Assembly (NCBI GenBank): GCA_965116495.1
Contig: OZ220696.1
Span: 1,056,001 to 1,120,000 of the forward strand
Length of the DNA: 64,000 bases
Reading direction: 5' to 3'
Source: Gammaproteobacteria bacterium
GTDB lineage: Bacteria; Pseudomonadota; Gammaproteobacteria; Eutrophobiales; Eutrophobiaceae
Shown here: piece by piece, positions 1 through 64,000 of the stretch
Numbering within the stretch: the first letter of the stretch is position 1
Layout of the letters: the number at the start of each line of letters is the position of its first letter
The notes under the pieces: model-generated
Told to the model about the DNA's origin: nothing
The model's input: the letters and a program-made list of their open reading frames with translations, nothing else
Database searches by the model: none
Position numbers and translations under genes: made by a program

Positions 1-76
1 GATTCGAACCCACGAAGGGCTATCAACCCTTGCCGGTTTTCAAGACCGGTGCATTCAACCGCTCTGCCACCTCTCC
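1..76 (-). tRNA. tRNA-Ser(UGA), 3' end cut by window edge
   Basis: Reverse complement reads GGAGAGGTGGCAGAGCGGTTGAATGCACCGGTC-TTGAAA-ACCGGCAAGGGTTGATAGCCCTTCGTGGGTTCGAATC: D-arm, UGA anticodon, long variable arm, TTCGAAT T-loop. Confidence 0.95.
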
Positions 77-627
77 GATTCGAGTAGTCGCTCCTTTATC
101 GGTACAGCAACCTCATACGCACCGGCGACCGGTGCACTGTGACCTACTTCCCTGTAGGTCACCCCTGCGGGGCCAGCTTCGCTGTCCAAATTTGTTCCAG
201 ACAAATTTGTGTGACCTGCCTCCTTGTAGGTCACCCCTGCGGGGCCAGCTTCGCTGTCCAAATTTGTTCCAGACAAATTTGTCAACCGCTCTGCCACCTC
301 TCCGATTCGAGTAGTCGCTCCTTTATCGGTACAGCAACCTCATACGCACCGGCGACCGGTGCACTGTGACCTACCTCCCTGTAGGTCACCCCTCCGGGGC
401 CAGCTTCGCTGTCCAAATTTGTTCCAGACAAATTTGTCAACCGCTCTGCCACCTCTCCGATTCGAGTAGTCGCTCCTTTATCGGTACAGCAACCTCATAC
501 GCACCGGCGACCGGTGCACTGTGACCTACTTCCCTGTAGGTCACCCCTGCGGGGCCAGCTTCGCTGTCCAAATTTGTTCCAGACAAATTTGTCAACCGCT
601 CTGCCACCTCTCCGATTCGAGTAGTCG
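55..627. repeat. 155-bp tandem repeat upstream of tRNA-Ser containing interrupted copies of the tRNA 5' end and a 72-bp hairpin module
   Basis: tcaaccgctctgccacctctccgattcgagtagtcg recurs at 55, 282, 437 and 592; 72-bp module at 139-210, 211-282, 366-437 and 521-592. Confidence 0.95.
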
Positions 628-635
628 ATCCTGAA

Positions 636-659
636 GGGGACGGATTAAAATCCGTCCCC
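636..659. repeat. GGGGACRGATT-type REP-like hairpin
   Basis: ggggacggatt-aa-aatccgtcccc perfect inverted repeat; related to 21143-21219 and 22317-22337. Confidence 0.7.
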
Positions 660-836
660 GCACAGCTATCATCTTAGTATAGCAACCCCCATCCCCATCG
701 CGCCGCTGTCATTGAATTTTCAAATTTCCGCGCTACTCTTACATGCAGAAGGCACCATATTTTAAGCGCTATGTCTTGAAAAGCAACGCCATTACCCATA
801 ATATGATCCAAGTATCATAACCATCGGAGGTTTGAA

Positions 837-1508
837 ATGAGTCCACAGTATGCAATCGCTCGTCCGGCCCCATCAGTACTGGCCACAAACAAGCTGATAC
901 GTAACACCTATATCCTGCTGTCCATGACCCTGTTGTTCAGCGCATTGATGGCGGGTGTTTCCATCGCTATGAACCTGCCCAGCATGGGCCTGCTTATTAC
1001 CCTAGGCGGTTATTTTGGTCTGTTGTACCTGACTTCCGCACTGAGAAACAGCATCTGGGGTCTGGCCGCGATATTCGGCCTGACCGGTTTCATGGGTTTG
1101 ACCCTGGGGCCATTCATTAATGCTTACCTGCAGTTTTTCTCCAACGGCGGACAACTGGTCATGCTGGCCCTGGGCGGCACCGGTGTCATCTTTCTCGGGC
1201 TGTCCGGCTATGCCCTGACCACCCGCAAGGACTTCAGTTTCATGGGGGGGTTCCTTATGGTCGGGATACTGGTCGCCTTCGTGATGGGGCTCTGCGCGGC
1301 TATTTTCAGCATACCGGCCATGGCGCTGGCAGTATCGGCGATATTTATCCTGCTGATGTCAGGGCTGATCCTCTACCAGACCAGCGAGATGATCCACGGC
1401 GGTGAAACCAACTACATCATGGCAACGATAACCCTGTACGTCGCCATCTACAACCTGTTCACCAGCCTGCTGCACCTCCTGGCCATGTTCGCCGGCCAGG
1501 AACGGTAA
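837..1508 (+). CDS. yccA: Bax inhibitor-1/YccA family membrane protein
   Basis: TNKLIRNTYILLSMTL N-terminus, GGETNYIMATITLYVAIYNLFTSLL C-terminus, 7 TM pattern, GGAGG RBS. Confidence 0.93.
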   Translation: MSPQYAIARPAPSVLATNKLIRNTYILLSMTLLFSALMAGVSIAMNLPSMGLLITLGGYFGLLYLTSALRNSIWGLAAIFGLTGFMGLTLGPFINAYLQFFSNGGQLVMLALGGTGVIFLGLSGYALTTRKDFSFMGGFLMVGILVAFVMGLCAAIFSIPAMALAVSAIFILLMSGLILYQTSEMIHGGETNYIMATITLYVAIYNLFTSLLHLLAMFAGQER

Positions 1509-1523
1509 ATCCTCACTGTCAAC

Positions 1524-1553
1524 CCGGCCGATGCATCCTGACGCATCGGCCGG
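1524..1553. terminator. Hairpin after yccA between convergent genes, probable terminator
   Basis: ccggccgatgc-atcctgac-gcatcggccgg 11-bp stem. Confidence 0.55.
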
Positions 1554-1669
1554 TTCTGTTATCCGGCTCAGAGATGAATCTCTCGGCGCCGCCCATTTGC
1601 GGGGATGTGAAACCGGGAATACATTTTTATCGGCCCGGGTTACCGGCTTCCCGGTACCGGATGAATACC

Positions 1670-2710
1670 TTAACCCAGCTCTTCCGCAAGCAGGCGTAAT
1701 GCATCGATTGAAGCACCCGAGGCCAGCAGGGAACCAACGTGCCCTTTTTCCCCGGCCGCTTTCCAGCGCGTCAGGTGGTCCCTGATCCGGTCAGGCGATC
1801 CCACCAGGGCAACGTCGTCTACCAGTTCATCGGGCACCGCAGCTACCGCCTCCGGTTTTCTGCCCGAGAGGAACAGTTCCTGGATCTTTTCGGCGTCTTC
1901 TTCATAGCCCAGTTCACTGGCATAGTCATTGTAAAAATTCTTGTCCCTTGCGCCCATGCCGCCGATGTAGAGAGCCAGTTCCTGTTTGATGGGTTTGCGG
2001 CATGTTTCCAGGTCATCCCCCATACGGACGCGCACAAACGGCGCCACGTCGAAATCCGTCCTGCTCCTGCCGTTCCCTGCCGCGGCCAGCCCGGCATCGA
2101 TAGCAGACGCAAACAGGTTATACCTGTCCGGGTTCATCCATACCGGGAAAAATCCATCGGCAAGTTCCGCAGCGAGTTTGATGCCGCCGGCAGTAATGGC
2201 GGCGGTGTAGATTTTCATGGTGGGGTCACCATGCAAGATGCTCTTTAACGGTTTGCCCAGACCGGTACTGTCCTCGCCCTGGTAAGGCAGCGTGTAATGG
2301 TAACCGGCGTATTGCAGCGGCTCTTCCCGGGCAATGACCCGGCGTACGATATCGATGTATTCCCGCATGCGCGTCAGGGGCCTGGCGTAGGTCGTCCCGT
2401 ACCAGCCCTCCACCACCTGGGGTCCGGAAGGACCCAGACCCAGGATAAAGCGTCCGCCGGACAGTCCCTGCAAGGTCATGGCGCTCATGGCGGTAGAGGT
2501 CGGAGTGCGGGCAGGGACCTGCATGATGGCGGTGCCCACCTTGATCTCTGTAGTCCTGGCCAGTATCCAGGCAGCCGGCGTCAGCGCATCGGACCCGTAG
2601 GCTTCAGAGGTCCAGACGGAGTCAAAACCGAGCCGTTCCGCCTCCAGGATCTCCGCCATGGGCAGGTTGAATTCACTCTTGGAGTAGCCGATAACAAGAC
2701 CGAGTTTCAT
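1670..2710 (-). CDS. LLM-class (luciferase-like) oxidoreductase, F420-dependent subfamily-like
   Basis: AERLGFDSVWTSEAYGSDA, LSGGRFILGLGPSGPQVVEGW and ALYIGGMGARDKNFYND motifs. Confidence 0.88.
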   Translation of the reverse strand: MKLGLVIGYSKSEFNLPMAEILEAERLGFDSVWTSEAYGSDALTPAAWILARTTEIKVGTAIMQVPARTPTSTAMSAMTLQGLSGGRFILGLGPSGPQVVEGWYGTTYARPLTRMREYIDIVRRVIAREEPLQYAGYHYTLPYQGEDSTGLGKPLKSILHGDPTMKIYTAAITAGGIKLAAELADGFFPVWMNPDRYNLFASAIDAGLAAAGNGRSRTDFDVAPFVRVRMGDDLETCRKPIKQELALYIGGMGARDKNFYNDYASELGYEEDAEKIQELFLSGRKPEAVAAVPDELVDDVALVGSPDRIRDHLTRWKAAGEKGHVGSLLASGASIDALRLLAEELG

Positions 2711-2735
2711 CCGGGTAGTCTACCAGATAGCAACC

Positions 2736-2828
2736 CGTCATTCCGGTCCCCGGCTTTCGCCGAGGCATGCTTGACCTCCGTCATTCCGCTCCCCGGCTTT
2801 CGCCGGGACATGCTTGACCCGGAATCCA
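2736..2828. repeat. GTCATTCCG...GGAATCC REP-like repeat (two units), each with a nested mini-hairpin insert
   Basis: cgtcattccg[23 nt]gcttgacc occurs twice and ends in ccggaatcca. Confidence 0.75.
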
Positions 2829-2915
2829 CCGCTAAAGAAAAATGGAGCAAATCCTGCAACCTTTATTCGCATGATGTTACTGCTACATGCCTGGCTGCCC
2901 CTTGAGAATAGCCAG

Positions 2916-3611
2916 TCACTTAAATACCCTGGGCTTAAAATCAGCATGGTTAATGATGCTGGCGCTGCTGCCGGTGGCTCGGATCACAAACAGGCCTTGT
3001 TTCTCCGCATACACTTCCGAGGATTGTACCGCCTTCAGGTACGCCACCGCGCCCATAATCTGCCGGCCCCGGTAGTCCGTTTCCAAACGCGTGAAGTTCG
3101 ACAACTTCTCCAGGAAACGCTTGACGTGAGACGAGCGCAAAGTCGTCTTCACTTCCACTACCACCACTTGCCCGCTGTTGACCGCCACCAAGTCATACTC
3201 GTAATGCTCTTCGCCGCGGCGACCCTGCACGTTGTTGTATAGCAGTCTTACATCTATCCCGCGCGCTATCAACAGGTCCATCAGGTCGCCTTTCACGAGG
3301 CTCTCTACCAGCAGCCCCCAACGGGTGAAGAAGTCCTCTTGCATCTTCTTGAATCGCTTGTCGCTGTCCCGGAACATCCTGTCCATGCGCCGGTCAGTCT
3401 CTTGCATTTGCTGGTCGGTCTCCTGCCTTCGGCGGTCAGTCTCCTGCATGCGTTGGACGGTCTCCTCCTTTCTCTCCTGTGCCATGCGGTCGAGTCTGAC
3501 CGTCAGGCGATCGATGCTGTCTTCTGTTTTCTTTTGCGCTGCTGAGACTTCCCGCAAGATCTGCCAGATCTCTTCGGGCGTGGCGGGTTCCTGGGGCTGG
3601 TTGGGTTCCAT
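2916..3611 (-). CDS. DUF3782-like protein: QETDRR coiled-coil repeats plus PD-(D/E)XK-like C-terminal domain
   Basis: ATPEEIWQILRE, QETDRR heptads, WGLLVESLV, EYDLVAVN..VVVVEVKTTL, GAVAYL, GLFVIRATGSSASIIN; start placed at ATG 3611 behind an AAGGAG RBS. Confidence 0.8.
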   Translation of the reverse strand: MEPNQPQEPATPEEIWQILREVSAAQKKTEDSIDRLTVRLDRMAQERKEETVQRMQETDRRRQETDQQMQETDRRMDRMFRDSDKRFKKMQEDFFTRWGLLVESLVKGDLMDLLIARGIDVRLLYNNVQGRRGEEHYEYDLVAVNSGQVVVVEVKTTLRSSHVKRFLEKLSNFTRLETDYRGRQIMGAVAYLKAVQSSEVYAEKQGLFVIRATGSSASIINHADFKPRVFK

Positions 3612-3880
3612 GGCGACACTGCTCCTTTTCCGTTTTAATAGTGAGATGTCAGAATAACCGCGAACCGGGCAGGAATCAAGCCCATGTTCCGGTTCAGTCA
3701 TAGTTCAAATACTGCCGGTTTTGTATTTCTCATTCTTTGTGTTAGTATGTCCGCCGTTTTATCAATGGCGGTTGTAATCGGCTGCCACACACCATATATG
3801 CACCGGATATCGGGTGCCGAGGAGGCGAGGCCCGGTGCACTGATACCTGACATTTACAAACCTGCCAGAGGGGCTTTTTT

Positions 3881-5014
3881 ATGCAAATTGGTGTTCTTAA
3901 GGAGACTCATCCGGGTGAGAATCGCGTAGCGGTTATCCCGGATACGGTAAAAAAACTGGTCAAGCTCAGTGCGGAATTGACGGTTGAGTCCGGGCTCGGG
4001 CAAGGTTCCGGCTTTGCCGACGGTGAGTATGCCGATGCCGGCGCCGCGGTCAGTTCCAACCGGGACGATGTACTGTCGCAATCCGATGTAATCCTGCGCA
4101 TCCGCAAACCGGAATCGGACGAAATAGACAGGCTGAAACAGGGCTGTATCCATATCAGCTACCTGGACCCGTTTAACGAGGGCGAACTGGTGGATGCCCT
4201 GGCGCAGCACGGCGTCAGCGCCATCAGCATGGAAATGATCCCGCGCACCACCCTGTCGCAAAAGATGGATGCGCTCAGCTCCCAGGCCAACCTGGCGGGC
4301 TACGTCGCAGTGATGATGGCAGCCAACAGCCTGGACCGTCTCCTGCCCATGATGATGACGCCCGCCGGCACCATCAAGCCGGCCAGGGTATTCGTCATCG
4401 GCGCCGGGGTGGCCGGATTGCAGGCCATCGCCACGGCCAAGCGGCTGGGCGCCAAGGTGACGGCCTTCGATACCCGCCCCGTCGTCGCCGAGCAGGTGCG
4501 TTCTGTCGGCGCAAAGTTCCTGGAGATTGACCTGGGTGAGACGGGCGAGACCAAGGACGGCTATGCCCGGGAACTGACCCCGGAACAGATTGAAATTCAA
4601 CGCCAGGGCCAGAAGGCGGCCATTGCCGAATCCGATATCGTCATTACCACCGCCCAGGTGTTCGGGCGCAAGGCGCCGGTGCTGGTCACCCATGATATGG
4701 TGGAGGCCATGCAACCCGGCAGCGTCATCGTCGACATGGCCGCGGAGACCGGCGGCAACGTGGAAGGCTCGGTGGCCGGACAGGAAGTCGACGTCAACGG
4801 CGTAACCATCATCGGCCAAGGCAACTGGCCCAATTTCGTGTGCCGGGATGCCAGCCAGATGTATTCATCCAACCTCTACAATATGTTGAACGAATACTGG
4901 GACAAGGAAAGCAACTCCTTTGTCCTCGACCGGGAAAACGAGATTATCAAGGGCTGCCTGATTACCTGCGGCGGCGCCATCGTCAACGAAACCATCAAGA
5001 ACCTGCAACGTTAA
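3881..5014 (+). CDS. pntAA: NAD(P) transhydrogenase subunit alpha part 1
   Basis: MQIGVLKETHPGENRVA, QKMDALSSQANLAGY, GAGVAGLQAIATAKRLGA. Confidence 0.95.
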   Translation: MQIGVLKETHPGENRVAVIPDTVKKLVKLSAELTVESGLGQGSGFADGEYADAGAAVSSNRDDVLSQSDVILRIRKPESDEIDRLKQGCIHISYLDPFNEGELVDALAQHGVSAISMEMIPRTTLSQKMDALSSQANLAGYVAVMMAANSLDRLLPMMMTPAGTIKPARVFVIGAGVAGLQAIATAKRLGAKVTAFDTRPVVAEQVRSVGAKFLEIDLGETGETKDGYARELTPEQIEIQRQGQKAAIAESDIVITTAQVFGRKAPVLVTHDMVEAMQPGSVIVDMAAETGGNVEGSVAGQEVDVNGVTIIGQGNWPNFVCRDASQMYSSNLYNMLNEYWDKESNSFVLDRENEIIKGCLITCGGAIVNETIKNLQR

Positions 5015-5024
5015 GGAGCTAACA

Positions 5025-5309
5025 ATGGAAGCCGTATACCTCACATTCATACTGGTCCTGTCCATATTCCTGGGCTTTGAGCTGATCAGTAAAGTCCCGG
5101 CAACCCTGCACACGCCTTTGATGTCCGGGGCCAATGCCATTTCCGGCATCACCCTGGTCGGGGCCCTGACCTCGGCCGGCGCCGGCAGCGCTGAAATGGC
5201 GACCATTCTGGGGACACTGGGCGTTACCTTCGCGTCCATCAACGTGGTCGGCGGTTACATGGTGACCAACCGCATGTTGTCCATGTTCAAAAAGAAGGAT
5301 GGTGAATAG
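5025..5309 (+). CDS. pntAB: NAD(P) transhydrogenase subunit alpha part 2
   Basis: VPATLHTPLMSGANAISGI, NVVGGYMVTNRMLSMF. Confidence 0.95.
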   Translation: MEAVYLTFILVLSIFLGFELISKVPATLHTPLMSGANAISGITLVGALTSAGAGSAEMATILGTLGVTFASINVVGGYMVTNRMLSMFKKKDGE

Positions 5310-5311
5310 CA

Positions 5312-6676
5312 ATGGGTAACGCACTGCTGATCAACCTGACTTACGTGGCTGCGGCCGTTTTATTCATATTCGGCCTGAAGATGCTGAGTTCGCCGGCCAC
5401 CGCGCGCAACGGCAACCTTGTGTCCGCCTGCGGCATGCTGCTCGCCGTTGCCGTCACCCTGCTGGATCAATCCATCGTCGATTTCCGCTGGATCATCCTC
5501 GGCCTGGTAGTCGGCGGCGTTATCGGCGCGTTTGCCGCACGCCTGGTGGCAATGACCGCGATGCCGGAAATGGTAGCGATATTCAACGGCTTCGGCGGCA
5601 TCGCCAGCCTGTTCGTCGGCTGGGCCGCACTGCATTCGGGCGCGGTCTCGACCTTTAGCGTCGTAACCATCTTCCTGTCGATCCTGATCGGCGGACTGAC
5701 CTTTACCGGCAGCCTCATCGCCTATGGAAAATTAAGTGAGGTTATCTCGGGACGCCCCTACATATTCACCGGGCAACGCATCTTCAACAGCCTGTTGCTG
5801 CTTGCTATCATCATCGTCGGCGTGATGTTCTGCATGGAACCGTCGAATACCACCTTGCTGTATATCCTGATCGGCCTGTCGTTCCTGTTCGGCGTCATGG
5901 CGGTCATACCCATCGGCGGCGCGGACATGCCCGTGGTAATTTCCCTGCTGAACAGCTATTCAGGACTGGCCGCCTGTGCCGCCGGTTTTGCCATCAACAA
6001 TAACATCCTGATTGTCGCCGGCTCCCTGGTGGGCGCCACCGGCATCATCCTCACCAATATCATGTGCAAGGCTATGAACCGCTCCCTGGCCAACGTGCTG
6101 TTCAGCGGTTTCGGCGCGGTCAAGACCGCCTTGTCCAAGGTGGAAGGCGAGGTCAAGCCCATTACGCCGGATGACGCGTATTACATCCTCGAGGCAGCCG
6201 GCAGCGTCGTCGTCGTGCCCGGTTACGGCATGGCCGTGGCCCAAGCCCAGCATGTGGTCAAGGAACTGCAGGAGTTGCTGGAGAAAAACGGCGCGGAAGT
6301 GAGCTACGCCATCCACCCGGTAGCTGGCCGTATGCCCGGACACATGAACGTGCTGCTGGCGGAAGCGGACGTGCCCTACGACCTGCTTATCGAGATGGAG
6401 GATATCAACCCGCGCATGGAGATGATGGACGTGGCCATCGTCATCGGCGCCAACGACGTGGTCAACCCCGCGGCCCGGGAGATGGAGGACAGCCCCATCT
6501 ACGGCATGCCCATCATCAACGTGGACTACGCCAAAACGGTATTCGTGCTGAAACGCTCCATGGCGGCCGGTTTTGCCGGTGTCGACAACCCGTTGTTCTT
6601 CGGGGAGAACACCCGTATGCTGTTCGGGGACGCCAAGGAATCCATCGGCGCACTGGTACGGGAATTCAGCTCGTAG
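5312..6676 (+). CDS. pntB: NAD(P) transhydrogenase subunit beta
   Basis: IGGADMPVVISLLNSYSG, PGYGMAVAQAQH, HPVAGRMPGHMNVLLAEA. Confidence 0.97.
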   Translation: MGNALLINLTYVAAAVLFIFGLKMLSSPATARNGNLVSACGMLLAVAVTLLDQSIVDFRWIILGLVVGGVIGAFAARLVAMTAMPEMVAIFNGFGGIASLFVGWAALHSGAVSTFSVVTIFLSILIGGLTFTGSLIAYGKLSEVISGRPYIFTGQRIFNSLLLLAIIIVGVMFCMEPSNTTLLYILIGLSFLFGVMAVIPIGGADMPVVISLLNSYSGLAACAAGFAINNNILIVAGSLVGATGIILTNIMCKAMNRSLANVLFSGFGAVKTALSKVEGEVKPITPDDAYYILEAAGSVVVVPGYGMAVAQAQHVVKELQELLEKNGAEVSYAIHPVAGRMPGHMNVLLAEADVPYDLLIEMEDINPRMEMMDVAIVIGANDVVNPAAREMEDSPIYGMPIINVDYAKTVFVLKRSMAAGFAGVDNPLFFGENTRMLFGDAKESIGALVREFSS

Positions 6677-6752
6677 AAACTCTAACGGGACTATCCGGAT
6701 ACAAAACCAGGGATAGTTGGTTGGGCTGTTTCCGCCCGGCGGGACGCGTTCG

Positions 6753-8951
6753 CTACTGCCCTGTTCCCTGATATGTCTGGAAAAGCCCGCCCAGGAGGTA
6801 TCGATAGAGCCTGAGGGCCAGCCTCTGTTCATGCTCCTCCAGCCAGAGACGGGCGGCAGGCGTCAGCAACATCGTCTGGCAGGGTTCGTCTGCGACCACG
6901 GAGGCTGCCTGACCATCCATTGCCCCTGATGGCCGGATCGGATCGCCGGGAACACACTGATACAGACGCGTCCCGGTGGAATCGCAGACTGAAGCCCGGC
7001 CGGAAATCAGCAGTTCCAGACCGTCCTGCTCCACATCCGGTCCTGCGATGCTCTCACCCGTTGAGTAGCTGCGATTATGCAGCCAGCGTTGGAGTTTTTC
7101 CACCAGGTCCTCGAAGTAGATTTGCCGGTCAAGGTACCGTTCCAGTTCATCGCCGGTGGATTCCAGCAACATGGCGCGGCGCTTGTCAGCCATCTCGTCT
7201 TCTGCCTTCCATGCCGCAATGATGATGTCCTCGCATTGCTCGAGGGCCCGATCAGTACTCTGCTCCACCACCAGCCCGGCAAATACGGATGACGGCAGGC
7301 TGCGCTTCAATCCGGCCATAAATTGTTCCGACGGCGCACATAGAATAACCTGTGCCCCGCCCGCGTTTGCAGATTGTATAAACCTGCCCAGGACGTTCAC
7401 TGCGGAGAAGTCGAAGCCGGAGACATCGGTAAAGTCCAGTATCAGACAGGCAGGGGCGGAAGCGTCGTCCAGGCACTGCCTCAGGTGATCGACAAGAGAG
7501 TATACGCTGCCGAAGAAAATGTAGCCGCGCAGCCGGTAGGCCATCACCCGCTTGCCCTCCTGCATCAGGATGGCGAGCTCCGGGACTGAACGGGCTTTGT
7601 TGCTATGGCGCTCGCGCAGCGTGAACCGGGATTCGATCGTATCCACCCTGCTGAGTCGCACGGCGAAGAATACGAGGGTAGCCAGCAACCCGATACCCAC
7701 GCCTTGCAGCAATCCGAAGGCGATGATCGTAAAGAAGATTGTTACGATAATGACAAATTCCGACCAGGGAAGACGCTTGTGGCTTTTCACGATTCCTTCG
7801 TCCAGCATGCCGGCGCCGGCAAAGAACAGTATTCCTCCTGTCAGCGCTACCGGGAGCACCTCAAGCATCCCGTCACCCAGGAACAAGGCGCCGCCGAGAA
7901 CCAGGGAAGCGGCCACGCCGGTTATCCGCGTAGTGGCTCCGAACAGCTTGCTGCGTAACGATGCGGGCACGATCATGCAGCCAACCGTTCCTCCGCCCAG
8001 GCCGGCGATCGTGCTGGCGAATCCCGTAGCCTTGAATTCCCGGTCCCAGTCCAGATCCTGGTTAGCAGCAAGCTCAAGCCCGGCAAGATTCATGACCAGG
8101 ACGATGAAAGCAAGCAAAATCAGCGTCAACATGTTGGGAATTTGCATGGCCAGCGCGCCCCAGTCGAGATGTCTGATATCCGCCGGCAGTAATGCCGGCC
8201 AGATGTTACCGTCCGCCGTGCTGGAGAACAGCAGGCCTGCCTCCCTCGCCTCTTCAGCGGAAATTCCGAGACCGGCAAGGGCGGAATGGTACGCAGCCAC
8301 GGCAAGCACAACACTTACCGGCAGGATCGATGCATTTTTCCAGCGTTTCATTGCCAGGTACAAGGCAATGCCGAATAATGCGCCGGGAACCCACTTCCAC
8401 AGCATCGGGGGCGCCAGAAGCGCCGGTATGGCACGCGGGTCGGGTTCCGCTCCCATAAGGGACATGGAGGCTAAACAAACAATCGCACCAATTCCTGCCA
8501 CAAACCCGGCAGCCATCGGGTAAGGAATGAAGCGCAACAGATTGGAGAGTCGAAAACGTCCGATCAGGAAAAACAGCACGCCGGTGGAGACCGCGCTGAC
8601 GATGAGCGCGCTGGCCGTAGTAACAAACAGCGTATCACCTTCGGCGTCCATGGTAGTCCCGATGAGGGCCATCACGATTACCAGGGTCGGAGACAACCCC
8701 GATATCGCGCCGCGAAATCCGCCGGCGAGCGCGATGATCAGGCAGGCAGCGAAGCTTCCGAACAGGGCCAGACCAACACCCTGGGAAGTATATGGCGCCA
8801 ACGGTCCCGAGAAAATGAAAGTCCCAAAGGCAATATGGCTTACGAGCAGACCCAGACCCGAGGTGAAGCCGGCTGACAGCGCCGGCACGGCCTTCCCCGC
8901 CAGGATATCCGCTCGAAGCTCGGATCCGATGTGTTGATTCCAGGGCATCAC
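6753..8951 (-). CDS. SulP family anion transporter with STAS and cNMP-binding-like C-terminal domains
   Basis: Hydrophobic N-terminal region with LLRFIPYPMAAGF; YRLRGYIFFGS and LILDFTDVSGFDFSA (STAS); DRALEQCED; C-terminal YSTGE..GLELLISGRASV. Confidence 0.85.
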   Translation of the reverse strand: MMPWNQHIGSELRADILAGKAVPALSAGFTSGLGLLVSHIAFGTFIFSGPLAPYTSQGVGLALFGSFAACLIIALAGGFRGAISGLSPTLVIVMALIGTTMDAEGDTLFVTTASALIVSAVSTGVLFFLIGRFRLSNLLRFIPYPMAAGFVAGIGAIVCLASMSLMGAEPDPRAIPALLAPPMLWKWVPGALFGIALYLAMKRWKNASILPVSVVLAVAAYHSALAGLGISAEEAREAGLLFSSTADGNIWPALLPADIRHLDWGALAMQIPNMLTLILLAFIVLVMNLAGLELAANQDLDWDREFKATGFASTIAGLGGGTVGCMIVPASLRSKLFGATTRITGVAASLVLGGALFLGDGMLEVLPVALTGGILFFAGAGMLDEGIVKSHKRLPWSEFVIIVTIFFTIIAFGLLQGVGIGLLATLVFFAVRLSRVDTIESRFTLRERHSNKARSVPELAILMQEGKRVMAYRLRGYIFFGSVYSLVDHLRQCLDDASAPACLILDFTDVSGFDFSAVNVLGRFIQSANAGGAQVILCAPSEQFMAGLKRSLPSSVFAGLVVEQSTDRALEQCEDIIIAAWKAEDEMADKRRAMLLESTGDELERYLDRQIYFEDLVEKLQRWLHNRSYSTGESIAGPDVEQDGLELLISGRASVCDSTGTRLYQCVPGDPIRPSGAMDGQAASVVADEPCQTMLLTPAARLWLEEHEQRLALRLYRYLLGGLFQTYQGTGQ

Positions 8952-9139
8952 TCTACACTTCCATGGCGTATTGTACTTTTTCCATTATCGTTTGACACGC
9001 TGCTTATCCATGCCAGCAGTACGGCTACCGAGCGGGAATCTATAGCTAATTGATTTTTATGAATTCCCGCCCTGCTCAACCTCTTACAGGGGTAAACTTG
9101 CGCGGGGATGACATTGACTGGAGTTTCCTGAAGTATTAT

Positions 9140-10540
<1,401 letters not shown>

Positions 10541-10544
<4 letters not shown>

Positions 10545-11845
10545 CCGTCTTTCTCATCCAATGCCCTGAGACGCGCCAGTTTTTCCGCAATCTGTATCTC
10601 AAGTCCTCGGTTTGCCGGGTAATAATACCGGCGGGCTGCCATACCATCGGGGAAATAGTGCTCTCCCGCTGCGTAGGCATCAGGCTCGTCGTGAGCGTAC
10701 CGGTACTCCTTGCCGTAATCCAGGTCCTTCATCAGCCCGGACGGCGCGTTACGCAGGTGTAACGGTACTTCCGCCGACGCAGTGGACTTGACGTCTTCCA
10801 TGGCAGCATTATACGCCTTGTACACGGCATTGCTCTTGGGAGCGCAGGCCAGGAAGACCACGGCCTGGGCAACGGCCAGTTCACCCTCAGGCGTGCCCAG
10901 CCGTTCCTGCGTTTCCCAGGCATCCAGGGCCAGGCGCAATCCCCTCGGATCGGCGTTCCCTATGTCTTCTGAGGCCATGCGCACCACTCTCCGGGCAATA
11001 TACAGGGGGTCGCACCCTCCATCAAGCATACGCGCAAACCAGTACAGGGCCGCATCGGGCGCCGAGCCGCGCACGGATTTATGCAAGGCGGAGATCTGTT
11101 CGTAAAAGACATCGCCGCCCTTGTCGAAGCGCCGATAGCTGGAGCCGCTGATCACTTCCCGTACCAGTGTGCCGGTGATGCCTTCAGAGGCAGCCAGGTC
11201 GGCGGCAATGTCCAGCAGGTTCAGGGCGCGCCTGGCATCGCCGTCTGCGCTGTCAACCAGCAACTGCAGCGCTTCATCGCTGATCTGCAGGCCTTTGTTG
11301 CCCAACCCCCGATCGCGATCCTGCACGCCGTGTCTGACAACCGTCTCGAGGGCATCTGCCGTCAATGGTTTCAGGACGTAGACGCGCACCCTCGACAACA
11401 AGGCGTTATTCAGTTCAAAAGACGGGTTCTCAGTGGTTGTACCGATAAACGTAATGACGCCGTTTTCCACGTGCGGCAGGAATGCGTCCTGCTGTGACTT
11501 GTTGAACCGGTGCGCTTCATCGACAAACAGCACGGTATCCCTGTCATACACTTCCCGGTACTGGCGCGCCTTGTCAATGGCGGCCCTGATCTCCTTCACG
11601 CCGCTCAACACCGCCGACAAGGTCAGGAATTGTGCCTGGCACGAGGTGGAGATTATCCGTGCCAGGGTCGTCTTGCCCGTGCCCGGCGCGCCCCAGAATA
11701 CCATGGAATGCAACTGGCCTGTTTCGATGGCGAGGCGTAACGGCTTGCCCGGCCCCACCAGGTGTTCCTGCCCGACGAAATCGGCCAGTGTCCCGGGCCG
11801 CATCCGGTCCGCCAGCGGCCTGTATTCACCGGTCTCAGCGGTCAC
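10541..11845 (-). CDS. rarA: Replication-associated recombination protein A (MgsA/RarA)
   Basis: PLADRMRP, GAPGTGKTT, DEAHRFNKSQQDAFLP, ISALHKSVRGS, ASEDIGNADP. Confidence 0.97.
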
Positions 11846-11856
11846 GGGAAATCCCG

Positions 11857-12501
11857 TTAATCGGCCCGCCTGGCATCGATGACGTCAATATCGTCTGCGG
11901 GAACAAAATGAAAAAGCTCCCTGTCCAGGTCCGGATTCCTGCTGCCGTTCATGAATGTTATAAACAGCGTCTGCCCCAGGCTGTCAAACAGTAACATGCC
12001 TGTCAGTGCGTCGCCGGAGAAGGCCAGGCGCAGTGCCCGGTAGTGTGATTCGATATCCCTGGGTGTCAACTCCAGCCAGGCGTGTTCATCACCGTTTTCC
12101 AGTTCATTAATCACGTAATGTTCGGCAAGGTCGTAGTTTCCACTGAATATCAGTGCCGGGGTGTCTTCAATGGCATCAGATACGTCGCTGATGGTGACCT
12201 GGTCCAGGTCTTTATCAAAGACCCACAAGGTTTTGCCGTCGCTTATGATTTCCTGCACGTAGGGTTCGCTGTACGACCAGGAAAACATGCCGGGACGGCG
12301 CAGTTGCACAGTGCCCCTGGTTGTTTCCAGCACATCACCCGATGAATCGAGCAATGTTTGCTCAAAATCGGCTGAAAATGTGTCCAATCCCTTAAGAAAG
12401 ACATCCAACGGGTTTTCATCCGGGCTAACGGCCTGCACTTGAAAAACGATCAGGCCTAACCACCACGCCAGCAGGTAGATAAAAAAATTACTTACGTTCA
12501 C
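11857..12501 (-). CDS. lolA: Outer-membrane lipoprotein chaperone LolA
   Basis: Signal peptide, FSADFEQ, RPGMFSW, SDGKTLWVFDKDLDQVT, TPALI; lies between ftsK and rarA. Confidence 0.93.
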   Translation of the reverse strand: MNVSNFFIYLLAWWLGLIVFQVQAVSPDENPLDVFLKGLDTFSADFEQTLLDSSGDVLETTRGTVQLRRPGMFSWSYSEPYVQEIISDGKTLWVFDKDLDQVTISDVSDAIEDTPALIFSGNYDLAEHYVINELENGDEHAWLELTPRDIESHYRALRLAFSGDALTGMLLFDSLGQTLFITFMNGSRNPDLDRELFHFVPADDIDVIDARRAD

Positions 12502-12527
12502 GACCGATTAAAGATATTTTTCTGCTC

Positions 12528-12644
12528 AGCCACAGAGGACATAGAGAAACAGTCGAACTGTCATACCTGCGCAAGCAGGTATCCGGTATACAGACTTTCC
12601 TCGGGGAATGGGGTCAGGAAGTAAACTCTGTGTCCTCTGTGGCT
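12528..12644. repeat. AGCCACAGAGGACA(T/C)AGAG inverted-repeat element with a nested REP-like hairpin
   Basis: 19-bp arms at 12528-12546 and 12626-12644 (1 mismatch); interior tgtcatacctgcgcaagcaggtatcc. Confidence 0.8.
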
Positions 12645-12661
12645 TTAATTTCAATTTATAT

Positions 12662-14973
12662 CTATTCTACAGGAGGCGGAGGCCCCGCAAGTATTTCCCG
12701 GTTGCCGTTGGCTTCAAGGGGGCCTACCAGTCCGCTCGCTTCCATTTCTTCAACGATCCTGGCGGCGCGGTTATACCCTATCTTGAGCCTGCGCTGGATA
12801 TAGGAAATGGATGTCTTGCGGGTTTCCGTGACAATCCGCACGGCCTCATCATAGAGCGGGTCAACATTGTCCGAGACAGTTTCAAGGCCGGGAATGGGCG
12901 CTGCTCCGCCGTTACCGGGGTCCAGGGTAATGTCTTTCAGGTATTTCGGGCCACCTCGATTCTTGATATTCTGGACGACCTTATGCACCTCATGGTCATC
13001 AACAAAGGCGCCGTGCACCCTGATCGGCAGGCTGGTACCGGGAGGCAGGAACAGCATATCGCCATTGCCAAGGAGGTTTTCCGCGCCCATCTGGTCCAGG
13101 ATGGTACGGGAGTCCACCTTGGAAGAGACCTGGAACGCAATCCGGCAGGGGATATTGGCCTTGATAAGCCCCGTGATAACATCCACGGACGGGCGCTGCG
13201 TAGCCAGGATCAGGTGAATGCCGGCGGCCCGGGCCTTCTGCGCCAGCCTCGCAATCAACTCCTCCACTTTTTTCCCCACGGTCATCATCATGTCCGCCAG
13301 TTCATCGATGAGGATGACGATATAGGGCAGTTCTTCCAGCGCCGGCGCTTCATCCTCGTCGTCTGTATGAAAGGGATCAAGCAGCGGCCGGCCATGACTT
13401 GCGGCGTCATGGACCTTCTTGTTGAAACCGTTGATATTTCTCACACCCAGCGTCGCCATCAATTGATAACGGCGTTCCATTTCGGCCACACACCAGCGCA
13501 ATGCATTTGCCGCCTCTTTCATATCCGTGACCACTGGCGTCAATAAATGGGGAATCCCCTCGTACACGGATAATTCGAGCATTTTCGGATCGATCATTAT
13601 CAAGCGGATTTTACGGGGCGGAGACTTGTAAAGCAGGCTCAGGACCATCGCGTTAATGGCAACGGACTTGCCCGAGCCGGTCGTACCGGCGACCAGCAGG
13701 TGCGGCATCCGGCTCAGGTCCATGACGATGGGATGGCCGCTGATGTCTTTTCCAAGCCCCAGTGCCGTGCTCGAATTGAGTTCTTCATATTCCACTGAAC
13801 TCAGGATCTCGTTCAGGGTAACCAGTTCCGGGTGGCATTGGGTATTTCCAGTCCGATAACGGACTTCCCAGGAATTACGTCAACGACGCGCACACTGACG
13901 ACAGACAGCGAACGGGCCAGGTCCTTGGAGAGGTTGCTGATCTGGCTGCCTTTCACCCCCGGCGCCGGTTGCAGTTCAAACCGCGTGATGACCGGACCGG
14001 GGTTGACTGCAACCACCTCCACTTGAATATTGAAATCAAGCAGCTTGAGTTCCACCCGGCGCGACATGGCTTCAAGGGTTGCTTCCGAAAACCTGCCCTT
14101 GGACGGTTTCGGCGCATCCAGCAGACCCAGGGGGGGTAATGCCGAATCAGCCGGCATCTCAAACAGGGGTTCCTGTTTTTCCGCCTCGGCGCGGCCACTC
14201 ATTTCCACTTTTGCAATGACCGGTTCAATGCGTGGCAGCGGCCTGTCCTTAACTCTTTTCTGTTGTTTCCGGACCAGTGTCTCTCTTTCCTTCTTGACCT
14301 GAATAGACTTAATATGTTGAGTTAATTTATTTATATAAATATTTGATTTTGTTATAATTCTTATTGTAGTATACCCGGTCTTTTCTATCAGCCATAACCA
14401 CGACAGTTCGGCATACAAGCTAATGCCCACCAGCAGGGTAGCCAGCATCAGCAACGTACTGCCCGAAAAACCAAAAGCGTCGAACAGAAATTCGCCCAGG
14501 GCTATCCCCAGGATGCCGCCGGCACTGCTGGATTGGTCGGCCGCATGTGCCGGCAACGACGCTCCTGCTTGAAGGTGCAACCAGGCTAATGCACAGCAAC
14601 CGCAGAACAGCAGGGTAAAGCCGGTGGCCCTGGCTGCCAGCAGAAGACGCCTGACGGGTAACTCAAGCCGGCGTGATTTGAAAATACGCCAGCCGTCAAA
14701 GATGAATATCAGAGGAAACAAATAACCGGGGTAGCCGAAAATATAAAGCAGTATATTAGCGAGATATGCCCCGACAATCCCGCCGCCGTTGCTGATCTCA
14801 GAGACGCTGACCGCCTGGGACCAGCCCGGGTCCGAGGGATCGTATGTAAATAATGACAAGGCGACAAACAACGCGCATGCCGCCATGAAGATGACACTGA
14901 TTTCCTTCAGGTAGCGTACAACCTGGCTCCCTGATGCTGCGCCGTATTTGTTTCTTTTTGAGGCCTGCTTCAC
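12662..14973 (-). CDS. ftsK: DNA translocase FtsK, split by a 1-nt frameshift near 13826-13830
   Basis: 4TM N-terminus, [24 protein letters not shown], gamma domain [11 protein letters not shown]; adding one base restores [16 protein letters not shown]. Confidence 0.93.
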
Positions 14974-15062
14974 ACTTTATCTAATTTAATCAGTTCTGAT
15001 GAATATTAAGAGTAATTATGAAAAAAGAAAAGGGCAGTTGCTGATACGCTTCTTTTTTTATA

Positions 15063-15092
15063 TTGACTGAAATTACCAATCATTGCTAGAAT
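15063..15092 (+). promoter_or_regulatory. Putative sigma70 promoter for the TonB-dependent receptor
   Basis: TTGACT-18 nt-TAGAAT with extended -10 TG, 30 nt upstream of the ATG. Confidence 0.45.
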
Positions 15093-15122
15093 CTTCCGAT
15101 TTTAAACCGAAGGGGTGAATCA

Positions 15123-17525
15123 ATGGAGAATTTCTGGAGATACCAAAATACAGGTTATCGGACAATATCGATATCAAAGCGTCATATTCTGGCGGCAATC
15201 CTGGCGTTGCCGTTCATATTGCAGCCGGTCAGTTTTACTTATGCCCAGGAAAGCGGCGTCGGCGCACTGATGGAAGAAATAACCGTTACCGCCAGAAAGC
15301 GTGAAGAAAGTTTGCAGGACACCCCCATTGCGGTATCCGTGTTCAGCGGCGAGAGCCTGGAAGCGCGCGGGGTTCAGCGCATCGATGAAATCGCCGGGCT
15401 GACACCCAACATGTCTTTCGACAATATCAACACCAACGGCGGCGGTGGTAACAGCGCAGCCGTGTTCCTGCGCGGTGTCGGGCAACGTGACTTTCTGCCT
15501 TCCGCAGACCCGGGCGTAGGCATCTACGTGGACGGCGTCTATTACGCCCGTAGCGTCGGTTCGGTGCTGGATATCATCGATATTGACCGTGTCGAAGTCC
15601 TGCGCGGCCCCCAGGGCACCCTGTTCGGCCGAAATACCACGGGCGGCGCCATTGCTATCCATACCCAGAAACCCCATGAAGAATTTAAAGGCAAGGTACG
15701 GGTGAGAGTGGGCATCGATGACCGGCTTGATGTGCTCGGCAAGGTCAATGTCCCGATCAGTGACAAGGTATTTATGAACGCTACCGTCGCCAAGTTTGAC
15801 CAGGATGGTTTCGTGGTCAATCCCCTCAATGGTATGGATACCGGCGACGATGATACCTTTGCCGTTCGCAGCGCCTTGCGTATGCAACTGAACAACAACT
15901 TCGAGATTAATATCAGCGGCGACTACTCCCGTGACAGGGAAAACGGCCAGGCTCGTGTCGTCACAGAAAATCCCAACCGCGTCGTGGACCTGTCGCCTGG
16001 AGCAAATATTTTTACACATAATTTTTTATATGGCGCCAATTCGCCGCTCAATCCTGCCAATGGCGGGCCGGGTTTGGGTCACCCAGGTACGCCTATCGCC
16101 AGGGAGTTCAGCAACTGCGATGCCACACCTGCGAACATTGCGGGAACCACCTCGGGTTGCGCCAATGCCAACACTATTGCCCTGGGTAAGAATACCAGCA
16201 CCATGCCGACCTACTCCAATCACGATATCTATGGTTTCTCGGCCACGGTTGACTGGCAGATCTCGGACAACCTGGATATCAAGTCGATAACCGCCTACCG
16301 TAACGTCGACAGTGAATTTGCCCACGATGGCGACAGCACCCCTTTCTTCCTGTCCTGGGTGCGGGATGAGATATACAAGCAGGAACAGTTTACCCAGGAA
16401 ATACAGTTGCTGGGCACGACTGTAAACGACCGCCTGCAATGGATCATAGGTGGCTTCTATTTCACCGAAGACGGTAACAACTACAACCCGGTGGATTTTG
16501 CCCTCCTTGATATAGAAAGCGGCGCAAAATTTGACCACGAGAGTATCGCCGGTTTTGCCCAAGGCACATTTGACGTAACGGACAAGCTGCATATTACCGC
16601 CGGCGTGCGTTACACCGACGATACCAAGGATTTCATCGTTACCAGCAACGGCGTGAGTATTCAATCCGCCATTGTGGTGCCACCCGGATTATTTCTAAAG
16701 CTTATACCTGACGGCACCACGACCCTGAAGGCCGATGACTGGACCCCCATGGCTAATATTTCCTACGACTGGAATGACAGCCTCATGACCTATTTCACCT
16801 ACTCGGAAGGTTTCAAGAGTGGTGGAATAACTCAGCGTAATGCCGGTGTGTATCCAGAAAAATCACCCACCTACGACCCGGAGTTTGTGGAATCTTTTGA
16901 AATTGGTTTCAAATATAACCACCCGAGTGGAAACTTTGTCCTGAACGTGGCCGCCTTCTATGCCGATTACACGGACATTCAACTGGAAACCCTGGCGGAA
17001 GAGGGTATCGCCCCCCAGCTTGATAATGCCGGTGAGGGCGAGATCAAGGGTTTCGAGCTGGAATCACGCTGGTCTCCGCTTGACACCTTGTTCATTGAAC
17101 TGGCCATCGGTCACCTCGATGCCGTGATCACGGAAGCCGAACCCAGCCGCTCCAACACTGGTTACCCTGATGCCGGTGACAGGCTGCCGCAGGTTCCACG
17201 CTGGTCACTGTCCAGTTCGCTCATCAAGGAGTTCGGGTTGGGCGACATGGGCACCCTCATCGCACGGGTGGATTACAACTACCGGACCAAGGTATTTTTT
17301 AACCCGGATAACAACCCTGGCGACGTGATGCAGTCCCATGGCGTGATGAATGCCAGTCTCGGCTGGGACAGCGCCAACGACAAGTATTCGCTTGTCTTCC
17401 ATGCGAACAATATCTTTGACAAGCGCCGCATACTTTACACGGAGCTTTCGGGCTCGGCGCGCACGGCGAACGACATCCTGGCCCGTGATTTTGCCTGGTA
17501 CCTGACCGGCGAATACCGCTTCTAG
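15123..17525 (+). CDS. TonB-dependent receptor
   Basis: EEITVTARKREESLQDTP TonB box/plug, IDRVEVLRGPQGTLFGRNTTGGAI, C-terminal YRF. Confidence 0.95.
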   Translation: MENFWRYQNTGYRTISISKRHILAAILALPFILQPVSFTYAQESGVGALMEEITVTARKREESLQDTPIAVSVFSGESLEARGVQRIDEIAGLTPNMSFDNINTNGGGGNSAAVFLRGVGQRDFLPSADPGVGIYVDGVYYARSVGSVLDIIDIDRVEVLRGPQGTLFGRNTTGGAIAIHTQKPHEEFKGKVRVRVGIDDRLDVLGKVNVPISDKVFMNATVAKFDQDGFVVNPLNGMDTGDDDTFAVRSALRMQLNNNFEINISGDYSRDRENGQARVVTENPNRVVDLSPGANIFTHNFLYGANSPLNPANGGPGLGHPGTPIAREFSNCDATPANIAGTTSGCANANTIALGKNTSTMPTYSNHDIYGFSATVDWQISDNLDIKSITAYRNVDSEFAHDGDSTPFFLSWVRDEIYKQEQFTQEIQLLGTTVNDRLQWIIGGFYFTEDGNNYNPVDFALLDIESGAKFDHESIAGFAQGTFDVTDKLHITAGVRYTDDTKDFIVTSNGVSIQSAIVVPPGLFLKLIPDGTTTLKADDWTPMANISYDWNDSLMTYFTYSEGFKSGGITQRNAGVYPEKSPTYDPEFVESFEIGFKYNHPSGNFVLNVAAFYADYTDIQLETLAEEGIAPQLDNAGEGEIKGFELESRWSPLDTLFIELAIGHLDAVITEAEPSRSNTGYPDAGDRLPQVPRWSLSSSLIKEFGLGDMGTLIARVDYNYRTKVFFNPDNNPGDVMQSHGVMNASLGWDSANDKYSLVFHANNIFDKRRILYTELSGSARTANDILARDFAWYLTGEYRF

Positions 17526-17684
17526 GATTCCGCTGCAGGCGCCATCCCTGGATGGCGTCAGGCGAAGATCGACCGAACGTTGATCCAGGCCAGGTTCACG
17601 TATGTATGACGAATTGAGTGTAGGATTTACACTCTAATTCTTTCAGCCAGGCACCAGTCCCAGCGGTGAGACGGAAACCGCTTT

Positions 17685-17776
17685 CGTCGTTCCGGTGCAA
17701 GCCGGAACCCAGTGGATGCCGGGTCAAGCCCGGCAGGACGAACGGAAATATCCGGCAGGACGAATAGAAACATCCG
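17685..17776. repeat. REP-like doublet (GTC.TTCCGG..CCGGAA class) between convergent genes
   Basis: cgtcgttccggtgcaagccggaaccc followed by inverted ggatgccgggtcaagcccggcaggacg and a partial repeat. Confidence 0.7.
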
Positions 17777-18565
17777 TCATTCCATCAATTTAGCCACCTG
17801 ATCCGTCTTCTGTTCGGCGCCGATGGCCGTATAGCCGCTATCAACCGCGAGGTCGGTGCCGCTGATGCCGGATGCGGCATCGGAGCATAGAAAGACCACG
17901 CTCCTGGCGACTTCTTCCGGGTCAACGGTACGCCCGGACAGGTGAAAATCTGCGGCTACCCGATCCGCTTTTGCCCGGTCGTCTCCGGTCATGTCCCGTA
18001 TGACGTTTGACCATACCCAGCCGGGCGAGACGGAATTAACGCGTATATTATCCCCGGCCAGTAACAGTGCCTCATTTCGGGTGGCCCCGATTATCGCCGC
18101 TTTCGATGCGGCATAGAGCATGCGTCCCGGTTGCGCCCGTTTTCCGCTTATGCTGCCGAAGTTGACGATGGCGCCGCCACCGCGCCGGCGCATGTGAGGA
18201 GCGACTTTCTGCGCGAATATAGCGCCGCTGACCAGGTTAACATCCAGGGCCTGTTGCCATTCCGCACGTGTCGAAGCTATACCGTTGTCCAAGTAGGTAC
18301 AGGCGATATTTACCAGGCAGTCTATCCCGCCCCAGTGATCGACCGTCTGCTGTATGACCGCGTCGATCTGCGCATCATCGGTAATGTCGGCATGGATAAA
18401 CTTCAAAGCGTCTCCCGCTTCCTGTTCCAGTTCACTGCCGCCCGCTGCGTCAATATCACAGACCGTCACACTGGCGCCGGCCCGGATAAATTCGAGGGCA
18501 ACTTTCCTGCCGATTAATGTAGCGCCGCCGGGGATAATCGCGACTTTATTTTCCAGGCTTATCAT
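17777..18565 (-). CDS. SDR family oxidoreductase, IifB/indole-dihydrodiol dehydrogenase-like
   Basis: GGATLIG variant Rossmann motif, NIACTYLD, YAASK, NSVSPGWVWS, DRVAADFH. Confidence 0.8.
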   Translation of the reverse strand: MISLENKVAIIPGGATLIGRKVALEFIRAGASVTVCDIDAAGGSELEQEAGDALKFIHADITDDAQIDAVIQQTVDHWGGIDCLVNIACTYLDNGIASTRAEWQQALDVNLVSGAIFAQKVAPHMRRRGGGAIVNFGSISGKRAQPGRMLYAASKAAIIGATRNEALLLAGDNIRVNSVSPGWVWSNVIRDMTGDDRAKADRVAADFHLSGRTVDPEEVARSVVFLCSDAASGISGTDLAVDSGYTAIGAEQKTDQVAKLME

Positions 18566-19809
18566 AGTTTCCTTACCTCCTCTGCAATGACTTTTATGCC
18601 TTCCCGCACGACGTCGTCATGCATCGAATACGTCATGCGGATACACTCCTGCTTGTGGGGCCAGGGGTCATCGTCCAGCCCCGGGAAAAAATACTCCCCC
18701 GGGATGATCAGGACACCCCGCTGCTTCAGACGGCGGTACAGTTCCTGGCTGGAGACTGGCAGGCCGGGAAACCACAACCAGAGAAAAAGCGCACCCTCCG
18801 CCTTGTGGATGAAGTAGTCCACCCCCGCCAGTTCCCCGTGCAGCAGGGCGATCGCCCGTTTCGCCTTGTCTTCATAATAAGGCCGTATCAGGGTCCTGCT
18901 TATTTCCGTCACCTCACCGGACTGCACCAGGTCCAGGGCCAGGGCCGGGCCGACGCTCTCCGGCGCCAGGTTCAGGATGCCGTTGATATTACTGAGGGTT
19001 TTTATAATATCCGGACGTGCAACGATAATCCCTGTGCGGGTACCGGGCAGACCCAGCTTGGACAGGCTCATCGACAGGATAATATTATCATTCCAGACCA
19101 GTTGCGCGTCACTAAAGATGATGTTGGGGAACGGCATCCCGTAAGCGTTGTCGAGAACCAGGGGAATGGCGTTATGCGCGGCAATCTCCATCAACTTTGC
19201 CACCTCCGCATCCGCCAGTACATTACCGGTCGGGTTGGTCGGACGCGACACACAAATTGCGCCGATCGAATCATCCACGGCCAGGCGGTCAAAATCCACG
19301 TGATATTTGAAAGTACAGCCCGCCATCTTTTCGATTGTCGGCCGGTTCGCCACAAACAGGTCGTCCACCAGGCCCACGTCGCCGTAACCGATGTATTCAG
19401 GCGCCATGGGCAACAGGATTTTCTTCTTGACGCCACCGGCAAATTCTCCGGCGAACATGTTGAACAACAGGAAAAAAGCCGACTGGCTCCCCGTGGTCAA
19501 CGCCACGTTGTCGACACTCAGCCCCCAGCCGTATTCACGATTTAGCAGCTCAACCAGAGCGTTTAAAAATGCCTTGTTCCCCTGCGGCGGATCATAATCA
19601 CCAACGACCCGGGCAAACTCGGCGGGCTTATCCAGCAGGCGCTGCATCCTGGCCCGGAAAAACGCCTGCACTTCGGCAATGTGCGCGGGATTACCACCGC
19701 CCAGCATCAATACCTCCTGCTCACCGGCCATTGCCTCCCCCAGGTCATCCATCAGCAGGATAATGCCGGAATGTTCTGAAAACCGTTGTGCAAATTTTGA
19801 AAGTTTCAT
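18562..19809 (-). CDS. avtA: Valine--pyruvate aminotransferase
   Basis: SGIILLMDDL, MLGGGNPA, TTGSQSAFFLLFN, SRPTNPTGN, DNAYG.PFP, SLSKLGLPG. Confidence 0.93.
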   Translation of the reverse strand: MKLSKFAQRFSEHSGIILLMDDLGEAMAGEQEVLMLGGGNPAHIAEVQAFFRARMQRLLDKPAEFARVVGDYDPPQGNKAFLNALVELLNREYGWGLSVDNVALTTGSQSAFFLLFNMFAGEFAGGVKKKILLPMAPEYIGYGDVGLVDDLFVANRPTIEKMAGCTFKYHVDFDRLAVDDSIGAICVSRPTNPTGNVLADAEVAKLMEIAAHNAIPLVLDNAYGMPFPNIIFSDAQLVWNDNIILSMSLSKLGLPGTRTGIIVARPDIIKTLSNINGILNLAPESVGPALALDLVQSGEVTEISRTLIRPYYEDKAKRAIALLHGELAGVDYFIHKAEGALFLWLWFPGLPVSSQELYRRLKQRGVLIIPGEYFFPGLDDDPWPHKQECIRMTYSMHDDVVREGIKVIAEEVRKL

Positions 19810-19818
19810 AAATGTTAT

Positions 19819-19966
19819 ATCCGCAGATTACGCAGATTAACGCAGATTAAAATCAATTCAATTTAAACCATTCGTACGTTCGAAAGATTAAATATTCATT
19901 CACATGAAAACTTGAATTACAGAATTAATACAAATTTATCTGCGTTAATCTGCGTAATCTGCGGAT
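19819..19966. repeat. CCGCAGAT-arm inverted-repeat element, copy A
   Basis: atccgcagattacgcagattaacgcagatt, about 90 nt AT-rich interior, atctgcgttaatctgcgtaatctgcggat. Confidence 0.92.
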
Positions 19967-19973
19967 AATTTTT

Positions 19974-21122
19974 TCATTTCAGTCCCTGCCCGATCAGTAT
20001 GAGCCGGATGACCCGCTCTGCCGCATTGGCGATATATTCTCTTGAGTTCGCCAGCGCCTCGTCCAGGGGCATGTCTCTGGCAATAGCCGCTTCCAGGCCG
20101 TTGATCCCGTGCTTGAACACCTCTCCGGCATCGTCCGCCAGTCCTCCGCCGATGGTGATCACGGGGACACCGTATTCACCGGCAAGCCGGGCGATGCCCG
20201 CCGGTGTCTTGCCGAATGCCGTCTGGAAATCCACCCTGCCCTCACCGGTAAACACCAGGTCAGCCGAGCGCAGGTGAGTCTCGATGGAGGTTGCCCTGCT
20301 GATGATTTCAATACCGCTGTCAAGTTCCGCCCCCGCAAATACATGCAGTCCGGCGCCCAGTCCGCCTGCCGCTCCGGCGCCCGGCATTGCATCCATGTCA
20401 ATATCCATTTCCCGCTTAATCACACCCGCCAGATGTTTCAAATTGTCATCCAGCAACTTCACCATGTCCGCATCGGCGCCTTTCTGCGGCGCGAATACGC
20501 AGGCTGCACCGTTTTTCCCGGTCAGGGGGTTGTCAACGTCGCAGGCGACCAGGATCCGGGCTTTATCCAGTTTCGGGTGCCTGTCCTTCAGGTCCACGGA
20601 CTCTATTTTATGCAGCATACCACCGGCGCCGTTCCGGTGGATAACGCTACCGTCCCCGGTGCGAAACACCACCCCCAGGGCCTGTGCCATGCCCACGCCG
20701 GCGTCGTTGGTGGCGGAACCACCAATTCCCAGGATAATTTTCTGCGCGCCCTTGTCAAGGGCGTGGCGAATCAACTCGCCTGTCCCGAACGAGGTCGTCC
20801 TTAACGGGTTCATGGTCTCGCCGCTGACTAGCGTTAACCCGGAAGCCGCCGCCATTTCGATGACCGCAGTGCTGTTATCCGCCAGCATCCCATAGCCGGC
20901 CGTGACGTTTTGACCGGCGGGCCCTGTAACCTTACAACTGAGCAACTCCCCGCCGGCGGCATCAAGCAGCGACTGTACCGTTCCCTCCCCGCCATCAGCC
21001 ATGGGTATCTTTATGCAGTCCGCGCCGGGCAGCACCCTTTCGATACCTGCTTCCATGGCCTCGGCAACCTCCATGGAGGTCAGGCTGCCCTTGAACGAGT
21101 CTGGTGCGAGAATTATCTTCAT
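19974..21122 (-). CDS. Glycerate kinase (GlxK/GarK family)
   Basis: MKIILAPDSFKGSL, PMADGGEGT, GIGGSATNDAG, GAGAAGGLG, TGEG. Confidence 0.95.
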   Translation of the reverse strand: MKIILAPDSFKGSLTSMEVAEAMEAGIERVLPGADCIKIPMADGGEGTVQSLLDAAGGELLSCKVTGPAGQNVTAGYGMLADNSTAVIEMAAASGLTLVSGETMNPLRTTSFGTGELIRHALDKGAQKIILGIGGSATNDAGVGMAQALGVVFRTGDGSVIHRNGAGGMLHKIESVDLKDRHPKLDKARILVACDVDNPLTGKNGAACVFAPQKGADADMVKLLDDNLKHLAGVIKREMDIDMDAMPGAGAAGGLGAGLHVFAGAELDSGIEIISRATSIETHLRSADLVFTGEGRVDFQTAFGKTPAGIARLAGEYGVPVITIGGGLADDAGEVFKHGINGLEAAIARDMPLDEALANSREYIANAAERVIRLILIGQGLK

Positions 21123-21142
21123 ATTGCGATTTATGTATCAGA

Positions 21143-21219
21143 AAAAAGGGGACAGATTTATTTTTTCGGCAATAGCGCTGGTCGGTAAAATATTTGAAAA
21201 ATAAATCTGTCCCCTTTTT
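21143..21219. repeat. AAAGGGGACAGATTTATT REP-like inverted pair
   Basis: 23-bp perfect arms at 21143-21165 and 21197-21219. Confidence 0.88.
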
Positions 21220-21675
21220 CTATCTATACACCTGGTAGGTTACGCGGTCACCAACGGTGATATCCCGTTTTTGTACCTGCCCGGCTTTCAGTTCCAGGAC
21301 GGCTTTGACCCGGCCGTCCGACGGCATCACTTTAGTGGATTCCGGCTGTGCGTTCTCGACGATCTTGACGATGTATCCATCCGTATCGATATAAATTATA
21401 TCAAGCGGGATAAAGGTATTCTTCATCCAGATATTCAACCGTTGCGGTTTTTCGTTCAATAACAACATTCCCTGGTTTGCCGGCAAGCTTGACCGGTACA
21501 TCAGACCGATGCTTTTCAAACGCGGGTTATCGGCAACCTCAACCCGGTAATACAGGTTGTCATATTTCGTATTTATCGTCAGTGAACCTGACTTGAAATG
21601 GGTCTGGCCGATACAGCTCGCGCTGATGAACAGCAGGAATAGAAGGCAACAGTCTCGACGACACTCTATTATCAT
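21220..21675 (-). CDS. DUF192 family protein
   Basis: VEVAD..GLMYR..GML, WMKNTFIPLDIIYID, VLELKAG. Confidence 0.92.
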   Translation of the reverse strand: MIIECRRDCCLLFLLFISASCIGQTHFKSGSLTINTKYDNLYYRVEVADNPRLKSIGLMYRSSLPANQGMLLLNEKPQRLNIWMKNTFIPLDIIYIDTDGYIVKIVENAQPESTKVMPSDGRVKAVLELKAGQVQKRDITVGDRVTYQVYR

Positions 21676-21680
21676 TGATC

Positions 21681-21796
21681 AATTACGAATTACAAATTAC
21701 AAATTACGAATTAGGAATTACGAATTACGAATTACGAATTACGAATTGGGTTTTTAAGATTTTAATTCCTAATTCGTAATTTGTAATTCCTAATTG
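21681..21796. repeat. Inverted heptamer arrays (AATTACG x10, 12-nt spacer, reverse-complement units x4-5)
   Basis: Read directly; overlaps the TAG stop of the dUTPase gene. Confidence 0.95.
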
Positions 21797-22257
21797 ATCT
21801 TCTTATTGTCTTCTTCACTCTTCGTTGCCCTGTTGTATCCGCTGTCCTGCCTGTTCAGGTTGACCGCGTGTTTCTGGCAATAAATATCGTACACTTTTTC
21901 CGGCGTAAGACCCGAGCATATCAGCGCGGAGACAAGAAAATGCAGTATATCGATTAATTCAACCCGGATATTCTGTATGTCGATATCATCCTTGCTCCAC
22001 CACTTCCATAATAACTCTTCATCAAGCTCCAGTATCTCCTCGCGCATCGCCCTGGAATAGTTTGATAACCAGGTATTGGGCAGGTCATTGACCTTGAGGC
22101 CGCCTTCATTGACCTGCGAATAGATGGTATCCATGGTCAGGGGATTCCCTGAAGTATCCTTGAGACCGTTTTTTTTGAAAACGTAATCGTTCAGTTCGGT
22201 CTGCATCCTGAAGATACGTTTGAGCATGTCGATCTCTGCAGATTTTTCAATATCCAT
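21790..22257 (-). CDS. Dimeric all-alpha dUTPase-like protein (dUTPase_2 family)
   Basis: MLKRIFRMQTELN, AMREEILEL..WKWW, ELIDILHFLVS, Y..KH.VN..RQ..GY; start trimmed to ATG 22257. Confidence 0.82.
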   Translation of the reverse strand: MDIEKSAEIDMLKRIFRMQTELNDYVFKKNGLKDTSGNPLTMDTIYSQVNEGGLKVNDLPNTWLSNYSRAMREEILELDEELLWKWWSKDDIDIQNIRVELIDILHFLVSALICSGLTPEKVYDIYCQKHAVNLNRQDSGYNRATKSEEDNKKIN

Positions 22258-22316
22258 CGTTCGCGTCCCTATTTTTGACCGCCGGGAGTAATTCGCCCCC
22301 CCGGGTAACAGGCCGA

Positions 22317-22337
22317 GGACAGATTTCAAATCTGTCC
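22317..22337. repeat. GGACAGATTT REP-like hairpin
   Basis: ggacagattt-c-aaatctgtcc. Confidence 0.65.
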
Positions 22338-22682
22338 CCTTCTCTGCCCGAATTAGCGGGAGCCGTTGAATTGATTTGATTATTATTGCCATTTTCGCTA
22401 TTTTCGTACACACTATACAAGTAGTTTGCATATTTTCTCTGGTCAATTCAGTAATTCCGGTTGGTTTTTCCTGTATTACCTTGCTGAATTTGCAACACGT
22501 TAGGCGTCGGGAAACTCTTGTTTATTCAGAATTTCCCGCGAGGCAGGGATACGCCATCATGTGCTTTCGCAATGTGATTGGACATGTGGGAAAATCGAAA
22601 ACCCGGGTTTTCGATCTTCATGTTCTGAAAATTCCGGGATGGAATTATTCAGGGATATTTTAATTTTTTCACGAGGTGATAT

Positions 22683-22886
22683 ATGGCAACTGGTACAGTT
22701 AAATGGTTTAATGAAACAAAAGGGTATGGATTTATCACGCCCGATGACGGAACGGCCGATGTATTCGTTCATTTTTCCGCTATACAGGCAGATGGATTCA
22801 GAACTCTGAGCGAAGGCCAGACTGTTTCATTTGAGAAAAAGGCAGGAGCAAAAGGCGATCAAGCTGTTAACGTTCAAATGACTTAA
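22683..22886 (+). CDS. Cold-shock protein (CspA family)
   Basis: [24 protein letters not shown]. Confidence 0.97.
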
Positions 22887-22890
22887 CCTG

Positions 22891-22914
22891 ACTGCCTGTT
22901 ATCAGGCAGTTTTT
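22891..22914 (+). terminator. Rho-independent terminator after csp
   Basis: actgcctg-ttat-caggcagt followed by a T-run. Confidence 0.75.
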
Positions 22915-22957
22915 ATTACACTACAACCATCCAGGCTTCTGGATTAGGGATAGAACC

Positions 22958-23224
22958 TTGAAAAGAATGTTTGTTGGAAGTTTGCCTATGGAAACGACCG
23001 AAGCCGCCCTGACCGAACTATTTTCGGAATACGGAAAAGTCAGGGGCATTCAGCTTGCTACGGATGTTTTTTCCGGCAAATGCAAGGGGTTTGGTTTTGT
23101 CGATATGGAAGGACACGAAGCCAGGGCAGCGATTGAAGGACTGAACGGCAAGATGTACCAGGGCAAGTTCCTGCGCGTCAACTTTCAGGAACCACGGGGA
23201 AAGAAAGGTAAAAGGCGCCGCTGA
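22958..23224 (+). CDS. RRM-domain RNA-binding protein
   Basis: MFVGSL (RNP2), KGFGFVDM (RNP1), AIEGLNG. Confidence 0.92.
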   Translation: MKRMFVGSLPMETTEAALTELFSEYGKVRGIQLATDVFSGKCKGFGFVDMEGHEARAAIEGLNGKMYQGKFLRVNFQEPRGKKGKRRR

Positions 23225-23258
23225 CCAATATCGGTTGGTCACTCCCTTTACTTGATCC

Positions 23259-23915
23259 ATGAACATTGAGTTGATCAGTTTTGATCTGTGCCCGTTTGTG
23301 CAACGCTCGGTCATTACCTTGCTGGAAAAGGACATCCCCTTCAAGCGCACCAATATAGACCTGGCCAACAAGCCTGGCTGGTTTTTGCAGATCTCGCCCC
23401 TGGGGAAAGTACCCGTACTGAAAATAGACGGCAACATCCTGTTTGAATCGGCAGTCATCAACGAATACCTGGATGAAGTTACCCCCCCGTCCATGCACCC
23501 GGAAGACCCACTGCAAAAGGCCGTAAACCGGGCCTGGATTGAATTCGGATCGGAATTATCCAACCTGTCATTCAGGATGGTGATTACGGAGGATAAGGAC
23601 ATTGTGGAACAATCCCTGCAGGCCCTGAGGGATAAATTCGAATTTCTGAACAAAAACCTCAACGCCGCCCCTTTCTTTAACGGCGCGGATTTCTCGCTGA
23701 TCGACGCGGCCTATGCGCCTGTCTTTATCCGTATAGAATACCTGCTGAAGCAGGCGATCGCTGATGTGATCCCGCCGGGGTGCAGCCGGGTACTGGCCTG
23801 GAGCAACGCCATCCTGGCGCGGCCGTCAGTCCGCGGCAGCATCATCGACCGCTTCACCGAACTGGCAACGCAAAGATTCAAGAAACGGGGCGGTATCCTG
23901 CTGCAAAACCTGTAA
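23259..23915 (+). CDS. Glutathione S-transferase family protein
   Basis: SFDLCPFVQR, SPLGKVPVL, FESAVINEYLDE, FSLIDAAYAP. Confidence 0.93.
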   Translation: MNIELISFDLCPFVQRSVITLLEKDIPFKRTNIDLANKPGWFLQISPLGKVPVLKIDGNILFESAVINEYLDEVTPPSMHPEDPLQKAVNRAWIEFGSELSNLSFRMVITEDKDIVEQSLQALRDKFEFLNKNLNAAPFFNGADFSLIDAAYAPVFIRIEYLLKQAIADVIPPGCSRVLAWSNAILARPSVRGSIIDRFTELATQRFKKRGGILLQNL

Positions 23916-23932
23916 ACCTGCAATTGATATTA

Positions 23933-24092
23933 TTTATCCGCAGATGACGCAGATAAACGCAGATTAAAAGACAATTCTTTATATGTGGATGGTGACCAGG
24001 TCGGATTTAATCAATAAAGTCTGAATTTGTCCGGGGCCTGTCAAGTTTTAATATCTTTTATCTGCGTTTATCTGCGTGAATCTGCGGATAAA
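23933..24092. repeat. CCGCAGAT-arm inverted-repeat element, copy B
   Basis: tttatccgcagatgacgcagataaacgcagatt ... atctgcgtttatctgcgtgaatctgcggataaa. Confidence 0.92.
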
Positions 24093-24104
24093 TCAAGCGG
24101 TATT

Positions 24105-25334
24105 TTATGTATAGGCGTGCTTTTGCAGCACCAGGCGATAGCATTGCAGGCGGTTATGCAGGAAGCACTCAGCCGACCCCCACAAGTACAGCCGGAAGCG
24201 CCGGTAATCCGCCTCGCCGAACTTTTTGATGATGAATTCCCGGTTGGCATCGAAGCGTTTGGCCCAGTGGTCAAAAGTCAGGTAATAGCTGTACCGATCA
24301 TCCCATACTCCTTTCAAATCAAACGGCTTTGCGGCCAGGGATTTCAGAAAGTCGTGGAGCACGAAGAAGGAATGGTTGCCGGGATATATGTGTTGCGTAA
24401 TAAAGGATGATATCTCATATTTCCGGGGTATGGCGCTGGCGTCGAGAAATACATAACCCCCCGGCTTGAGCAACCGGTCAAAACACTTCAGGACCTCGGT
24501 ATAGTTGGGCAAGTGCTCCATCACGCCCAGTATGGCGATGGCATCGAACTGTTTTTTGGTTTTGTATTCAAGGACGTCCATCAACCTGGTGGTGATAGGC
24601 AACTTCTGCACAGACGTCAGTTGCTGCATGAATTTAAGCGACTGCTCAGCAATGGTCAGGCCGGTCACCTTGATGCCTTTACGCGCCGCGAATTCCGCAA
24701 ACGAACCCCAACCGACTCCGACGTCCAGTACTTCACTGCCGGGGGTCAGCTTGCATCGTTCCAGGATAAAGTCCATTTTCCGGCGTATCGCTGCCGAGAG
24801 CGGTTCGTCAGGCGACTCGAATATGCCCTGGGTGTAACAGCGAAACTCCTCATCCAGGAACGACAGGTAAAATGAATGGTCCCGTTCGTAATGGTGGCTG
24901 ATTGCCGATTTGTTGACCGCGACCTGGCCCAGCAATACCGGCGCTATAAACCGCCAGAGCCACCTGAACAGGTGCCGGTCCTGACAATAATTGCGCAATT
25001 CATACATTTTGATGATATCGCCCTCTACATCGAACCAACCGTCGATATAGGCGTTCGCGATGACTCCTTCATCAAACGATACAATGGCGCGCAATCCCCT
25101 GGGGTCAGTCATCCTGAGCTTGAAACGCGGCGAACCCGTGCCTATCCTGTGTTCACTTCCGTCCGTGAGCACCGCGTCGAAACTGACCGGGCTTTTCCTG
25201 AACCGGTGGGAAATAAATCCCAGTAGCCGGGCTTCCCTGCGCTGCAGCGTTTTAATTTTTTTGCTTTCGACCGGACTCGCAGCTTCCGGAACACCTTGTT
25301 GCTCGTCGGCACGATCATTTAGAATAGATGCCAT
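24105..25334 (-). CDS. Cyclopropane-fatty-acyl-phospholipid synthase-like SAM methyltransferase
   Basis: AISHHY, FLD..CYT, VLDVGVGWG, GVMEH, HIYPG, RFRLYL..S. Confidence 0.85.
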   Translation of the reverse strand: MASILNDRADEQQGVPEAASPVESKKIKTLQRREARLLGFISHRFRKSPVSFDAVLTDGSEHRIGTGSPRFKLRMTDPRGLRAIVSFDEGVIANAYIDGWFDVEGDIIKMYELRNYCQDRHLFRWLWRFIAPVLLGQVAVNKSAISHHYERDHSFYLSFLDEEFRCYTQGIFESPDEPLSAAIRRKMDFILERCKLTPGSEVLDVGVGWGSFAEFAARKGIKVTGLTIAEQSLKFMQQLTSVQKLPITTRLMDVLEYKTKKQFDAIAILGVMEHLPNYTEVLKCFDRLLKPGGYVFLDASAIPRKYEISSFITQHIYPGNHSFFVLHDFLKSLAAKPFDLKGVWDDRYSYYLTFDHWAKRFDANREFIIKKFGEADYRRFRLYLWGSAECFLHNRLQCYRLVLQKHAYT

Positions 25335-25441
25335 GATTCTTCATACCTCTGTTGCCCTCTGGTAAATTATCACTTATCCGGCAAACACGCAAAGGAATAA
25401 GACAACCGGATTAACCGGGATTATTGCGTTATCCTTCCTTC

Positions 25442-26173
25442 ATGAATGACCATCACAACAATATCAAACCGGATGAGGTCGAAAAATTCGAGCAACTGGC
25501 CCATGACTGGTGGAACATTGCCGGCCCGCTGCAAACCCTGCACGACATAAATCCGATCCGGTTGAATTATATCACCGACAATGCAAAGATCGACGGCAGG
25601 CGCGTACTTGACGTGGGTTGCGGGGGCGGCATTCTGACAGAGGCACTGGCGCGTAGAGGCGCCAGTGTTCTGGGGCTTGACGCCAGCGAAGCCGTCATCC
25701 AGGCCGCCGGGCATCATGCACAGGAAAGCGGCCTGGAGATCGACTATATCACCGGGAGCCTGGAGGAATTCGCTACGGAAACCGCAAGCCGCTTTGACGT
25801 AATAACCTGTATGGAATTACTTGAACACGTGCCGGACCCGCAGGCGTTGTTGCGTTCCTGCGCCCTGTTATCAAGACCTGGCGGTCACTTGTTCCTGGCG
25901 ACCATCAACCGCAATGTGAAATCCTACATCAGTGCCGTTCTCGGTGCCGAGCACCTGTTCGGCCTGCTGCCCAAAGGCACCCATGACTATGCCGGTTTCA
26001 TCCGTCCTGCCGAACTGGACTGGTGGCTGCGCGAGGCAGGTTTCAAGGTGCTGGACATCAGGGGAATGCTCTACATCCCGGGGATCAGATATTGCGCCCT
26101 GACAAACGACCCGGGCGTCAATTACCTGCTGCACGCACAACTTGTCGATCAGCGTCCGGGGTCCGACATCTAG
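25442..26173 (+). CDS. ubiG: Ubiquinone O-methyltransferase UbiG
   Basis: EVEKF..LA..WW, LHDINPIRL, VLDVGCGGGIL, CMELLEHVPDP, LPKGTH. Confidence 0.96.
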   Translation: MNDHHNNIKPDEVEKFEQLAHDWWNIAGPLQTLHDINPIRLNYITDNAKIDGRRVLDVGCGGGILTEALARRGASVLGLDASEAVIQAAGHHAQESGLEIDYITGSLEEFATETASRFDVITCMELLEHVPDPQALLRSCALLSRPGGHLFLATINRNVKSYISAVLGAEHLFGLLPKGTHDYAGFIRPAELDWWLREAGFKVLDIRGMLYIPGIRYCALTNDPGVNYLLHAQLVDQRPGSDI

Positions 26174-26215
26174 CAGGCACCTGCCCGACTATTTTCCAAA
26201 CCGGCTGACAATCGA

Positions 26216-26881
26216 ATGAACAGCAATGTCAGATGTATCCTGTTTGATCTCGACGGCACCCTGGTGGACACCGCGCCGGACCTCGCCAATGCGCTGAACC
26301 GGACGCTCGTCAATCACGGCAGGCAACCGTTAACGTTTGATGCAATCCGCCCCAGTGTCTCCCTGGGAGGTGTGGCAATGATAAAGCTGGGGTTCAACCT
26401 GGATGAAAGCGATCCGGATTTCACCCCCTTGCGTAATGAGTTCCTGGCAATATACCGGGACAACCTCTCTCACCACAGCCGCCTGTTCCCGGGCATGGAG
26501 CAGGTGCTGGCCGGACTGGATGAAATGAAGGCCTCCTGGGGTATCGTCACCAACAAACCCGGCTGGCTGACCAACCCGCTTATGGAGGCGCTGCACCTGG
26601 ATACGCGTACTGACTGTATCGTCTCCGGCGACACGCTGGAACAGCGCAAACCGCACCCCGCGCAGTTGTTCCATGCCTGTGAACTACTGCAGCGCGTACC
26701 GGCAGAGACCTTGTACGTGGGTGATGCGCGGCGTGACATAGAAGCGGGGGTAAACGCCGGCATGACGACCCTGGTTGCCGCTTACGGGTACATCGACACG
26801 AATGAAAATCCGGAAAACTGGGGCGCTGACGGGATGATAGACAGCCCGGAAGAAATCATGGCCTGGGTGAGTCCAGACTGA
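26216..26881 (+). CDS. HAD phosphatase (Gph/MupP-like)
   Basis: FDLDGTLVDT, VTNKP, KPHP, YVGD..RDI; follows ubiG. Confidence 0.9.
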   Translation: MNSNVRCILFDLDGTLVDTAPDLANALNRTLVNHGRQPLTFDAIRPSVSLGGVAMIKLGFNLDESDPDFTPLRNEFLAIYRDNLSHHSRLFPGMEQVLAGLDEMKASWGIVTNKPGWLTNPLMEALHLDTRTDCIVSGDTLEQRKPHPAQLFHACELLQRVPAETLYVGDARRDIEAGVNAGMTTLVAAYGYIDTNENPENWGADGMIDSPEEIMAWVSPD

Positions 26882-26887
26882 CGGCAC

Positions 26888-27727
26888 ATGAATCCGGAAC
26901 AGTATTGCCGCAATAAAGCCGCCCCCGCCGGTTCAAACCTGTATTACGCTGCCTTGTATCATGATCCGCAAAGCAAGCGGATACTGCATGCCCTGTTTGC
27001 TTTTCACCAGGAACTCAGCGAGGTGGTCTATTCGTCATCAGACCCCGGCGCGGCGCGGGTCACCTTGTACTGGTGGTTTGAAGAGATAGGCAGACTGTTT
27101 TCCGGCGAGCCAAGGCACCCCGTTACCCAGGAGTTGTCTCAACCTGATAGCGCTGATTACCTGTCTCAAAAGGAAATGATGGGCTGTGTTGCGACTATGG
27201 CGCAGTTTCTTGATGCGCCTGAGAGCGGTCCTTACCAGGCCTGGCTGGCGCGCCACCACGCCGCCTCCGGTTATATCTGGAAAGCGGCAGGACTGGCCTG
27301 TGGTTGCACAGACCCGGACAAGCTGGCCGTCCTGTCCAAGGCGGGTTGCTGTTACGGCGCATTTGAACTGCTGCACCACGTCAGACACTTCGCCAAACTC
27401 GGCCTTAATATACTCCCGACAGAACTATTGAGCAGTCGTAACATCAGCCTGGAAACACTCATCCGGCCGGAGTCCGGTGATAGCGGAACTGAGTTCTTCA
27501 CAAAACTGTTTGAACTGGTGCAGAACGAGATAAAAACCTGCCTGACCAACCTGCAGGGAGAAGAAGCACACAAGCTCTTATTCTCCCATACCATGCTGAA
27601 AATACTGGAGGCCCTGTGCAGGGAATACCAGTCCGCCCGCTCGCCTGTCACCCACACCCGCATTTCCTTAACCCCTGTCAGGAAACTCTGGACAGCGTGG
27701 AGGACGGCCCGTAGATTACGCAGGTGA
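26888..27727 (+). CDS. Squalene/phytoene synthase-family (HpnD-like) protein with degenerate Asp motifs
   Basis: QYCRNKAAPAGSNLYYA, WW.EEI.RLF.G.PRHPV, SLTPVRKLW.AW. Confidence 0.75.
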   Translation: MNPEQYCRNKAAPAGSNLYYAALYHDPQSKRILHALFAFHQELSEVVYSSSDPGAARVTLYWWFEEIGRLFSGEPRHPVTQELSQPDSADYLSQKEMMGCVATMAQFLDAPESGPYQAWLARHHAASGYIWKAAGLACGCTDPDKLAVLSKAGCCYGAFELLHHVRHFAKLGLNILPTELLSSRNISLETLIRPESGDSGTEFFTKLFELVQNEIKTCLTNLQGEEAHKLLFSHTMLKILEALCREYQSARSPVTHTRISLTPVRKLWTAWRTARRLRR

Positions 27728-27836
27728 ATGGCAGTTCCAGCCGCTTCCTTTACCAGTTTTTAGTAAGCATCAGCAAACCCGGGATCCAGCCGGTACAGAT
27801 ACCGGTGGCAACCATTGCATAAGTGAGGGTCTATCC

Positions 27837-27920
27837 ATGTGTCTGAAAATCACTACAGTCGGGAATTCAACCGGTGTCGTTTTGCCCAAAGACCTGTTGG
27901 CGAGACTACGCGTCGGCATT
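27837..27920 (+). pseudogene. Truncated AbrB/MazE-type antitoxin N-terminus
   Basis: LKITTVGNSTGVVLPKDLLARLRV, after which similarity is lost; no toxin downstream. Confidence 0.65.
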
Positions 27921-28004
27921 AGCCGCTTGGACCAGGTTACATTTAAATCAACGGCATTTGGATTCAGTCCACGAACCGGGTGTGCCCCGGCAACGCCGTC
28001 CGGC

Positions 28005-28463
28005 TTAATGCTGCCAGCGCAGCCTGACCCGTAACCGTCTCAGCGTTTGCTTGTCCAGGTTGTCATGGGTCAGTACGCAAGGATGGGTCCGGCCGGCCGT
28101 GTCCTTGAAGTGCAGTACCACTATCTGCGGGTGGACCAACGCGCCGGGCAGCAACCTGAGGTTGACGGCTTCGCAGTTGTCACTGAATAACTGCCATTGG
28201 TCGTGCTTGTCCAGCTTGAAGCAGATGTCCTCCGGAGAGAGAAATCGCGTTATGTAAATGCCATAATTGACCAGGACGCAGGTTCCGGCAAATACCATGG
28301 CAATGGCCGGAATATCTGCCACGAACAGGCAGACAATCGCCCCTATATGCACCAGGGTATTAAAAATACCCACCCGTACAGAGCGCCGGTAATGAATGAA
28401 AATCGGTAGTTCAAACGGGGCTTCCAGGCCGGTTACATCGGGCATCCCTTTCTTGCAATCCAT
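28005..28463 (-). CDS. YgfX-family membrane protein
   Basis: Two N-terminal TM helices, V.P.IVVL.F, C-terminal LRRLRVRLRW. Confidence 0.7.
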   Translation of the reverse strand: MDCKKGMPDVTGLEAPFELPIFIHYRRSVRVGIFNTLVHIGAIVCLFVADIPAIAMVFAGTCVLVNYGIYITRFLSPEDICFKLDKHDQWQLFSDNCEAVNLRLLPGALVHPQIVVLHFKDTAGRTHPCVLTHDNLDKQTLRRLRVRLRWQH

Positions 28464-28566
28464 TATGTTTATTTACATACTGTATTTTTTCCTGTCGGAA
28501 AACACGCACGCGTACACGGTGATCCTGGACAAAACAGGATATTGAAGATTTTGATAACATAAGTCA

Positions 28567-28728
28567 ATGGCCAGACAAGAAACAGAGAAGCCGCAAAAAC
28601 CGCCCCAGCCAGCCAGGCCGACAGAAAACAGCAAGGAGAACGAGTCCGGGGAAGTCGGCGGCCCTAAGGGACCGGAACCCACCCGTTACGGAGACTGGGA
28701 AAGAAAAGGCCGTTGTGTGGATTTTTGA
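28567..28728 (+). CDS. DUF1674 / SDHAF4(Sdh8)-like succinate dehydrogenase assembly factor (absent from ORF track)
   Basis: Manual translation, 53 aa ending [25 protein letters not shown]. Confidence 0.93.
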
Positions 28729-28771
28729 CTTTGCGTCCTGCATCTGAGACTCCGGCCCGGGATGGTGCAGG

Positions 28772-29737
28772 TTGATAGCGGGCCGGCTGGTTTTCGCGCT
28801 GTTGCTGATAGCGGCGCCCGCTGCAGTTCTCGCCGCTGACCGGACCCTGATCCTCGCCGCGTGGAATATCGAACACCTGGCGGCTGAAGACGGCAAGGGC
28901 TGCCGGCCGCGGGATGCTGCCGAATACGAGGCGATCGGGCAATACCTGGACCGCGCTAATGCGGACATTATTGCATTCCAGGAGGTAGAGAACCTGCGCG
29001 CGGCAGAGAGGGTGTTCCCTGCTTCGAAGTATGATGTTCATATCTCACAAAGACCGTCCCGGAAATTTCCGGAATGCTACGACATCACCAACGACAGGTT
29101 GATGCAGCGCACGGGGTTCGCCGTTCGCAAGGACATTGCCAGGCGCCTGGGTCTGCGGGCGGTTCGACAACCCGATGTACGCGAACTGCAGGGCACCCAT
29201 GATTCCGGGCGCCGGGGCGTCCATCTTGTCCTGGAGCAGGTTGATGAAGGTAGCGCCGGGTCAATGCCGGCCGGGCCCCCATTGCACCTGCTTTCCATAC
29301 ACCTGAAATCAAGATGTACGCACCAGGCCATAACGGGCAAAAAAACCAGGCCGGATTGCGTCGTACTGCATGGGCAGGTTGACGCATTATCCGCCTGGAT
29401 CAATGCCCGTGCCCACCTGCAACAGGATTTTATTATCGCCGGCGATTTCAACAGGCAGCTTGACCAGTTAAGCGACGAAGTGTGGGTACGGCTGGAATCC
29501 GGCGGCAAGAGCGGACCATACGTTGACCTGGAGAAAGCCCTTCAAGGGGTTGAACATCCACAGCCTTATAACCGGAAATACCCCTACGCCATCGATCACA
29601 TCATATACAACCAGGCCGTGGACAGCCTGTTGCTTGAGACAGAGGCGTTTTTTGACGTCGGGGCGGGCAGCTATTCGGACCACCTGCCTGTTTTTGCCAC
29701 CTTTGATTTATCGGGCCCCGACGGTGGTATGAACTGA
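28772..29737 (+). CDS. Secreted endonuclease/exonuclease/phosphatase family protein
   Basis: Signal peptide, AWNIEHL, DIIAFQEV, HLKS, AGDFN, IDHI, SDHLPV. Confidence 0.9.
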   Translation: MIAGRLVFALLLIAAPAAVLAADRTLILAAWNIEHLAAEDGKGCRPRDAAEYEAIGQYLDRANADIIAFQEVENLRAAERVFPASKYDVHISQRPSRKFPECYDITNDRLMQRTGFAVRKDIARRLGLRAVRQPDVRELQGTHDSGRRGVHLVLEQVDEGSAGSMPAGPPLHLLSIHLKSRCTHQAITGKKTRPDCVVLHGQVDALSAWINARAHLQQDFIIAGDFNRQLDQLSDEVWVRLESGGKSGPYVDLEKALQGVEHPQPYNRKYPYAIDHIIYNQAVDSLLLETEAFFDVGAGSYSDHLPVFATFDLSGPDGGMN

Positions 29738-29749
29738 AGCAGGCTATTC

Positions 29750-29822
29750 GGGGTCAGAGTAAAAATACCTGGTAGTACGGTAACACAATCTACCGGGTTG
29801 ACCGTATTTTTACTCTGACCCC
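29750..29822. repeat. GGGGTCAGAGTAAA REP-like inverted pair
   Basis: 19-bp perfect arms at 29750-29768 and 29804-29822. Confidence 0.85.
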
Positions 29823-29886
29823 AAGTATCAGGTATCAAAGAATAGTACGGTCTCGTATAATACGCCTTTTTCCGAGTGGGTAATTA

Positions 29887-30267
29887 ATGACGAACTCGCA
29901 AACTCCACTGTCGCCTTTTTTGCAGTACAGGCCGCAGTTGACATCGATGCTGTCCATCTCGCACCGCATCACGGGAGTGTTCCTGTGCGCCGGGGCGGTG
30001 TTGTTGAGTTGCTGGCTGGTGTCGGTTGCCGCGGGGGCGGAGGTATATTCCACGGTCAACCAGCATGTCACTGCCTGGTACGGTCAGGTTGTCGTTATCG
30101 GCTTTGTGTTCTCACTCTACTACCACTTGTGCAACGGCATCCGGCACCTGTTCTGGGATATGGGTATGGGGCTGGAAATCACAACCACCTATCGTAGCGG
30201 CTATGCGGTGCTGATTACCACGATATTACTGACGATCATGACCTTCAGTGCCGGGAGTATCCCGTGA
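29887..30267 (+). CDS. sdhC: Succinate dehydrogenase cytochrome b556 subunit
   Basis: PLSP...YRPQLTSMLSISHRITG, HLCNGIRHLFWD. Confidence 0.95.
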   Translation: MTNSQTPLSPFLQYRPQLTSMLSISHRITGVFLCAGAVLLSCWLVSVAAGAEVYSTVNQHVTAWYGQVVVIGFVFSLYYHLCNGIRHLFWDMGMGLEITTTYRSGYAVLITTILLTIMTFSAGSIP

Positions 30268-30635
30268 TCAGACGGCTCCTGTTTCCCCGGGCCGGAAGTA
30301 CCGGAGAAAATATCCGGCGCTGGTGGTACCAGCGGCTTTCCGCGGTTGCCCTGCTGCCACTCTCGTTGTGGTTCATCTATGACTTGTCCGCGCTGGCGTC
30401 ACTGGAATATACCGTGGTGCGGGATTGGCTGGCAACGCCGTCCAGCGTTGTCCTGTTCATCCTGCTCATTCCCACCCTGTTTTATCACGCCCAGTCCGGC
30501 ATGCAGGAGGTCATCGAAGACTACATTGCAAGTGAGCAGCAAAAGATGGCGGCTGTATTCGTGGTGAAGTTTTTGGCAATGCTGTGCGCACTCGCTTCCA
30601 TGCTGGCCGTAACGGCAATCCACCTGGGCCTGTGA
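30264..30635 (+). CDS. sdhD: Succinate dehydrogenase membrane anchor
   Basis: [24 protein letters not shown]. Confidence 0.93.
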
Positions 30636-30637
30636 TA

Positions 30638-32430
30638 ATGAGCGCAGCCTACCAGTTCATTCAGCATGAATACGATATTGTCGTGGTAGGCGCCGGTGGC
30701 GCCGGGTTGCGCGCCACCTTCGGCATGGCCGAGAAAGAGCTGAAAACGGCTTGCATCACCAAGGTCTTTCCCACCCGCAGCCACACCGTTGCGGCCCAGG
30801 GCGGCATGAGCGCGGCCCTGGGCACATGGGTGAAGACGACTGGCGCTGGCACATGTACGATACCGTCAAGGGGTCGGACTGGCTGGGTGACCAGGATGCC
30901 ATTGAATATATGTGCAAGGAGGCTGCTGCTGCCGTGATCGAACTGGAACATTACGGCGTCCCCTTCTCGCGTACCACGGACGGCAAGATTTACCAGCGTC
31001 CTTTCGGCGGCATGACGACCAACTTCGGTGAAGGCACGGCGCAGCGTACCTGCGCCGCCGCCGACCGCACCGGTCACGCCATCCTGCATACCCTGTACCA
31101 GCAGTCCCTGAAGCATAACGCCGAGTTTTTCGTCGAATATTTTGCCATCGACCTGATCATGGACGATGAAGGCGTGTGTCGGGGTGTCCTGGCCTGGGAC
31201 CTGGAGAAGGGCGACCTGCACTGCTTTCGCGCCCACACCGTGGTCCTGGCTACGGGGGGGTATGGACGCGCCTATTTCTCCTGTACCTCCGCCCATACCT
31301 GCACCGGTGACGGCAATGCCATGATACTGCGCGCCGGCCTGCCTTTGCAGGACATGGAATTCGTCCAATTCCATCCTACCGGCATTTACGGCGCCGGGGT
31401 GCTGATTACCGAAGGAGTGCGCGGCGAGGGTGGCTACCTGACCAATTCGGAGGGTGAAAGATTCATGGAGCGTTACGCCCCCAATGCCAAAGACCTGGCC
31501 TCCCGGGACGTGGTCAGCCGCTCCATGACCATGGAAATCCGGGAGGGGCGCGGGATTGGCCCGGAACGGGACCACCTCCACCTGCACCTGGAACACCTGG
31601 GACCGGATGTGATCAACGAACGCCTGCCCGGGATCGCGGAGTCGGCCCACATTTTCGCCGGAGTGGACGTTTCCAGGGCACCCATTCCCGTCCTGCCTAC
31701 GGTGCATTACAACATGGGTGGGATCCCGACCAACTACCACGGACAGATGGTCACGTTGAAGGACGGCAATCCCGACAGTATCGCCCCCGGCCTCATGGCC
31801 ATCGGGGAAGCGGCCTGCGTATCGGTCCACGGCGCCAATCGTCTCGGCTCAAACAGCCTGCTGGACCTCATCGTGTTCGGCCGCGCCGCGGCCCTGTGTG
31901 CCGCCCGCGAAGTCAAACCCGGCGCTCCCCACAAACCCCTGGGCGCCGCGACGACAGAGCAGTCCCTGGCGCGCTTCGACCGCCTTCGTTATGCCGGCGG
32001 CGGTATGCGTACTGCCGAGATCAGGAACAACATGCAGCGAACCATGCAGACCAACGCCGCGGTCTTTCGCAGCGGTGAGATCCTGGCGGAAGGTGTCGAA
32101 AAAATGGATGCTATTTACCATTCGTTTAACAATGTCAGCACGGCTGATCGTTCCCTGGTCTGGAATACCGACCTGGTCGAGACCCTGGAACTGGAAAACC
32201 TGTTACAGTGCGCGCAGGTAAGCATCCGCTCCGCCGCAAACCGCAGGGAGAGCCGCGGCGCCCATGCCCGGGAGGATTACCCGGAGCGGGATGATGATAA
32301 TTGGATGAAACATACCTTATCGTGGCTGGACCCCGATTCGGGCAGGGTGGATTTCGACTACCGGCCGGTACACCTGTATACCCTGACGGATGAGGTGGAC
32401 GCAATCCCACCGAAAAAGCGGGTATATTAA
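30638..32430 (+). CDS. sdhA: Succinate dehydrogenase flavoprotein, 1-nt frameshift near 30824
   Basis: [19 protein letters not shown]; adding one A restores [13 protein letters not shown]; [17 protein letters not shown]. Confidence 0.95.
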
Positions 32431-32442
32431 TCCGCAGGGATA

Positions 32443-32524
32443 TATCCGCAGATTACCCAGATATACGCAGATGAAAAAAATGAATCAAAAAATAATCTGC
32501 GTTAATCTGCACCATCTGCGGATA
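32443..32524. repeat. CCGCAGAT-arm inverted-repeat element, copy C (short interior)
   Basis: tatccgcagattacccagatatacgcagat, about 20 nt interior, aatctgcgttaatctgcaccatctgcggata. Confidence 0.9.
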
Positions 32525-32567
32525 AAATAATATTTGTGTAAACTGAGGGTAAGCAAAGAGACTTGGT

Positions 32568-33350
32568 ATGGCGCAGCTTACGTTGCCAAAAAATTCGAAA
32601 GTGATGCAGGGAAAAACATTTCCACTGGACGGCAACGTGACGCGGAAAAAAAACCTGCGGGTGTACCGCTGGGACCCGGATGCGGGTGACAACCCGAGGA
32701 TAGATACCTACGAGGTCGACCTGGAGAAATGCGGCCAGATGGTGCTGGACGCGCTTATCCATGTCAAGAATGACATCGACTCGACCCTGACCTTCCGGCG
32801 TTCCTGCCGTGAGGGCATTTGCGGTTCCTGCGCCATGAACATCGACGGCGTCAACACGCTGGCCTGCACCAAATCAATCAGCGATATCAGGCACGATATC
32901 CGGATCTACCCCCTGCCCCACACCCCGGTCGTCAAGGACCTGGTCCCCGACCTGAGCCAGTTCTATGCGCAGTACGCCGACATCAAGCCCTGGATGCAGA
33001 CCCGCTCCCCTGCCCCGGAGGAGAGCGAGCGGCTTCAGTCCAAGGAAGACAGGGAAAAACTCGATGGCCTGTACGAATGTATCCTGTGCGCCTGCTGCTC
33101 CACGTCCTGCCCGAGTTACTGGTGGAACAGCGACCGCTACCTGGGACCGGCAATTTTATTGCAGGCCTACCGCTGGATTATCGACAGCCGGGACGAGAAC
33201 ACCGAAGATCGCCTGGGTGAACTGGAAGACCCGTTCAGCCTGTACCGGTGCCATACGATCATGAATTGCACCAATACCTGCCCGAAGGGCCTGAACCCCG
33301 CCAGGGCCATCGCTGAAATCAAGAAGGAACTTGCAAAGAAAATGCTGTAA
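32568..33350 (+). CDS. sdhB: Succinate dehydrogenase iron-sulfur subunit
   Basis: [34 protein letters not shown]. Confidence 0.97.
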
Positions 33351-33367
33351 TGACGCCTGTAAACAAT

Positions 33368-33745
33368 AGCCCGCATTTCTCACCAGGCGGTGCGAAGATC
33401 GCTCAGGATTTTAGATGTGCGCCCTCCATGGCGCACACCCTGCGGGTGTCCTGTGGACATCCAAATCTGCTCCTGGCAGATTTGTCCCGCCAGCGGGTGC
33501 CTGCGACCGAAAGCATAGCCGGCCCTGATGCGCCCCATCCTTGGGGCGCCCCCTGCGGGCGCTCTGCGAGCGTCCAAATCTGCTCCAGGCAGATTTGTCT
33601 GGTTGAGGGACAAATCGGCAGGACAGCCGATTTGCACGGCGATAGCCGCCCGAAGGGTTGCGTCCAGGGATGGGCGCAATGAACACGTGCCCGTTGGCGG
33701 GAAAAAGACAAGCGAGGGCGCATCGCCTGGTGAGAAATGCGGGCT
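33368..33745. mobile_element. MITE-like element (378 bp) with 27-bp TIRs carrying three 72-bp-type hairpin modules
   Basis: agcccgcatttctcaccaggcggtgcg / cgcatcgcctggtgagaaatgcgggct (1 mismatch); no transposase. Confidence 0.85.
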
Positions 33746-34084
33746 GATACTGCACGGTTACGCTGGCGCTGCCGGCGCGGCACCCGGGAAATGGACCTGC
33801 TGCTGCTGCGTTTCCTGGAACGGGACTATCCCCGTCTGGATGCCAGGGAACAATCCCTGTTCGGTTCCCTGCTGGATGAGTCCGATCCCGATCTGTATGC
33901 CTGGATAACCGGTCAGGCCGAGCCGGCCAAACCCGACTACCTGCCCATTATCGCTAAAATCAATAACTGTTCACCCAGCGACTCTTCAAGCGTCATAGTG
34001 GACAGGCCTGCCCCGGCATACAGTAAGCCGGGGGATTATCCACTGTCCAGTGCCAGGGACGTTATGAAAATCAATGATCTCTGA
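33737..34084 (+). CDS. sdhE: FAD assembly factor SdhE
   Basis: RLRWRCRRGTREMDLLL..F, LLDESDPDLYAW. Confidence 0.92.
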   Translation: MRADTARLRWRCRRGTREMDLLLLRFLERDYPRLDAREQSLFGSLLDESDPDLYAWITGQAEPAKPDYLPIIAKINNCSPSDSSSVIVDRPAPAYSKPGDYPLSSARDVMKINDL

Positions 34085-34979
34085 CCTACCCGGCTTCCTC
34101 ACACCGATCAGGATAGAAGGCGCGGACGCCGCCGGGTTCCTGCACGGGCAATTCACTACCGACGTCACCGGTCTTGCAGCCGGCCAGGCCGGACTCAGCG
34201 CCTGGTGCGACCCCAAAGGCCGGGTGATCGCCACCTTCATCCTGGCGCGCCTGGATGACGTGTTCCTGTTACTGCTACCCGGCACAGTGAAAGAGGCATT
34301 CGTAAAGCGCCTGAAAATGTTTGTATTGCACGCAGACGTGACTATCGTTGACACAAGCAGTACGCAGCCATTGCAATACTATACCGGCGCGCTGGTGAAA
34401 GACGCTCAATCCCTCTTCCCCGGGTTGGCAAACATTGCGCCGCATTCAGCGCTACGCCATAACGACTATACCCTCATCACCTACCCCGCTGATATCGCGA
34501 TCATCCTGGCCGGCAGTAGAAAAACATCGTTATTAAGGAGAGCATACGAAACCTATTTCAGGGACCAGGGAGTACGCTTCCTGGAAAAAGCCTTTATCCG
34601 CCAAGACATCCCCTGGCTGGACGCGGAAACCAGCGCACGCTTCCTGCCCCAGGAACTCAACCTGGATACCCTGGAGGCCGTGTCATTCAGCAAGGGTTGC
34701 TACCCGGGCCAGGAGATCGTCGCCCGCCTGCGCTACCGCGGCGCAGTCAAACGGCGCCTGTGCCATGCGAGGACGGACAACAAAATCCGCCTGGAACCCG
34801 GCGCGGCGCTGAGGCCGGATGTAGAAGAAAGGAACATCGGTACAGTGGTGAACTCAATCATATCGAGTAAAGGCCAGGAATTATTAATCGTACTGGAACG
34901 TCCGTTTATCGAATCCGGCAAGGTCGTCGCTGAGGATTTCCCGGATTGGTCCGTCGAATCGGTATCAGGTATAGAATAG
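34074..34979 (+). CDS. ygfZ: Folate-binding Fe-S cluster protein YgfZ
   Basis: G.DA..FLHGQFT, PKGR, SFSKGCYPGQEIVAR. Confidence 0.93.
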   Translation: MISDLPGFLTPIRIEGADAAGFLHGQFTTDVTGLAAGQAGLSAWCDPKGRVIATFILARLDDVFLLLLPGTVKEAFVKRLKMFVLHADVTIVDTSSTQPLQYYTGALVKDAQSLFPGLANIAPHSALRHNDYTLITYPADIAIILAGSRKTSLLRRAYETYFRDQGVRFLEKAFIRQDIPWLDAETSARFLPQELNLDTLEAVSFSKGCYPGQEIVARLRYRGAVKRRLCHARTDNKIRLEPGAALRPDVEERNIGTVVNSIISSKGQELLIVLERPFIESGKVVAEDFPDWSVESVSGIE

Positions 34980-35057
34980 TACCCACTCAATCCCCAATCT
35001 ATGGGTGTCCTGGATTTGCGTTACCCCGAGTAAGGTCCGCCTGTATAATGGCCGTTT

Positions 35058-36032
35058 ATGAAACACGGGAAAATCGTTGTAAGCGGGTTTGACCCTGCGT
35101 GGTGGCTGCCTGGCGGGAATTTACAGACCCTGTGGCCGTATTTCTTTCGCCGTAAGACGCATGTGGACCTGGCCCGCGAGCGCCTGGAGTTGCCGGACGG
35201 CGACTTCGTCGATTTGAGTCTGACCGCGAATGCAGGCAACCCGATCGTAGCGGTTTTTCACGGTCTTGAAGGCTGCGTTGACTCCCATTACGTCAGACCG
35301 TTGCTGGCGGCCGTTGAAAAGCGGGGCTGGCACGGTGTGTTCATGCACTTTCGCGGCTGCAGCGGTGAGCATAACCGCCTGGCGCGCAGTTACCACTCGG
35401 GAGATACCGCTGATATCGGGTTCCTGGTAGACCATCTGCACAGGCTCTATCCCGGCGTGCCCATCGCGGCAGCAGGTTATTCGCTGGGCGGTAACGCACT
35501 GTTGAAATACCTTGGAGAGGCAGACCGTAAGGGACAGGTTAATGCGGCGGCGGCCATCTCCGTGCCCTACGTCCTTGCCGAAGGGGCAAAACGGCTCAAG
35601 GCCGGGTTTTCCAGGGTATACCAGCGCCGTCTGCTCGGCCTCCTGAAACGGAAAATCACCGGTAAGTTCAGCACCCGGGACTGTCCTTTTAACCTTGGAG
35701 AGATCGCGCAACTGAATGATTTTTTCCGCTTCGATGACAGGATCACCGCTCCCCTGCACGGTTTCGCCGGGGTGATGGACTATTACACGCGCAGCAGTTC
35801 GCGTCCGTTCCTGAAATCCATCAACGTGCCATCCCTGCTGATCCACGCCCGGAACGACCCTTTCATGAGCGAAGACGTCATCCCGGAAGAAGATGAACTG
35901 TCGGAATCCGTGCAACTGGAACTTGCTGAAACCGGCGGGCACATCGGATTTGTCAGCGGCATGGTGCCGGGTTATGCTTCGTACTGGCTGGAACGAAGGA
36001 TTATCGAATTTTTTGATGGGTATTTGTACTGA
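35058..36032 (+). CDS. YheT-family alpha/beta hydrolase
   Basis: ERLELPDGDFVDL, HGLEG, GYSLGG, DPF, GGHIGF. Confidence 0.9.
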   Translation: MKHGKIVVSGFDPAWWLPGGNLQTLWPYFFRRKTHVDLARERLELPDGDFVDLSLTANAGNPIVAVFHGLEGCVDSHYVRPLLAAVEKRGWHGVFMHFRGCSGEHNRLARSYHSGDTADIGFLVDHLHRLYPGVPIAAAGYSLGGNALLKYLGEADRKGQVNAAAAISVPYVLAEGAKRLKAGFSRVYQRRLLGLLKRKITGKFSTRDCPFNLGEIAQLNDFFRFDDRITAPLHGFAGVMDYYTRSSSRPFLKSINVPSLLIHARNDPFMSEDVIPEEDELSESVQLELAETGGHIGFVSGMVPGYASYWLERRIIEFFDGYLY

Positions 36033-36504
36033 GCGACAATCTTACCTGGTTATAGCCCTGGCGTGCCTGTTGCTGCTGGGGTTCGGCTATTTCCTGCAAT
36101 TCGTCCGGGGCCTGGACCCCTGCCCCCTGTGCATCCTGCAACGGGTCGCTTACATGGGAGTGGGGGTTGTTTGCCTTACAGGGTTCCTGCACGGTTCCGC
36201 GGGCCGTATATACAGTGCACTGGCGCTGGTTTGCGCGCTGGCGGGCGCCGCAATTGCAGGCAGGCAGGTATGGCTGCAACACCTGCCGCCGGAACGGGTG
36301 CCGGAATGCGGCCCGGGGCTGGATTTTATTTTGCAGGCGTTTCCGATTTTCGATGCGCTTAAACTGATTTTCACCGGCTCGGGGGAATGCGCCGAGACCG
36401 TATGGACGTTCCTGTCCCTCAGTATCGCCGAATGGAGCCTGTTCTGGTTTTGCGCGTTGTCAGTCCTGCTCTTGTACCACCTGATAAAATTTGAGCGGGT
36501 TTGA
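36016..36504 (+). CDS. dsbB: Disulfide bond formation protein B
   Basis: PCPLCILQR, RQVWLQ, CGPGL, GSGECA; start trimmed to ATG 36016. Confidence 0.93.
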   Translation: MGICTERQSYLVIALACLLLLGFGYFLQFVRGLDPCPLCILQRVAYMGVGVVCLTGFLHGSAGRIYSALALVCALAGAAIAGRQVWLQHLPPERVPECGPGLDFILQAFPIFDALKLIFTGSGECAETVWTFLSLSIAEWSLFWFCALSVLLLYHLIKFERV

Positions 36505-36532
36505 CTGGATTATGGTATGGATGGCTGTTTGA

Positions 36533-36672
36533 CTGGATTCCGGCTTCCGCCGGAATGACGGATTGACTTCCACCGGAATGACGGATTGACTTCCACCGGA
36601 ATGACGGATTGGCTTCCGTCGGAGTGACGGATTGGCTTAACGGCGGAATGACGGGTTGGCTTAACGGCGGAA
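36533..36672. repeat. REP-derived 23-bp tandem array (about 5.5 units) overlapping the ffh 3' end
   Basis: g(g/a)cttcc(g/a)ccggaatgacggatt units from 36542. Confidence 0.88.
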
Positions 36673-38019
36673 ACCGCGCTGCTGCATATTACCGCCCATT
36701 GCGCGCATCATGTTTTCCATGCCGCCTTTTTTACTCAGCTTTTTCATCATCTTCTGCATCCGGTTGAACTGCTTCAACAGGCGATTGATATCCTGGATCT
36801 GGGTCCCTGAGCCGGAAGCAATGCGTTTTTTCCTGGAACCGTTGATGACGGCCGGAAAGCGCCGTTCTCCGGGCGTCATGGAATTAATGATCGCCTCTGT
36901 TTTTACCAGTTCCCGCTCCTGGCCCCCGATATCCGCAGGCATCTGCTGCATCCCCGGCATCTTGTCAAGCAGACCGGTCAGCCCCCCCATGCGCTGCATC
37001 TGCCGGACCTGGTCGCGAAAATCATCCAGGTCAAACCCCTTTCCCTTTTTCAGCTTCCTGGCGATCTTTTTCGCCTTTTCCTGGTCCGTTTTTTCCTCCA
37101 CCTCCTCAATCAGGCTCAACATGTCGCCCATGCCCAGAATGCGCGAGGCAATCCTGTCGGGGTGAAATCCGGACAACTCCGAGGTTTTCTCACCGGTACC
37201 CAGGAACAGGATAGGCTTGCCGGTGACATGCCGGACCGACAGCGCCGCTCCGCCCCGGGCGTCTCCATCCGCTTTCGTCAATATGACGCCGGTCAGGTCC
37301 AGGGCATCGTTAAACGCCCGGGCTGCATTTACCGCATCCTGGCCCATCATGCTGTCCACCAGGAACAGGGTATCAGTCGGGCTAAGCGCGCCATGGATGT
37401 GTTGAATCTCCGCCATCATTTCATCGTCGATGTGCAACCTTCCGGCAGTATCGACAATCAGGACGTCGGCAAACATCGCCCTGGCGTGTTTCAGCGCTGC
37501 CTTGGCAATGTCTACGGGTTTTTGCTTCCCATCAGCCGGATAGTATTCCAGTTGATTTTCCTGCGCCAGTACCCGCAACTGTTCCAGGGCCGCAGGCCGG
37601 TAGATATCGCAACTGGCCACTACTACTGACTTGCCGTGCTTGTCCCGGCACCAGTTGCCCAGCTTGGCCACCGTCGTGGTCTTGCCGGCGCCCTGCAAGC
37701 CCGCCATCAGAATGACTGCGGGTGGCGGGACGCTTAAATTCAATGAGGCCTGTTCATCTCCCATCAAATGGACCAGTTCATCCTGCACAATTTTGACGAC
37801 GGCCTGTCCCGGGCTGAGGCTGGCCGATACCTCCCGGCCCAGCGCCTTGCTTTCGACCCGCTCGAGAAACGCCTTGACGACCGGCAAGGCTACGTCTGCC
37901 TCCAGCAAGGCCAGGCGTACATCCCGCATGGTGTCCCTGACATTATCTTCCGTCAGGCGCGCATGCCCTCTCAATTGCTGGATGATACGGCTGAACCGCC
38001 CGGTTAAATTTTCAAACAT
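36661..38019 (-). CDS. ffh: Signal recognition particle protein Ffh
   Basis: GLQGAGKTT, DTAGR, TKADGDARGG, IINSMT..ER. Confidence 0.98.
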   Translation of the reverse strand: MFENLTGRFSRIIQQLRGHARLTEDNVRDTMRDVRLALLEADVALPVVKAFLERVESKALGREVSASLSPGQAVVKIVQDELVHLMGDEQASLNLSVPPPAVILMAGLQGAGKTTTVAKLGNWCRDKHGKSVVVASCDIYRPAALEQLRVLAQENQLEYYPADGKQKPVDIAKAALKHARAMFADVLIVDTAGRLHIDDEMMAEIQHIHGALSPTDTLFLVDSMMGQDAVNAARAFNDALDLTGVILTKADGDARGGAALSVRHVTGKPILFLGTGEKTSELSGFHPDRIASRILGMGDMLSLIEEVEEKTDQEKAKKIARKLKKGKGFDLDDFRDQVRQMQRMGGLTGLLDKMPGMQQMPADIGGQERELVKTEAIINSMTPGERRFPAVINGSRKKRIASGSGTQIQDINRLLKQFNRMQKMMKKLSKKGGMENMMRAMGGNMQQRGFRR

Positions 38020-38039
38020 GTTGCCCTCTTGTTATATAT

Positions 38040-38188
38040 ATCCGCAGATGGCGCGGATTTACGCAGATTATATGTGAATTTTACCGGTAACAATCGAAAT
38101 CCGGCAGGCAATCTGACATCCGTTCACAATTCGAGTAAACTCGTTTTATTAAAACCGTTACGCAATATCATCTGCGCTAATCTGCGGA
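38040..38188. repeat. CCGCAGAT-arm inverted-repeat element, copy D
   Basis: atccgcagatggcgcggatttacgcagatt ... atctgcgctaatctgcgga. Confidence 0.85.
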
Positions 38189-38195
38189 CTACTAA

Positions 38196-39011
38196 ATGGA
38201 AACCGGCATTATCATCGTTATCGGCACAATTCTATTCTACTTACTGGTCACTGGCTGGTTGGGAAACAGAATATTTCGCCTGCACCTTACGACGGAGGCA
38301 TTTAACCACCCGATTGCCGCGCTTGCGGGCCTGGCGCTGTCAGGTCACGCCTTGATTCTCTACCAGGAAATCCTGGTCCATCAAGGCTTCAACCTGGGCT
38401 TTTACCATGCCCTCTCCCTTGTATGCTGGGTAATTGCCCTGCTTGCCGTCCTGACGGGTCTGTTCAGCGCCATGATCAACCTGGTTGTCATCTTCTTCCC
38501 GATTGCCGCGCTTGCGCTATTACTGGAAATTGCCCTGCCAGTCGAAAATATCATCCCCGGCGGCATTGCTGCCGGACTGAAGATACATATCTTGCTGTCG
38601 GTAACAGCATACAGCCTGCTCACAATAGGCGCACTGCAAGCGCTGATCCTGGCCGTTGAGGAAACGCGGCTGCGTAAAAAGCAACCCGTGAAAGTCATGA
38701 ATATCCTGCCTCCCATGCAAACCCTGGAGGAGTTGCTGGTGCAGATATTGACGATCGGTTTTTTTCTCCTCAGCCTGAGTCTGGCCACAGGTTTGATGTT
38801 CCTGCACGACATGCTGGGGCAGCATTTGTCCCATAAAGTGGTTCTATCCGTCCTGGCCTGGTTCATTTTTGCGGTTGTCCTCTGGGGAAGATGGGCCCGC
38901 GGCTGGCGCGGCCGTAAACTGATCCAGTGGACCCTAGGCGGCTTTGCTTCCCTGTTGCTGGCGTATTTCGGTTCGAAACTCGTCCTGGAACTCATTCTCC
39001 AGCGAGTCTGA
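38196..39011 (+). CDS. CcsA/YpjD-like cytochrome c assembly family membrane protein
   Basis: HILLS..AY, LPPMQTLE, HK.VLS..AW, GWRG, LAYFGSK; divergent from ffh. Confidence 0.9.
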   Translation: METGIIIVIGTILFYLLVTGWLGNRIFRLHLTTEAFNHPIAALAGLALSGHALILYQEILVHQGFNLGFYHALSLVCWVIALLAVLTGLFSAMINLVVIFFPIAALALLLEIALPVENIIPGGIAAGLKIHILLSVTAYSLLTIGALQALILAVEETRLRKKQPVKVMNILPPMQTLEELLVQILTIGFFLLSLSLATGLMFLHDMLGQHLSHKVVLSVLAWFIFAVVLWGRWARGWRGRKLIQWTLGGFASLLLAYFGSKLVLELILQRV

Positions 39012-39047
39012 CCGGCAGCGCGCGCGTGACCGGGAATGAGTCACCGG

Positions 39048-39194
39048 CTGGATTCCGGCTTGCGCCGGAATGACGAGGGTTGCGCCGGAATGACAGGGGT
39101 TGTGCCGGAATGACGAAAACGTCATGCCGGGCCTGACCCGGCATCTACTGGGTTCCGGCTTGCGCCAAATGGCTGGGGTTGCGCCGGAATGACA
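39048..39194. repeat. REP-like cluster (GCCGGAATGAC units)
   Basis: ttgcgccggaatgac repeated about 4 times plus inverted gtcatgccgggcctgacccggcatc. Confidence 0.85.
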
Positions 39195-39255
39195 CTTGCA
39201 TCCTCCCATTGAATAAGTAGACAATATCCGTCCACTCCAAACTGAGGCTATACCC

Positions 39256-40512
39256 GTGGACGATGTTTCACTTTACCTGTTATCCGGCTCTCTTATCCTG
39301 CTGATCGCCGTAGCCGCATTCTTTTCCGGTTCCGAAACCAGCATGATGGCCGTCAATCGCTACCGCCTGCGCCATCTTGCCGATGACGGGCACAAGGGCG
39401 CCATGCTGACCGCCAACCTGCTGGAACGACCAGACCGCCTGCTGGGCCTGATACTGTTCTGTAATAACATCGTCAACTTCTATGTCGCCGCCCTCGGCGT
39501 GGTTATTGCGGTGAGGTTGATGGGCGATATCGGTTATGCGCTGGGGCCGGTGATACTTACCTTTATTTTTCTGGTATTGGCCGAGGCCGCGCCAAAAACC
39601 ATGGCCGCATATCACCCGGAACGTTTCGCCTTTCCCGCGTCCTATATCCTGAGACCGCTGTCAGTCATCTGCCAGCCTTTCGTCTTGACAATCAACTGGC
39701 TCGCCAACAACCTCCTGGCAATGCTGCGCTTCAAACTGGAAGAAGCACAGCAAACCAGCCTGTCGCGGGAAGAACTGAAGACCGCGCTTTCGGAAGCCGG
39801 CAAGATGCTCCCCTCCAGACACCTGGAAATGCTGCATGGCATCCTCGACCTGGAACAGGTCACGGTAGAAGACATCATGGTGCCGCGTGCTGAAATAACG
39901 GGACTGGATATCAACGATGATTTGACAGAAAATCTGAATTACGTCAGCCAGGGTTCCCATACCCGCCTGCCGCTATACCGGGACAGCCTGGATGAGGTTA
40001 TCGGCGTTATTCACGTACGGCGCGTCATACGCCTGTTGAAAGACACCAGTGAAATCACCCTGGAAGATCTGGAACAAATTGCTGAAGAGCCTCATTTCGT
40101 CCCGCTCAGCACGTCGCTGAACGCACAGTTGCTGAATTTTCAGCGGACTAAAAAACGCCTGGGATTTGTGGTTGACGAATACGGGACAATCCAGGGCCTG
40201 GTTACCCTGGCCGATATCCTGGAAGAGATAGTCGGCGAGTTCACGACGGACCTGCAGACCTACAGTGCCGACATCACCACCCAGGATGACGGATCATTCA
40301 TCATTGACGGCAGCGCAACCCTGCGAGAGATAAACCGGGAACTGGACTGGAAACTGCCGGCCAGCGGGCCAAAAACCCTGAACGGGCTAATCCTGGAACG
40401 GCTGGAGACCATGCCGGAACCGGGTACGACCCTGAAGCTTGATAACTTCACACTGGAAATTACCCAGGTAATGGACAACGCGGTGAAGTCGGTCAGGGTG
40501 AAACTGTTATAA
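39256..40512 (+). CDS. HlyC/CorC (CNNM-CBS) family protein, YfjD-like
   Basis: FFSGSET, RPDRLLG.IL, V.DIMVPR, VVDEYG.IQGLVTL.DILEEIVG. Confidence 0.93.
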   Translation: MDDVSLYLLSGSLILLIAVAAFFSGSETSMMAVNRYRLRHLADDGHKGAMLTANLLERPDRLLGLILFCNNIVNFYVAALGVVIAVRLMGDIGYALGPVILTFIFLVLAEAAPKTMAAYHPERFAFPASYILRPLSVICQPFVLTINWLANNLLAMLRFKLEEAQQTSLSREELKTALSEAGKMLPSRHLEMLHGILDLEQVTVEDIMVPRAEITGLDINDDLTENLNYVSQGSHTRLPLYRDSLDEVIGVIHVRRVIRLLKDTSEITLEDLEQIAEEPHFVPLSTSLNAQLLNFQRTKKRLGFVVDEYGTIQGLVTLADILEEIVGEFTTDLQTYSADITTQDDGSFIIDGSATLREINRELDWKLPASGPKTLNGLILERLETMPEPGTTLKLDNFTLEITQVMDNAVKSVRVKLL

Positions 40513-40518
40513 TCCGGG

Positions 40519-42261
40519 TTATGCCTTGACACTGACGGTGACGATATCCGCATCGCTGTACTGCTGGTGGCGCACCGATGAGGCAAAGTGGCGTAACAAG
40601 CGCAGGGAAATCTCGTGTTCGACGGCGTCTTCGGAGGCCTGCCTGCCGAGCAGAGCCATGCGATCCTCGATGTTGCCCGTGTCTGCGGCAGCGATAAATT
40701 CCAGCTCCGCCATCCCGTTATCTTCCCAGGCCACCAGCAGCAGGCGGCGTTTTTTATCCGCCTCCGCATCATCATCCAACCGGCACAGTATCAACAGGGT
40801 CTCCTCAGCGACCAGGCATAAGCGATCGGCCGCCTCCGCGCTCCAGCCCTTGCCCGAGGTGAACCCACCCAGGAATTCCTTGATTCTGTCCAGGGCACTC
40901 ATGTCCATATCAGTCTCTATACGGCGCCGGCGCGGGCCCGTAAGGTTCAGAAAAACCGTCAGCAGGATTGCCGTTAGACCGCCGGCCGTCATACCGTTAC
41001 CAAGCAGGTCCCTCAGCCAATCGTTCAGGTAATCCGCGAAAAACATATCGTTCTGGAAACCTGAACCCACCCAGAATGAGACCCCCACCAGTACCGCCTT
41101 GCGATAACCGACACCATCCTGTATGACGACCTGCATTCCGAGTACGAACAGAACACCCAGGATCACAATCAGGTAAGACCCGATTACGGGGTCCGGTATC
41201 GCCAGGAACAGACCGATCAACTTGGGTAGAAACGCCATTATCAAAAACAGTATTCCGACACAGGCGCCGACGCGCCGGGCAGCAACTCCGGTGATCTCCA
41301 CGAGTGCGATACTGGAGGAATAGGTGGTATTGGGCACAGTGCCTGCAAACCCCGACAACAGGTTGCCCAGACCATCGGCAGCGACTGCGCCCTGCACGGT
41401 GCGGAAATCGGTGGCGCGCGGCTTGCGCCATGCCACTCTCTGAATCGCGACGGCATCGCCAATGGTTTCAATAGCGCCCACCAGGGTCACGAATATGAAG
41501 GCCGGCAACAGCGTCCAGAAAACAATGCCGAACTCCAGGTCGAAACCCGGCCAACTGGTTGCGTCCGGGAGCCCGATCCAGGACGCTTCCAGTACCCGGT
41601 TTACGTCGTAAAGACCGAACCAGGCAGCGACGAAACAGCCTGTGACTATCCCGATCATCGGCGCCCAGAGACGCAACACCCCCGTGGCGCAAAATATCAA
41701 TACCAGGGTAGCGACGAAAGTCGCGATTGCACAGGCAGGCGCTGCCACAGCCGGTGTTCCGGCCGGTGCCTGAGTCAGCATATCAAAGGCAATCGGCATG
41801 ATGGTGACCGAGATCAGCATAATGACGGTACCGGCAACGGCCGGTGTAATGAGCCGCCGGAACAGGGCGAGACGCTCGGAGAGAGCAAACTGAAACAGTG
41901 ATGAGATGACGACCAGGGTCGCGAGCATCCCCGGGCCGCCTTCAGCCAATGCAGTGACACAGACTGCGATAAATGCACCGGAAGTTCCCATAAGCAGGGG
42001 ATATCCCGCGCCGACCCGTCCAAGCCGGACTGCCTGTATGACCGTAGTCAGACCGCTGACGGCAAGTGCGGTAAAGACGGCCCATGTCAGGTAAGCTTCA
42101 CTCTCGCCGGCTGCCCGGACGATGATCGCCGGAGTGAGTACGATGCCGCCTATGATGAGCGCGGCATACTGGAAACCAAGACCCAGAGAAAGTGCGCCAG
42201 AGAGACGTTCATCAGGTTCATAGCGGATATTCTGATTGACCGGGGCTGTTTCTGTTTGCAT
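40519..42261 (-). CDS. NCS2 (xanthine/uracil permease) family transporter with extra C-terminal soluble domain
   Basis: LGFQY, GTSGAF, ETIGD, ADGL, PNTTYS; about 130 aa hydrophilic tail. Confidence 0.85.
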   Translation of the reverse strand: MQTETAPVNQNIRYEPDERLSGALSLGLGFQYAALIIGGIVLTPAIIVRAAGESEAYLTWAVFTALAVSGLTTVIQAVRLGRVGAGYPLLMGTSGAFIAVCVTALAEGGPGMLATLVVISSLFQFALSERLALFRRLITPAVAGTVIMLISVTIMPIAFDMLTQAPAGTPAVAAPACAIATFVATLVLIFCATGVLRLWAPMIGIVTGCFVAAWFGLYDVNRVLEASWIGLPDATSWPGFDLEFGIVFWTLLPAFIFVTLVGAIETIGDAVAIQRVAWRKPRATDFRTVQGAVAADGLGNLLSGFAGTVPNTTYSSSIALVEITGVAARRVGACVGILFLIMAFLPKLIGLFLAIPDPVIGSYLIVILGVLFVLGMQVVIQDGVGYRKAVLVGVSFWVGSGFQNDMFFADYLNDWLRDLLGNGMTAGGLTAILLTVFLNLTGPRRRRIETDMDMSALDRIKEFLGGFTSGKGWSAEAADRLCLVAEETLLILCRLDDDAEADKKRRLLLVAWEDNGMAELEFIAAADTGNIEDRMALLGRQASEDAVEHEISLRLLRHFASSVRHQQYSDADIVTVSVKA

Positions 42262-42374
42262 TATGAAAATTCTGTATTTGTAATTTATATGGGATTATGA
42301 CAGTGTTGTCGGGGCCACAAAGACGAAAGCAGTCTAACACCTGACCGCCATACAACCAACAGCCGGAAGAGCCT

Positions 42375-43061
42375 ATGGATAAAACGAAAATCACATTGCT
42401 GACAATTGTCATCGTATTGGTGGTGCTGTTTTTTGTTTTCGACCTGGGCCAGTATTTCAACCTGGAATACCTGAAGGAGAAGCAGGCCGTCATGGATGCC
42501 TATTATGAGCGGGAACCATTAACAACAGCCGTCTCCTTCTTTTTCCTGTATGTCATCATTACCGGCCTGTCCCTGCCGGGGGCAGCCATCCTTACCTTGG
42601 CCGCCGGCGCCATTTTCGGTGTGCTCTGGGGAACCATAGTCGTGTCCTTTGCTTCCACCATAGGGGCAACGCTCGCATTCCTGGTCTCACGCTACCTGTT
42701 CCGGGAAGCCATACAAGGACGTTTTGCCGACAAGTTAACCGCCATCAACAGGGGGATTGACGAGGAAGGCGCATTTTACCTGTTCACCCTGCGCCTGGTG
42801 CCCATATTCCCGTTTTTCATCATCAACCTGGTGATGGGCCTGACTACCATCAAGGCGTTGACCTTCTTTCTCGTCAGCCAGGTCGGGATGCTGGCCGGGA
42901 CTGTCGTTTACGTGAACGCCGGTACCCAGATTGCGAAAATTGAACAACTCAAGGATATCGCATCACCGGAGTTGATATTGTCTTTTGTGCTGCTGGGCAT
43001 CTTCCCGCTGTTGGCGAAAAAAACAGTCGATTACCTGAAAAAACGTAAAATCCGCAGATGA
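42375..43061 (+). CDS. TVP38/TMEM64 (VTT/DedA) family membrane protein
   Basis: SLPGA.ILTL.AGAIFG, LRLVPIFPFFIINL, SQVGML.GT. Confidence 0.92.
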   Translation: MDKTKITLLTIVIVLVVLFFVFDLGQYFNLEYLKEKQAVMDAYYEREPLTTAVSFFFLYVIITGLSLPGAAILTLAAGAIFGVLWGTIVVSFASTIGATLAFLVSRYLFREAIQGRFADKLTAINRGIDEEGAFYLFTLRLVPIFPFFIINLVMGLTTIKALTFFLVSQVGMLAGTVVYVNAGTQIAKIEQLKDIASPELILSFVLLGIFPLLAKKTVDYLKKRKIRR

Positions 43062-43228
43062 CGCACTCCTGCCTAAAGCATGCAGAGGCATGGATTAACG
43101 CAGATTTTTTTGGAATGATTTCGAATTGTATTGGCCATTCCTGCACCTCTTCGTCATTCCCGCGCAGGCGGGAATCCAGTAACCAAACAGTCGCCTTTCA
43201 GGCGACACTTTATCACCAAGATCTGCGC
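43050..43228. repeat. Degenerate CCGCAGAT-arm element, copy E, with a 27-nt insert and a nested REP at 43153-43180
   Basis: atccgcagatgacgca[27 nt]gattaacgcagatt; residual right arm atctgcg; cgtcattcccgcgcaggcgggaatccagt inside. Confidence 0.75.
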
Positions 43229-43230
43229 GC

Positions 43231-44583
43231 ATGAGTGAATACGACTATGATTTGTTTGTGATCGGCGCCGGGTCCGGCGGCGTACGCGCTGCGCGCATGG
43301 CAGGCGGGTTCGGCGCCCGGGTCGCCATCGCCGAAGACCGTTACCTGGGCGGCACCTGCGTCAATGTCGGCTGTATCCCGAAAAAGCTGTTTGTGTATGC
43401 CTCACATTTTGCCGAAGATTTTCATGATGCGGCGGGTTATGGCTGGCATGTCGCCGGACCTGTTTTTAAATGGGATGAGCTTCTACATAATAAAAATAAA
43501 GAAATCAGTAGATTAAATAGTATATATAAGAATTTACTGGAACGTAACGGAGTGCGCGTGTTTGACGGCAGGGCCGAACTTGGCGGACCTAATACCGTTC
43601 GTATCAACGGCGAGAGCGTCAGCGCGCAGCGGATACTGGTGGCAACGGGTGGTTGGCCGCATATCCCGGACATCCCCGGCAAAGAATACATTATCTCATC
43701 CAACGAAGCTTTTTTTGTTGAGTCCTTACCAGCCAGTGTGGTGATCGTGGGCGGCGGCTATATCGCGGTCGAATTTGCCGGCATCTTTCACGGCCTTGGC
43801 GTGGACACTACCCTGGTATATCGCGGCGACCTGTTCCTGCGGGGATTCGACGGGGAGATGCGCGGGTTTCTTGCAGAACAGATGCGTCAGAAAGGAATCA
43901 ATCTGCTCTTCAACACCCGGATAGATAGCATAGACAGGCAAAACGGCTGCTACCTGGTGAACTCCCCCGATACCGGGACTATAACAACTGACCTGGTCAT
44001 GTATGCCACCGGACGGCGGCCCAACACGAACGGTCTGGGGCTGGAAACGGCCGGGGTGCAACTCAACGATAAAGGCGCCATAGTGGTCGATGTCGAATAC
44101 CGCAGTTCGACCCCTTCCATTTACGCCATCGGCGATGTAACCGACCGGATGAACCTGACCCCCGTCGCCACAGCAGAGGGAACGGCACTGGCCAACAACC
44201 TCTATAACAACCAGTCAAGACGCGTCGATTACCGCGCTATCCCCACCTGCATATTCAGCCAGCCCAACCTGGGCACCGTGGGCCTCACCGAGGAACAGGC
44301 CCGGCAGGAATATACAAACGTCGAAATCTACAAGTCCAGGTTCACCAACCTGAAACACACCTTGACCGGCAACAGCGAAAAGACATTGATGAAGATCATC
44401 GTCGACAAGGACACCGACAAGGTCCTTGGCGTACACATGGTCGGCGCAGACGCTGGCGAGATTATCCAGGGCATAGGTATCGCCCTCAAGGCCGGCGCCA
44501 CCAAAGCGACATTCGACGCCACCATCGGTATTCATCCGACCGTAGCGGAAGAGTTTGTTACGATGCGCGAACCTGCGGCATAG
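43231..44583 (+). CDS. gor: Glutathione-disulfide reductase
   Basis: [37 protein letters not shown]. Confidence 0.95.
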
Positions 44584-44726
44584 AACATATACAGGTTAGA
44601 ATCCCTGACGGCCAATCAAATACCCCCTGTTCTACCGTTCCAGTTGTCCCTTATCGCAACTGCCGGTGCGCATTTCTTTCCGATCCATTGCCCTTGTATG
44701 CTTTATGCAGGATGCGTCATCTGGGG

Positions 44727-44763
44727 ATTAAGGAACCTCTGACATAATCAGAGGTTCCTTAAT
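44727..44763. repeat. 16-bp perfect palindrome (TAAGGAACCTCTGA arms) overlapping a stop codon
   Basis: attaaggaacctctga-cataa-tcagaggttccttaat; related half-site at 51107-51124. Confidence 0.8.
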
Positions 44764-45622
44764 TATTCTTTTCAAAAAATGTGGAGTAGTCCCGGAAGAA
44801 CCGGCGCAGTGTTATGGGCGCCCTGCCCGTTACCCGGGTGTAGTTATCGGTGAGCAATGCGCCGCGGCCTTGTGCGGTCAGTTCGAACATCTCCGAGACG
44901 GTCTCCACGTACCAGTCGTCGGGGACCCAGCGCGCCAGCGATTGTTTGAATTCCTCTGCCGGAACGTTAACATAACTGATTTCCCTGCCCATCACTTCGG
45001 ATAACTGCACCGCGATGTCGTGGAACGAGACCAGTTCGAGCCCCGTGATCTCGTAGGTTTCACCATCGTGACCTGAACCGGTCAATACATCCAGGATAAA
45101 GCGCGCCACGTCGCGCACGTCGATAATGCCCACCTCCCCGTCACGCATCGGCATGTAGAATTTATCCTCCGCCACGATGGTGCCGGTAATGTGAAGCATG
45201 TTCTGCATGAAGAAATTCGGACGTACCAGGGTATAGCCCAGGCCGGATTCCCGTATATATTGCTCGGCATCGCCGTGGTAGCGCTTCAGCAGTGATGTTG
45301 AATTCGAATTCGCCCCGTTAGCCGACATTTTCACAAGGTAACTGATCTCAGCGGCCCGGGCCGCGTCCACAAAGCCTTTTTCCAGCTCCAGTTGCTCCCT
45401 GGCGTTCGCCATCAGTAAAAATGCCTTGTCACAACCCTGCATGGCTTCCTTGACGGTAGCCGGGTCCCCCAGGTCACCGCAGACCACCTCGACGCCGACA
45501 GCCGTTAGTGCACCTGCCTTGCCCGAATCCCTGATCAAGCCCCTGGCTTGAAGCTTATATTCAGGCAGGAGTTTTAAGATTTCCGTGCCGACCGCGCCGG
45601 TCAGTCCTGTGAATAAAATCAC
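44759..45622 (-). CDS. NmrA-like / atypical SDR NAD(P)-binding protein
   Basis: TGLTGAVG, GDL.D, RPNFFMQN, IDVRDVA, YEITG. Confidence 0.88.
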   Translation of the reverse strand: MILFTGLTGAVGTEILKLLPEYKLQARGLIRDSGKAGALTAVGVEVVCGDLGDPATVKEAMQGCDKAFLLMANAREQLELEKGFVDAARAAEISYLVKMSANGANSNSTSLLKRYHGDAEQYIRESGLGYTLVRPNFFMQNMLHITGTIVAEDKFYMPMRDGEVGIIDVRDVARFILDVLTGSGHDGETYEITGLELVSFHDIAVQLSEVMGREISYVNVPAEEFKQSLARWVPDDWYVETVSEMFELTAQGRGALLTDNYTRVTGRAPITLRRFFRDYSTFFEKNN

Positions 45623-45646
45623 TATTTAATTCTCCGCTGGTAAAGG

Positions 45647-45913
45647 TAGTACTCTTTCAACTTAATATTGACATGTTCAGCGGGTCGGGAAGCGGTTGAG
45701 CGCAAGGCACGCCGCGCCGGGAATGGCGCGCCCTTGCCAAGCGGTGTAACGCCGCGGGCGACCGCTTCCCGGCCCGCCCGCAGGGAGCCACACAGCGACG
45801 CCAATACGGCGTTGCAGCCCTTGACAAGGGCGCGCCATTCTCTGCGGGCTGCGCCTTGTCTTGACGCCGCTGTGTGGCTCTGAACATGTCAATATTAAGT
45901 TGAAAGAGTACTA
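45647..45913. mobile_element. MITE (267 bp) with perfect 34-bp TIRs, TA-bounded
   Basis: tagtactctttcaacttaatattgacatgttcag at 45647-45680 and its exact reverse complement at 45880-45913. Confidence 0.9.
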
Positions 45914-45914
45914 G

Positions 45915-47531
45915 CAGTCTGTCGGACTTGGGCGCTGCGATTATCTTTGCGGACCACTTTTCAGGTCTTTTTGTCGCGGCAAGGCGCACGTGCATGTTGC
46001 CTGAACCTATACATGTACATTATGGGGATGTACAGACCTCACCAGGCGCCTGTCCTGACCGGGTAAACACCCACTGCCCCCTGCATCAGGCCAGCTGCAT
46101 GTTATGCAGGCGTTTACAGTTGTAGGCCAGGGCCAGTAACTGCCACTCACCGGTCACCTTCTCATGGCCGCGCAGGAGAAACTGCCGGAACCCCAGGGCC
46201 TGCTTCATGATACCGAACACCGGCTCCACGGTCTGCTGCCGCAACCGGTAGCTGGCCCGGTTGTCCGCCTGTGATAACTTCTCTTGCATCGCCACCAGCC
46301 AGGGCGCTTTCGCCGGCTTGGGCTTGGCCGCCTGCGCCGGGTCCGGCAACGGGCGGAAGTCATGCCGCCGGCGCCGGTCCTCCGTCCCCACCGCCACCAG
46401 CACGTCTATCTCCCGACCGGTCAGCGCAGCCACTTCTGTCTCCGTCGCATAGCCGTTGTCCGCCAACACCTGGGCAGGGGTCCCCAACGCCGCCGGCACC
46501 GAGTCAATGTCAGCGACCAATTCGTTGCGGTCGCTGGCGCATTGGCTGACCCGCGTCCCCAGCACCAACTGGCTGCCGTCCGCATCCACCACCGCCTGCG
46601 CATTGTACGCCTGCCGGTACTCACTGCGTTTGTTCTTGCGCATCAGGGAACTGTCCGCATCCGTCAGGTTCACCTGGGTGTCCTCCGCCGGGGTGTCTTC
46701 CGGCGGCTTGATAGGGTGCCCCTTGGCCCGGCCCCGACGCTTCTCACGCGCCGCCACCTTGCGCTCGTACTCGGCCTGGTCCGCCTGCGCTTGCGCCTTG
46801 GCCTGGCGCTCCAGACGTGCGCAGGCCGCATCCAGTTGCGTCGCCAGCGCCTCCCGCCGCGCCAACGCCTTCGGCAACTGCTGCGGGTCCGCCGCGTCCT
46901 GGCTGTCCGCACGCTCCGCTTCGGCCAGCAAATCCTTGACCTCACCCCGCAACTGCTCGCGTAATTCCACCGCCCGGTCATAGCGGATACTGCGCCGCTT
47001 GCTCGCAGCCGCCTTCACCTTCGTCCCGTCCACACTCACCCGGCCCACCGTCAACAACTTCAATTCCTTCGCCAGCAATAACACCTCCACAAAACCCGCC
47101 TGTACCGCCTCAAGGTTCTCCCGCCGGAACTTGCAAATCGTGTCATGGTCCGGGTGCGTGTTCGCCGTCACGTAACGCACCCCGATATCCCGGTACGTCG
47201 CTCGCTCAATCCGGCGCGAGGAAAAAATACCGTTCGCATAACAATAAATCAGCAACGCCAGCATGATACGCGGGTGATACTGTGCCGACCCCGTGCCCCG
47301 GGTGTTCACCACAAACTGACTCAAAGGCACCCGTTCCACCGCTGCCACGACAAAATGCGCCAGGTCATCCTCGGGTAGCCACTCGCGTAAATCCGGTGGT
47401 AACAGGTAGGGTTGGTTACGGTCACTTTGCACAAAGTTTTCCATCGAAGCAGCCTCTATCGAACAGCGTGTGGTATCATCAAATCGTGTCGTCTATTATA
47501 CCTCTATCCCAGCCCTAAGTCCGACAGACTG
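45915..47531 (-). mobile_element. IS1182-family insertion sequence flanked by CTAG
   Basis: IRs cagtctgtcggactt / aagtccgacagactg; CTAG at 45911-45914 and 47532-47535. Confidence 0.9.
46086..47444 (-). CDS. IS1182-family DDE transposase
   Basis: LLPPDLREWLP, FSSRRIE, PDHDTI, VDGTK, YNAQ, ADNGY, Y..R...VEPVFG..K. Confidence 0.93.
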   Translation of the reverse strand: MENFVQSDRNQPYLLPPDLREWLPEDDLAHFVVAAVERVPLSQFVVNTRGTGSAQYHPRIMLALLIYCYANGIFSSRRIERATYRDIGVRYVTANTHPDHDTICKFRRENLEAVQAGFVEVLLLAKELKLLTVGRVSVDGTKVKAAASKRRSIRYDRAVELREQLRGEVKDLLAEAERADSQDAADPQQLPKALARREALATQLDAACARLERQAKAQAQADQAEYERKVAAREKRRGRAKGHPIKPPEDTPAEDTQVNLTDADSSLMRKNKRSEYRQAYNAQAVVDADGSQLVLGTRVSQCASDRNELVADIDSVPAALGTPAQVLADNGYATETEVAALTGREIDVLVAVGTEDRRRRHDFRPLPDPAQAAKPKPAKAPWLVAMQEKLSQADNRASYRLRQQTVEPVFGIMKQALGFRQFLLRGHEKVTGEWQLLALAYNCKRLHNMQLA

Positions 47532-47543
47532 CTAGGTTGGTTT

Positions 47544-47573
47544 ACTGGATTCCAGCGTGCGCCAGAATGACGG
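47544..47573. repeat. Single REP-like unit
   Basis: actggattccagcgtgcgccagaatgacgg. Confidence 0.65.
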
Positions 47574-47632
47574 TATTATTTATTTTGACTATTTTTTTAC
47601 CTTGGCAATTGTACCCTGATATAGTTTGCAGC

Positions 47633-48391
47633 ATGAGAAAATTATTTTACCTGGCAGTGCTGCTCTGGTTCCCCGGAGCGCATGCACAGTCCATGAACGT
47701 CGCGGTCGCATCCAACCTGACCCATACGATTAGCGAAATCAGCAAGGTTTTTTTTCTGGATGAGGGAGAAAAGGTCAACCTGACTTTTGGTTCATCCGGG
47801 AATTTTGCCAGGCAGATCGTACAGGGTGCGCCTTACAAGGTCTTTATTTCCGCCGGCAAACAGTACGTGGACTTCATCCGGGACAAGGGCCGGGAGACAA
47901 TCGGCTTCAAGGCGCTGGTTCATGGCCGCCTCAGCTTGTATATCCCGGAAACATCGAAACTGGAAAAGCAGGCGACACTGGCCGATGCGCTGAAGACGAT
48001 TCAATACGGCGACTTCCGCAGACTGGCTGTCGCCAACCCGGAACATGCACCCTATGGCCAGGCTGCCAGGGAAGCGCTGGTCAATGCAGGTGTATGGGTT
48101 GTTAACCACAAAAAGCTGCTGTTTGGTGAAAATGCAGCGCAGGCAATGCAATTCTGCCTGTCCGGAAGCGTAGACATGTGTATCATTCCCAGTTCTTTTC
48201 TGGTGCTGGAACAATTCTCAGGCAAGGGAGACAATTTCACGATCCCGCTGAAGTGGCACCCTCCCATCACTCAATACGCTGTTTTGCTCGATAACAGCGA
48301 TGAACAGGGCGTGCGCTATTTTAACTACCTGTCGTCCGCGTCCAGTGAAGCCATTTTCAGGAAACACGGCTACATCTTGATTGAGAATTAA
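47633..48391 (+). CDS. modA: Molybdate ABC transporter substrate-binding protein
   Basis: AVASNL, FGSSG, ANPEHAPYG, GEN; start trimmed to ATG 47633. Confidence 0.93.
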   Translation: MRKLFYLAVLLWFPGAHAQSMNVAVASNLTHTISEISKVFFLDEGEKVNLTFGSSGNFARQIVQGAPYKVFISAGKQYVDFIRDKGRETIGFKALVHGRLSLYIPETSKLEKQATLADALKTIQYGDFRRLAVANPEHAPYGQAAREALVNAGVWVVNHKKLLFGENAAQAMQFCLSGSVDMCIIPSSFLVLEQFSGKGDNFTIPLKWHPPITQYAVLLDNSDEQGVRYFNYLSSASSEAIFRKHGYILIEN

Positions 48392-48548
48392 GAATTAGGA
48401 ATTACGAATTACGAATTGGGAATTGGGAATGACTGTACATGGCGGGGTTCTGTTTATCGAGATGGCCGTACCAAATCAGCACCGCTCAGAACTTGTGTTA
48501 GAGTAACGTGTCCCCAATTCGTAATTCCTAATTCGTAATTCGTAATTC
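48386..48548. repeat. Inverted heptamer arrays flanking an ~80-nt unique interior between modA and modB
   Basis: aatt(a/g)(a/c/g)g x6 at 48386-48427; reverse-complement units x5 at 48513-48548; modA TAA lies in the first unit. Confidence 0.93.
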
Positions 48549-48556
48549 AAATTTAT

Positions 48557-49228
48557 ATGGACTGGCAAGCCCTAAACGTTTCCCTGCTTCTCGCCGCGCT
48601 GACTGCGCTAATCCTGACACCCATCGGAATCCTGGTCGCACGCAAGCTGGCCTGGTCGCAATTCCCCGGACGCAATTTCGCCCAGGCCCTGGTTGCGCTG
48701 CCATTGATATTGCCGCCGACCGTATTAGGCTTTTACCTGATGATCAGCCTGGGAGAACTGTCACCCATCGGCAGGTTGTATGAGGGAATAGCGGGTGAGT
48801 CCCTGGTATTCTCGTTCGAGGGTATCCTGCTGGCATCGATTATTTTCAATATCCCGTTCGCCGTCCAGCCGGTACAACGCAGTTTCGAGTCAATACCGCT
48901 CAATGTGCGCGAGGCGGCCTGGTGCAGCGGTCTTTCCGGCTGGCAGACATTCTGGCGCATCGAACTGCCCCTGGCGTGGCCGGGGGTTATCTCTGCCGCC
49001 ATCCTGACCATTGCCCATACCCTGGGCGAATTCGGGGTGGTCCTGATGGTGGGCGGTAACCTGGCCGGTGAAACCCGCACCGTCGCCATTGCCATCTATG
49101 ATCGCGTCCAGGCTTTCGATAACGCCGGCGCCGCAACCATGTCCGCGGCACTGCTCGTGATTTCGCTTGTCTCCATCACTCTGATCTACTTCCTGACTGA
49201 CCGGGCAGGTAACCATGGCCGACGCTGA
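48557..49228 (+). CDS. modB: Molybdate ABC transporter permease
   Basis: LPLILPPTVLGFYL, AHTLGEFGVVLMVGGN. Confidence 0.95.
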   Translation: MDWQALNVSLLLAALTALILTPIGILVARKLAWSQFPGRNFAQALVALPLILPPTVLGFYLMISLGELSPIGRLYEGIAGESLVFSFEGILLASIIFNIPFAVQPVQRSFESIPLNVREAAWCSGLSGWQTFWRIELPLAWPGVISAAILTIAHTLGEFGVVLMVGGNLAGETRTVAIAIYDRVQAFDNAGAATMSAALLVISLVSITLIYFLTDRAGNHGRR

Positions 49229-50318
49229 TTCCATCCACGTCAGGCTTGAACAGACCGACCCGATCCCGCTGGACGTGTCCCTGACCTGTAACACGGGAGA
49301 AATTCTGGTCATCCTGGGTCCGTCCGGCAGCGGCAAAACGACCATACTGAGGGCCATCAGCGGCCTGTACACACCGGAATCGGGTAATGTGCGCTGTAAC
49401 GGGGAACAATGGCTGGATACCGCAGCGAATACTAATCTGCCGGTGCAGCAACGGCACATCGGTATGGTGTTCCAGCACTACGCCCTGTTCCCACATAAAA
49501 CGGCAGTGCAGAACATTATGCTACCGTTAGCCGGGACAGGTAATAAACAGCAACGGGCTGTTGCTGAAAACCTGTTACGCACCATGAACATGGAGGGTCT
49601 GGGAAAACGTTACCCGCACCAGTTATCGGGCGGACAGCAACAGCGGGTTGCCCTGGCCCGGGCACTGGCGCGCGACCCCGGGGTATTATTGCTGGACGAG
49701 CCCTTTTCCGCTGTGGACCAGCAGACACGCAGGAAACTGGTACGCGAACTGGTAAGTTTGAGACGGCGCTTCAAACTGCCCATAATTCACGTTACCCACG
49801 ACCTGAACGAAGCGCGGCGTATTGCCGACCGGCTGTGCATCATCCACCACGGGAAAACCCTGCAAATTGATACCCCGGACCAGGTCATGAACCATCCCGA
49901 TAACGCCGATATCGCCTCACTGATCGGTCACTATAATATATTCAAAGGCAAAGTCATCGCGCACGATCATGATGCGGAAACAACTCGTATCGAATGGCAT
50001 GGCCATACCCTGACAACACGCTATCGCCCCGAGTTCGAACCCCATGTGGAAATAGACTGGGTCATCCCGTCAGACAGCATTATCCTGCACCGCCGAGACA
50101 GGCCGTCCAAGGGAGAACGGGAGAACCCCGTCAAAGGCCGGATCGATGAACTGCTCCCCCTGGGAGAGAACGCCTCGCTCACCATTGCAACCGAACAGGA
50201 CCAGTCACTCTACCTGTCAGTGCCGACCCACGTCGCCCGCCGCAACCGCCTGGCCCAAGGTGGTGATGTCACCGTCTCGCTATTGGCCGAGCGTATTCAC
50301 CTGATGAAAAAAATATAG
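49215..50318 (+). CDS. modC: Molybdate ABC transporter ATPase
   Basis: GPSGSGKT, LSGGQQQR, LLDEPF; follows modAB. Confidence 0.88.
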   Translation: MADADSIHVRLEQTDPIPLDVSLTCNTGEILVILGPSGSGKTTILRAISGLYTPESGNVRCNGEQWLDTAANTNLPVQQRHIGMVFQHYALFPHKTAVQNIMLPLAGTGNKQQRAVAENLLRTMNMEGLGKRYPHQLSGGQQQRVALARALARDPGVLLLDEPFSAVDQQTRRKLVRELVSLRRRFKLPIIHVTHDLNEARRIADRLCIIHHGKTLQIDTPDQVMNHPDNADIASLIGHYNIFKGKVIAHDHDAETTRIEWHGHTLTTRYRPEFEPHVEIDWVIPSDSIILHRRDRPSKGERENPVKGRIDELLPLGENASLTIATEQDQSLYLSVPTHVARRNRLAQGGDVTVSLLAERIHLMKKI

Positions 50319-50323
50319 CGATC

Positions 50324-51025
50324 TCATTTCTCCTCTTGCTCTTCCATTCTAGCCTTTGAAAGTGCAGACGCCAACAGTCCTGCCGGAATAGCGACTATCC
50401 CTAAGCCAATCATTAAAATGAGAAAAGTAAATATTTTTCCTCCCGCTGTTATGGGATAAACATCACCATAACCTACTGTTGTTAAAGTGGTCACTGCCCA
50501 CCATAAGCTATGGATAATACTTTTGAACGCTTCCGGCTGAGCCTCGTTTTCGCAATAATAAATGCCCACAGCTGATAAATATAAGAGCATCACAGTTACC
50601 ACGCCGAAAATAGCAATCTCTTCTTTTGCAATTACAAACGCCCTGGTAAATCTCCGAATAGCCTTGCCGGATCGGAAAAATTTCATAAGCCGAATAATCC
50701 GTAGCCATCGGAGATCAATGCTGAATGACAGGAAAAAGAAAAGATAAAAAGGGATGATCGCTATCAAATCGATGAGTCCATAAATACTCAGTACATAACC
50801 GAGTTTCCTGTCAGCCACATAAAATCTAAGAAAATATTCAACGGTAAATATGATTACTATGACTACTTCTGTAATATGAAGTAATTTTCTGGCGCTGGCT
50901 CCAAGATCAGGTAACGTTTCTATGGAAAACGTGATAACAGAGAACAAGATCAGTGATTGCATAACCAGATCGAATATACGACCCGCTTGAGTATCGTTTC
51001 TCTCAACTATCGACTTTATATTCAT
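50324..51025 (-). CDS. Ion transporter, voltage-gated K+ channel-like
   Basis: WWAVTTLTTVGYGD filter, Arg-rich S4-like segment; AT-rich DNA. Confidence 0.92.
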   Translation of the reverse strand: MNIKSIVERNDTQAGRIFDLVMQSLILFSVITFSIETLPDLGASARKLLHITEVVIVIIFTVEYFLRFYVADRKLGYVLSIYGLIDLIAIIPFYLFFFLSFSIDLRWLRIIRLMKFFRSGKAIRRFTRAFVIAKEEIAIFGVVTVMLLYLSAVGIYYCENEAQPEAFKSIIHSLWWAVTTLTTVGYGDVYPITAGGKIFTFLILMIGLGIVAIPAGLLASALSKARMEEQEEK

Positions 51026-51121
51026 AATTGGCTTCTTTTAACTCTTGCCCGCCGTATCCACCTTTGTTAAAGGCACAACAATATTTTTAATAACGAGGGG
51101 CGGGGCTTAATCAGAGATTCC

Positions 51122-52732
51122 CTAAGTCGTTTTGACGGTCGGCACCGCGGCCAGCAGGTTTTTCGTGTACTCATGCTGCGGGGATGCCAACACCCTGCCA
51201 GTAGCGCCCTGCTCTACTATCCTGCCACGGTACATTACTGCCACGTCATCGGCAAAGCTGGCAACGACGCTGATATTATGGGTGATGAACAGGTAGGCCA
51301 GTCCCAGTTCCTTCTGCAGGCCTGCCAGCAACTCCAGTATGCGCGCCTGGACCGTTACGTCCAGGGCGCTGGTCGGTTCATCGCATACCAGTAATTTCGG
51401 CCTGACGGCCAGCGCCCGGGCAATGCAGATGCGCTGCCTCTGCCCGCCGGAAAACTCGTGCGGGTAACGGTATTTAAATCCAGGTTCAAGCCCGACCTGG
51501 GTGAGCAGTTCATCGACAACAGCCTGCCTTTCCCCGGTAGTTTTACCGCGCCCGAGGGAGAGCATGCCCTCCTCGATAATATCCTTGACCATTATCTGCG
51601 GGTTCATGGACGAGAACGGGTCCTGGAATACCACCTGCATGTGCGCGCGCTGCCGGCGCAATTGCGACGGTGACAGGTCGAGCAGGTTGTCACCGGCCAG
51701 GTAGACCGTCCCCGCTGCAGGTTTCAGCAGTTGCAGGATGCCTTTGCCCAGGGTCGTCTTGCCGGAACCCGATTCGCCCACGACGGCCAGGGTACGTCCC
51801 TGTTTAAGTTCCAGTGATACCCCGTCCACGGCGCGCAGGTAACCGGCAGTACCGCCGAAGAAACCCGTTTGCGTGGGAAATTGCACTTCCAGCCCGGACA
51901 CCCTGAGCATCGGCGTGCCTGGTACCGGCGGTTTTTCCATGCGCCTTGCCCGGGCGTCAGGCAGGGAAGCAAGCAGGTTTCTCGAGTAGGGGTGCTGCGG
52001 TTGGTCGAAGAATTGACGGGTTGGACCGGTTTCCACGATCCTGCCTTCGTTCATGACGGCAACCCGGTCCGACACCCGGGACGCCACGGCAAGGTCATGG
52101 GTGATAAACAGCATGGCCATTCCCATATCGCGCTGCAGCTTTTTCAGCAGTTCCAGCATGCGCGCCTGCGTTGTAACGTCCAGTGCGGTAGTCGGTTCGT
52201 CGGCAATGAGCAACTCGGGTTCCCCGGCCAGGGCGATCGCCAGCATGACCCGTTGCTTCATGCCGCCGGAAAACTGGTGCGGGTAGTCATCAACGCGCCG
52301 TGCGGGTTCCGGAATACCCACCGCTTCCAGTACTTCAATCACCTTCCCCCGGCGCACTTTCCCGCGCAGTCCCCGGTGCTGCTGCAAGCTCTCCCCTACC
52401 TGTACTCCCACCGTCAGTGCCGGGTTGAGGGAGGTCTGCGGTTCCTGGAATATCATGGCGATATGACCGCCGCGGAAAGCGCGTATGCTTGTTTCAGGCA
52501 GCGTGAGAAGATCGGTGCCGTTGAACAATACGGAACCGCTGATCTCGGCCGACTTCGGCAACAGGCGGGTAATACTCAGCGCAGTGACGGACTTGCCGCT
52601 GCCCGATTCTCCCAGCAAGGCAAGGGTTTCCCCCGCCCGGATGCGAAAGTCCACACCAGCCACTGCCTGTACCGGGTGGCCGTCACCGGCAAACCTGACA
52701 TTCAGGGAATTAACGTCCAACAGCGCTGTCAT
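51122..52732 (-). CDS. Dual-domain peptide ABC transporter ATPase (YejF-like)
   Basis: Two GESGSGK Walker A motifs, YPHQFSGG and YPHEFSGG. Confidence 0.93.
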
Positions 52733-52752
52733 ATTGAGAATTATGATTATTT

Positions 52753-52918
52753 ATCTGCAAATTACGCAGATTATCGCAGATAAAAATACAAATTTATTAT
52801 TGAAGTTGTCTGGTTCAGATATGGTTAATTTAAACCTGATTTTATCCGGAAGCTGAAAAACAGTTAATCAGTAAATTTTTTTATAATTTAATCTGCGATA
52901 ATCTGCCTAATCTGCGGA
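52753..52918. repeat. CCGCAGAT-arm inverted-repeat element, copy F
   Basis: atctgcaaattacgcagattatcgcagat ... atctgcgataatctgcctaatctgcgga. Confidence 0.88.
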
Positions 52919-52924
52919 CAAATA

Positions 52925-54697
52925 ATGAAAATAATCACGTACAAGCTGTGCCTGCTACTGAGTATATCGGTGAGCCTCATCCACGTGGTGGGTGCCCAGG
53001 AATATCCCCGGCCCGGATGGCAGGAGCAAATGTCGCCTCTGGCCAGCCCTGATGCCTACCCAGGCGGGGAATTCTCCTTCTGGTCAGGGCCTTTCCCGAA
53101 GAGTTTCAATTACTACCTGGATAGCACGGTGACATCCAGCCGGCTGTTCAATCTCCTGTTTGAAAAACTGCTTACCGTCAACGGTTTAACCCTGGAATTC
53201 GAACCCAGCCTCGCCGCTTCGTGGTCCGTCTCAAGGGACCGCACCACCTTTGAGTTCAGGCTGGACGACCGGGCCAAGTGGAGCGACGGCGTTCCCGTCA
53301 GCGCCCATGACGTCGCCTGGACCTATGATGCAATCATGGACCCGAAAAACCTGACCGGACCCCACAAGATTGCCTTTGAGCGGTTTTACCGGCCGGAGGT
53401 CATTGACGGGCAGACGGTCCGCTTCAAGGCCAGGGAAGTTCACTGGAAAAACCTGTTGTCGCTGGGAACGTTCCATGTACTTCCCTCCCACGTATTCAAG
53501 GACCTGGATTTCAACAAGATCAACTTCGAGTTCCCTGTCGTGTCGGGTCCGTATTCAGTTGAATCGGTACGGGAAGGCATTACGCTGACGCTGAAACGCC
53601 GCACGCAATGGTGGCAATGGGTCCGGGCAAGCACCCGTGGGATTGCCAATTTCGACAGGCTGAAGTTCCGCTTCTTCACCGAGCGGGAAAACGCGTTTGC
53701 CGAGTTCAAGACCGGCAACCTGGACTATTACCCGGTTTATACCGCCTCCCGCTGGGCGACGGAAACCACCGGTGCGGCATACGACAACAACTGGATCATC
53801 AAGCAGGAGGTGTATAACTATAACCCCATCGGCTTCCAGGGGTTTGCCATGAACCTGCGGCGGGCCAAGTTTGCCGACCTGCGGGTCCGGCTTGCCCTCG
53901 CCCACCTGCTGGACCGGGAGCGGATGAACCAGGCGATCATGCACGAAGCCTACTTCCTGCACCGGTGTTATTTCGAAGACCTGTACGACGGGCAGACACC
54001 CTGCCGCGGGCCGGAAATACGTTTCGACAAGGATGAAGCGAGACGCCTGCTGGAAGAAGCCGGCTGGATAGTCGATAAGGACACCGGTTTGTTGGAAAAA
54101 GACGGTCAGCCGTTCATCATCCACTTCCTCACCCGCAGTCCGACATCGGATAAATTTCTGGCCATCTACCAGGAAGACCTGAACGATGTCGGAATACAGC
54201 TTAAGATCGTCAGGAAGGACTGGGCCGCCTGGATAAAGGACATGGATGAGTTCAACTTTGACATGACCTGGGCGGCCTGGAGCGCATCCCTGTTCAAGGA
54301 TCCGGAATCCCTGTGGCATTCGAAGGAAGCCGACCGTGCCGGCGGGCAGAACATCACCGGTTACAAAAACGCCGAAATCGACGCCATGATTGATACGTTG
54401 CGGACGGAATTCGACATCCGTAAACGCCATGACATCATACGGCGCATTGACACCATCCTGGCCAATGATATCCCCTATGTCCTGCTCTGGAACCTGAATT
54501 ACCGACGCCTGTTGTACTGGAACAAGTTCGGCACCCCGGAGACCGTGTTAGCGAAGTTCCTGGGGGAAGAAGGCGCTTACCTGTTCTGGTGGTACGACGA
54601 GGATTCAGCCGCCGACCTGGAATACGCGCGCGAGACAGACGAACCCCTGCCCGGACGTGATGAGATTGTCGTGTTCGACGAGATATTTCAGCAATAA
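52925..54697 (+). CDS. Peptide ABC substrate-binding protein (YejA-like)
   Basis: Signal peptide, SPDA..GG, AKWSDG.PV.A.DV, SGPY, F.D.RVR.AL, YWNKFG. Confidence 0.88.
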   Translation: MKIITYKLCLLLSISVSLIHVVGAQEYPRPGWQEQMSPLASPDAYPGGEFSFWSGPFPKSFNYYLDSTVTSSRLFNLLFEKLLTVNGLTLEFEPSLAASWSVSRDRTTFEFRLDDRAKWSDGVPVSAHDVAWTYDAIMDPKNLTGPHKIAFERFYRPEVIDGQTVRFKAREVHWKNLLSLGTFHVLPSHVFKDLDFNKINFEFPVVSGPYSVESVREGITLTLKRRTQWWQWVRASTRGIANFDRLKFRFFTERENAFAEFKTGNLDYYPVYTASRWATETTGAAYDNNWIIKQEVYNYNPIGFQGFAMNLRRAKFADLRVRLALAHLLDRERMNQAIMHEAYFLHRCYFEDLYDGQTPCRGPEIRFDKDEARRLLEEAGWIVDKDTGLLEKDGQPFIIHFLTRSPTSDKFLAIYQEDLNDVGIQLKIVRKDWAAWIKDMDEFNFDMTWAAWSASLFKDPESLWHSKEADRAGGQNITGYKNAEIDAMIDTLRTEFDIRKRHDIIRRIDTILANDIPYVLLWNLNYRRLLYWNKFGTPETVLAKFLGEEGAYLFWWYDEDSAADLEYARETDEPLPGRDEIVVFDEIFQQ

Positions 54698-55740
54698 TGG
54701 AACGCACCCACTACATCATCCGGCGCCTGCTGCTCGTCATCCCCACATTCATCGGCATTACTTTCGTCTGTTTCGCCCTGTGCCAGTTCATCCCCGGCGG
54801 GCCGGTGGAGCAGGCGATCATGGCGATGCGCGGGATCGGTGATGGATCCGTCGATGCGGCTGCGGCCGCCGGGCCAAGCGGGATCTCTCCGGAACAGCGC
54901 AAGGCCCTGGAACAGCATTTTGGTTTCGACAGGCCGCTCGTGAAGCGTTATTGGAAATGGCTGGTTGCCGACCGCATCGGCATGGCCGTCGACTCCTATA
55001 AGTACCCGAACAAGACCGTCCTGCAACTGATCATCGAGCGATTTCCGGTCTCGCTGATCTTCGGACTGACCGGCTTCTTCCTGACCTACCTAATCTGCAT
55101 CCCCCTAGGGATAGCCAAGGCCGTCAAAAACGGTTCATGGTTCGATGTAAGCAGCAGTATCCTGGTGTTCATCGGCTACGCCATCCCCGCGTTCGCCTTC
55201 GGCATGCTGCTGAAGATGTTCCTGTCCGGCACCACGGAGGGGCTATGGGATATCTTCCCCGTCAGCGGTTTTACCTCGGAGAATTTCACCGAACTGTCAA
55301 CGGCGGACAAGGCCAGGGACCTGTTCATGCACATGTTCCTGCCGGTCACCTGCTACATGATAGGCAATTTCGCAGTCCTTACCCTGCTCATGAAGAACAG
55401 CCTGCTGGAACAGATCAGCCAGGATTACGTGCGCACGGTGCTGGCCAAGGGCGCCACCTTCAACAGGGCCATCTGGGGCCATGCCTTCCGTAATTCCCTG
55501 ATACCCATTGCGACGGGATTCGGCAGCATCTTTACCCTGATTTTCGCCGGATCGGTGCTGATAGAAAAAGTCTTTGAAATACCCGGCATGGGCCTGCTGA
55601 GCCTGGACGCCATCGTCAGCAGGGATTATATGGTGTTCATGGGCATACTGGCTTTGACTTCCATTCTCGGACTCATCGGCAGGATCTTCTCCGATGTCTG
55701 TTACATGTTCATCGATCCAAGGATACATTTTGATGTCTGA
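54697..55740 (+). CDS. Peptide ABC permease (YejB-like)
   Basis: YIIRRLLLVIPT, PGGPVEQ, MKNSLLE, HAFRNS, GSVLIE. Confidence 0.9.
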   Translation: MERTHYIIRRLLLVIPTFIGITFVCFALCQFIPGGPVEQAIMAMRGIGDGSVDAAAAAGPSGISPEQRKALEQHFGFDRPLVKRYWKWLVADRIGMAVDSYKYPNKTVLQLIIERFPVSLIFGLTGFFLTYLICIPLGIAKAVKNGSWFDVSSSILVFIGYAIPAFAFGMLLKMFLSGTTEGLWDIFPVSGFTSENFTELSTADKARDLFMHMFLPVTCYMIGNFAVLTLLMKNSLLEQISQDYVRTVLAKGATFNRAIWGHAFRNSLIPIATGFGSIFTLIFAGSVLIEKVFEIPGMGLLSLDAIVSRDYMVFMGILALTSILGLIGRIFSDVCYMFIDPRIHFDV

Positions 55741-55751
55741 TCTCTCAATTC

Positions 55752-55874
55752 CGTCATTCCGGCGAATGCCGGAATCCAGTGAGATACAGCGTCGACTGCA
55801 GGACGACCCGTTGTTTCACTGGATTCCGGGTCCGGCCCCTGGTTACTACGTGCAGGGGCAGGCCCGGCATGACG
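55752..55874. repeat. REP-like inverted doublet with nested mini-hairpin
   Basis: cgtcattccggcgaatgccggaatccagtga ... tcactggattccgggtc..[insert]..gcccggcatgacg. Confidence 0.85.
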
Positions 55875-55896
55875 AGCAAAGAGGAGGTCCTGTTCC

Positions 55897-57495
55897 ATGT
55901 ACGGAATGACGGCAAAATGGTTCGATCCCATCACGCGCAAACGCCTGCAGCGGTTTCGCGAGTACAGGCGTGCGTATTATTCCCTGCTCATCATCGTTTT
56001 CCTGTACCTGACAAGCCTGGTTGCGGAGTTGCTCTGTAATGACCGTCCCCTTTTCGTACACTACGAGAACCAGTCCTATTTCCCCGTCCTGTCCTTCTAC
56101 CCCGAGGATACCTTCACGGGCAACGGCCTGTTGACCCGTCCGGATTACAAGACCATCAACACCTCTCCCGCGTTCGCCGGAAACGATGATAATTTCATGG
56201 TCTTCCCGCTGGTGCCTTTCGGGCCGCAGGAGATCATCCAGGCCTCCTCTATCCCGGTTGATAACCGGGTGGAAGTCCTTGTACAGCGGGAACCGCGGGT
56301 CGCTTCCGTCAATATCGACGCCGGCTTCGTTGTGCGCCGCCAGCAGCGCTCGGAGTGGTTTTTCACACCAGCTGACAGGCCCGTGGAGGGACTGGATTTT
56401 CTCGGCAGCTACGACATCCCCGAAGCTTTCAAGGAAGCCGTCGCGCTGCGTTTTGCCAATCAACCAGCCCCGGCCTGGTCTTATTCATACCCGTCTGGCG
56501 AGGCCGAAAAACAGGTCATTCTGAGCCTTTCCCCCTATAAACCGCGCAATAGAATTCCGCGAACCGTCAGGATATTGTTGCGCGAAGCCTTGCAGCAGGA
56601 CCTGGAACAGAAATGGATATACACACCTGAAGATGGACAACTCGCTACCGGTGGCGGCTTGTGGGATGCATTCTCCGACGGCCACAGGGATGAGATACTG
56701 GCACAGGCAAAAGCGCGCCTGCTCGCACCCGTCGCCACCCTGCGCCTGGAGCACGACGGCGTGAACTACCGGATAAAATTCATCAAGGAAGACGTGCGCT
56801 TCCCCTTCCGCCCGATCGGTCCTCACCTGTTCGGACTGGATGACAGCGGCAGGGACGTACTGGCGCGCATCTTCTACGGCTTGCGCACGTCCCTGAACTT
56901 CGGCCTGTTGCTGGTCATCACCTCGATGGTTATCGGCACGGTAATCGGCGCCATCCAGGGCTATTACGGCGGTAAAATCGACCTCACCGGCCAACGCCTT
57001 ACCGAGATCTGGGAAGCGCTGCCGTTCCTGTACGTGCTGATACTGCTGGGTTCGGTGTACGGCCGCAGTTTCGTCCTGCTGCTCATCGTCTACGGCCTTT
57101 TCAACTGGATAGCCATCTCCTATTACATGCGCGCCGAGTTCCTGCGCCTGCGCAACCAGCAGTTCGTCGAGGCTGCCCAGTGCCTGGGCCTGCCGGACCG
57201 GAAAATCCTGTTCCGTCATATCCTGCCCAACGCGCTGGTGCCGTTGACGACGTTCTTCCCCTTTTCCCTGGTCGGCGCCATCGGCACCCTGGCCGCGCTG
57301 GATTACCTGGGGTTCGGACTGCCGCCGCCGACCGCAAGTTGGGGGCAACTGCTGGCGCAGGCCCAGGGACAAGCCTACTGGTGGCTGATCCTGTACCCGA
57401 GCCTGGCCCTGTTCCTGGTGATCCTGCTGTGCGTATTCGTCGGCGAGGGGGTGCGCAATGCCTTCGACCCCAGGAAGTTTACCCGGCTGGAGTGA
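55897..57495 (+). CDS. Peptide ABC permease (YejE-like) with a long extracytoplasmic insertion
   Basis: AELLCNDRPL, G.DD.GRDVLAR..YG.R.S, YYMRAEFLR.R, LDYLGFGLP. Confidence 0.88.
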   Translation: MYGMTAKWFDPITRKRLQRFREYRRAYYSLLIIVFLYLTSLVAELLCNDRPLFVHYENQSYFPVLSFYPEDTFTGNGLLTRPDYKTINTSPAFAGNDDNFMVFPLVPFGPQEIIQASSIPVDNRVEVLVQREPRVASVNIDAGFVVRRQQRSEWFFTPADRPVEGLDFLGSYDIPEAFKEAVALRFANQPAPAWSYSYPSGEAEKQVILSLSPYKPRNRIPRTVRILLREALQQDLEQKWIYTPEDGQLATGGGLWDAFSDGHRDEILAQAKARLLAPVATLRLEHDGVNYRIKFIKEDVRFPFRPIGPHLFGLDDSGRDVLARIFYGLRTSLNFGLLLVITSMVIGTVIGAIQGYYGGKIDLTGQRLTEIWEALPFLYVLILLGSVYGRSFVLLLIVYGLFNWIAISYYMRAEFLRLRNQQFVEAAQCLGLPDRKILFRHILPNALVPLTTFFPFSLVGAIGTLAALDYLGFGLPPPTASWGQLLAQAQGQAYWWLILYPSLALFLVILLCVFVGEGVRNAFDPRKFTRLE

Positions 57496-57502
57496 TTGAC
57501 CC

Positions 57503-59176
57503 GTGAAATCGTCTGAAAAACTGTTGTCCGTCAACGACCTTACGGTGCATTTCGACACCGACGAGGGCGTTGTCGAGGCGGTCAACGAGGTCAGCCTGGA
57601 CATCCGGCGCGGCGAGATCGTCGGATTGGTGGGAGAGTCCGGATCCGGCAAGACCGTGACCGCGCAGAGCATCCTGCGCCTGGTGCCGCGCCCGCCGGCC
57701 CGTTTCGTCAGGGGCGCAGCAATTTTCAACAACGAAAACCTGCTGGCTCTGCCCATCGATCGCCTCAGAAAAATACGCGGCGCTGAGATCAGCATGATTT
57801 TCCAGGAACCGATGACTGCACTCTCGCCGCTGCACAGGGTCGGCCGGCAACTCAGCGAATTGCTGCGCTTCCATACCGACCTGGACCAGGAAGCGGCCTG
57901 GAAACTCGGTACGGAATGGCTGGACAAGGTGGGACTACCGGAGCCCGAGGAGCGCATGTCGTTCTATCCCCATCACTTGTCCGGGGGCATGCGGCAGCGG
58001 GTCATGATCGCCATGGCCCTGATGCTGAAACCGCAATTGATCATTGCGGACGAACCCTCAACCGCCCTGGACGTGACGGTACAGGCACAGGTTTTCAGGT
58101 TGCTGATGAGCATGAAAGATGAGGACACGTCCATGCTGCTGATCACCCATGACCTGGCGGTCGTCTGGGAGGTGTGCGACCGGGTCTACGTCATGAAAAA
58201 CTCCAGGGTGGTCGAACGCGGCGCGATCGAACCCATATTCAAAGCGCCTGCCCATGCCTATACCCGTTCGCTGCTGCAAGCGGTGCCGCGGCTGTACCAG
58301 GCCGGGGAAGAGGAAAGGAGAACGGCAACAGGAAGAAAGCAGGTAGAGGATACCGGGGATGGATTAATCAGGACGAAAAACCTGCGCGTCTGGTTCCCGG
58401 TGAAAAAGGGACTGTTCGCCCGCACGGCCGGGCACGTCAAGGCAGTCGATGATATCGACCTTTCCATTGCCGCAGGATCGACGGTGGGCCTGGTCGGTGA
58501 ATCGGGTTCGGGCAAAACCACCCTGGGGCGAGCTATCATCGGCCTGCAACCCATCAACGACGGTAGTATCGTCTTCGAAGATACTGAAATCGGCGGCCTG
58601 AAGAAGAACCGCATGAAACCCTGGCGCCGTAACCTGCAGATGATCTTCCAGGATCCCTATTCATCGCTGAACCCGCGCATGACAGTCATGGACATCCTGA
58701 CGGAAGGCATCAAAGAGCACGGCCTGCTGGACATGCCGAAACAGGACAAGGCCGTACAACTGCTGGAAGAGGTCGAATTGAGGGCGGACATGGCCAACCG
58801 TTATCCGTTTGAGTTCTCCGGCGGCGAACGCCAGCGTATCAGTATCGCCCGGGCGCTGTCGCTGGAGCCGAAGTTCATTGTCTGCGACGAGGCCGTCAGC
58901 GCCCTGGACGTGACCATACAAGCGCAGATCATCGACCTGCTGCGCCGGCTGCAGGCGCGCCACGGCATCACCTACCTGTTCATCTCCCATGACCTGAGCG
59001 TCGTCCGGCAACTGTCCGAACAGATCCTGGTGATGCACCAGGGCAGGATCGTGGAACGCGGCAGGACGGATGACGTCATCTTCAACCCGCAGCACGAATA
59101 TACCCGCACACTGCTGGACGCCGTCCCCGTCCCCGGCGATATCGAGCGCCGCCGGCGCATGCGGGGCAAAAAATAA
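57503..59176 (+). CDS. Dual-domain peptide ABC ATPase (YejF-like)
   Basis: Two GESGSGKT motifs, LSGGMRQR, FSGGERQR. Confidence 0.92.
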   Translation: MKSSEKLLSVNDLTVHFDTDEGVVEAVNEVSLDIRRGEIVGLVGESGSGKTVTAQSILRLVPRPPARFVRGAAIFNNENLLALPIDRLRKIRGAEISMIFQEPMTALSPLHRVGRQLSELLRFHTDLDQEAAWKLGTEWLDKVGLPEPEERMSFYPHHLSGGMRQRVMIAMALMLKPQLIIADEPSTALDVTVQAQVFRLLMSMKDEDTSMLLITHDLAVVWEVCDRVYVMKNSRVVERGAIEPIFKAPAHAYTRSLLQAVPRLYQAGEEERRTATGRKQVEDTGDGLIRTKNLRVWFPVKKGLFARTAGHVKAVDDIDLSIAAGSTVGLVGESGSGKTTLGRAIIGLQPINDGSIVFEDTEIGGLKKNRMKPWRRNLQMIFQDPYSSLNPRMTVMDILTEGIKEHGLLDMPKQDKAVQLLEEVELRADMANRYPFEFSGGERQRISIARALSLEPKFIVCDEAVSALDVTIQAQIIDLLRRLQARHGITYLFISHDLSVVRQLSEQILVMHQGRIVERGRTDDVIFNPQHEYTRTLLDAVPVPGDIERRRRMRGKK

Positions 59177-60807
59177 TGAGCTGGACAGGTCGAACCGGGT
59201 TAGTGGCCAGCCTAGTTTCGACATTATTGCTGGCTGCCTCATGCGGCTTCAATTACGAAACGAATGTAGAGAGCGGTGCGCGTGAGGGGATATTACATAT
59301 CGGTAATGGCGACGAACCCCGGGAGCTTGATCCCCATGTCGTAACCGGCCGCATCGAGTCCGACCTGTGCCTGGCGCTGCTGGAAGGCCTGGTCGGCTGG
59401 CATCCCGAAGGAAAGCGCTTGATCCCCGCCGCCGCCAAATCCTGGGAGCAAAGCGAAGACGCCAGAACATACCGGTTCCACCTGCGTGAAGACGCAAAAT
59501 GGTCCAACGGCGACCCGGTAACGGCCACGGACTTTGTCTATTCATGGCGCCGGGCGCTGCTGCCTGCCCTGGGCAACAACTATGCTTATATGCTGTATTA
59601 CATCAGGAACGCGGAAAGGTTCCACCAGGGGGAAATAACGGATTTCTCCCGGGTGGGCATCACGGCGCCCGATGACCTGACCCTGGTGGTCGAACTTGAG
59701 AACCCGACGCCATTTTTCCTGCAGTTACTGACACACATGAGCTATTATCCCGTCCACCAGGCGACTGTCGAAGCGTTCGGGGCCGCGGATGAACGCGGCA
59801 CGCGCTGGACCCGTCCGGGGAACCACGTGGGGAACGGCCCGTTCAAGCTGAAGGAGTGGGTGCTGAACCGCAGCATCGTCGTGGAGAAGAACGAATATTA
59901 CTGGGATGCCGGTGCGGTGAAATTGAACCAGATCGTCTTCTACCCAGTCCAGAATGCGACCACGGAAGAACGCATGTTCCGCGCCGGCCAGTTGCACATC
60001 ACCACTAATATGCCGGTTGACAAGATAGCGCACTACCGGCAGGAAAGACCCGGCACCCTGAAAATCTCACCTTATTTATCGACCTACTACTATCTCTTCA
60101 ATACTACCGTTGCGCCGCTCGACCGGGTAAAGGTCAGGCAGGCCCTGACCATGTCCATCGACCGGCAACAGGTAGTAGATAAGATCACCAAGGCGGGAGA
60201 GATCCCGGCCTTCAGCTACACCCCGCCTGATACCAACGGCTACACGGCAACCGCGCGGGTACGCTATGACCTGGAACGCGCCAAGGCCCTGCTCGCGGAA
60301 GCGGGCTATCCTGGCGGGACGGGTTTTCCCGGCCTGGAGTTAATGTACAACACCTCCGAGGGGCATCGCCGGATAGCCATAGCCATCCAGCAGATGTGGA
60401 AGACCAACCTCAACATCGACGTTACGCTGACGAACCAGGACTGGAAGGTATACCTGGATAAACGCGATGAGAAAGACTACCAGGTAGCGCGGGCCGGCTG
60501 GATTGGTGATTACCTGGATCCCAATACCTTTCTCGATATGTACACTACAAACAGCGGCAATAACGACACGGGCTGGTCGAACCGGCGCTACGACGCACTG
60601 ATAGCACTGGCCGGCGCAACCACGGACCAGGAACGCCGCTTCACCCTTTTCCAGGATGCCGAATCCATCCTGATGACCGAGTTGCCTATCATGCCCATCT
60701 ACACGTACGTCAGCAAATCACTGGTCTCACCGGACGTGCGCGGCTGGTATCCGAATATCCTGGATATCCACCCGTTTAAATATATTTCCCTGGTGTCAGG
60801 AAAATGA
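59176..60807 (+). CDS. oppA: Oligopeptide ABC substrate-binding lipoprotein
   Basis: Lipobox LAASC, KWSNGDPVTA.DFVYSWRR, NGPF.L, RAGWIGDY.DP. Confidence 0.88.
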   Translation: MSWTGRTGLVASLVSTLLLAASCGFNYETNVESGAREGILHIGNGDEPRELDPHVVTGRIESDLCLALLEGLVGWHPEGKRLIPAAAKSWEQSEDARTYRFHLREDAKWSNGDPVTATDFVYSWRRALLPALGNNYAYMLYYIRNAERFHQGEITDFSRVGITAPDDLTLVVELENPTPFFLQLLTHMSYYPVHQATVEAFGAADERGTRWTRPGNHVGNGPFKLKEWVLNRSIVVEKNEYYWDAGAVKLNQIVFYPVQNATTEERMFRAGQLHITTNMPVDKIAHYRQERPGTLKISPYLSTYYYLFNTTVAPLDRVKVRQALTMSIDRQQVVDKITKAGEIPAFSYTPPDTNGYTATARVRYDLERAKALLAEAGYPGGTGFPGLELMYNTSEGHRRIAIAIQQMWKTNLNIDVTLTNQDWKVYLDKRDEKDYQVARAGWIGDYLDPNTFLDMYTTNSGNNDTGWSNRRYDALIALAGATTDQERRFTLFQDAESILMTELPIMPIYTYVSKSLVSPDVRGWYPNILDIHPFKYISLVSGK

Positions 60808-61031
60808 CGAATTAGGAATTACGAATTACGAATTACGAATTAGGAATTACGAATTACGAATTACGAATTACGAATTACGAATTACGAATTAGGAATTAGG
60901 AATTAGGAATTAGGAATTACGAATTAGGAATTAGGAATTAGGAATTAGGAATTAGGAATTAGGAATCATTAAGTTGGCAAAATACTTCACTAACCTAGAA
61001 TTCGTAATTCCTAATTCCTAATTCGTAATTC
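60803..61031. repeat. Inverted heptamer arrays (about 23 x AATTA(C/G)G, ~30-nt spacer, about 5 reverse units) between oppA and oppB
   Basis: Read directly; the oppA TGA lies in the degenerate first unit aaTGAcg. Confidence 0.95.
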
Positions 61032-61044
61032 TCTAGATAATAAT

Positions 61045-61977
61045 ATGTTCAAATTCATACTCAAACGCTTGTTGCAAGCGATCCCGGTACTGCTGGTTGT
61101 CAGCGTCATCACTTTCCTGCTGATCCATGCGGCGCCCGGCGGGCCGTTTGCCGAGGAGAAGGCGGTCCCACCGGAAGTGCTCAAGCACCTGAACGAACGT
61201 TACAAGCTGGACCAGCCTATTTACGTTCAATTTTATGACTACATCAGCCATGCCATTAAGGGAGAGCTGGGACCCTCCTTCAAATATCCCGGCAGGTCGG
61301 TAAACGAGATCATCGCCGCCGGTTTCCCTGTCACGCTGGAACTGGGTTGTTACGCCCTGCTGTTCGCCCTGCTCATCGGTATCGGCAGCGGGGTGTGCGC
61401 GTCGTTGAACCCGAATACCTGGCAGGACTACGTCCCCATGACGTTTGCCACCATCGGTATCTGCCTGCCCGCATACGTACTGGGCCCGTTGCTGGTGCTG
61501 GTCTTCGGCATCTGGCTGGAGTGGTTGCCCGTGGCCGGCTGGGGGCTGATCCCGGGGGACAAGATTCTACCCTCCGTTACCCTGGGTTCGGTGTATGCCG
61601 CCTACATCGCCCGGCTGAGCCGGGGCGGGATGCTGGAAACCCTGTCCCGGGATTTTATCCGCACCGCACGGGCCAAGGGCATGCCCGAGGCGGTGATCAT
61701 ATTCCGTCATGCCATGCGGGTCGGCCTGTTGCCGGTAGTGTCCTTCCTTGGACCGGCGCTGGCGGGTCTGCTCAGCGGTTCCTTCGTGGTTGAAACCATT
61801 TTCCAGGTGCCGGGCCTGGGCCGCTACTTCGTACAGGGCGCATTCAACCGGGATTACACCCTGATCCTGGGCACCACCCTGTTATTCGCTTCCCTGATCA
61901 TCGTCTTCAACCTGATCTCCGACGTGATGCTGGCATGGCTGGATCCCAGGGTAAGGCAGGAGACCGTCCATGGGTGA
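61045..61977 (+). CDS. oppB: Oligopeptide ABC permease
   Basis: APGGPF, GPSFKY, FIRTARAKG, GSFVVETIF.VPGLG, NRDY. Confidence 0.92.
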   Translation: MFKFILKRLLQAIPVLLVVSVITFLLIHAAPGGPFAEEKAVPPEVLKHLNERYKLDQPIYVQFYDYISHAIKGELGPSFKYPGRSVNEIIAAGFPVTLELGCYALLFALLIGIGSGVCASLNPNTWQDYVPMTFATIGICLPAYVLGPLLVLVFGIWLEWLPVAGWGLIPGDKILPSVTLGSVYAAYIARLSRGGMLETLSRDFIRTARAKGMPEAVIIFRHAMRVGLLPVVSFLGPALAGLLSGSFVVETIFQVPGLGRYFVQGAFNRDYTLILGTTLLFASLIIVFNLISDVMLAWLDPRVRQETVHG

Positions 61978-62857
61978 GCAGCAAGGGTTAATCCCGGAAA
62001 GCACCCGGAATATGGGGATCAGTACCTCACCACGCCAGGACGCCTGGCGCAGGCTGAAAAAGAACAAGGCGGCCATGTTTGGACTGGTGGTGCTGGGGGC
62101 GCTGATAGCCCTGTCTCTCCTGGCCCCCTGGATTACTCCCTATTCCTATTCTGCACAAAACCTGGAATTAGGCCCGAGCTCCCCTTCCGCACAGCACTGG
62201 CTGGGCAGCGACCTGTTCGGTCGCGACCTGTTGACGAGAATAATCTATGGCAGCCGCATCTCGCTCGCGGTGGGTTTCGTTGCCACTGCCGTGGCGTTGC
62301 TCATCGGCGTGACCTGGGGCGCCGTGGCCGGTTACCTGGGGGGACGCGTCGATGCCTGGATGATGCGTACCGTGGACGTACTGTATGCCCTGCCCTTCAC
62401 CATTTTCATCATCCTGCTGATGGTGGTGTTCGGCAGCAACATCATCCTGCTGTTCCTGGCCATCGGCGCCGTTGAGTGGCTGACCATGGCACGCATCGTG
62501 CGCGGCCAGGTGTTACACGTCAAGCAGAAGGATTTCGTTGAGGCAGCCGTCAGCCTGGGTCTGTCGCGTTTCCAGATCATCAGAAAGCACGTGATCCCGA
62601 ATATCATGGGAACGGTGATAGTGTACGCCACCCTCACCGTACCCAATGTCATCCTGCTGGAATCTTTCCTCAGCTTCCTGGGCCTGGGTGTTCAGCCCCC
62701 GCAAAGCTCCTGGGGCCTGCTTATCTCATACGGGGTTGAGACCATGGAGGAATACCCCTGGCTGCTGATCTTCCCCGCGGCAGTACTGTCACTGACCCTG
62801 TTCTCCCTCAACTTTCTCGGCGACGGCCTGCGCGACGCCCTGAGTGAGAGGTTATAA
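61970..62857 (+). CDS. oppC: Oligopeptide ABC permease
   Basis: HWLG.D.FGRDL, ARIVRGQ, ESFLSFLGLG, GDGLRDAL. Confidence 0.92.
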   Translation: MGEQQGLIPESTRNMGISTSPRQDAWRRLKKNKAAMFGLVVLGALIALSLLAPWITPYSYSAQNLELGPSSPSAQHWLGSDLFGRDLLTRIIYGSRISLAVGFVATAVALLIGVTWGAVAGYLGGRVDAWMMRTVDVLYALPFTIFIILLMVVFGSNIILLFLAIGAVEWLTMARIVRGQVLHVKQKDFVEAAVSLGLSRFQIIRKHVIPNIMGTVIVYATLTVPNVILLESFLSFLGLGVQPPQSSWGLLISYGVETMEEYPWLLIFPAAVLSLTLFSLNFLGDGLRDALSERL

Positions 62858-62873
62858 TCAACAGAAAAAATAA

Positions 62874-63026
62874 ATCCGCAGATGACGCAGATTACCGCAG
62901 ATAAAAATATAAAAGATCAGGAGACTTACAAAATTCTTGGGGCGGCAATGGCTGTACATAGAGAACTGGGACATGGTTTTCTTGAGACTTGTTTTTAATC
63001 TGCGTTAATCTGCGTCATCTGCGGAT
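62874..63026. mobile_element. CCGCAGAT-arm inverted-repeat element, copy G, containing a GxxExxY gene remnant
   Basis: atccgcagatgacgcagattaccgcagat ... atctgcgttaatctgcgtcatctgcggat. Confidence 0.85.
62882..63008 (+). pseudogene. Internally deleted GxxExxY-family gene
   Basis: 62882-62998 translates MTQITADKNIKDQETYKILGAAMAVHRELGHGFLETCF*; a shifted frame at the junction reads RLVFNLR*, resembling the family C-terminus. Confidence 0.8.
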
Positions 63027-63104
63027 AAATCATCTGCAGATGTACAATTACACTGATGCATGGCAAAATAATCCCATGTGTATCAGGATAAACAAGGGGT
63101 AAGT

Positions 63105-63890
63105 ATGGGGCTGTTGACAGGAAAACGCGCGTTGATTGTGGGGGTGGCCAGCAACCGTTCGATTGCCTGGGGGATTGCCAAGGCGATGCACCGGGAAGGA
63201 GCGGAGCTTGCGTTTACCTACCAGAATGAAAAACTGCAGGGGCGGGTTGAGAAGTTCGCCGCGGAAGCAGGGTCGGACATTACGCTACCTTGTGACGTAG
63301 CCGATGATGCCGAAATTAACAACGTATTTACCCGCCTGGCTGAATACTGGCCGCACCTGGATATCCTGGTTCATTCCGTCGCTTTTGCAGACCGGGAGCT
63401 GCTCGAAGGGGATTACCTGGACAGTATTACCCGGGAGGGTTTTCTCAAGGCCCAGGACATCAGCGCCTACAGTTTTGCCGCACTGGGTCAGGCGGCCCGC
63501 CCGCTGATGCAGGGCCGGGACGGCGCCATGCTCACCCTGACCTATATCGGTTCGGTCAGGGCCATGCCGAACTACAACGTGATGGGGATCGCCAAGGCCA
63601 GCCTCGAAGCCAACGTGCGTTACATGGCCGCCGACCTCGGGCCGGAGAGTATCCGCGTCAACGCCATCTCGGCAGGTCCTATCCGCACCCTGGCGGCCTC
63701 CGGCATCAAGGGCTTGAGGGGGTTCCTCAACCATGTCGAGCGGGTTACGCCCCTGCGCAGGAACGTCACCATTGAAGAGGTGGGCAACGTGGCCGCGTTC
63801 CTGTGTTCCGATTACGCGTCCGCCGTTACCGGGGAGATCACCTACGTCGATTGCGGTTACAGCGTGACCGGCAGTGAGGGGAAGGAGTAG
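63105..63890 (+). CDS. fabI: Enoyl-ACP reductase
   Basis: [39 protein letters not shown]. Confidence 0.96.
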
Positions 63891-63956
63891 TTTCAGACTG
63901 GTTTCCGTTTCTGAATAGAAAATTTTATCTTACTGAATATCAAGGGTTATTTATCC

Positions 63957-64000
63957 ATGACAAATAATAACTGGTTGTTATGGGCGTTGCTCACCGCGGC
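63957..64000 (+). CDS. Start of a probable small membrane protein (EamA-like), cut by window edge
   Basis: MTNNNWLLWALLTA; only 14 codons visible. Confidence 0.4.
   Translation, partial: MTNNNWLLWALLTA

Follow-up and report, generated by a model that had tools for sequence, protein, structure and literature searches.

Seven palindromic repeats suggest an undescribed selfish DNA element that probably spreads by cut-and-repair copying

The window analyzed in this report, a stretch of 64,000 nucleotides of a gammaproteobacterial genome, contains seven palindromic cassettes, called copies A to G here, whose coordinates in a preliminary description hold for all copies. The consensus arm is ATCCGCAGAT-N-ACGCAGAT-NNN-CGCAGAT (29 bp), a tandem array whose sole palindrome is a 10-nt imperfect one at the tip.

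Copy A: 19819..19966, no strand assigned; arms 19819-19847 and 19938-19966; 90-nt interior 19848-19937; fills the gap between the glycerate kinase and valine-pyruvate transaminase genes, both on the minus strand.
Copy B: 23936..24089, minus strand; arms 23936-23964 and 24060-24089; 95-nt interior 23965-24059; convergent junction.
Copy C: 32444..32523, no strand assigned; arms 32444-32472 and 32495-32523; 22-nt stub as interior; sdhA-sdhB junction.
Copy D: 38040..38188, minus strand; arm 38040-38068; 101-nt interior 38069-38169; shortened right arm 38170-38188; divergent junction between ffh and a cytochrome c assembly gene.
Copy E (broken): 43050..43228, no strand assigned; left arm 43050-43105; right-arm residue 43221-43228.
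Copy F: 52753..52919, minus strand; arms 52753-52781 and 52891-52919; 109-nt interior 52782-52890; divergent junction within an oligopeptide ABC cluster.
Copy G: 62874..63026, plus strand; arms 62874-62902 and 62998-63026; 95-nt interior 62903-62997; oppC-fabI junction.

The left arm of copy F begins ATCTGCAA and the right arm of copy E is an 8-nt residue, both as noted earlier. The left arm of copy E is interrupted by a 32-nt small-hairpin insert (43066-43097). All copies had been placed between genes, but the left arm of copy E gives the upstream ORF 42375-43061 its TGA stop, so that this copy is only partly intergenic. A CGTC-tagged REP-like hairpin, belonging to a separate family, is nested in copy E at about 43151-43185. 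Copy C has an additional partial terminal motif at 32429-32438, at the sdhA stop, and copy G an additional terminal 10-mer at 63032-63041; such additional 10-mers occur at 61/320 cassette ends compared with 4/319 controls (mode, 15 nt). At the gathering score, Rfam matched nothing in the window but a tRNA fragment at 1-76. Contigs from other DNA sequencing runs show identical letters across copy A and no readable inversion or excision of cassettes; an opposite-strand joint at copy A is the unitig behavior expected of a perfect inverted repeat.

A genome-wide motif scan, proposed earlier as a check, showed that cassette arms are far commoner than chance: with at most one mismatch there are 40 left-arm and 37 right-arm clusters in the genome, and 0 matches in 1 Mb of order-4 Markov sequence. 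Within 1.5 kb, 31 pairs run from left arm to right arm, compared with 1 right-left, 0 left-left, and 1 right-right pair, and an arm HMM finds 39 paired cassettes genome-wide. The 38 delimited interiors have a median length of 90.5 nt and are 67% AT. By rough gene calls, the genes flanking 38 copies are co-directional in 29 cases, convergent in 6, and divergent in 3 (an apparent shortage of divergent junctions, which are 14% of all gaps by the same calls), and about 10 of these copies overlap a gene end. Arms are present in 20 of the 23 genomes of the genus and at 26 loci in viral contigs, 8 of them as short pairs; none of these 26 loci has a GxxExxY gene within 600 nt. Being short, non-coding, and multi-copy, with terminal inverted repeats, the cassettes fit the description of a MITE, and being extragenic, with two inverted conserved arms around a variable spacer, they fit that of a REPIN.

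Congeners, designated here by G numbers, carry the same 29-bp arms around a complete GxxExxY gene (TIGR04256/PF13366; TIGR04256 E = 1.8e-41), so that the full form reads arm, GxxExxY gene, inverted arm, with the start and stop codons of the gene located inside the arms. Intact or frameshifted genes lie between these arms in G001, G005, G018, and G011. The window copies are gene-less derivatives of this cassette, which agrees with the earlier view that they belong to a GxxExxY element; the GxxExxY protein would be their putative mobilizer. Exact-arm pairs 200-500 nt apart were found at 9 loci in the 23 genomes; those inspected are GxxExxY-derived or hold nested repeats, and no other cargo gene was found between such pairs. 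Inverted arms scoring at least 30 flank 31 of 48 homologue loci, compared with 1 of 44 controls. Arm type tracks the protein tree, built with the arm-encoded ends removed, with 9 changes compared with 17.1 after shuffling (0/200 shuffles as low); one genus contains three gene clades with three arm types, and the same 25 fixed arm bases recur in several phyla together with one protein clade. The available text of PMC3424549 lists PF13366 as of unknown function and reports multiple transfers across prokaryotes and viruses.

The GxxExxY protein has the invariant residues E35, D75, E85-x-K87, and Q99-xxx-Y103. No solved structure matches it by sequence; its predicted model (pLDDT 91) has Cas4 SSO0001 as the best Foldseek match (E = 1e-4), with lambda exonuclease and MGME1 ranking lower. 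The catalytic motifs, together with a fold assigned by Foldseek alone, point to a predicted PD-(D/E)XK nuclease of the Cas4/RecB-like branch. No known transposase was found in the parent element, whose gene is TIGR04256 with a predicted Cas4/lambda-exonuclease-like fold.

At the site of copy G, the gap measures 504 nt with the full gene in G001, 375 nt in G016, 220 nt in this genome, and 45 nt in the nearly empty site of G022. The internal deletions in G016 and in this genome are independent and have short junction homology. The interior of copy G, the sole PF13366 match in the genome, is the first 82 nt of the 367-nt GxxExxY interior fused to its last 13 nt. The interior of copy F is the decayed last ~91 nt of the gene on the minus strand (z = 11.8), with 60/91 nt matching in an aligned comparison; an ungapped end-to-end comparison, in which a one-base offset of the ends puts the two out of register, gives only 31/91. 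Its translation, LLINCFSASG*NQ...RQLQ, corresponds to QLINYLKASGLNR...RQLQ. Copy B holds the decayed 3' end of the gene, also on the minus strand (z = 5.3 against shuffles), with the translation ...LLIKSDLVTIHI*RIVF aligned to LLINFGARQLQYKRLVF. Copy D includes, more weakly, a decayed mid-gene segment (LPDFDCY compared with LPDFICY; z = 5.0), and two of its orthologues match the gene less well (z = -0.1 and 1.0). Four of the seven window copies thus contain gene fragments. The interiors had been described as lacking obvious similarity, which fails for G, F, B, and D, because these match different stretches of a single GxxExxY gene; those of B and F group in one cluster, and outside the window interiors form multi-copy families.

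Over all genomes, 21/144 interiors align to the gene at z of at least 4 (6/34 in this genome), and none at z of -3 or below. The own-genome matches came from anchored split alignment; nhmmer gene profiles were less sensitive (3/37). The other 28 of the 34, among them copy A and a family with a 90-nt interior (family 0), have no significant gene homology, which counts against the preferred explanation given below. In the window, copy A showed no detectable homology to the gene when alignment was compared with shuffles (z = -0.4), copy C is too short and copy E too damaged for such a comparison, and a family-level comparison with 23 gene copies left family 0 (z = -0.4) and copy A's family (z = 0.2) unlinked to it. 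The 26 members of family 0 are spread over 17 sites and 8 genomes and are 46-90% identical between sites. Each miniature might have arisen from its own full-length insertion, decaying where it stood and never copying itself, as the two independent deletions at copy G and the differing gene segments that survive in other copies would suggest. This account is already strained: family 0 and others share one short structure at many unrelated sites, and two sites have 109-nt interiors in which the same final 91 nt of the gene are retained. We regard it as very unlikely.

A further possibility is that the arms acquire foreign DNA, as a dispersed memory of the CRISPR or integron type. The interiors are AT-rich and similar in length, 40/147 are singletons, and the protein is predicted to resemble Cas4. 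Wherever the source of an interior can be traced, however, it is the gene of the cassette itself or a nested host repeat; a search of 50,697 phage records gave no match to the interior of copy A, which is confined to its own site among 23 genomes; and the arms form inverted dispersed pairs, with no direct-repeat array. The interiors are also inherited: over 24 pairs, they diverge by 16.3%, close to the 19.8% of variable arm positions, compared with 2.1% at fixed arm positions, a conservation that is favored because cassettes were detected through their arms. Spacer capture is extremely improbable, and foreign cargo is unsupported, GxxExxY being the only gene seen between the arms in the genus. 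Orthologous arm-less gaps are mostly -2 to about 65 nt long and lack the interiors. The interiors, which are mostly unstructured (median folding z = -0.3), appear to be neither captured foreign spacers nor ancestral intergenic DNA.

At orthologous junctions, the interior of copy A is 86% identical in G001 at the same site, yet inverted; G016, G018, G002, and G003 have different interiors there, and in G020, G008, and G014 the gap is merely 2-5 nt. The gap at copy B is 11-22 nt in five congeners. Copy C is matched by longer, different interiors in G008, G021, G002, and G005 and by gaps of 16-28 nt in G014, G003, G019, G020, and G006. At copy D, six congeners have a conserved arm-less gap of 52-53 nt, five of them with a ATCCGCAG-like motif; at copy E the flanking genes overlap in six congeners (gap -2). 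The interior of copy F, read by eye, is inverted in G015.

In total, 160 cassettes occupy 76 sites, 40 of which hold more than one. Orthologous pairs, which are not mutually independent, comprise 46 of the same family, 79 of different families, and 48 too short to score, so that replacement accounts for 79/125 scored pairs; in 8 pairs the interior is inverted, and inversion occurs at the sites of copies A and F and at three further sites. Both decay and swapping of interiors, offered earlier as alternatives, are seen, with swaps and inversions at fixed sites. Identical outer junctions surround differing interiors at sites 2, 13, 25, 30, and 31. The exact junction is kept at 19/120 scored ends in different-family pairs compared with 44/80 in same-family pairs, and many replacements may therefore be separate insertions or flank edits. 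Other hairpin families sit in the same gaps. What is new here is that sites are shared across species while interiors invert or are replaced, with one 90-nt family at 17 sites.

The arms are able to pair (for copy A, the predicted fold is -58 kcal/mol, z = -11), and a transcribed stem could, as suggested earlier, act as a processing site or small RNA. Position 11 covaries between the left and right arms (p = 0.008; n = 65, one cassette per site); at the trinucleotide variable position they are identical in 24/55 cassettes compared with 16.2 expected, a weak excess. The cassettes could be ancient GxxExxY insertions whose arms the host keeps as an RNA stem within operons, for processing or stability and as a stop donor, with RecA-type conversion among the many arms swapping and flipping the interiors and no nuclease involved. 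The covariation is what pairing would favor, and the strong fold, the persistence of intact arms without the gene, and the prevalence of co-directional junctions and gene-end overlaps fit as well. Pairing alone would permit compensated drift, yet the 25 fixed bases recur across phyla; many congeners have no hairpin at the same junctions, and copies D and F lie between divergent genes. We consider host retention alone unlikely.

No target duplication is evident, as noted earlier: a flanking repeat of at least 6 nt occurs in 6/121 cassettes (5.0%) compared with 4.3% in shuffled pairs. This weighs against an ordinary MITE or REPIN moved in trans by a Y1/RAYT or DDE enzyme, with GxxExxY as a passenger and shared sites as hot spots. 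That explanation, which we rate as quite unlikely, would suit the length of about 150 bp, the inverted ends, the high copy number, the families of interiors, and the gaps shared with other hairpins. An open Y1_Tnp gene and copies of IS1182 are present in this genome, and REPINs, as far as the accessible text of PMC3337134 and 10.1101/2024.10.14.618302 describes them, have conserved arms, variable spacers, and replacement at fixed positions. The open Y1 gene, however, is flanked by its own, different repeats, and the flanks of both main Y1_Tnp loci (a third is a 30-codon fragment) carry other repeats; the arms carry neither a GTAG or CGTC tag nor a self-contained REP stem-loop; across phyla, the type of arm goes with the GxxExxY clade; and start and stop codons inside the arms would be unexpected for a passenger gene. 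A match to an already described REP or MITE was not found, there being no Rfam family, target duplication, or transposase fold.

Our preferred explanation, which we hold at slightly less than even confidence, is that the cassette's own Cas4-like nuclease makes a cut at an arm, which the host then repairs by recombination, copying another cassette; in this way cassettes would spread and swap interiors. In its favor are the full cassette seen in congeners, the independent deletions that shortened it in place, the gene remnants in copies G, F, B, and D, the families of interiors at unrelated sites, their inversion and replacement where the site is fixed, the strong constraint confined to fixed arm positions, the covariation of the two arms, and the missing target duplication. 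The CGCAGAT unit occurs three times per arm at spacings of 9 and 10 nt, and these units would be putative binding sites for the protein of the same clade, which may nick or resect there. Using the 29-bp arms as homology, or at a new site a ATCCGCAG-like motif, repair would copy the cassette into short gaps within operons, replace or invert any interior already present, equalize the arms, and trim some flank, leaving no duplication. Copies would persist where near-zero gaps are filled and stop codons are supplied by the arm, and the gene would visit a lineage only at intervals. Several points weigh against this nuclease-recombination reading. No binding, movement, or activity was observed; ordinary IS elements, according to the accessible part of PMC3004938, undergo inversion between their terminal repeats with no dedicated enzyme; and covariation of arm and protein is also expected from mere joint travel. 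Arms are equally numerous and intact with an intact same-clade gene (arm perfection of 68% in G001, 78% in G005, and 65% in G018) or without one (69% in G000, 76% in G022, 69% in G020, and 53% in G003, all four single-contig), and a ATCCGCAG-like motif is missing from several orthologous gaps that have no arms, e.g., that of copy A in G020 and G008. A broader version, doubtful as a whole, is a transposase-free mobile DNA in which a Cas4-like nuclease of 130 residues, each clade tied to its own arm sequence, seeds persistent landing pads (its arm arrays) at the junctions of operons in many phyla and rewrites their interiors by recombinational cassette exchange, the pads outliving the gene and being reused when a matching gene passes.

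Among the closest known systems is the REPIN/RAYT pair, which in the accessible text of three sources (10.1101/2021.07.10.451892, PMC3337134, and 10.1101/2024.10.14.618302) is likewise about 100-150 bp long and extragenic, with inverted arms, a variable spacer, long persistence in a lineage, and replacement at fixed orthologous positions. RAYTs are described there as single-copy and immobile and SBW25 REPIN spacers as hairpins, whereas the GxxExxY gene lies inside the element, at varying loci in several phyla, and cassette interiors are mostly unstructured and partly gene remnants. The cassette arms are tandem CGCAGAT arrays rather than REP stem-loops, and the linked protein has a predicted PD-(D/E)XK Cas4-like fold rather than that of an HUH/Y1 transposase. 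GTAG/CGTC-tagged REP dimers, in the portion of PMC3733652 available, similarly have 20-100-bp spacers, lie mostly between co-directional or convergent genes and near gene ends, and sometimes donate stop codons. The cassettes differ from them in having no tag and no 8-9-bp stem with a 4-5-nt loop. MITEs are internal-deletion derivatives of IS elements with terminal inverted repeats, and the cassettes resemble them as internal-deletion derivatives of a gene-bearing element and in the flipping of the interior between the repeats; they differ in having no target duplication and no DDE/Y/S transposase, heavy site reuse, and far more diverse interiors. Homing endonuclease elements spread by cutting and recombinational repair without target duplication, as proposed for the cassettes. 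Here there is no intron or intein, and the element would bring its putative recognition sites along as its ends, which would make an occupied site a target rather than immune. A literature search, with subscription papers and supplements outside its scope, found no description of this element.

The genus offers a natural series at the same junctions (full, partly deleted, miniature, inverted, replaced, and empty), and together with a 29-bp candidate substrate for each protein clade it makes the function of PF13366 directly testable. For the REPIN puzzle, the overwriting at fixed positions of elements with conserved arms and variable spacers, the cassettes provide a second case, one that lacks a RAYT and in which the source gene of some spacers can be identified. 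Should the nuclease drive exchange between its arms, it would be a very compact system of site-directed rewriting.

TIGR02436 four-helix-bundle cassettes and rRNA intervening sequences likewise consist of a small gene between pairing inverted arms. The present cassettes differ in having an unrelated protein and arm sequence and in lying outside rRNA. This genome has a TIGR02436 gene between inverted heptamer arrays, and gene-less arrays of that type occur in the window.

All seven palindromic cassettes first described in the window are present: copies A to G, at 19819-19966, 23936-24089, 32444-32523, 38040-38188, 43050-43228, 52753-52919, and 62874-63026. The full arm is 29 bp long, with CGCAGAT units beginning at arm positions 4, 13, and 23. 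The source genome (4.34 Mb in one contig, 54.7% GC) holds 31 strict left-to-right arm pairs, where none is expected by chance, and other arrangements are nearly absent; a profile search of it found solo arms as well as 39 paired cassettes. Interiors there are 22 to 183 nt long (median, 90.5). Twenty of 23 genomes of the genus carry the arm, with a maximum of 126 occurrences per genome, and a reversed-arm control gave 0 matches in the same 23. According to gene calls made within this analysis, 29 of 38 source-genome copies lie at co-directional junctions, 6 at convergent, and 3 at divergent ones; most fill the intergenic gap to within ~25 nt, and about 10 of the 38 overlap a gene end.

The family very probably derives from a cassette enclosing a GxxExxY gene, a conclusion much firmer than the mechanism proposed below. 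Four compared genomes (G001, G005, G018, and G011) have the full gene within the same arm type, its ATG inside the left arm and its stop inside the right. The copy G interior is the sole PF13366 match in the source genome; such a match is present in 11 of 41 genomes. The copy G junction gap spans 504 nt in G001, where the gene is complete, 375 nt in G016, 220 nt in the source genome, and 45 nt in G022, and since the deletion end points differ on both sides between G016 and the source genome, these two deletions arose separately. Among 62 GxxExxY loci gathered, a sample biased towards the one clade from which the search patterns were derived, 48 near-full-length ones were scored for arms, and strong inverted arms were found at 31 of these, compared to 1 of 44 controls. 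On a tree of 38 proteins built without the arm-encoded ends, arm type changes 9 times, compared to 17.1 when shuffled. The CGCAGAT type marks a 22-member branch (support, 94/94; both arms called in 19), with taxa labelled in the records as Gammaproteobacteria, Planctomycetota, Verrucomicrobiota, Bacteroidota, and Spirochaetota. In the same genus, GxxExxY genes of other clades have arms of other types.

The preliminary description took the interiors to be decayed or swapped cargo, with ancestral intergenic DNA as the alternative source. The interiors are not such ancestral DNA: at these junctions the gaps in arm-less congeners are mostly -2 to ~65 nt. An anchored alignment tolerating long deletions detected GxxExxY homology in 21 of 144 interiors (6 of 34 in the source genome). 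Copy G keeps the 5' end of the gene, copies F and B, which lie in reverse orientation, keep the 3' end, and copy D holds a middle segment, the weakest link of the four, with both orthologues scoring low. Copy C has a stub for an interior, and copy E is interrupted by two other small hairpins. For the copy A interior, this alignment found no GxxExxY link and phage records gave no match. The cassettes are real, and origin is explained for four of the seven; decay holds for these gene pieces and swapping for exchange at fixed sites. Interiors often fall into families or hold nested repeats, and 40 of 147 are singletons.

We assigned 160 cassettes from 13 genomes to 76 sites, of which 40 have more than one cassette; this sample over-represents the syntenic region of the window and, in G016, G022, G005, and G003, cassettes with perfect arms (loci taken: 15 of 26 matches in G005, 15 of 21 in G003, and 15 of 19 in G022). 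The 173 cross-genome orthologous pairs comprise 46 with the same interior family, 79 with different families, and 48 too short. Drift alone is insufficient to explain the differing interiors, because family 0, the 90-nt type, remains alignable at 84% flank identity, whereas neighbors at 86 to 93% hold different interiors. Family 0 has 26 members at 17 sites in 8 genomes, with between-site identity of 46 to 90%, and therefore the short forms themselves have been copied. The copy A interior is inverted in G001 (86% identical), as is that of copy F in G015 (read by eye), and further inversions occur at sites 5, 13, and 42, among them one full-length gene. At sites 2, 13, 25, 30, and 31 an identical outer junction is followed by a different interior; overall, only 19 of 120 ends in different-family pairs coincide exactly, so that interiors are probably both exchanged between arms already in place and brought in by fresh insertion. 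Divergence at the fixed arm bases is about eightfold slower than in interiors, the variable arm bases have no such slowing, and the left and right arms of one cassette covary. The absence of target duplication was borne out. For 61 of 320 ends, an additional terminal 10-mer is present a short way outside, most commonly at a distance of 15 nt and sometimes in tandem. At the copy D junction, six congeners keep an arm-less allele, five of them with a motif like ATCCGCAG, and the filled alleles are without ~30 nt of it.

The GxxExxY protein (132 residues, TIGR04256) has invariant residues E35, D75, E85, K87, Q99, and Y103, and its structure is predicted confidently (pLDDT 91). The top solved-structure match of the model is Cas4 SSO0001 (E 1e-4, TM 0.60); other leading matches are a restriction-fold protein, lambda exonuclease, and MGME1. 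Enzymes like Cas4 and lambda exonuclease cut or resect DNA and are not known to join strands, so cassette movement by a nuclease of such a fold would need host repair. Tentatively, and as a possibility somewhat short of even, we propose that the putative nuclease would cut DNA at the arms and that the break would then be repaired by recombinational copying from another cassette. Cut-and-copy would account for the reuse of sites, the swapped and inverted interiors, the covariation of arms, the lost flank sequence, and the missing duplication. The main result against it is that arm number and perfection are independent of an intact gene being present now, and it would therefore need the gene to have come back repeatedly for short periods, or the host to select for the arms. 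The same independence favors a separate explanation, that host selection maintains the arms, which we consider unlikely. By predicted folding, the RNA stem of the arms is thermodynamically strong, and interiors are mostly unstructured (z<-2 in only 4 of 34).

In their working, the closest known systems are REPINs, which share conserved arms and variable spacers with the cassettes, according to two reports (10.1101/2021.07.10.451892; PMC3337134); a third describes REPIN changes at conserved positions that track the resident RAYT (10.1101/2024.10.14.618302). Unlike REPINs, the cassettes have no REP stem-loop, and CGCAGAT arms were not found at the Y1 loci inspected in the source genome, which places them outside that class. 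They are MITE-like in origin, yet show neither the duplication nor the transposase of MITEs. Inversion by itself is known from IS elements (PMC3004938). The open-access paper texts searched yielded no description of a GxxExxY cassette. The cassettes represent a MITE/REPIN variant linked to a nuclease family that is uncharacterised, and their swap-and-flip behavior is directly testable.

Several other repeats and insertions lie in the window.

Other elements, by window position
55-632: 155-bp direct repeats, 96-100% identical, after the tRNA at the window start
10430-10544, 21654-21810, 48345-48555, 60803-61040: gene-less GAATTAG/GAATTAC arrays
12561, 17687, 36526-36664, 39041, 43154, 47538, 55754: CGTC-tagged REP-like family, ~80 copies genome-wide
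33414-33599: another repeat, in two 73-nt copies, between sdhB and the next gene
43066-43097 (also source contig G000:C1, about 1381284, 3403549, 4276468): ~30-nt in-arm hairpin
46086-47444, minus strand: IS1182-family transposase, with five or more near-identical copies at other genomic positions
50324-51025, minus strand: potassium-channel-like gene, AT-rich

In a parallel system, inverted arrays of GAATTAG/GAATTAC heptamers enclose an intact gene for a four-helix-bundle protein (TIGR02436; G000:C1:1532816-1533139, minus strand); at window ~60803, the left flank of the heptamer array is followed in G016 by a CGCAGAT cassette. The ~30-nt hairpin, possibly a tiny mobile unit, occupies the same in-arm position in at least three copies, with a nested variant in a fourth; it also occurs within CGTC-type repeats in G018, and a decayed right arm with an insert of its type lies near 44680-44730. 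A further cassette lacking a gene lies at ~12530-12645; its arms are of the CACAGAG type, which goes with another GxxExxY clade, and they enclose a CGTC-like hairpin. At the same junction, G016 carries a CGCAGAT cassette. Besides the CGTC-tagged family, at least three other hairpin families occupy the same intergenic gaps in congeners. A unit related to the 73-nt repeat is nested in a cassette at G000:C1:1835022. The junction of the potassium-channel-like gene holds a full-length GxxExxY cassette in G001 and G005 and a miniature in G015, G016, and G022. In G018, the cassette interiors at junctions E and F contain long inserts that look like insertion sequences, giving gaps of ~1.6 and 1.5 kb.

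Follow-up and report, generated by a model that had tools for sequence, protein, structure and literature searches.

A gene relic between inverted arms upstream of fabI

We examined a 64,000-nt stretch of a gammaproteobacterial genome (G000; the whole stretch is hereafter the window), in which a short inverted-repeat element separates two forward-strand genes. Upstream lies an oppC-like oligopeptide ABC permease gene (61970–62857, stop codon at 62855–62857) and downstream a fabI-like enoyl-ACP reductase gene (63078–63890). The element itself (62874–63026) has 29-nt inverted arms, the left at 62874–62902 on the forward strand and the right at 62998–63026 on the reverse strand, which differ by one mismatch and each consist of three CGCAGAT units at a pitch of 9–10 nt. 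Single units also flank it. The outer left unit (62857–62866, forward strand) is degenerate, resembles a unit in the element-free allele of relative G015 and is probably a remnant of an older arm; the outer right unit (63032–63041) is a 10-nt palindrome, assigned to neither strand, with similar units in most relatives, those carrying element-free alleles included. A promoter-like pair of hexamers with 17-nt spacing (63041–63069, forward strand), likewise similar in most relatives, lies 5' of fabI and may serve as its promoter.

The motif CCGCAGAT occurs 16 times in the window versus 2.83 expected. The element folds far more stably than 200 shuffled versions (z = −8.2), and as RNA the relic would form a stem of −69.6 kcal/mol. 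No Rfam family matched it at gathering score, the best result (30 bits versus a gathering score of 211) being a generic chance hairpin match.

Between the arms is an open reading frame (62882–62998) that begins, as originally predicted, at an ATG inside the left arm, so that the arm encodes residues 1–7. Profile searches agreed with the proposed membership of the GxxExxY family: the ORF matched TIGR04256 with E 1.7e-5 and 25.2 bits, which is below the 35-bit cut-off, and PF13366 with E 1.1e-4 and 23 bits (cut-off 22). Codons 1–35 of the gene (62882–62986, forward strand) meet codons 126–132 and the native stop (62985–63008, forward strand) at a forward-strand junction at 62985–62986, where a 272-nt internal deletion has removed codons 36–125 plus a 2-nt microhomology. 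Owing to this deletion the frame is shifted, and the fused ORF encodes 38 residues that end in TCF at a stop at 62996–62998. The RLVFNLR-stop tail described in the original prediction is thus joined at the DNA level, with the native stop (63006–63008) inside the right arm, but it lies in a different frame. The nuclease domain is incomplete, with D75, E85, K87, Q99 and Y103 lost, and we found no intact GxxExxY gene in G000 among five candidates, a family search returning only the relic. Since most predicted catalytic residues are gone and the genome holds no intact copy, the element is a dead descendant rather than the autonomous partner it had been proposed to be: 62874–63026 represents a 425-nt GxxExxY cassette that carries an internal deletion and is dead.

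A contig from sequencing run X5, which belongs to a study other than that of X1–X4, covers 62877–63025 with 0 differences, and the relic allele is therefore not an assembly error. Contigs from X2 and X3, whose study is possibly the window's own, also show 0 differences over 62877–63022.

The window carries repeats of other kinds. Tandem heptamer arrays (GAATTAC/GAATTAG) occupy gene junctions at 10430–10544, 21681–21796, 48384–48555 and 60803–61031, several of them followed by an inverted array. CGTC-type palindromic repeats, which we take to resemble the repeats linked to Ssn nucleases, lie at 12559, 17685, 36523–36664, 43152 and 55752, and such repeats are nested within CGCAGAT arms in G018 and G000. 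Positions 55–632 hold about three near-identical copies of a 155-nt tandem repeat.

Alleles and turnover of the elements within the genus

We compared the oppC-fabI junction of G000 with those of 14 relatives. G001 carries an intact 425-nt cassette at this position, with a gene (L018:1489–1884, reverse strand) whose start codon lies in the left arm and whose stop codon lies in the right; its 132-residue product scores 140.8 bits against TIGR04256 (cut-off 35). The view of the relic as a full arm-gene-arm unit minus its middle thus finds its intact orthologous allele. The codons kept in the relic differ from those of G001 at 3 of 35 positions (two silent, one replacement), so the loss was recent. 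A separate deletion, of 147 nt, marks the G016 allele. Arms like those of the relic surround unrelated filler in G008 and a CGTC-type repeat in G018, while G002 and G014 have GGGGTCAGAG arms and G009 and G004 have CACAGAG arms. The anticipated presence/absence polymorphism was also found: G015, G003 and G005 have no element, or single outer units only, and the G015-type element-free joint recurs in run X9. As for the rest, G006 retains a right-arm remnant, G010 has two other ORFs and G007 a different neighbor gene. This allele series therefore shows the inferred loss of the middle directly, and the junction offers a direct view of a gene-less repeat arising from a gene cassette. As a separate observation, the junction (loci L025–L038) is occupied in different species by one of four repeat families unrelated to each other or by an insert of two ORFs, and these always lie on the 5' side of fabI's conserved promoter-like site.

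Across G000 as a whole, 31 pairs of arms face inward and 22 arms stand unpaired, versus none in the reversed genome. Of the 31 pairs, 22 measure 130–157 nt; short pairs of this kind that enclose no gene are hereafter called minis. One filler family is common to five pairs at separate loci, and four fillers are gene-derived, to which BLAST adds that of window positions 52752–52919. The first arm spacer was concordant within the pair in 20 of 27 cases, versus 12.7 in shuffled pairs. At four sites on contig C1 (878216, 1838584, 2070246 and 3533377), a solo arm with no partner leads directly, across a short spacer, to what looks like a start codon. The relic (C1:1118874) and a second gene-derived mini at C1:4275306 arose independently, each through a longer intermediate that relatives show (278 and 251 nt), and both measure 153 nt, which suggests a preferred size.

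Loci fetched from across the genus yielded 110 distinct elements. Among the 101 short ones, 19 are deletion derivatives of the gene, some of them orthologous copies, and 82 have fillers with no detectable gene origin. Elements with gene or gene-derived content form 11 clusters by flanking sequence; five span several genomes, and in three of them one genome has the gene intact where others have deletions; six are singletons, some of which may be unrecognized orthologues. G005 has one and the same gene-derived mini at two neighboring junctions, separated by 1.1 kb and unrelated in their flanks; one of these junctions is the site of the intact gene in G018. Eight G000 sites aligned with up to five relatives differed mostly by presence or absence or by replacement of the filler, and at two of the eight the filler was inverted. 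Three relatives lack the mini at G000:987746, and its filler family occurs at five places in G008, one of them oppC-fabI, and once more in G016; the polarity of this and the other presence/absence alleles reads either way, and the element ends are not clean. At the same site (C1:987746–987884; loci L161–L165), the stop codon overlaps the start codon in the element-free allele, while the filled alleles have the two apart and one extra codon.

Target-site duplications were absent from 99 of 109 elements (control 99.5), none was evident at element-free alleles, and extended inverted repeats outside the arms equaled controls. A further degenerate outer unit lay within 35 nt of 55 of 219 arm flanks, as compared with 2 at 100–135 nt and 2% in shuffles. 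A fixed cutting distance was considered and rejected; the distance from deletion end to right arm is 13 nt in G000 and 7 nt in G016, but across the 19 derivatives it varies from 7 to 130 nt. Among the joints listed from contigs of eight runs, which are assemblies rather than reads, none had the change of strand that inversion or excision within a population would leave. Similar minis often lie 1–3.3 kb apart at neighboring junctions (L151:1406 and 2552 in G005; L254 and L255 in G016; 1384444 and 1387790, and 2469580 and 2470619, in G000), suggesting local copying. Farther afield, three GxxExxY cassettes stand head to tail in G068 (C1:3352734–3353961; L056, L204) with a 443-nt period and identical junctions, which may be a true multimer or an assembly artifact.

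Intact genes, their arms and the putative nuclease encoded

A profile match over the cut-off was present in 14 of 61 relatives, a patchy distribution, while the arm pattern was present in 21 of 61 genomes searched, all within the genus. Of 14 genus genomes with at least 20 arm matches, three keep an intact gene of the cognate clade; two of the remaining 11 are less than 90% complete. All 15 intact genes found in 60 relatives are flanked, by eye, by inverted arrays of units whose words differ by clade. This association holds beyond the genus. In 80 gene loci from a species collection, three of which repeat genes already seen, 57 had an inverted-repeat score of at least 12, versus 1 of 579 shifted windows. 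Twenty-four of the 80 also score in the direct orientation, owing, among the loci listed, to extra minis and nested arms.

We reduced 154 loci to 126 unique intact genes, a set biased by the query toward the CGCAGAT clade. At least three chained units accompanied 108 of these and canonical arms 80, as compared with 42 and 0 of 465 control windows, the enrichment that the original prediction called for; by this strict test, 46 of the 126 genes have no canonical arms. None of the three outcomes named beforehand as fatal to the original prediction was observed. Searching from the arms instead, in metagenomes, we found GxxExxY sequence immediately interior to the arm at 8 of 126 loci, on the outer side at 1 of 68 and at a distance at 0 of 55. 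Sixty-six of the metagenome arm loci are minis, two longer pairs contain unrelated ORFs, and no second gene recurred between paired arms in this test. On viral contigs, 33 of 130 arm loci were minis and 0 of 130 held the gene, with no viral carrier confirmed. In many homologues the arms encode the ends of the protein, start and stop codons lying inside them, and other GxxExxY clades repeat the pattern with other words. The arm-gene association spans many phyla.

The last base of the word tracks residue 102 of the protein, T occurring with N in 78 of 80 cases and G with T or S in 24 of 25, with weaker associations at word positions 2, 4 and 5. We tried and rejected independent co-evolution of word and protein as the cause. 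The match of position 7 with residue 102 amounts to one deep split in the tree, so co-inheritance suffices.

Intact GxxExxY genes are under strong purifying selection, with dN/dS of 0.06–0.16 in all nine pairs close enough for comparison. E35, D75, K87, Q99 and Y103 are invariant in both alignments, and D75, E85 and K87 are conserved. Q99 and Y103 presumably form the QxxxY motif of RecB-type nucleases, and we take E35, D75, E85-K87 and Q99-Y103 together to be an active site of the RecB/Cas4 type. Such active sites are linked to single-stranded substrates. A structure model of the intact protein (pLDDT 89) had Cas4 SSO0001 as its best Foldseek match (E 2.5e-5), and in VIA, BpuSI and Cas4 were tied (Z 7.7, rmsd 3.5, 101 aligned), below the level the tool treats as distinctive, Z-scores that leave the substrate of the nuclease unfixed. 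The intact protein is predicted to adopt a PD-(D/E)XK fold near Cas4. A sequence search gave no relative of solved structure below E 0.07. Profiles matched GxxExxY/PDDEXK_3 only and no known transposase family, and the 132 residues make up one nuclease domain, no strand-transfer domain being evident.

Models for the spread of the cassettes

We regard gene and arms together as a likely selfish DNA element, whose enzyme would cut at its own arms. As to how it spreads, we give roughly even chances to a model in which host repair of a nick, made at the arms by the Cas4/RecB-like nuclease, brings in a copy of another armed element. The protein would bind the 7-nt words on arms in single-stranded form or in an extruded hairpin, and would place its nick near the outer unit. 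Repair would then proceed by template switching or recombination, the donor being a second armed element, often a near neighbor. Internal deletions would generate gene-less minis, mostly of 130–157 nt, that depend on the protein in trans; with the helper gene gone from G000, the family there would now be largely inactive. Nick-and-copy would account for the absent target duplications, the leftover outer units, the replacement and inversion of fillers and the local copies. Counted against it are the presence of an intact cognate gene in just 3 of 14 arm-rich genus genomes, the 82 of 101 fillers with no gene origin, the 46 of 126 intact genes outside canonical arms, the unclean element ends and ambiguous polarity of the presence/absence alleles, and the inversions and arm homogenization, for which template switching would suffice.

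The 11 arm-rich genomes with no such gene also speak for a passenger role, in which host template switching or recombination, or an unnamed enzyme acting in trans, spreads the arms and GxxExxY is cargo with an unrelated job. Polymerase template switching can yield inversion and arm homogenization with no nuclease (PMC8604942), and the filler inversions and arm concordance seen here fit such a passive process. The passenger role is also favored by the lack of gene origin in most fillers and by the viral-contig arms, none of which (0/130) encloses the gene. A mere passenger would not be expected, however, to have its start and stop codons in the arms and its ends encoded by them in many homologues, to keep this pattern with other words in other clades of the family, or to be the only gene that recurs between arms, and we consider this reading unlikely.

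We are similarly doubtful that the nuclease and its arms are a domesticated, Ssn-like pair, in which the nuclease does recognize the arms but is kept for a host job, for instance to restrict single-stranded DNA that enters the cell or to process operon mRNA at the stems, with the spread of minis as a side effect. Strong purifying selection would suit such a role, as would the position of the elements at operon junctions near stop and start codons, the −69.6 kcal/mol stem of the relic RNA and the precedent of Ssn, which modulates transformation (PMC11893778). Against it, the gene is patchy (14 of 61 relatives), has repeatedly decayed and changes sites, and PF13366 has been reported to form mixed clades with multiple transfers (PMC3424549).

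A classical cut-and-paste insertion sequence (IS) with MITE derivatives, in which GxxExxY by itself cuts the cassette out at its arm ends and moves it to a new site, would explain the terminal inverted repeats, the internal-deletion derivatives, the occupation of several sites and the G068 trimer, whose 443-nt head-to-tail period resembles joined ends, but it is very improbable given the lack of target-site duplications (none in 99 of 109 elements; control 99.5), the ragged ends with leftover outer units and a protein of 132 residues whose one domain is that of a nuclease, no domain for strand transfer being evident. IS-derived MITEs are the paired ends that remain when a gene-bearing element loses its interior, and the relic likewise has terminal inverted repeats in common with the gene-bearing G001 element. 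The derivation the original prediction drew from this likeness is not supported in its classical form: the elements have no target-site duplication, their enzyme is predicted to have a PD-(D/E)XK fold and is not a DDE transposase, fillers are frequently replaced, and elements nest in old arms.

Nick-and-copy by the GxxExxY nuclease, the reading we prefer, has its closest parallels among systems that pair a nuclease with repeats. Chenal et al. (2025; PMC11893778) describe Ssn nucleases, which cut single-stranded DNA next to their own hairpin repeats (NTS/SRM), and compare the repeat-Ssn-repeat layout to an IS. In that system too, a small single-domain nuclease gene sits between inverted repeats that also occur gene-less in many copies. 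Ssn, however, is a GIY-YIG enzyme and GxxExxY a PD-(D/E)XK one. NTS repeats contain one hairpin each (PMC11893778), whereas GxxExxY arms contain three tandem 7-nt words each and the two arms pair together. Unlike Ssn, the GxxExxY gene overlaps its own arms, and cutting has been shown for Ssn (PMC11893778) while for GxxExxY it is predicted.

RAYT/REPIN systems (PMC5581495, PMC3116915) are alike in their non-autonomous inverted doublets, extragenic hairpins, low-copy nuclease gene and singlets as remnants. As in REPINs, the G000 repeats are mostly inverted doublets that form a hairpin (31 inward pairs versus 22 unpaired arms; z −8.2). RAYTs, though, are HUH tyrosine transposases that are mostly single-copy and vertically inherited (PMC5581495, PMC3116915), whereas the GxxExxY gene changes site and is often lost; and as opposed to REPINs, the arms are not themselves palindromes, and the minis come from deletion of the gene cassette itself. 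TIRtrons, whose TIRYT gene lies between terminal inverted repeats found in dispersed families of dimers as well (Di Nocera et al. 2013; PMC3733652, main text), offer a third likeness, and arms that fit their GGGGWSAS motif occupy oppC-fabI in G002 and G014. Their enzyme, unlike GxxExxY, is a tyrosine transposase, and the CAGAT word occurs 0 times in that main text. We found no description of a link between the GxxExxY gene and arms in the literature searched, which largely lies outside subscription journals, nor in 12 of the 14 supplements of the Ssn paper (PMC11893778).

It is possible, and we suggest it only tentatively, that GxxExxY cassettes form a mobile-element class of their own, in which a Cas4/RecB-like nuclease of about 130 residues, partly encoded by its arms, would read a clade-specific array of three words and home by nick-and-copy into older arms, with no transposase or target duplication, in many phyla. 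If true, this would add a third enzyme fold to repeat-plus-nuclease systems, after HUH (RAYT) and GIY-YIG (Ssn). PF13366, listed as 'Unknown' in PMC3424549, is a large family of unknown function that now has a concrete candidate substrate, its own arms. If the words are read on single-stranded DNA, the family would supply site-specific nucleases of very small size and varied specificities.
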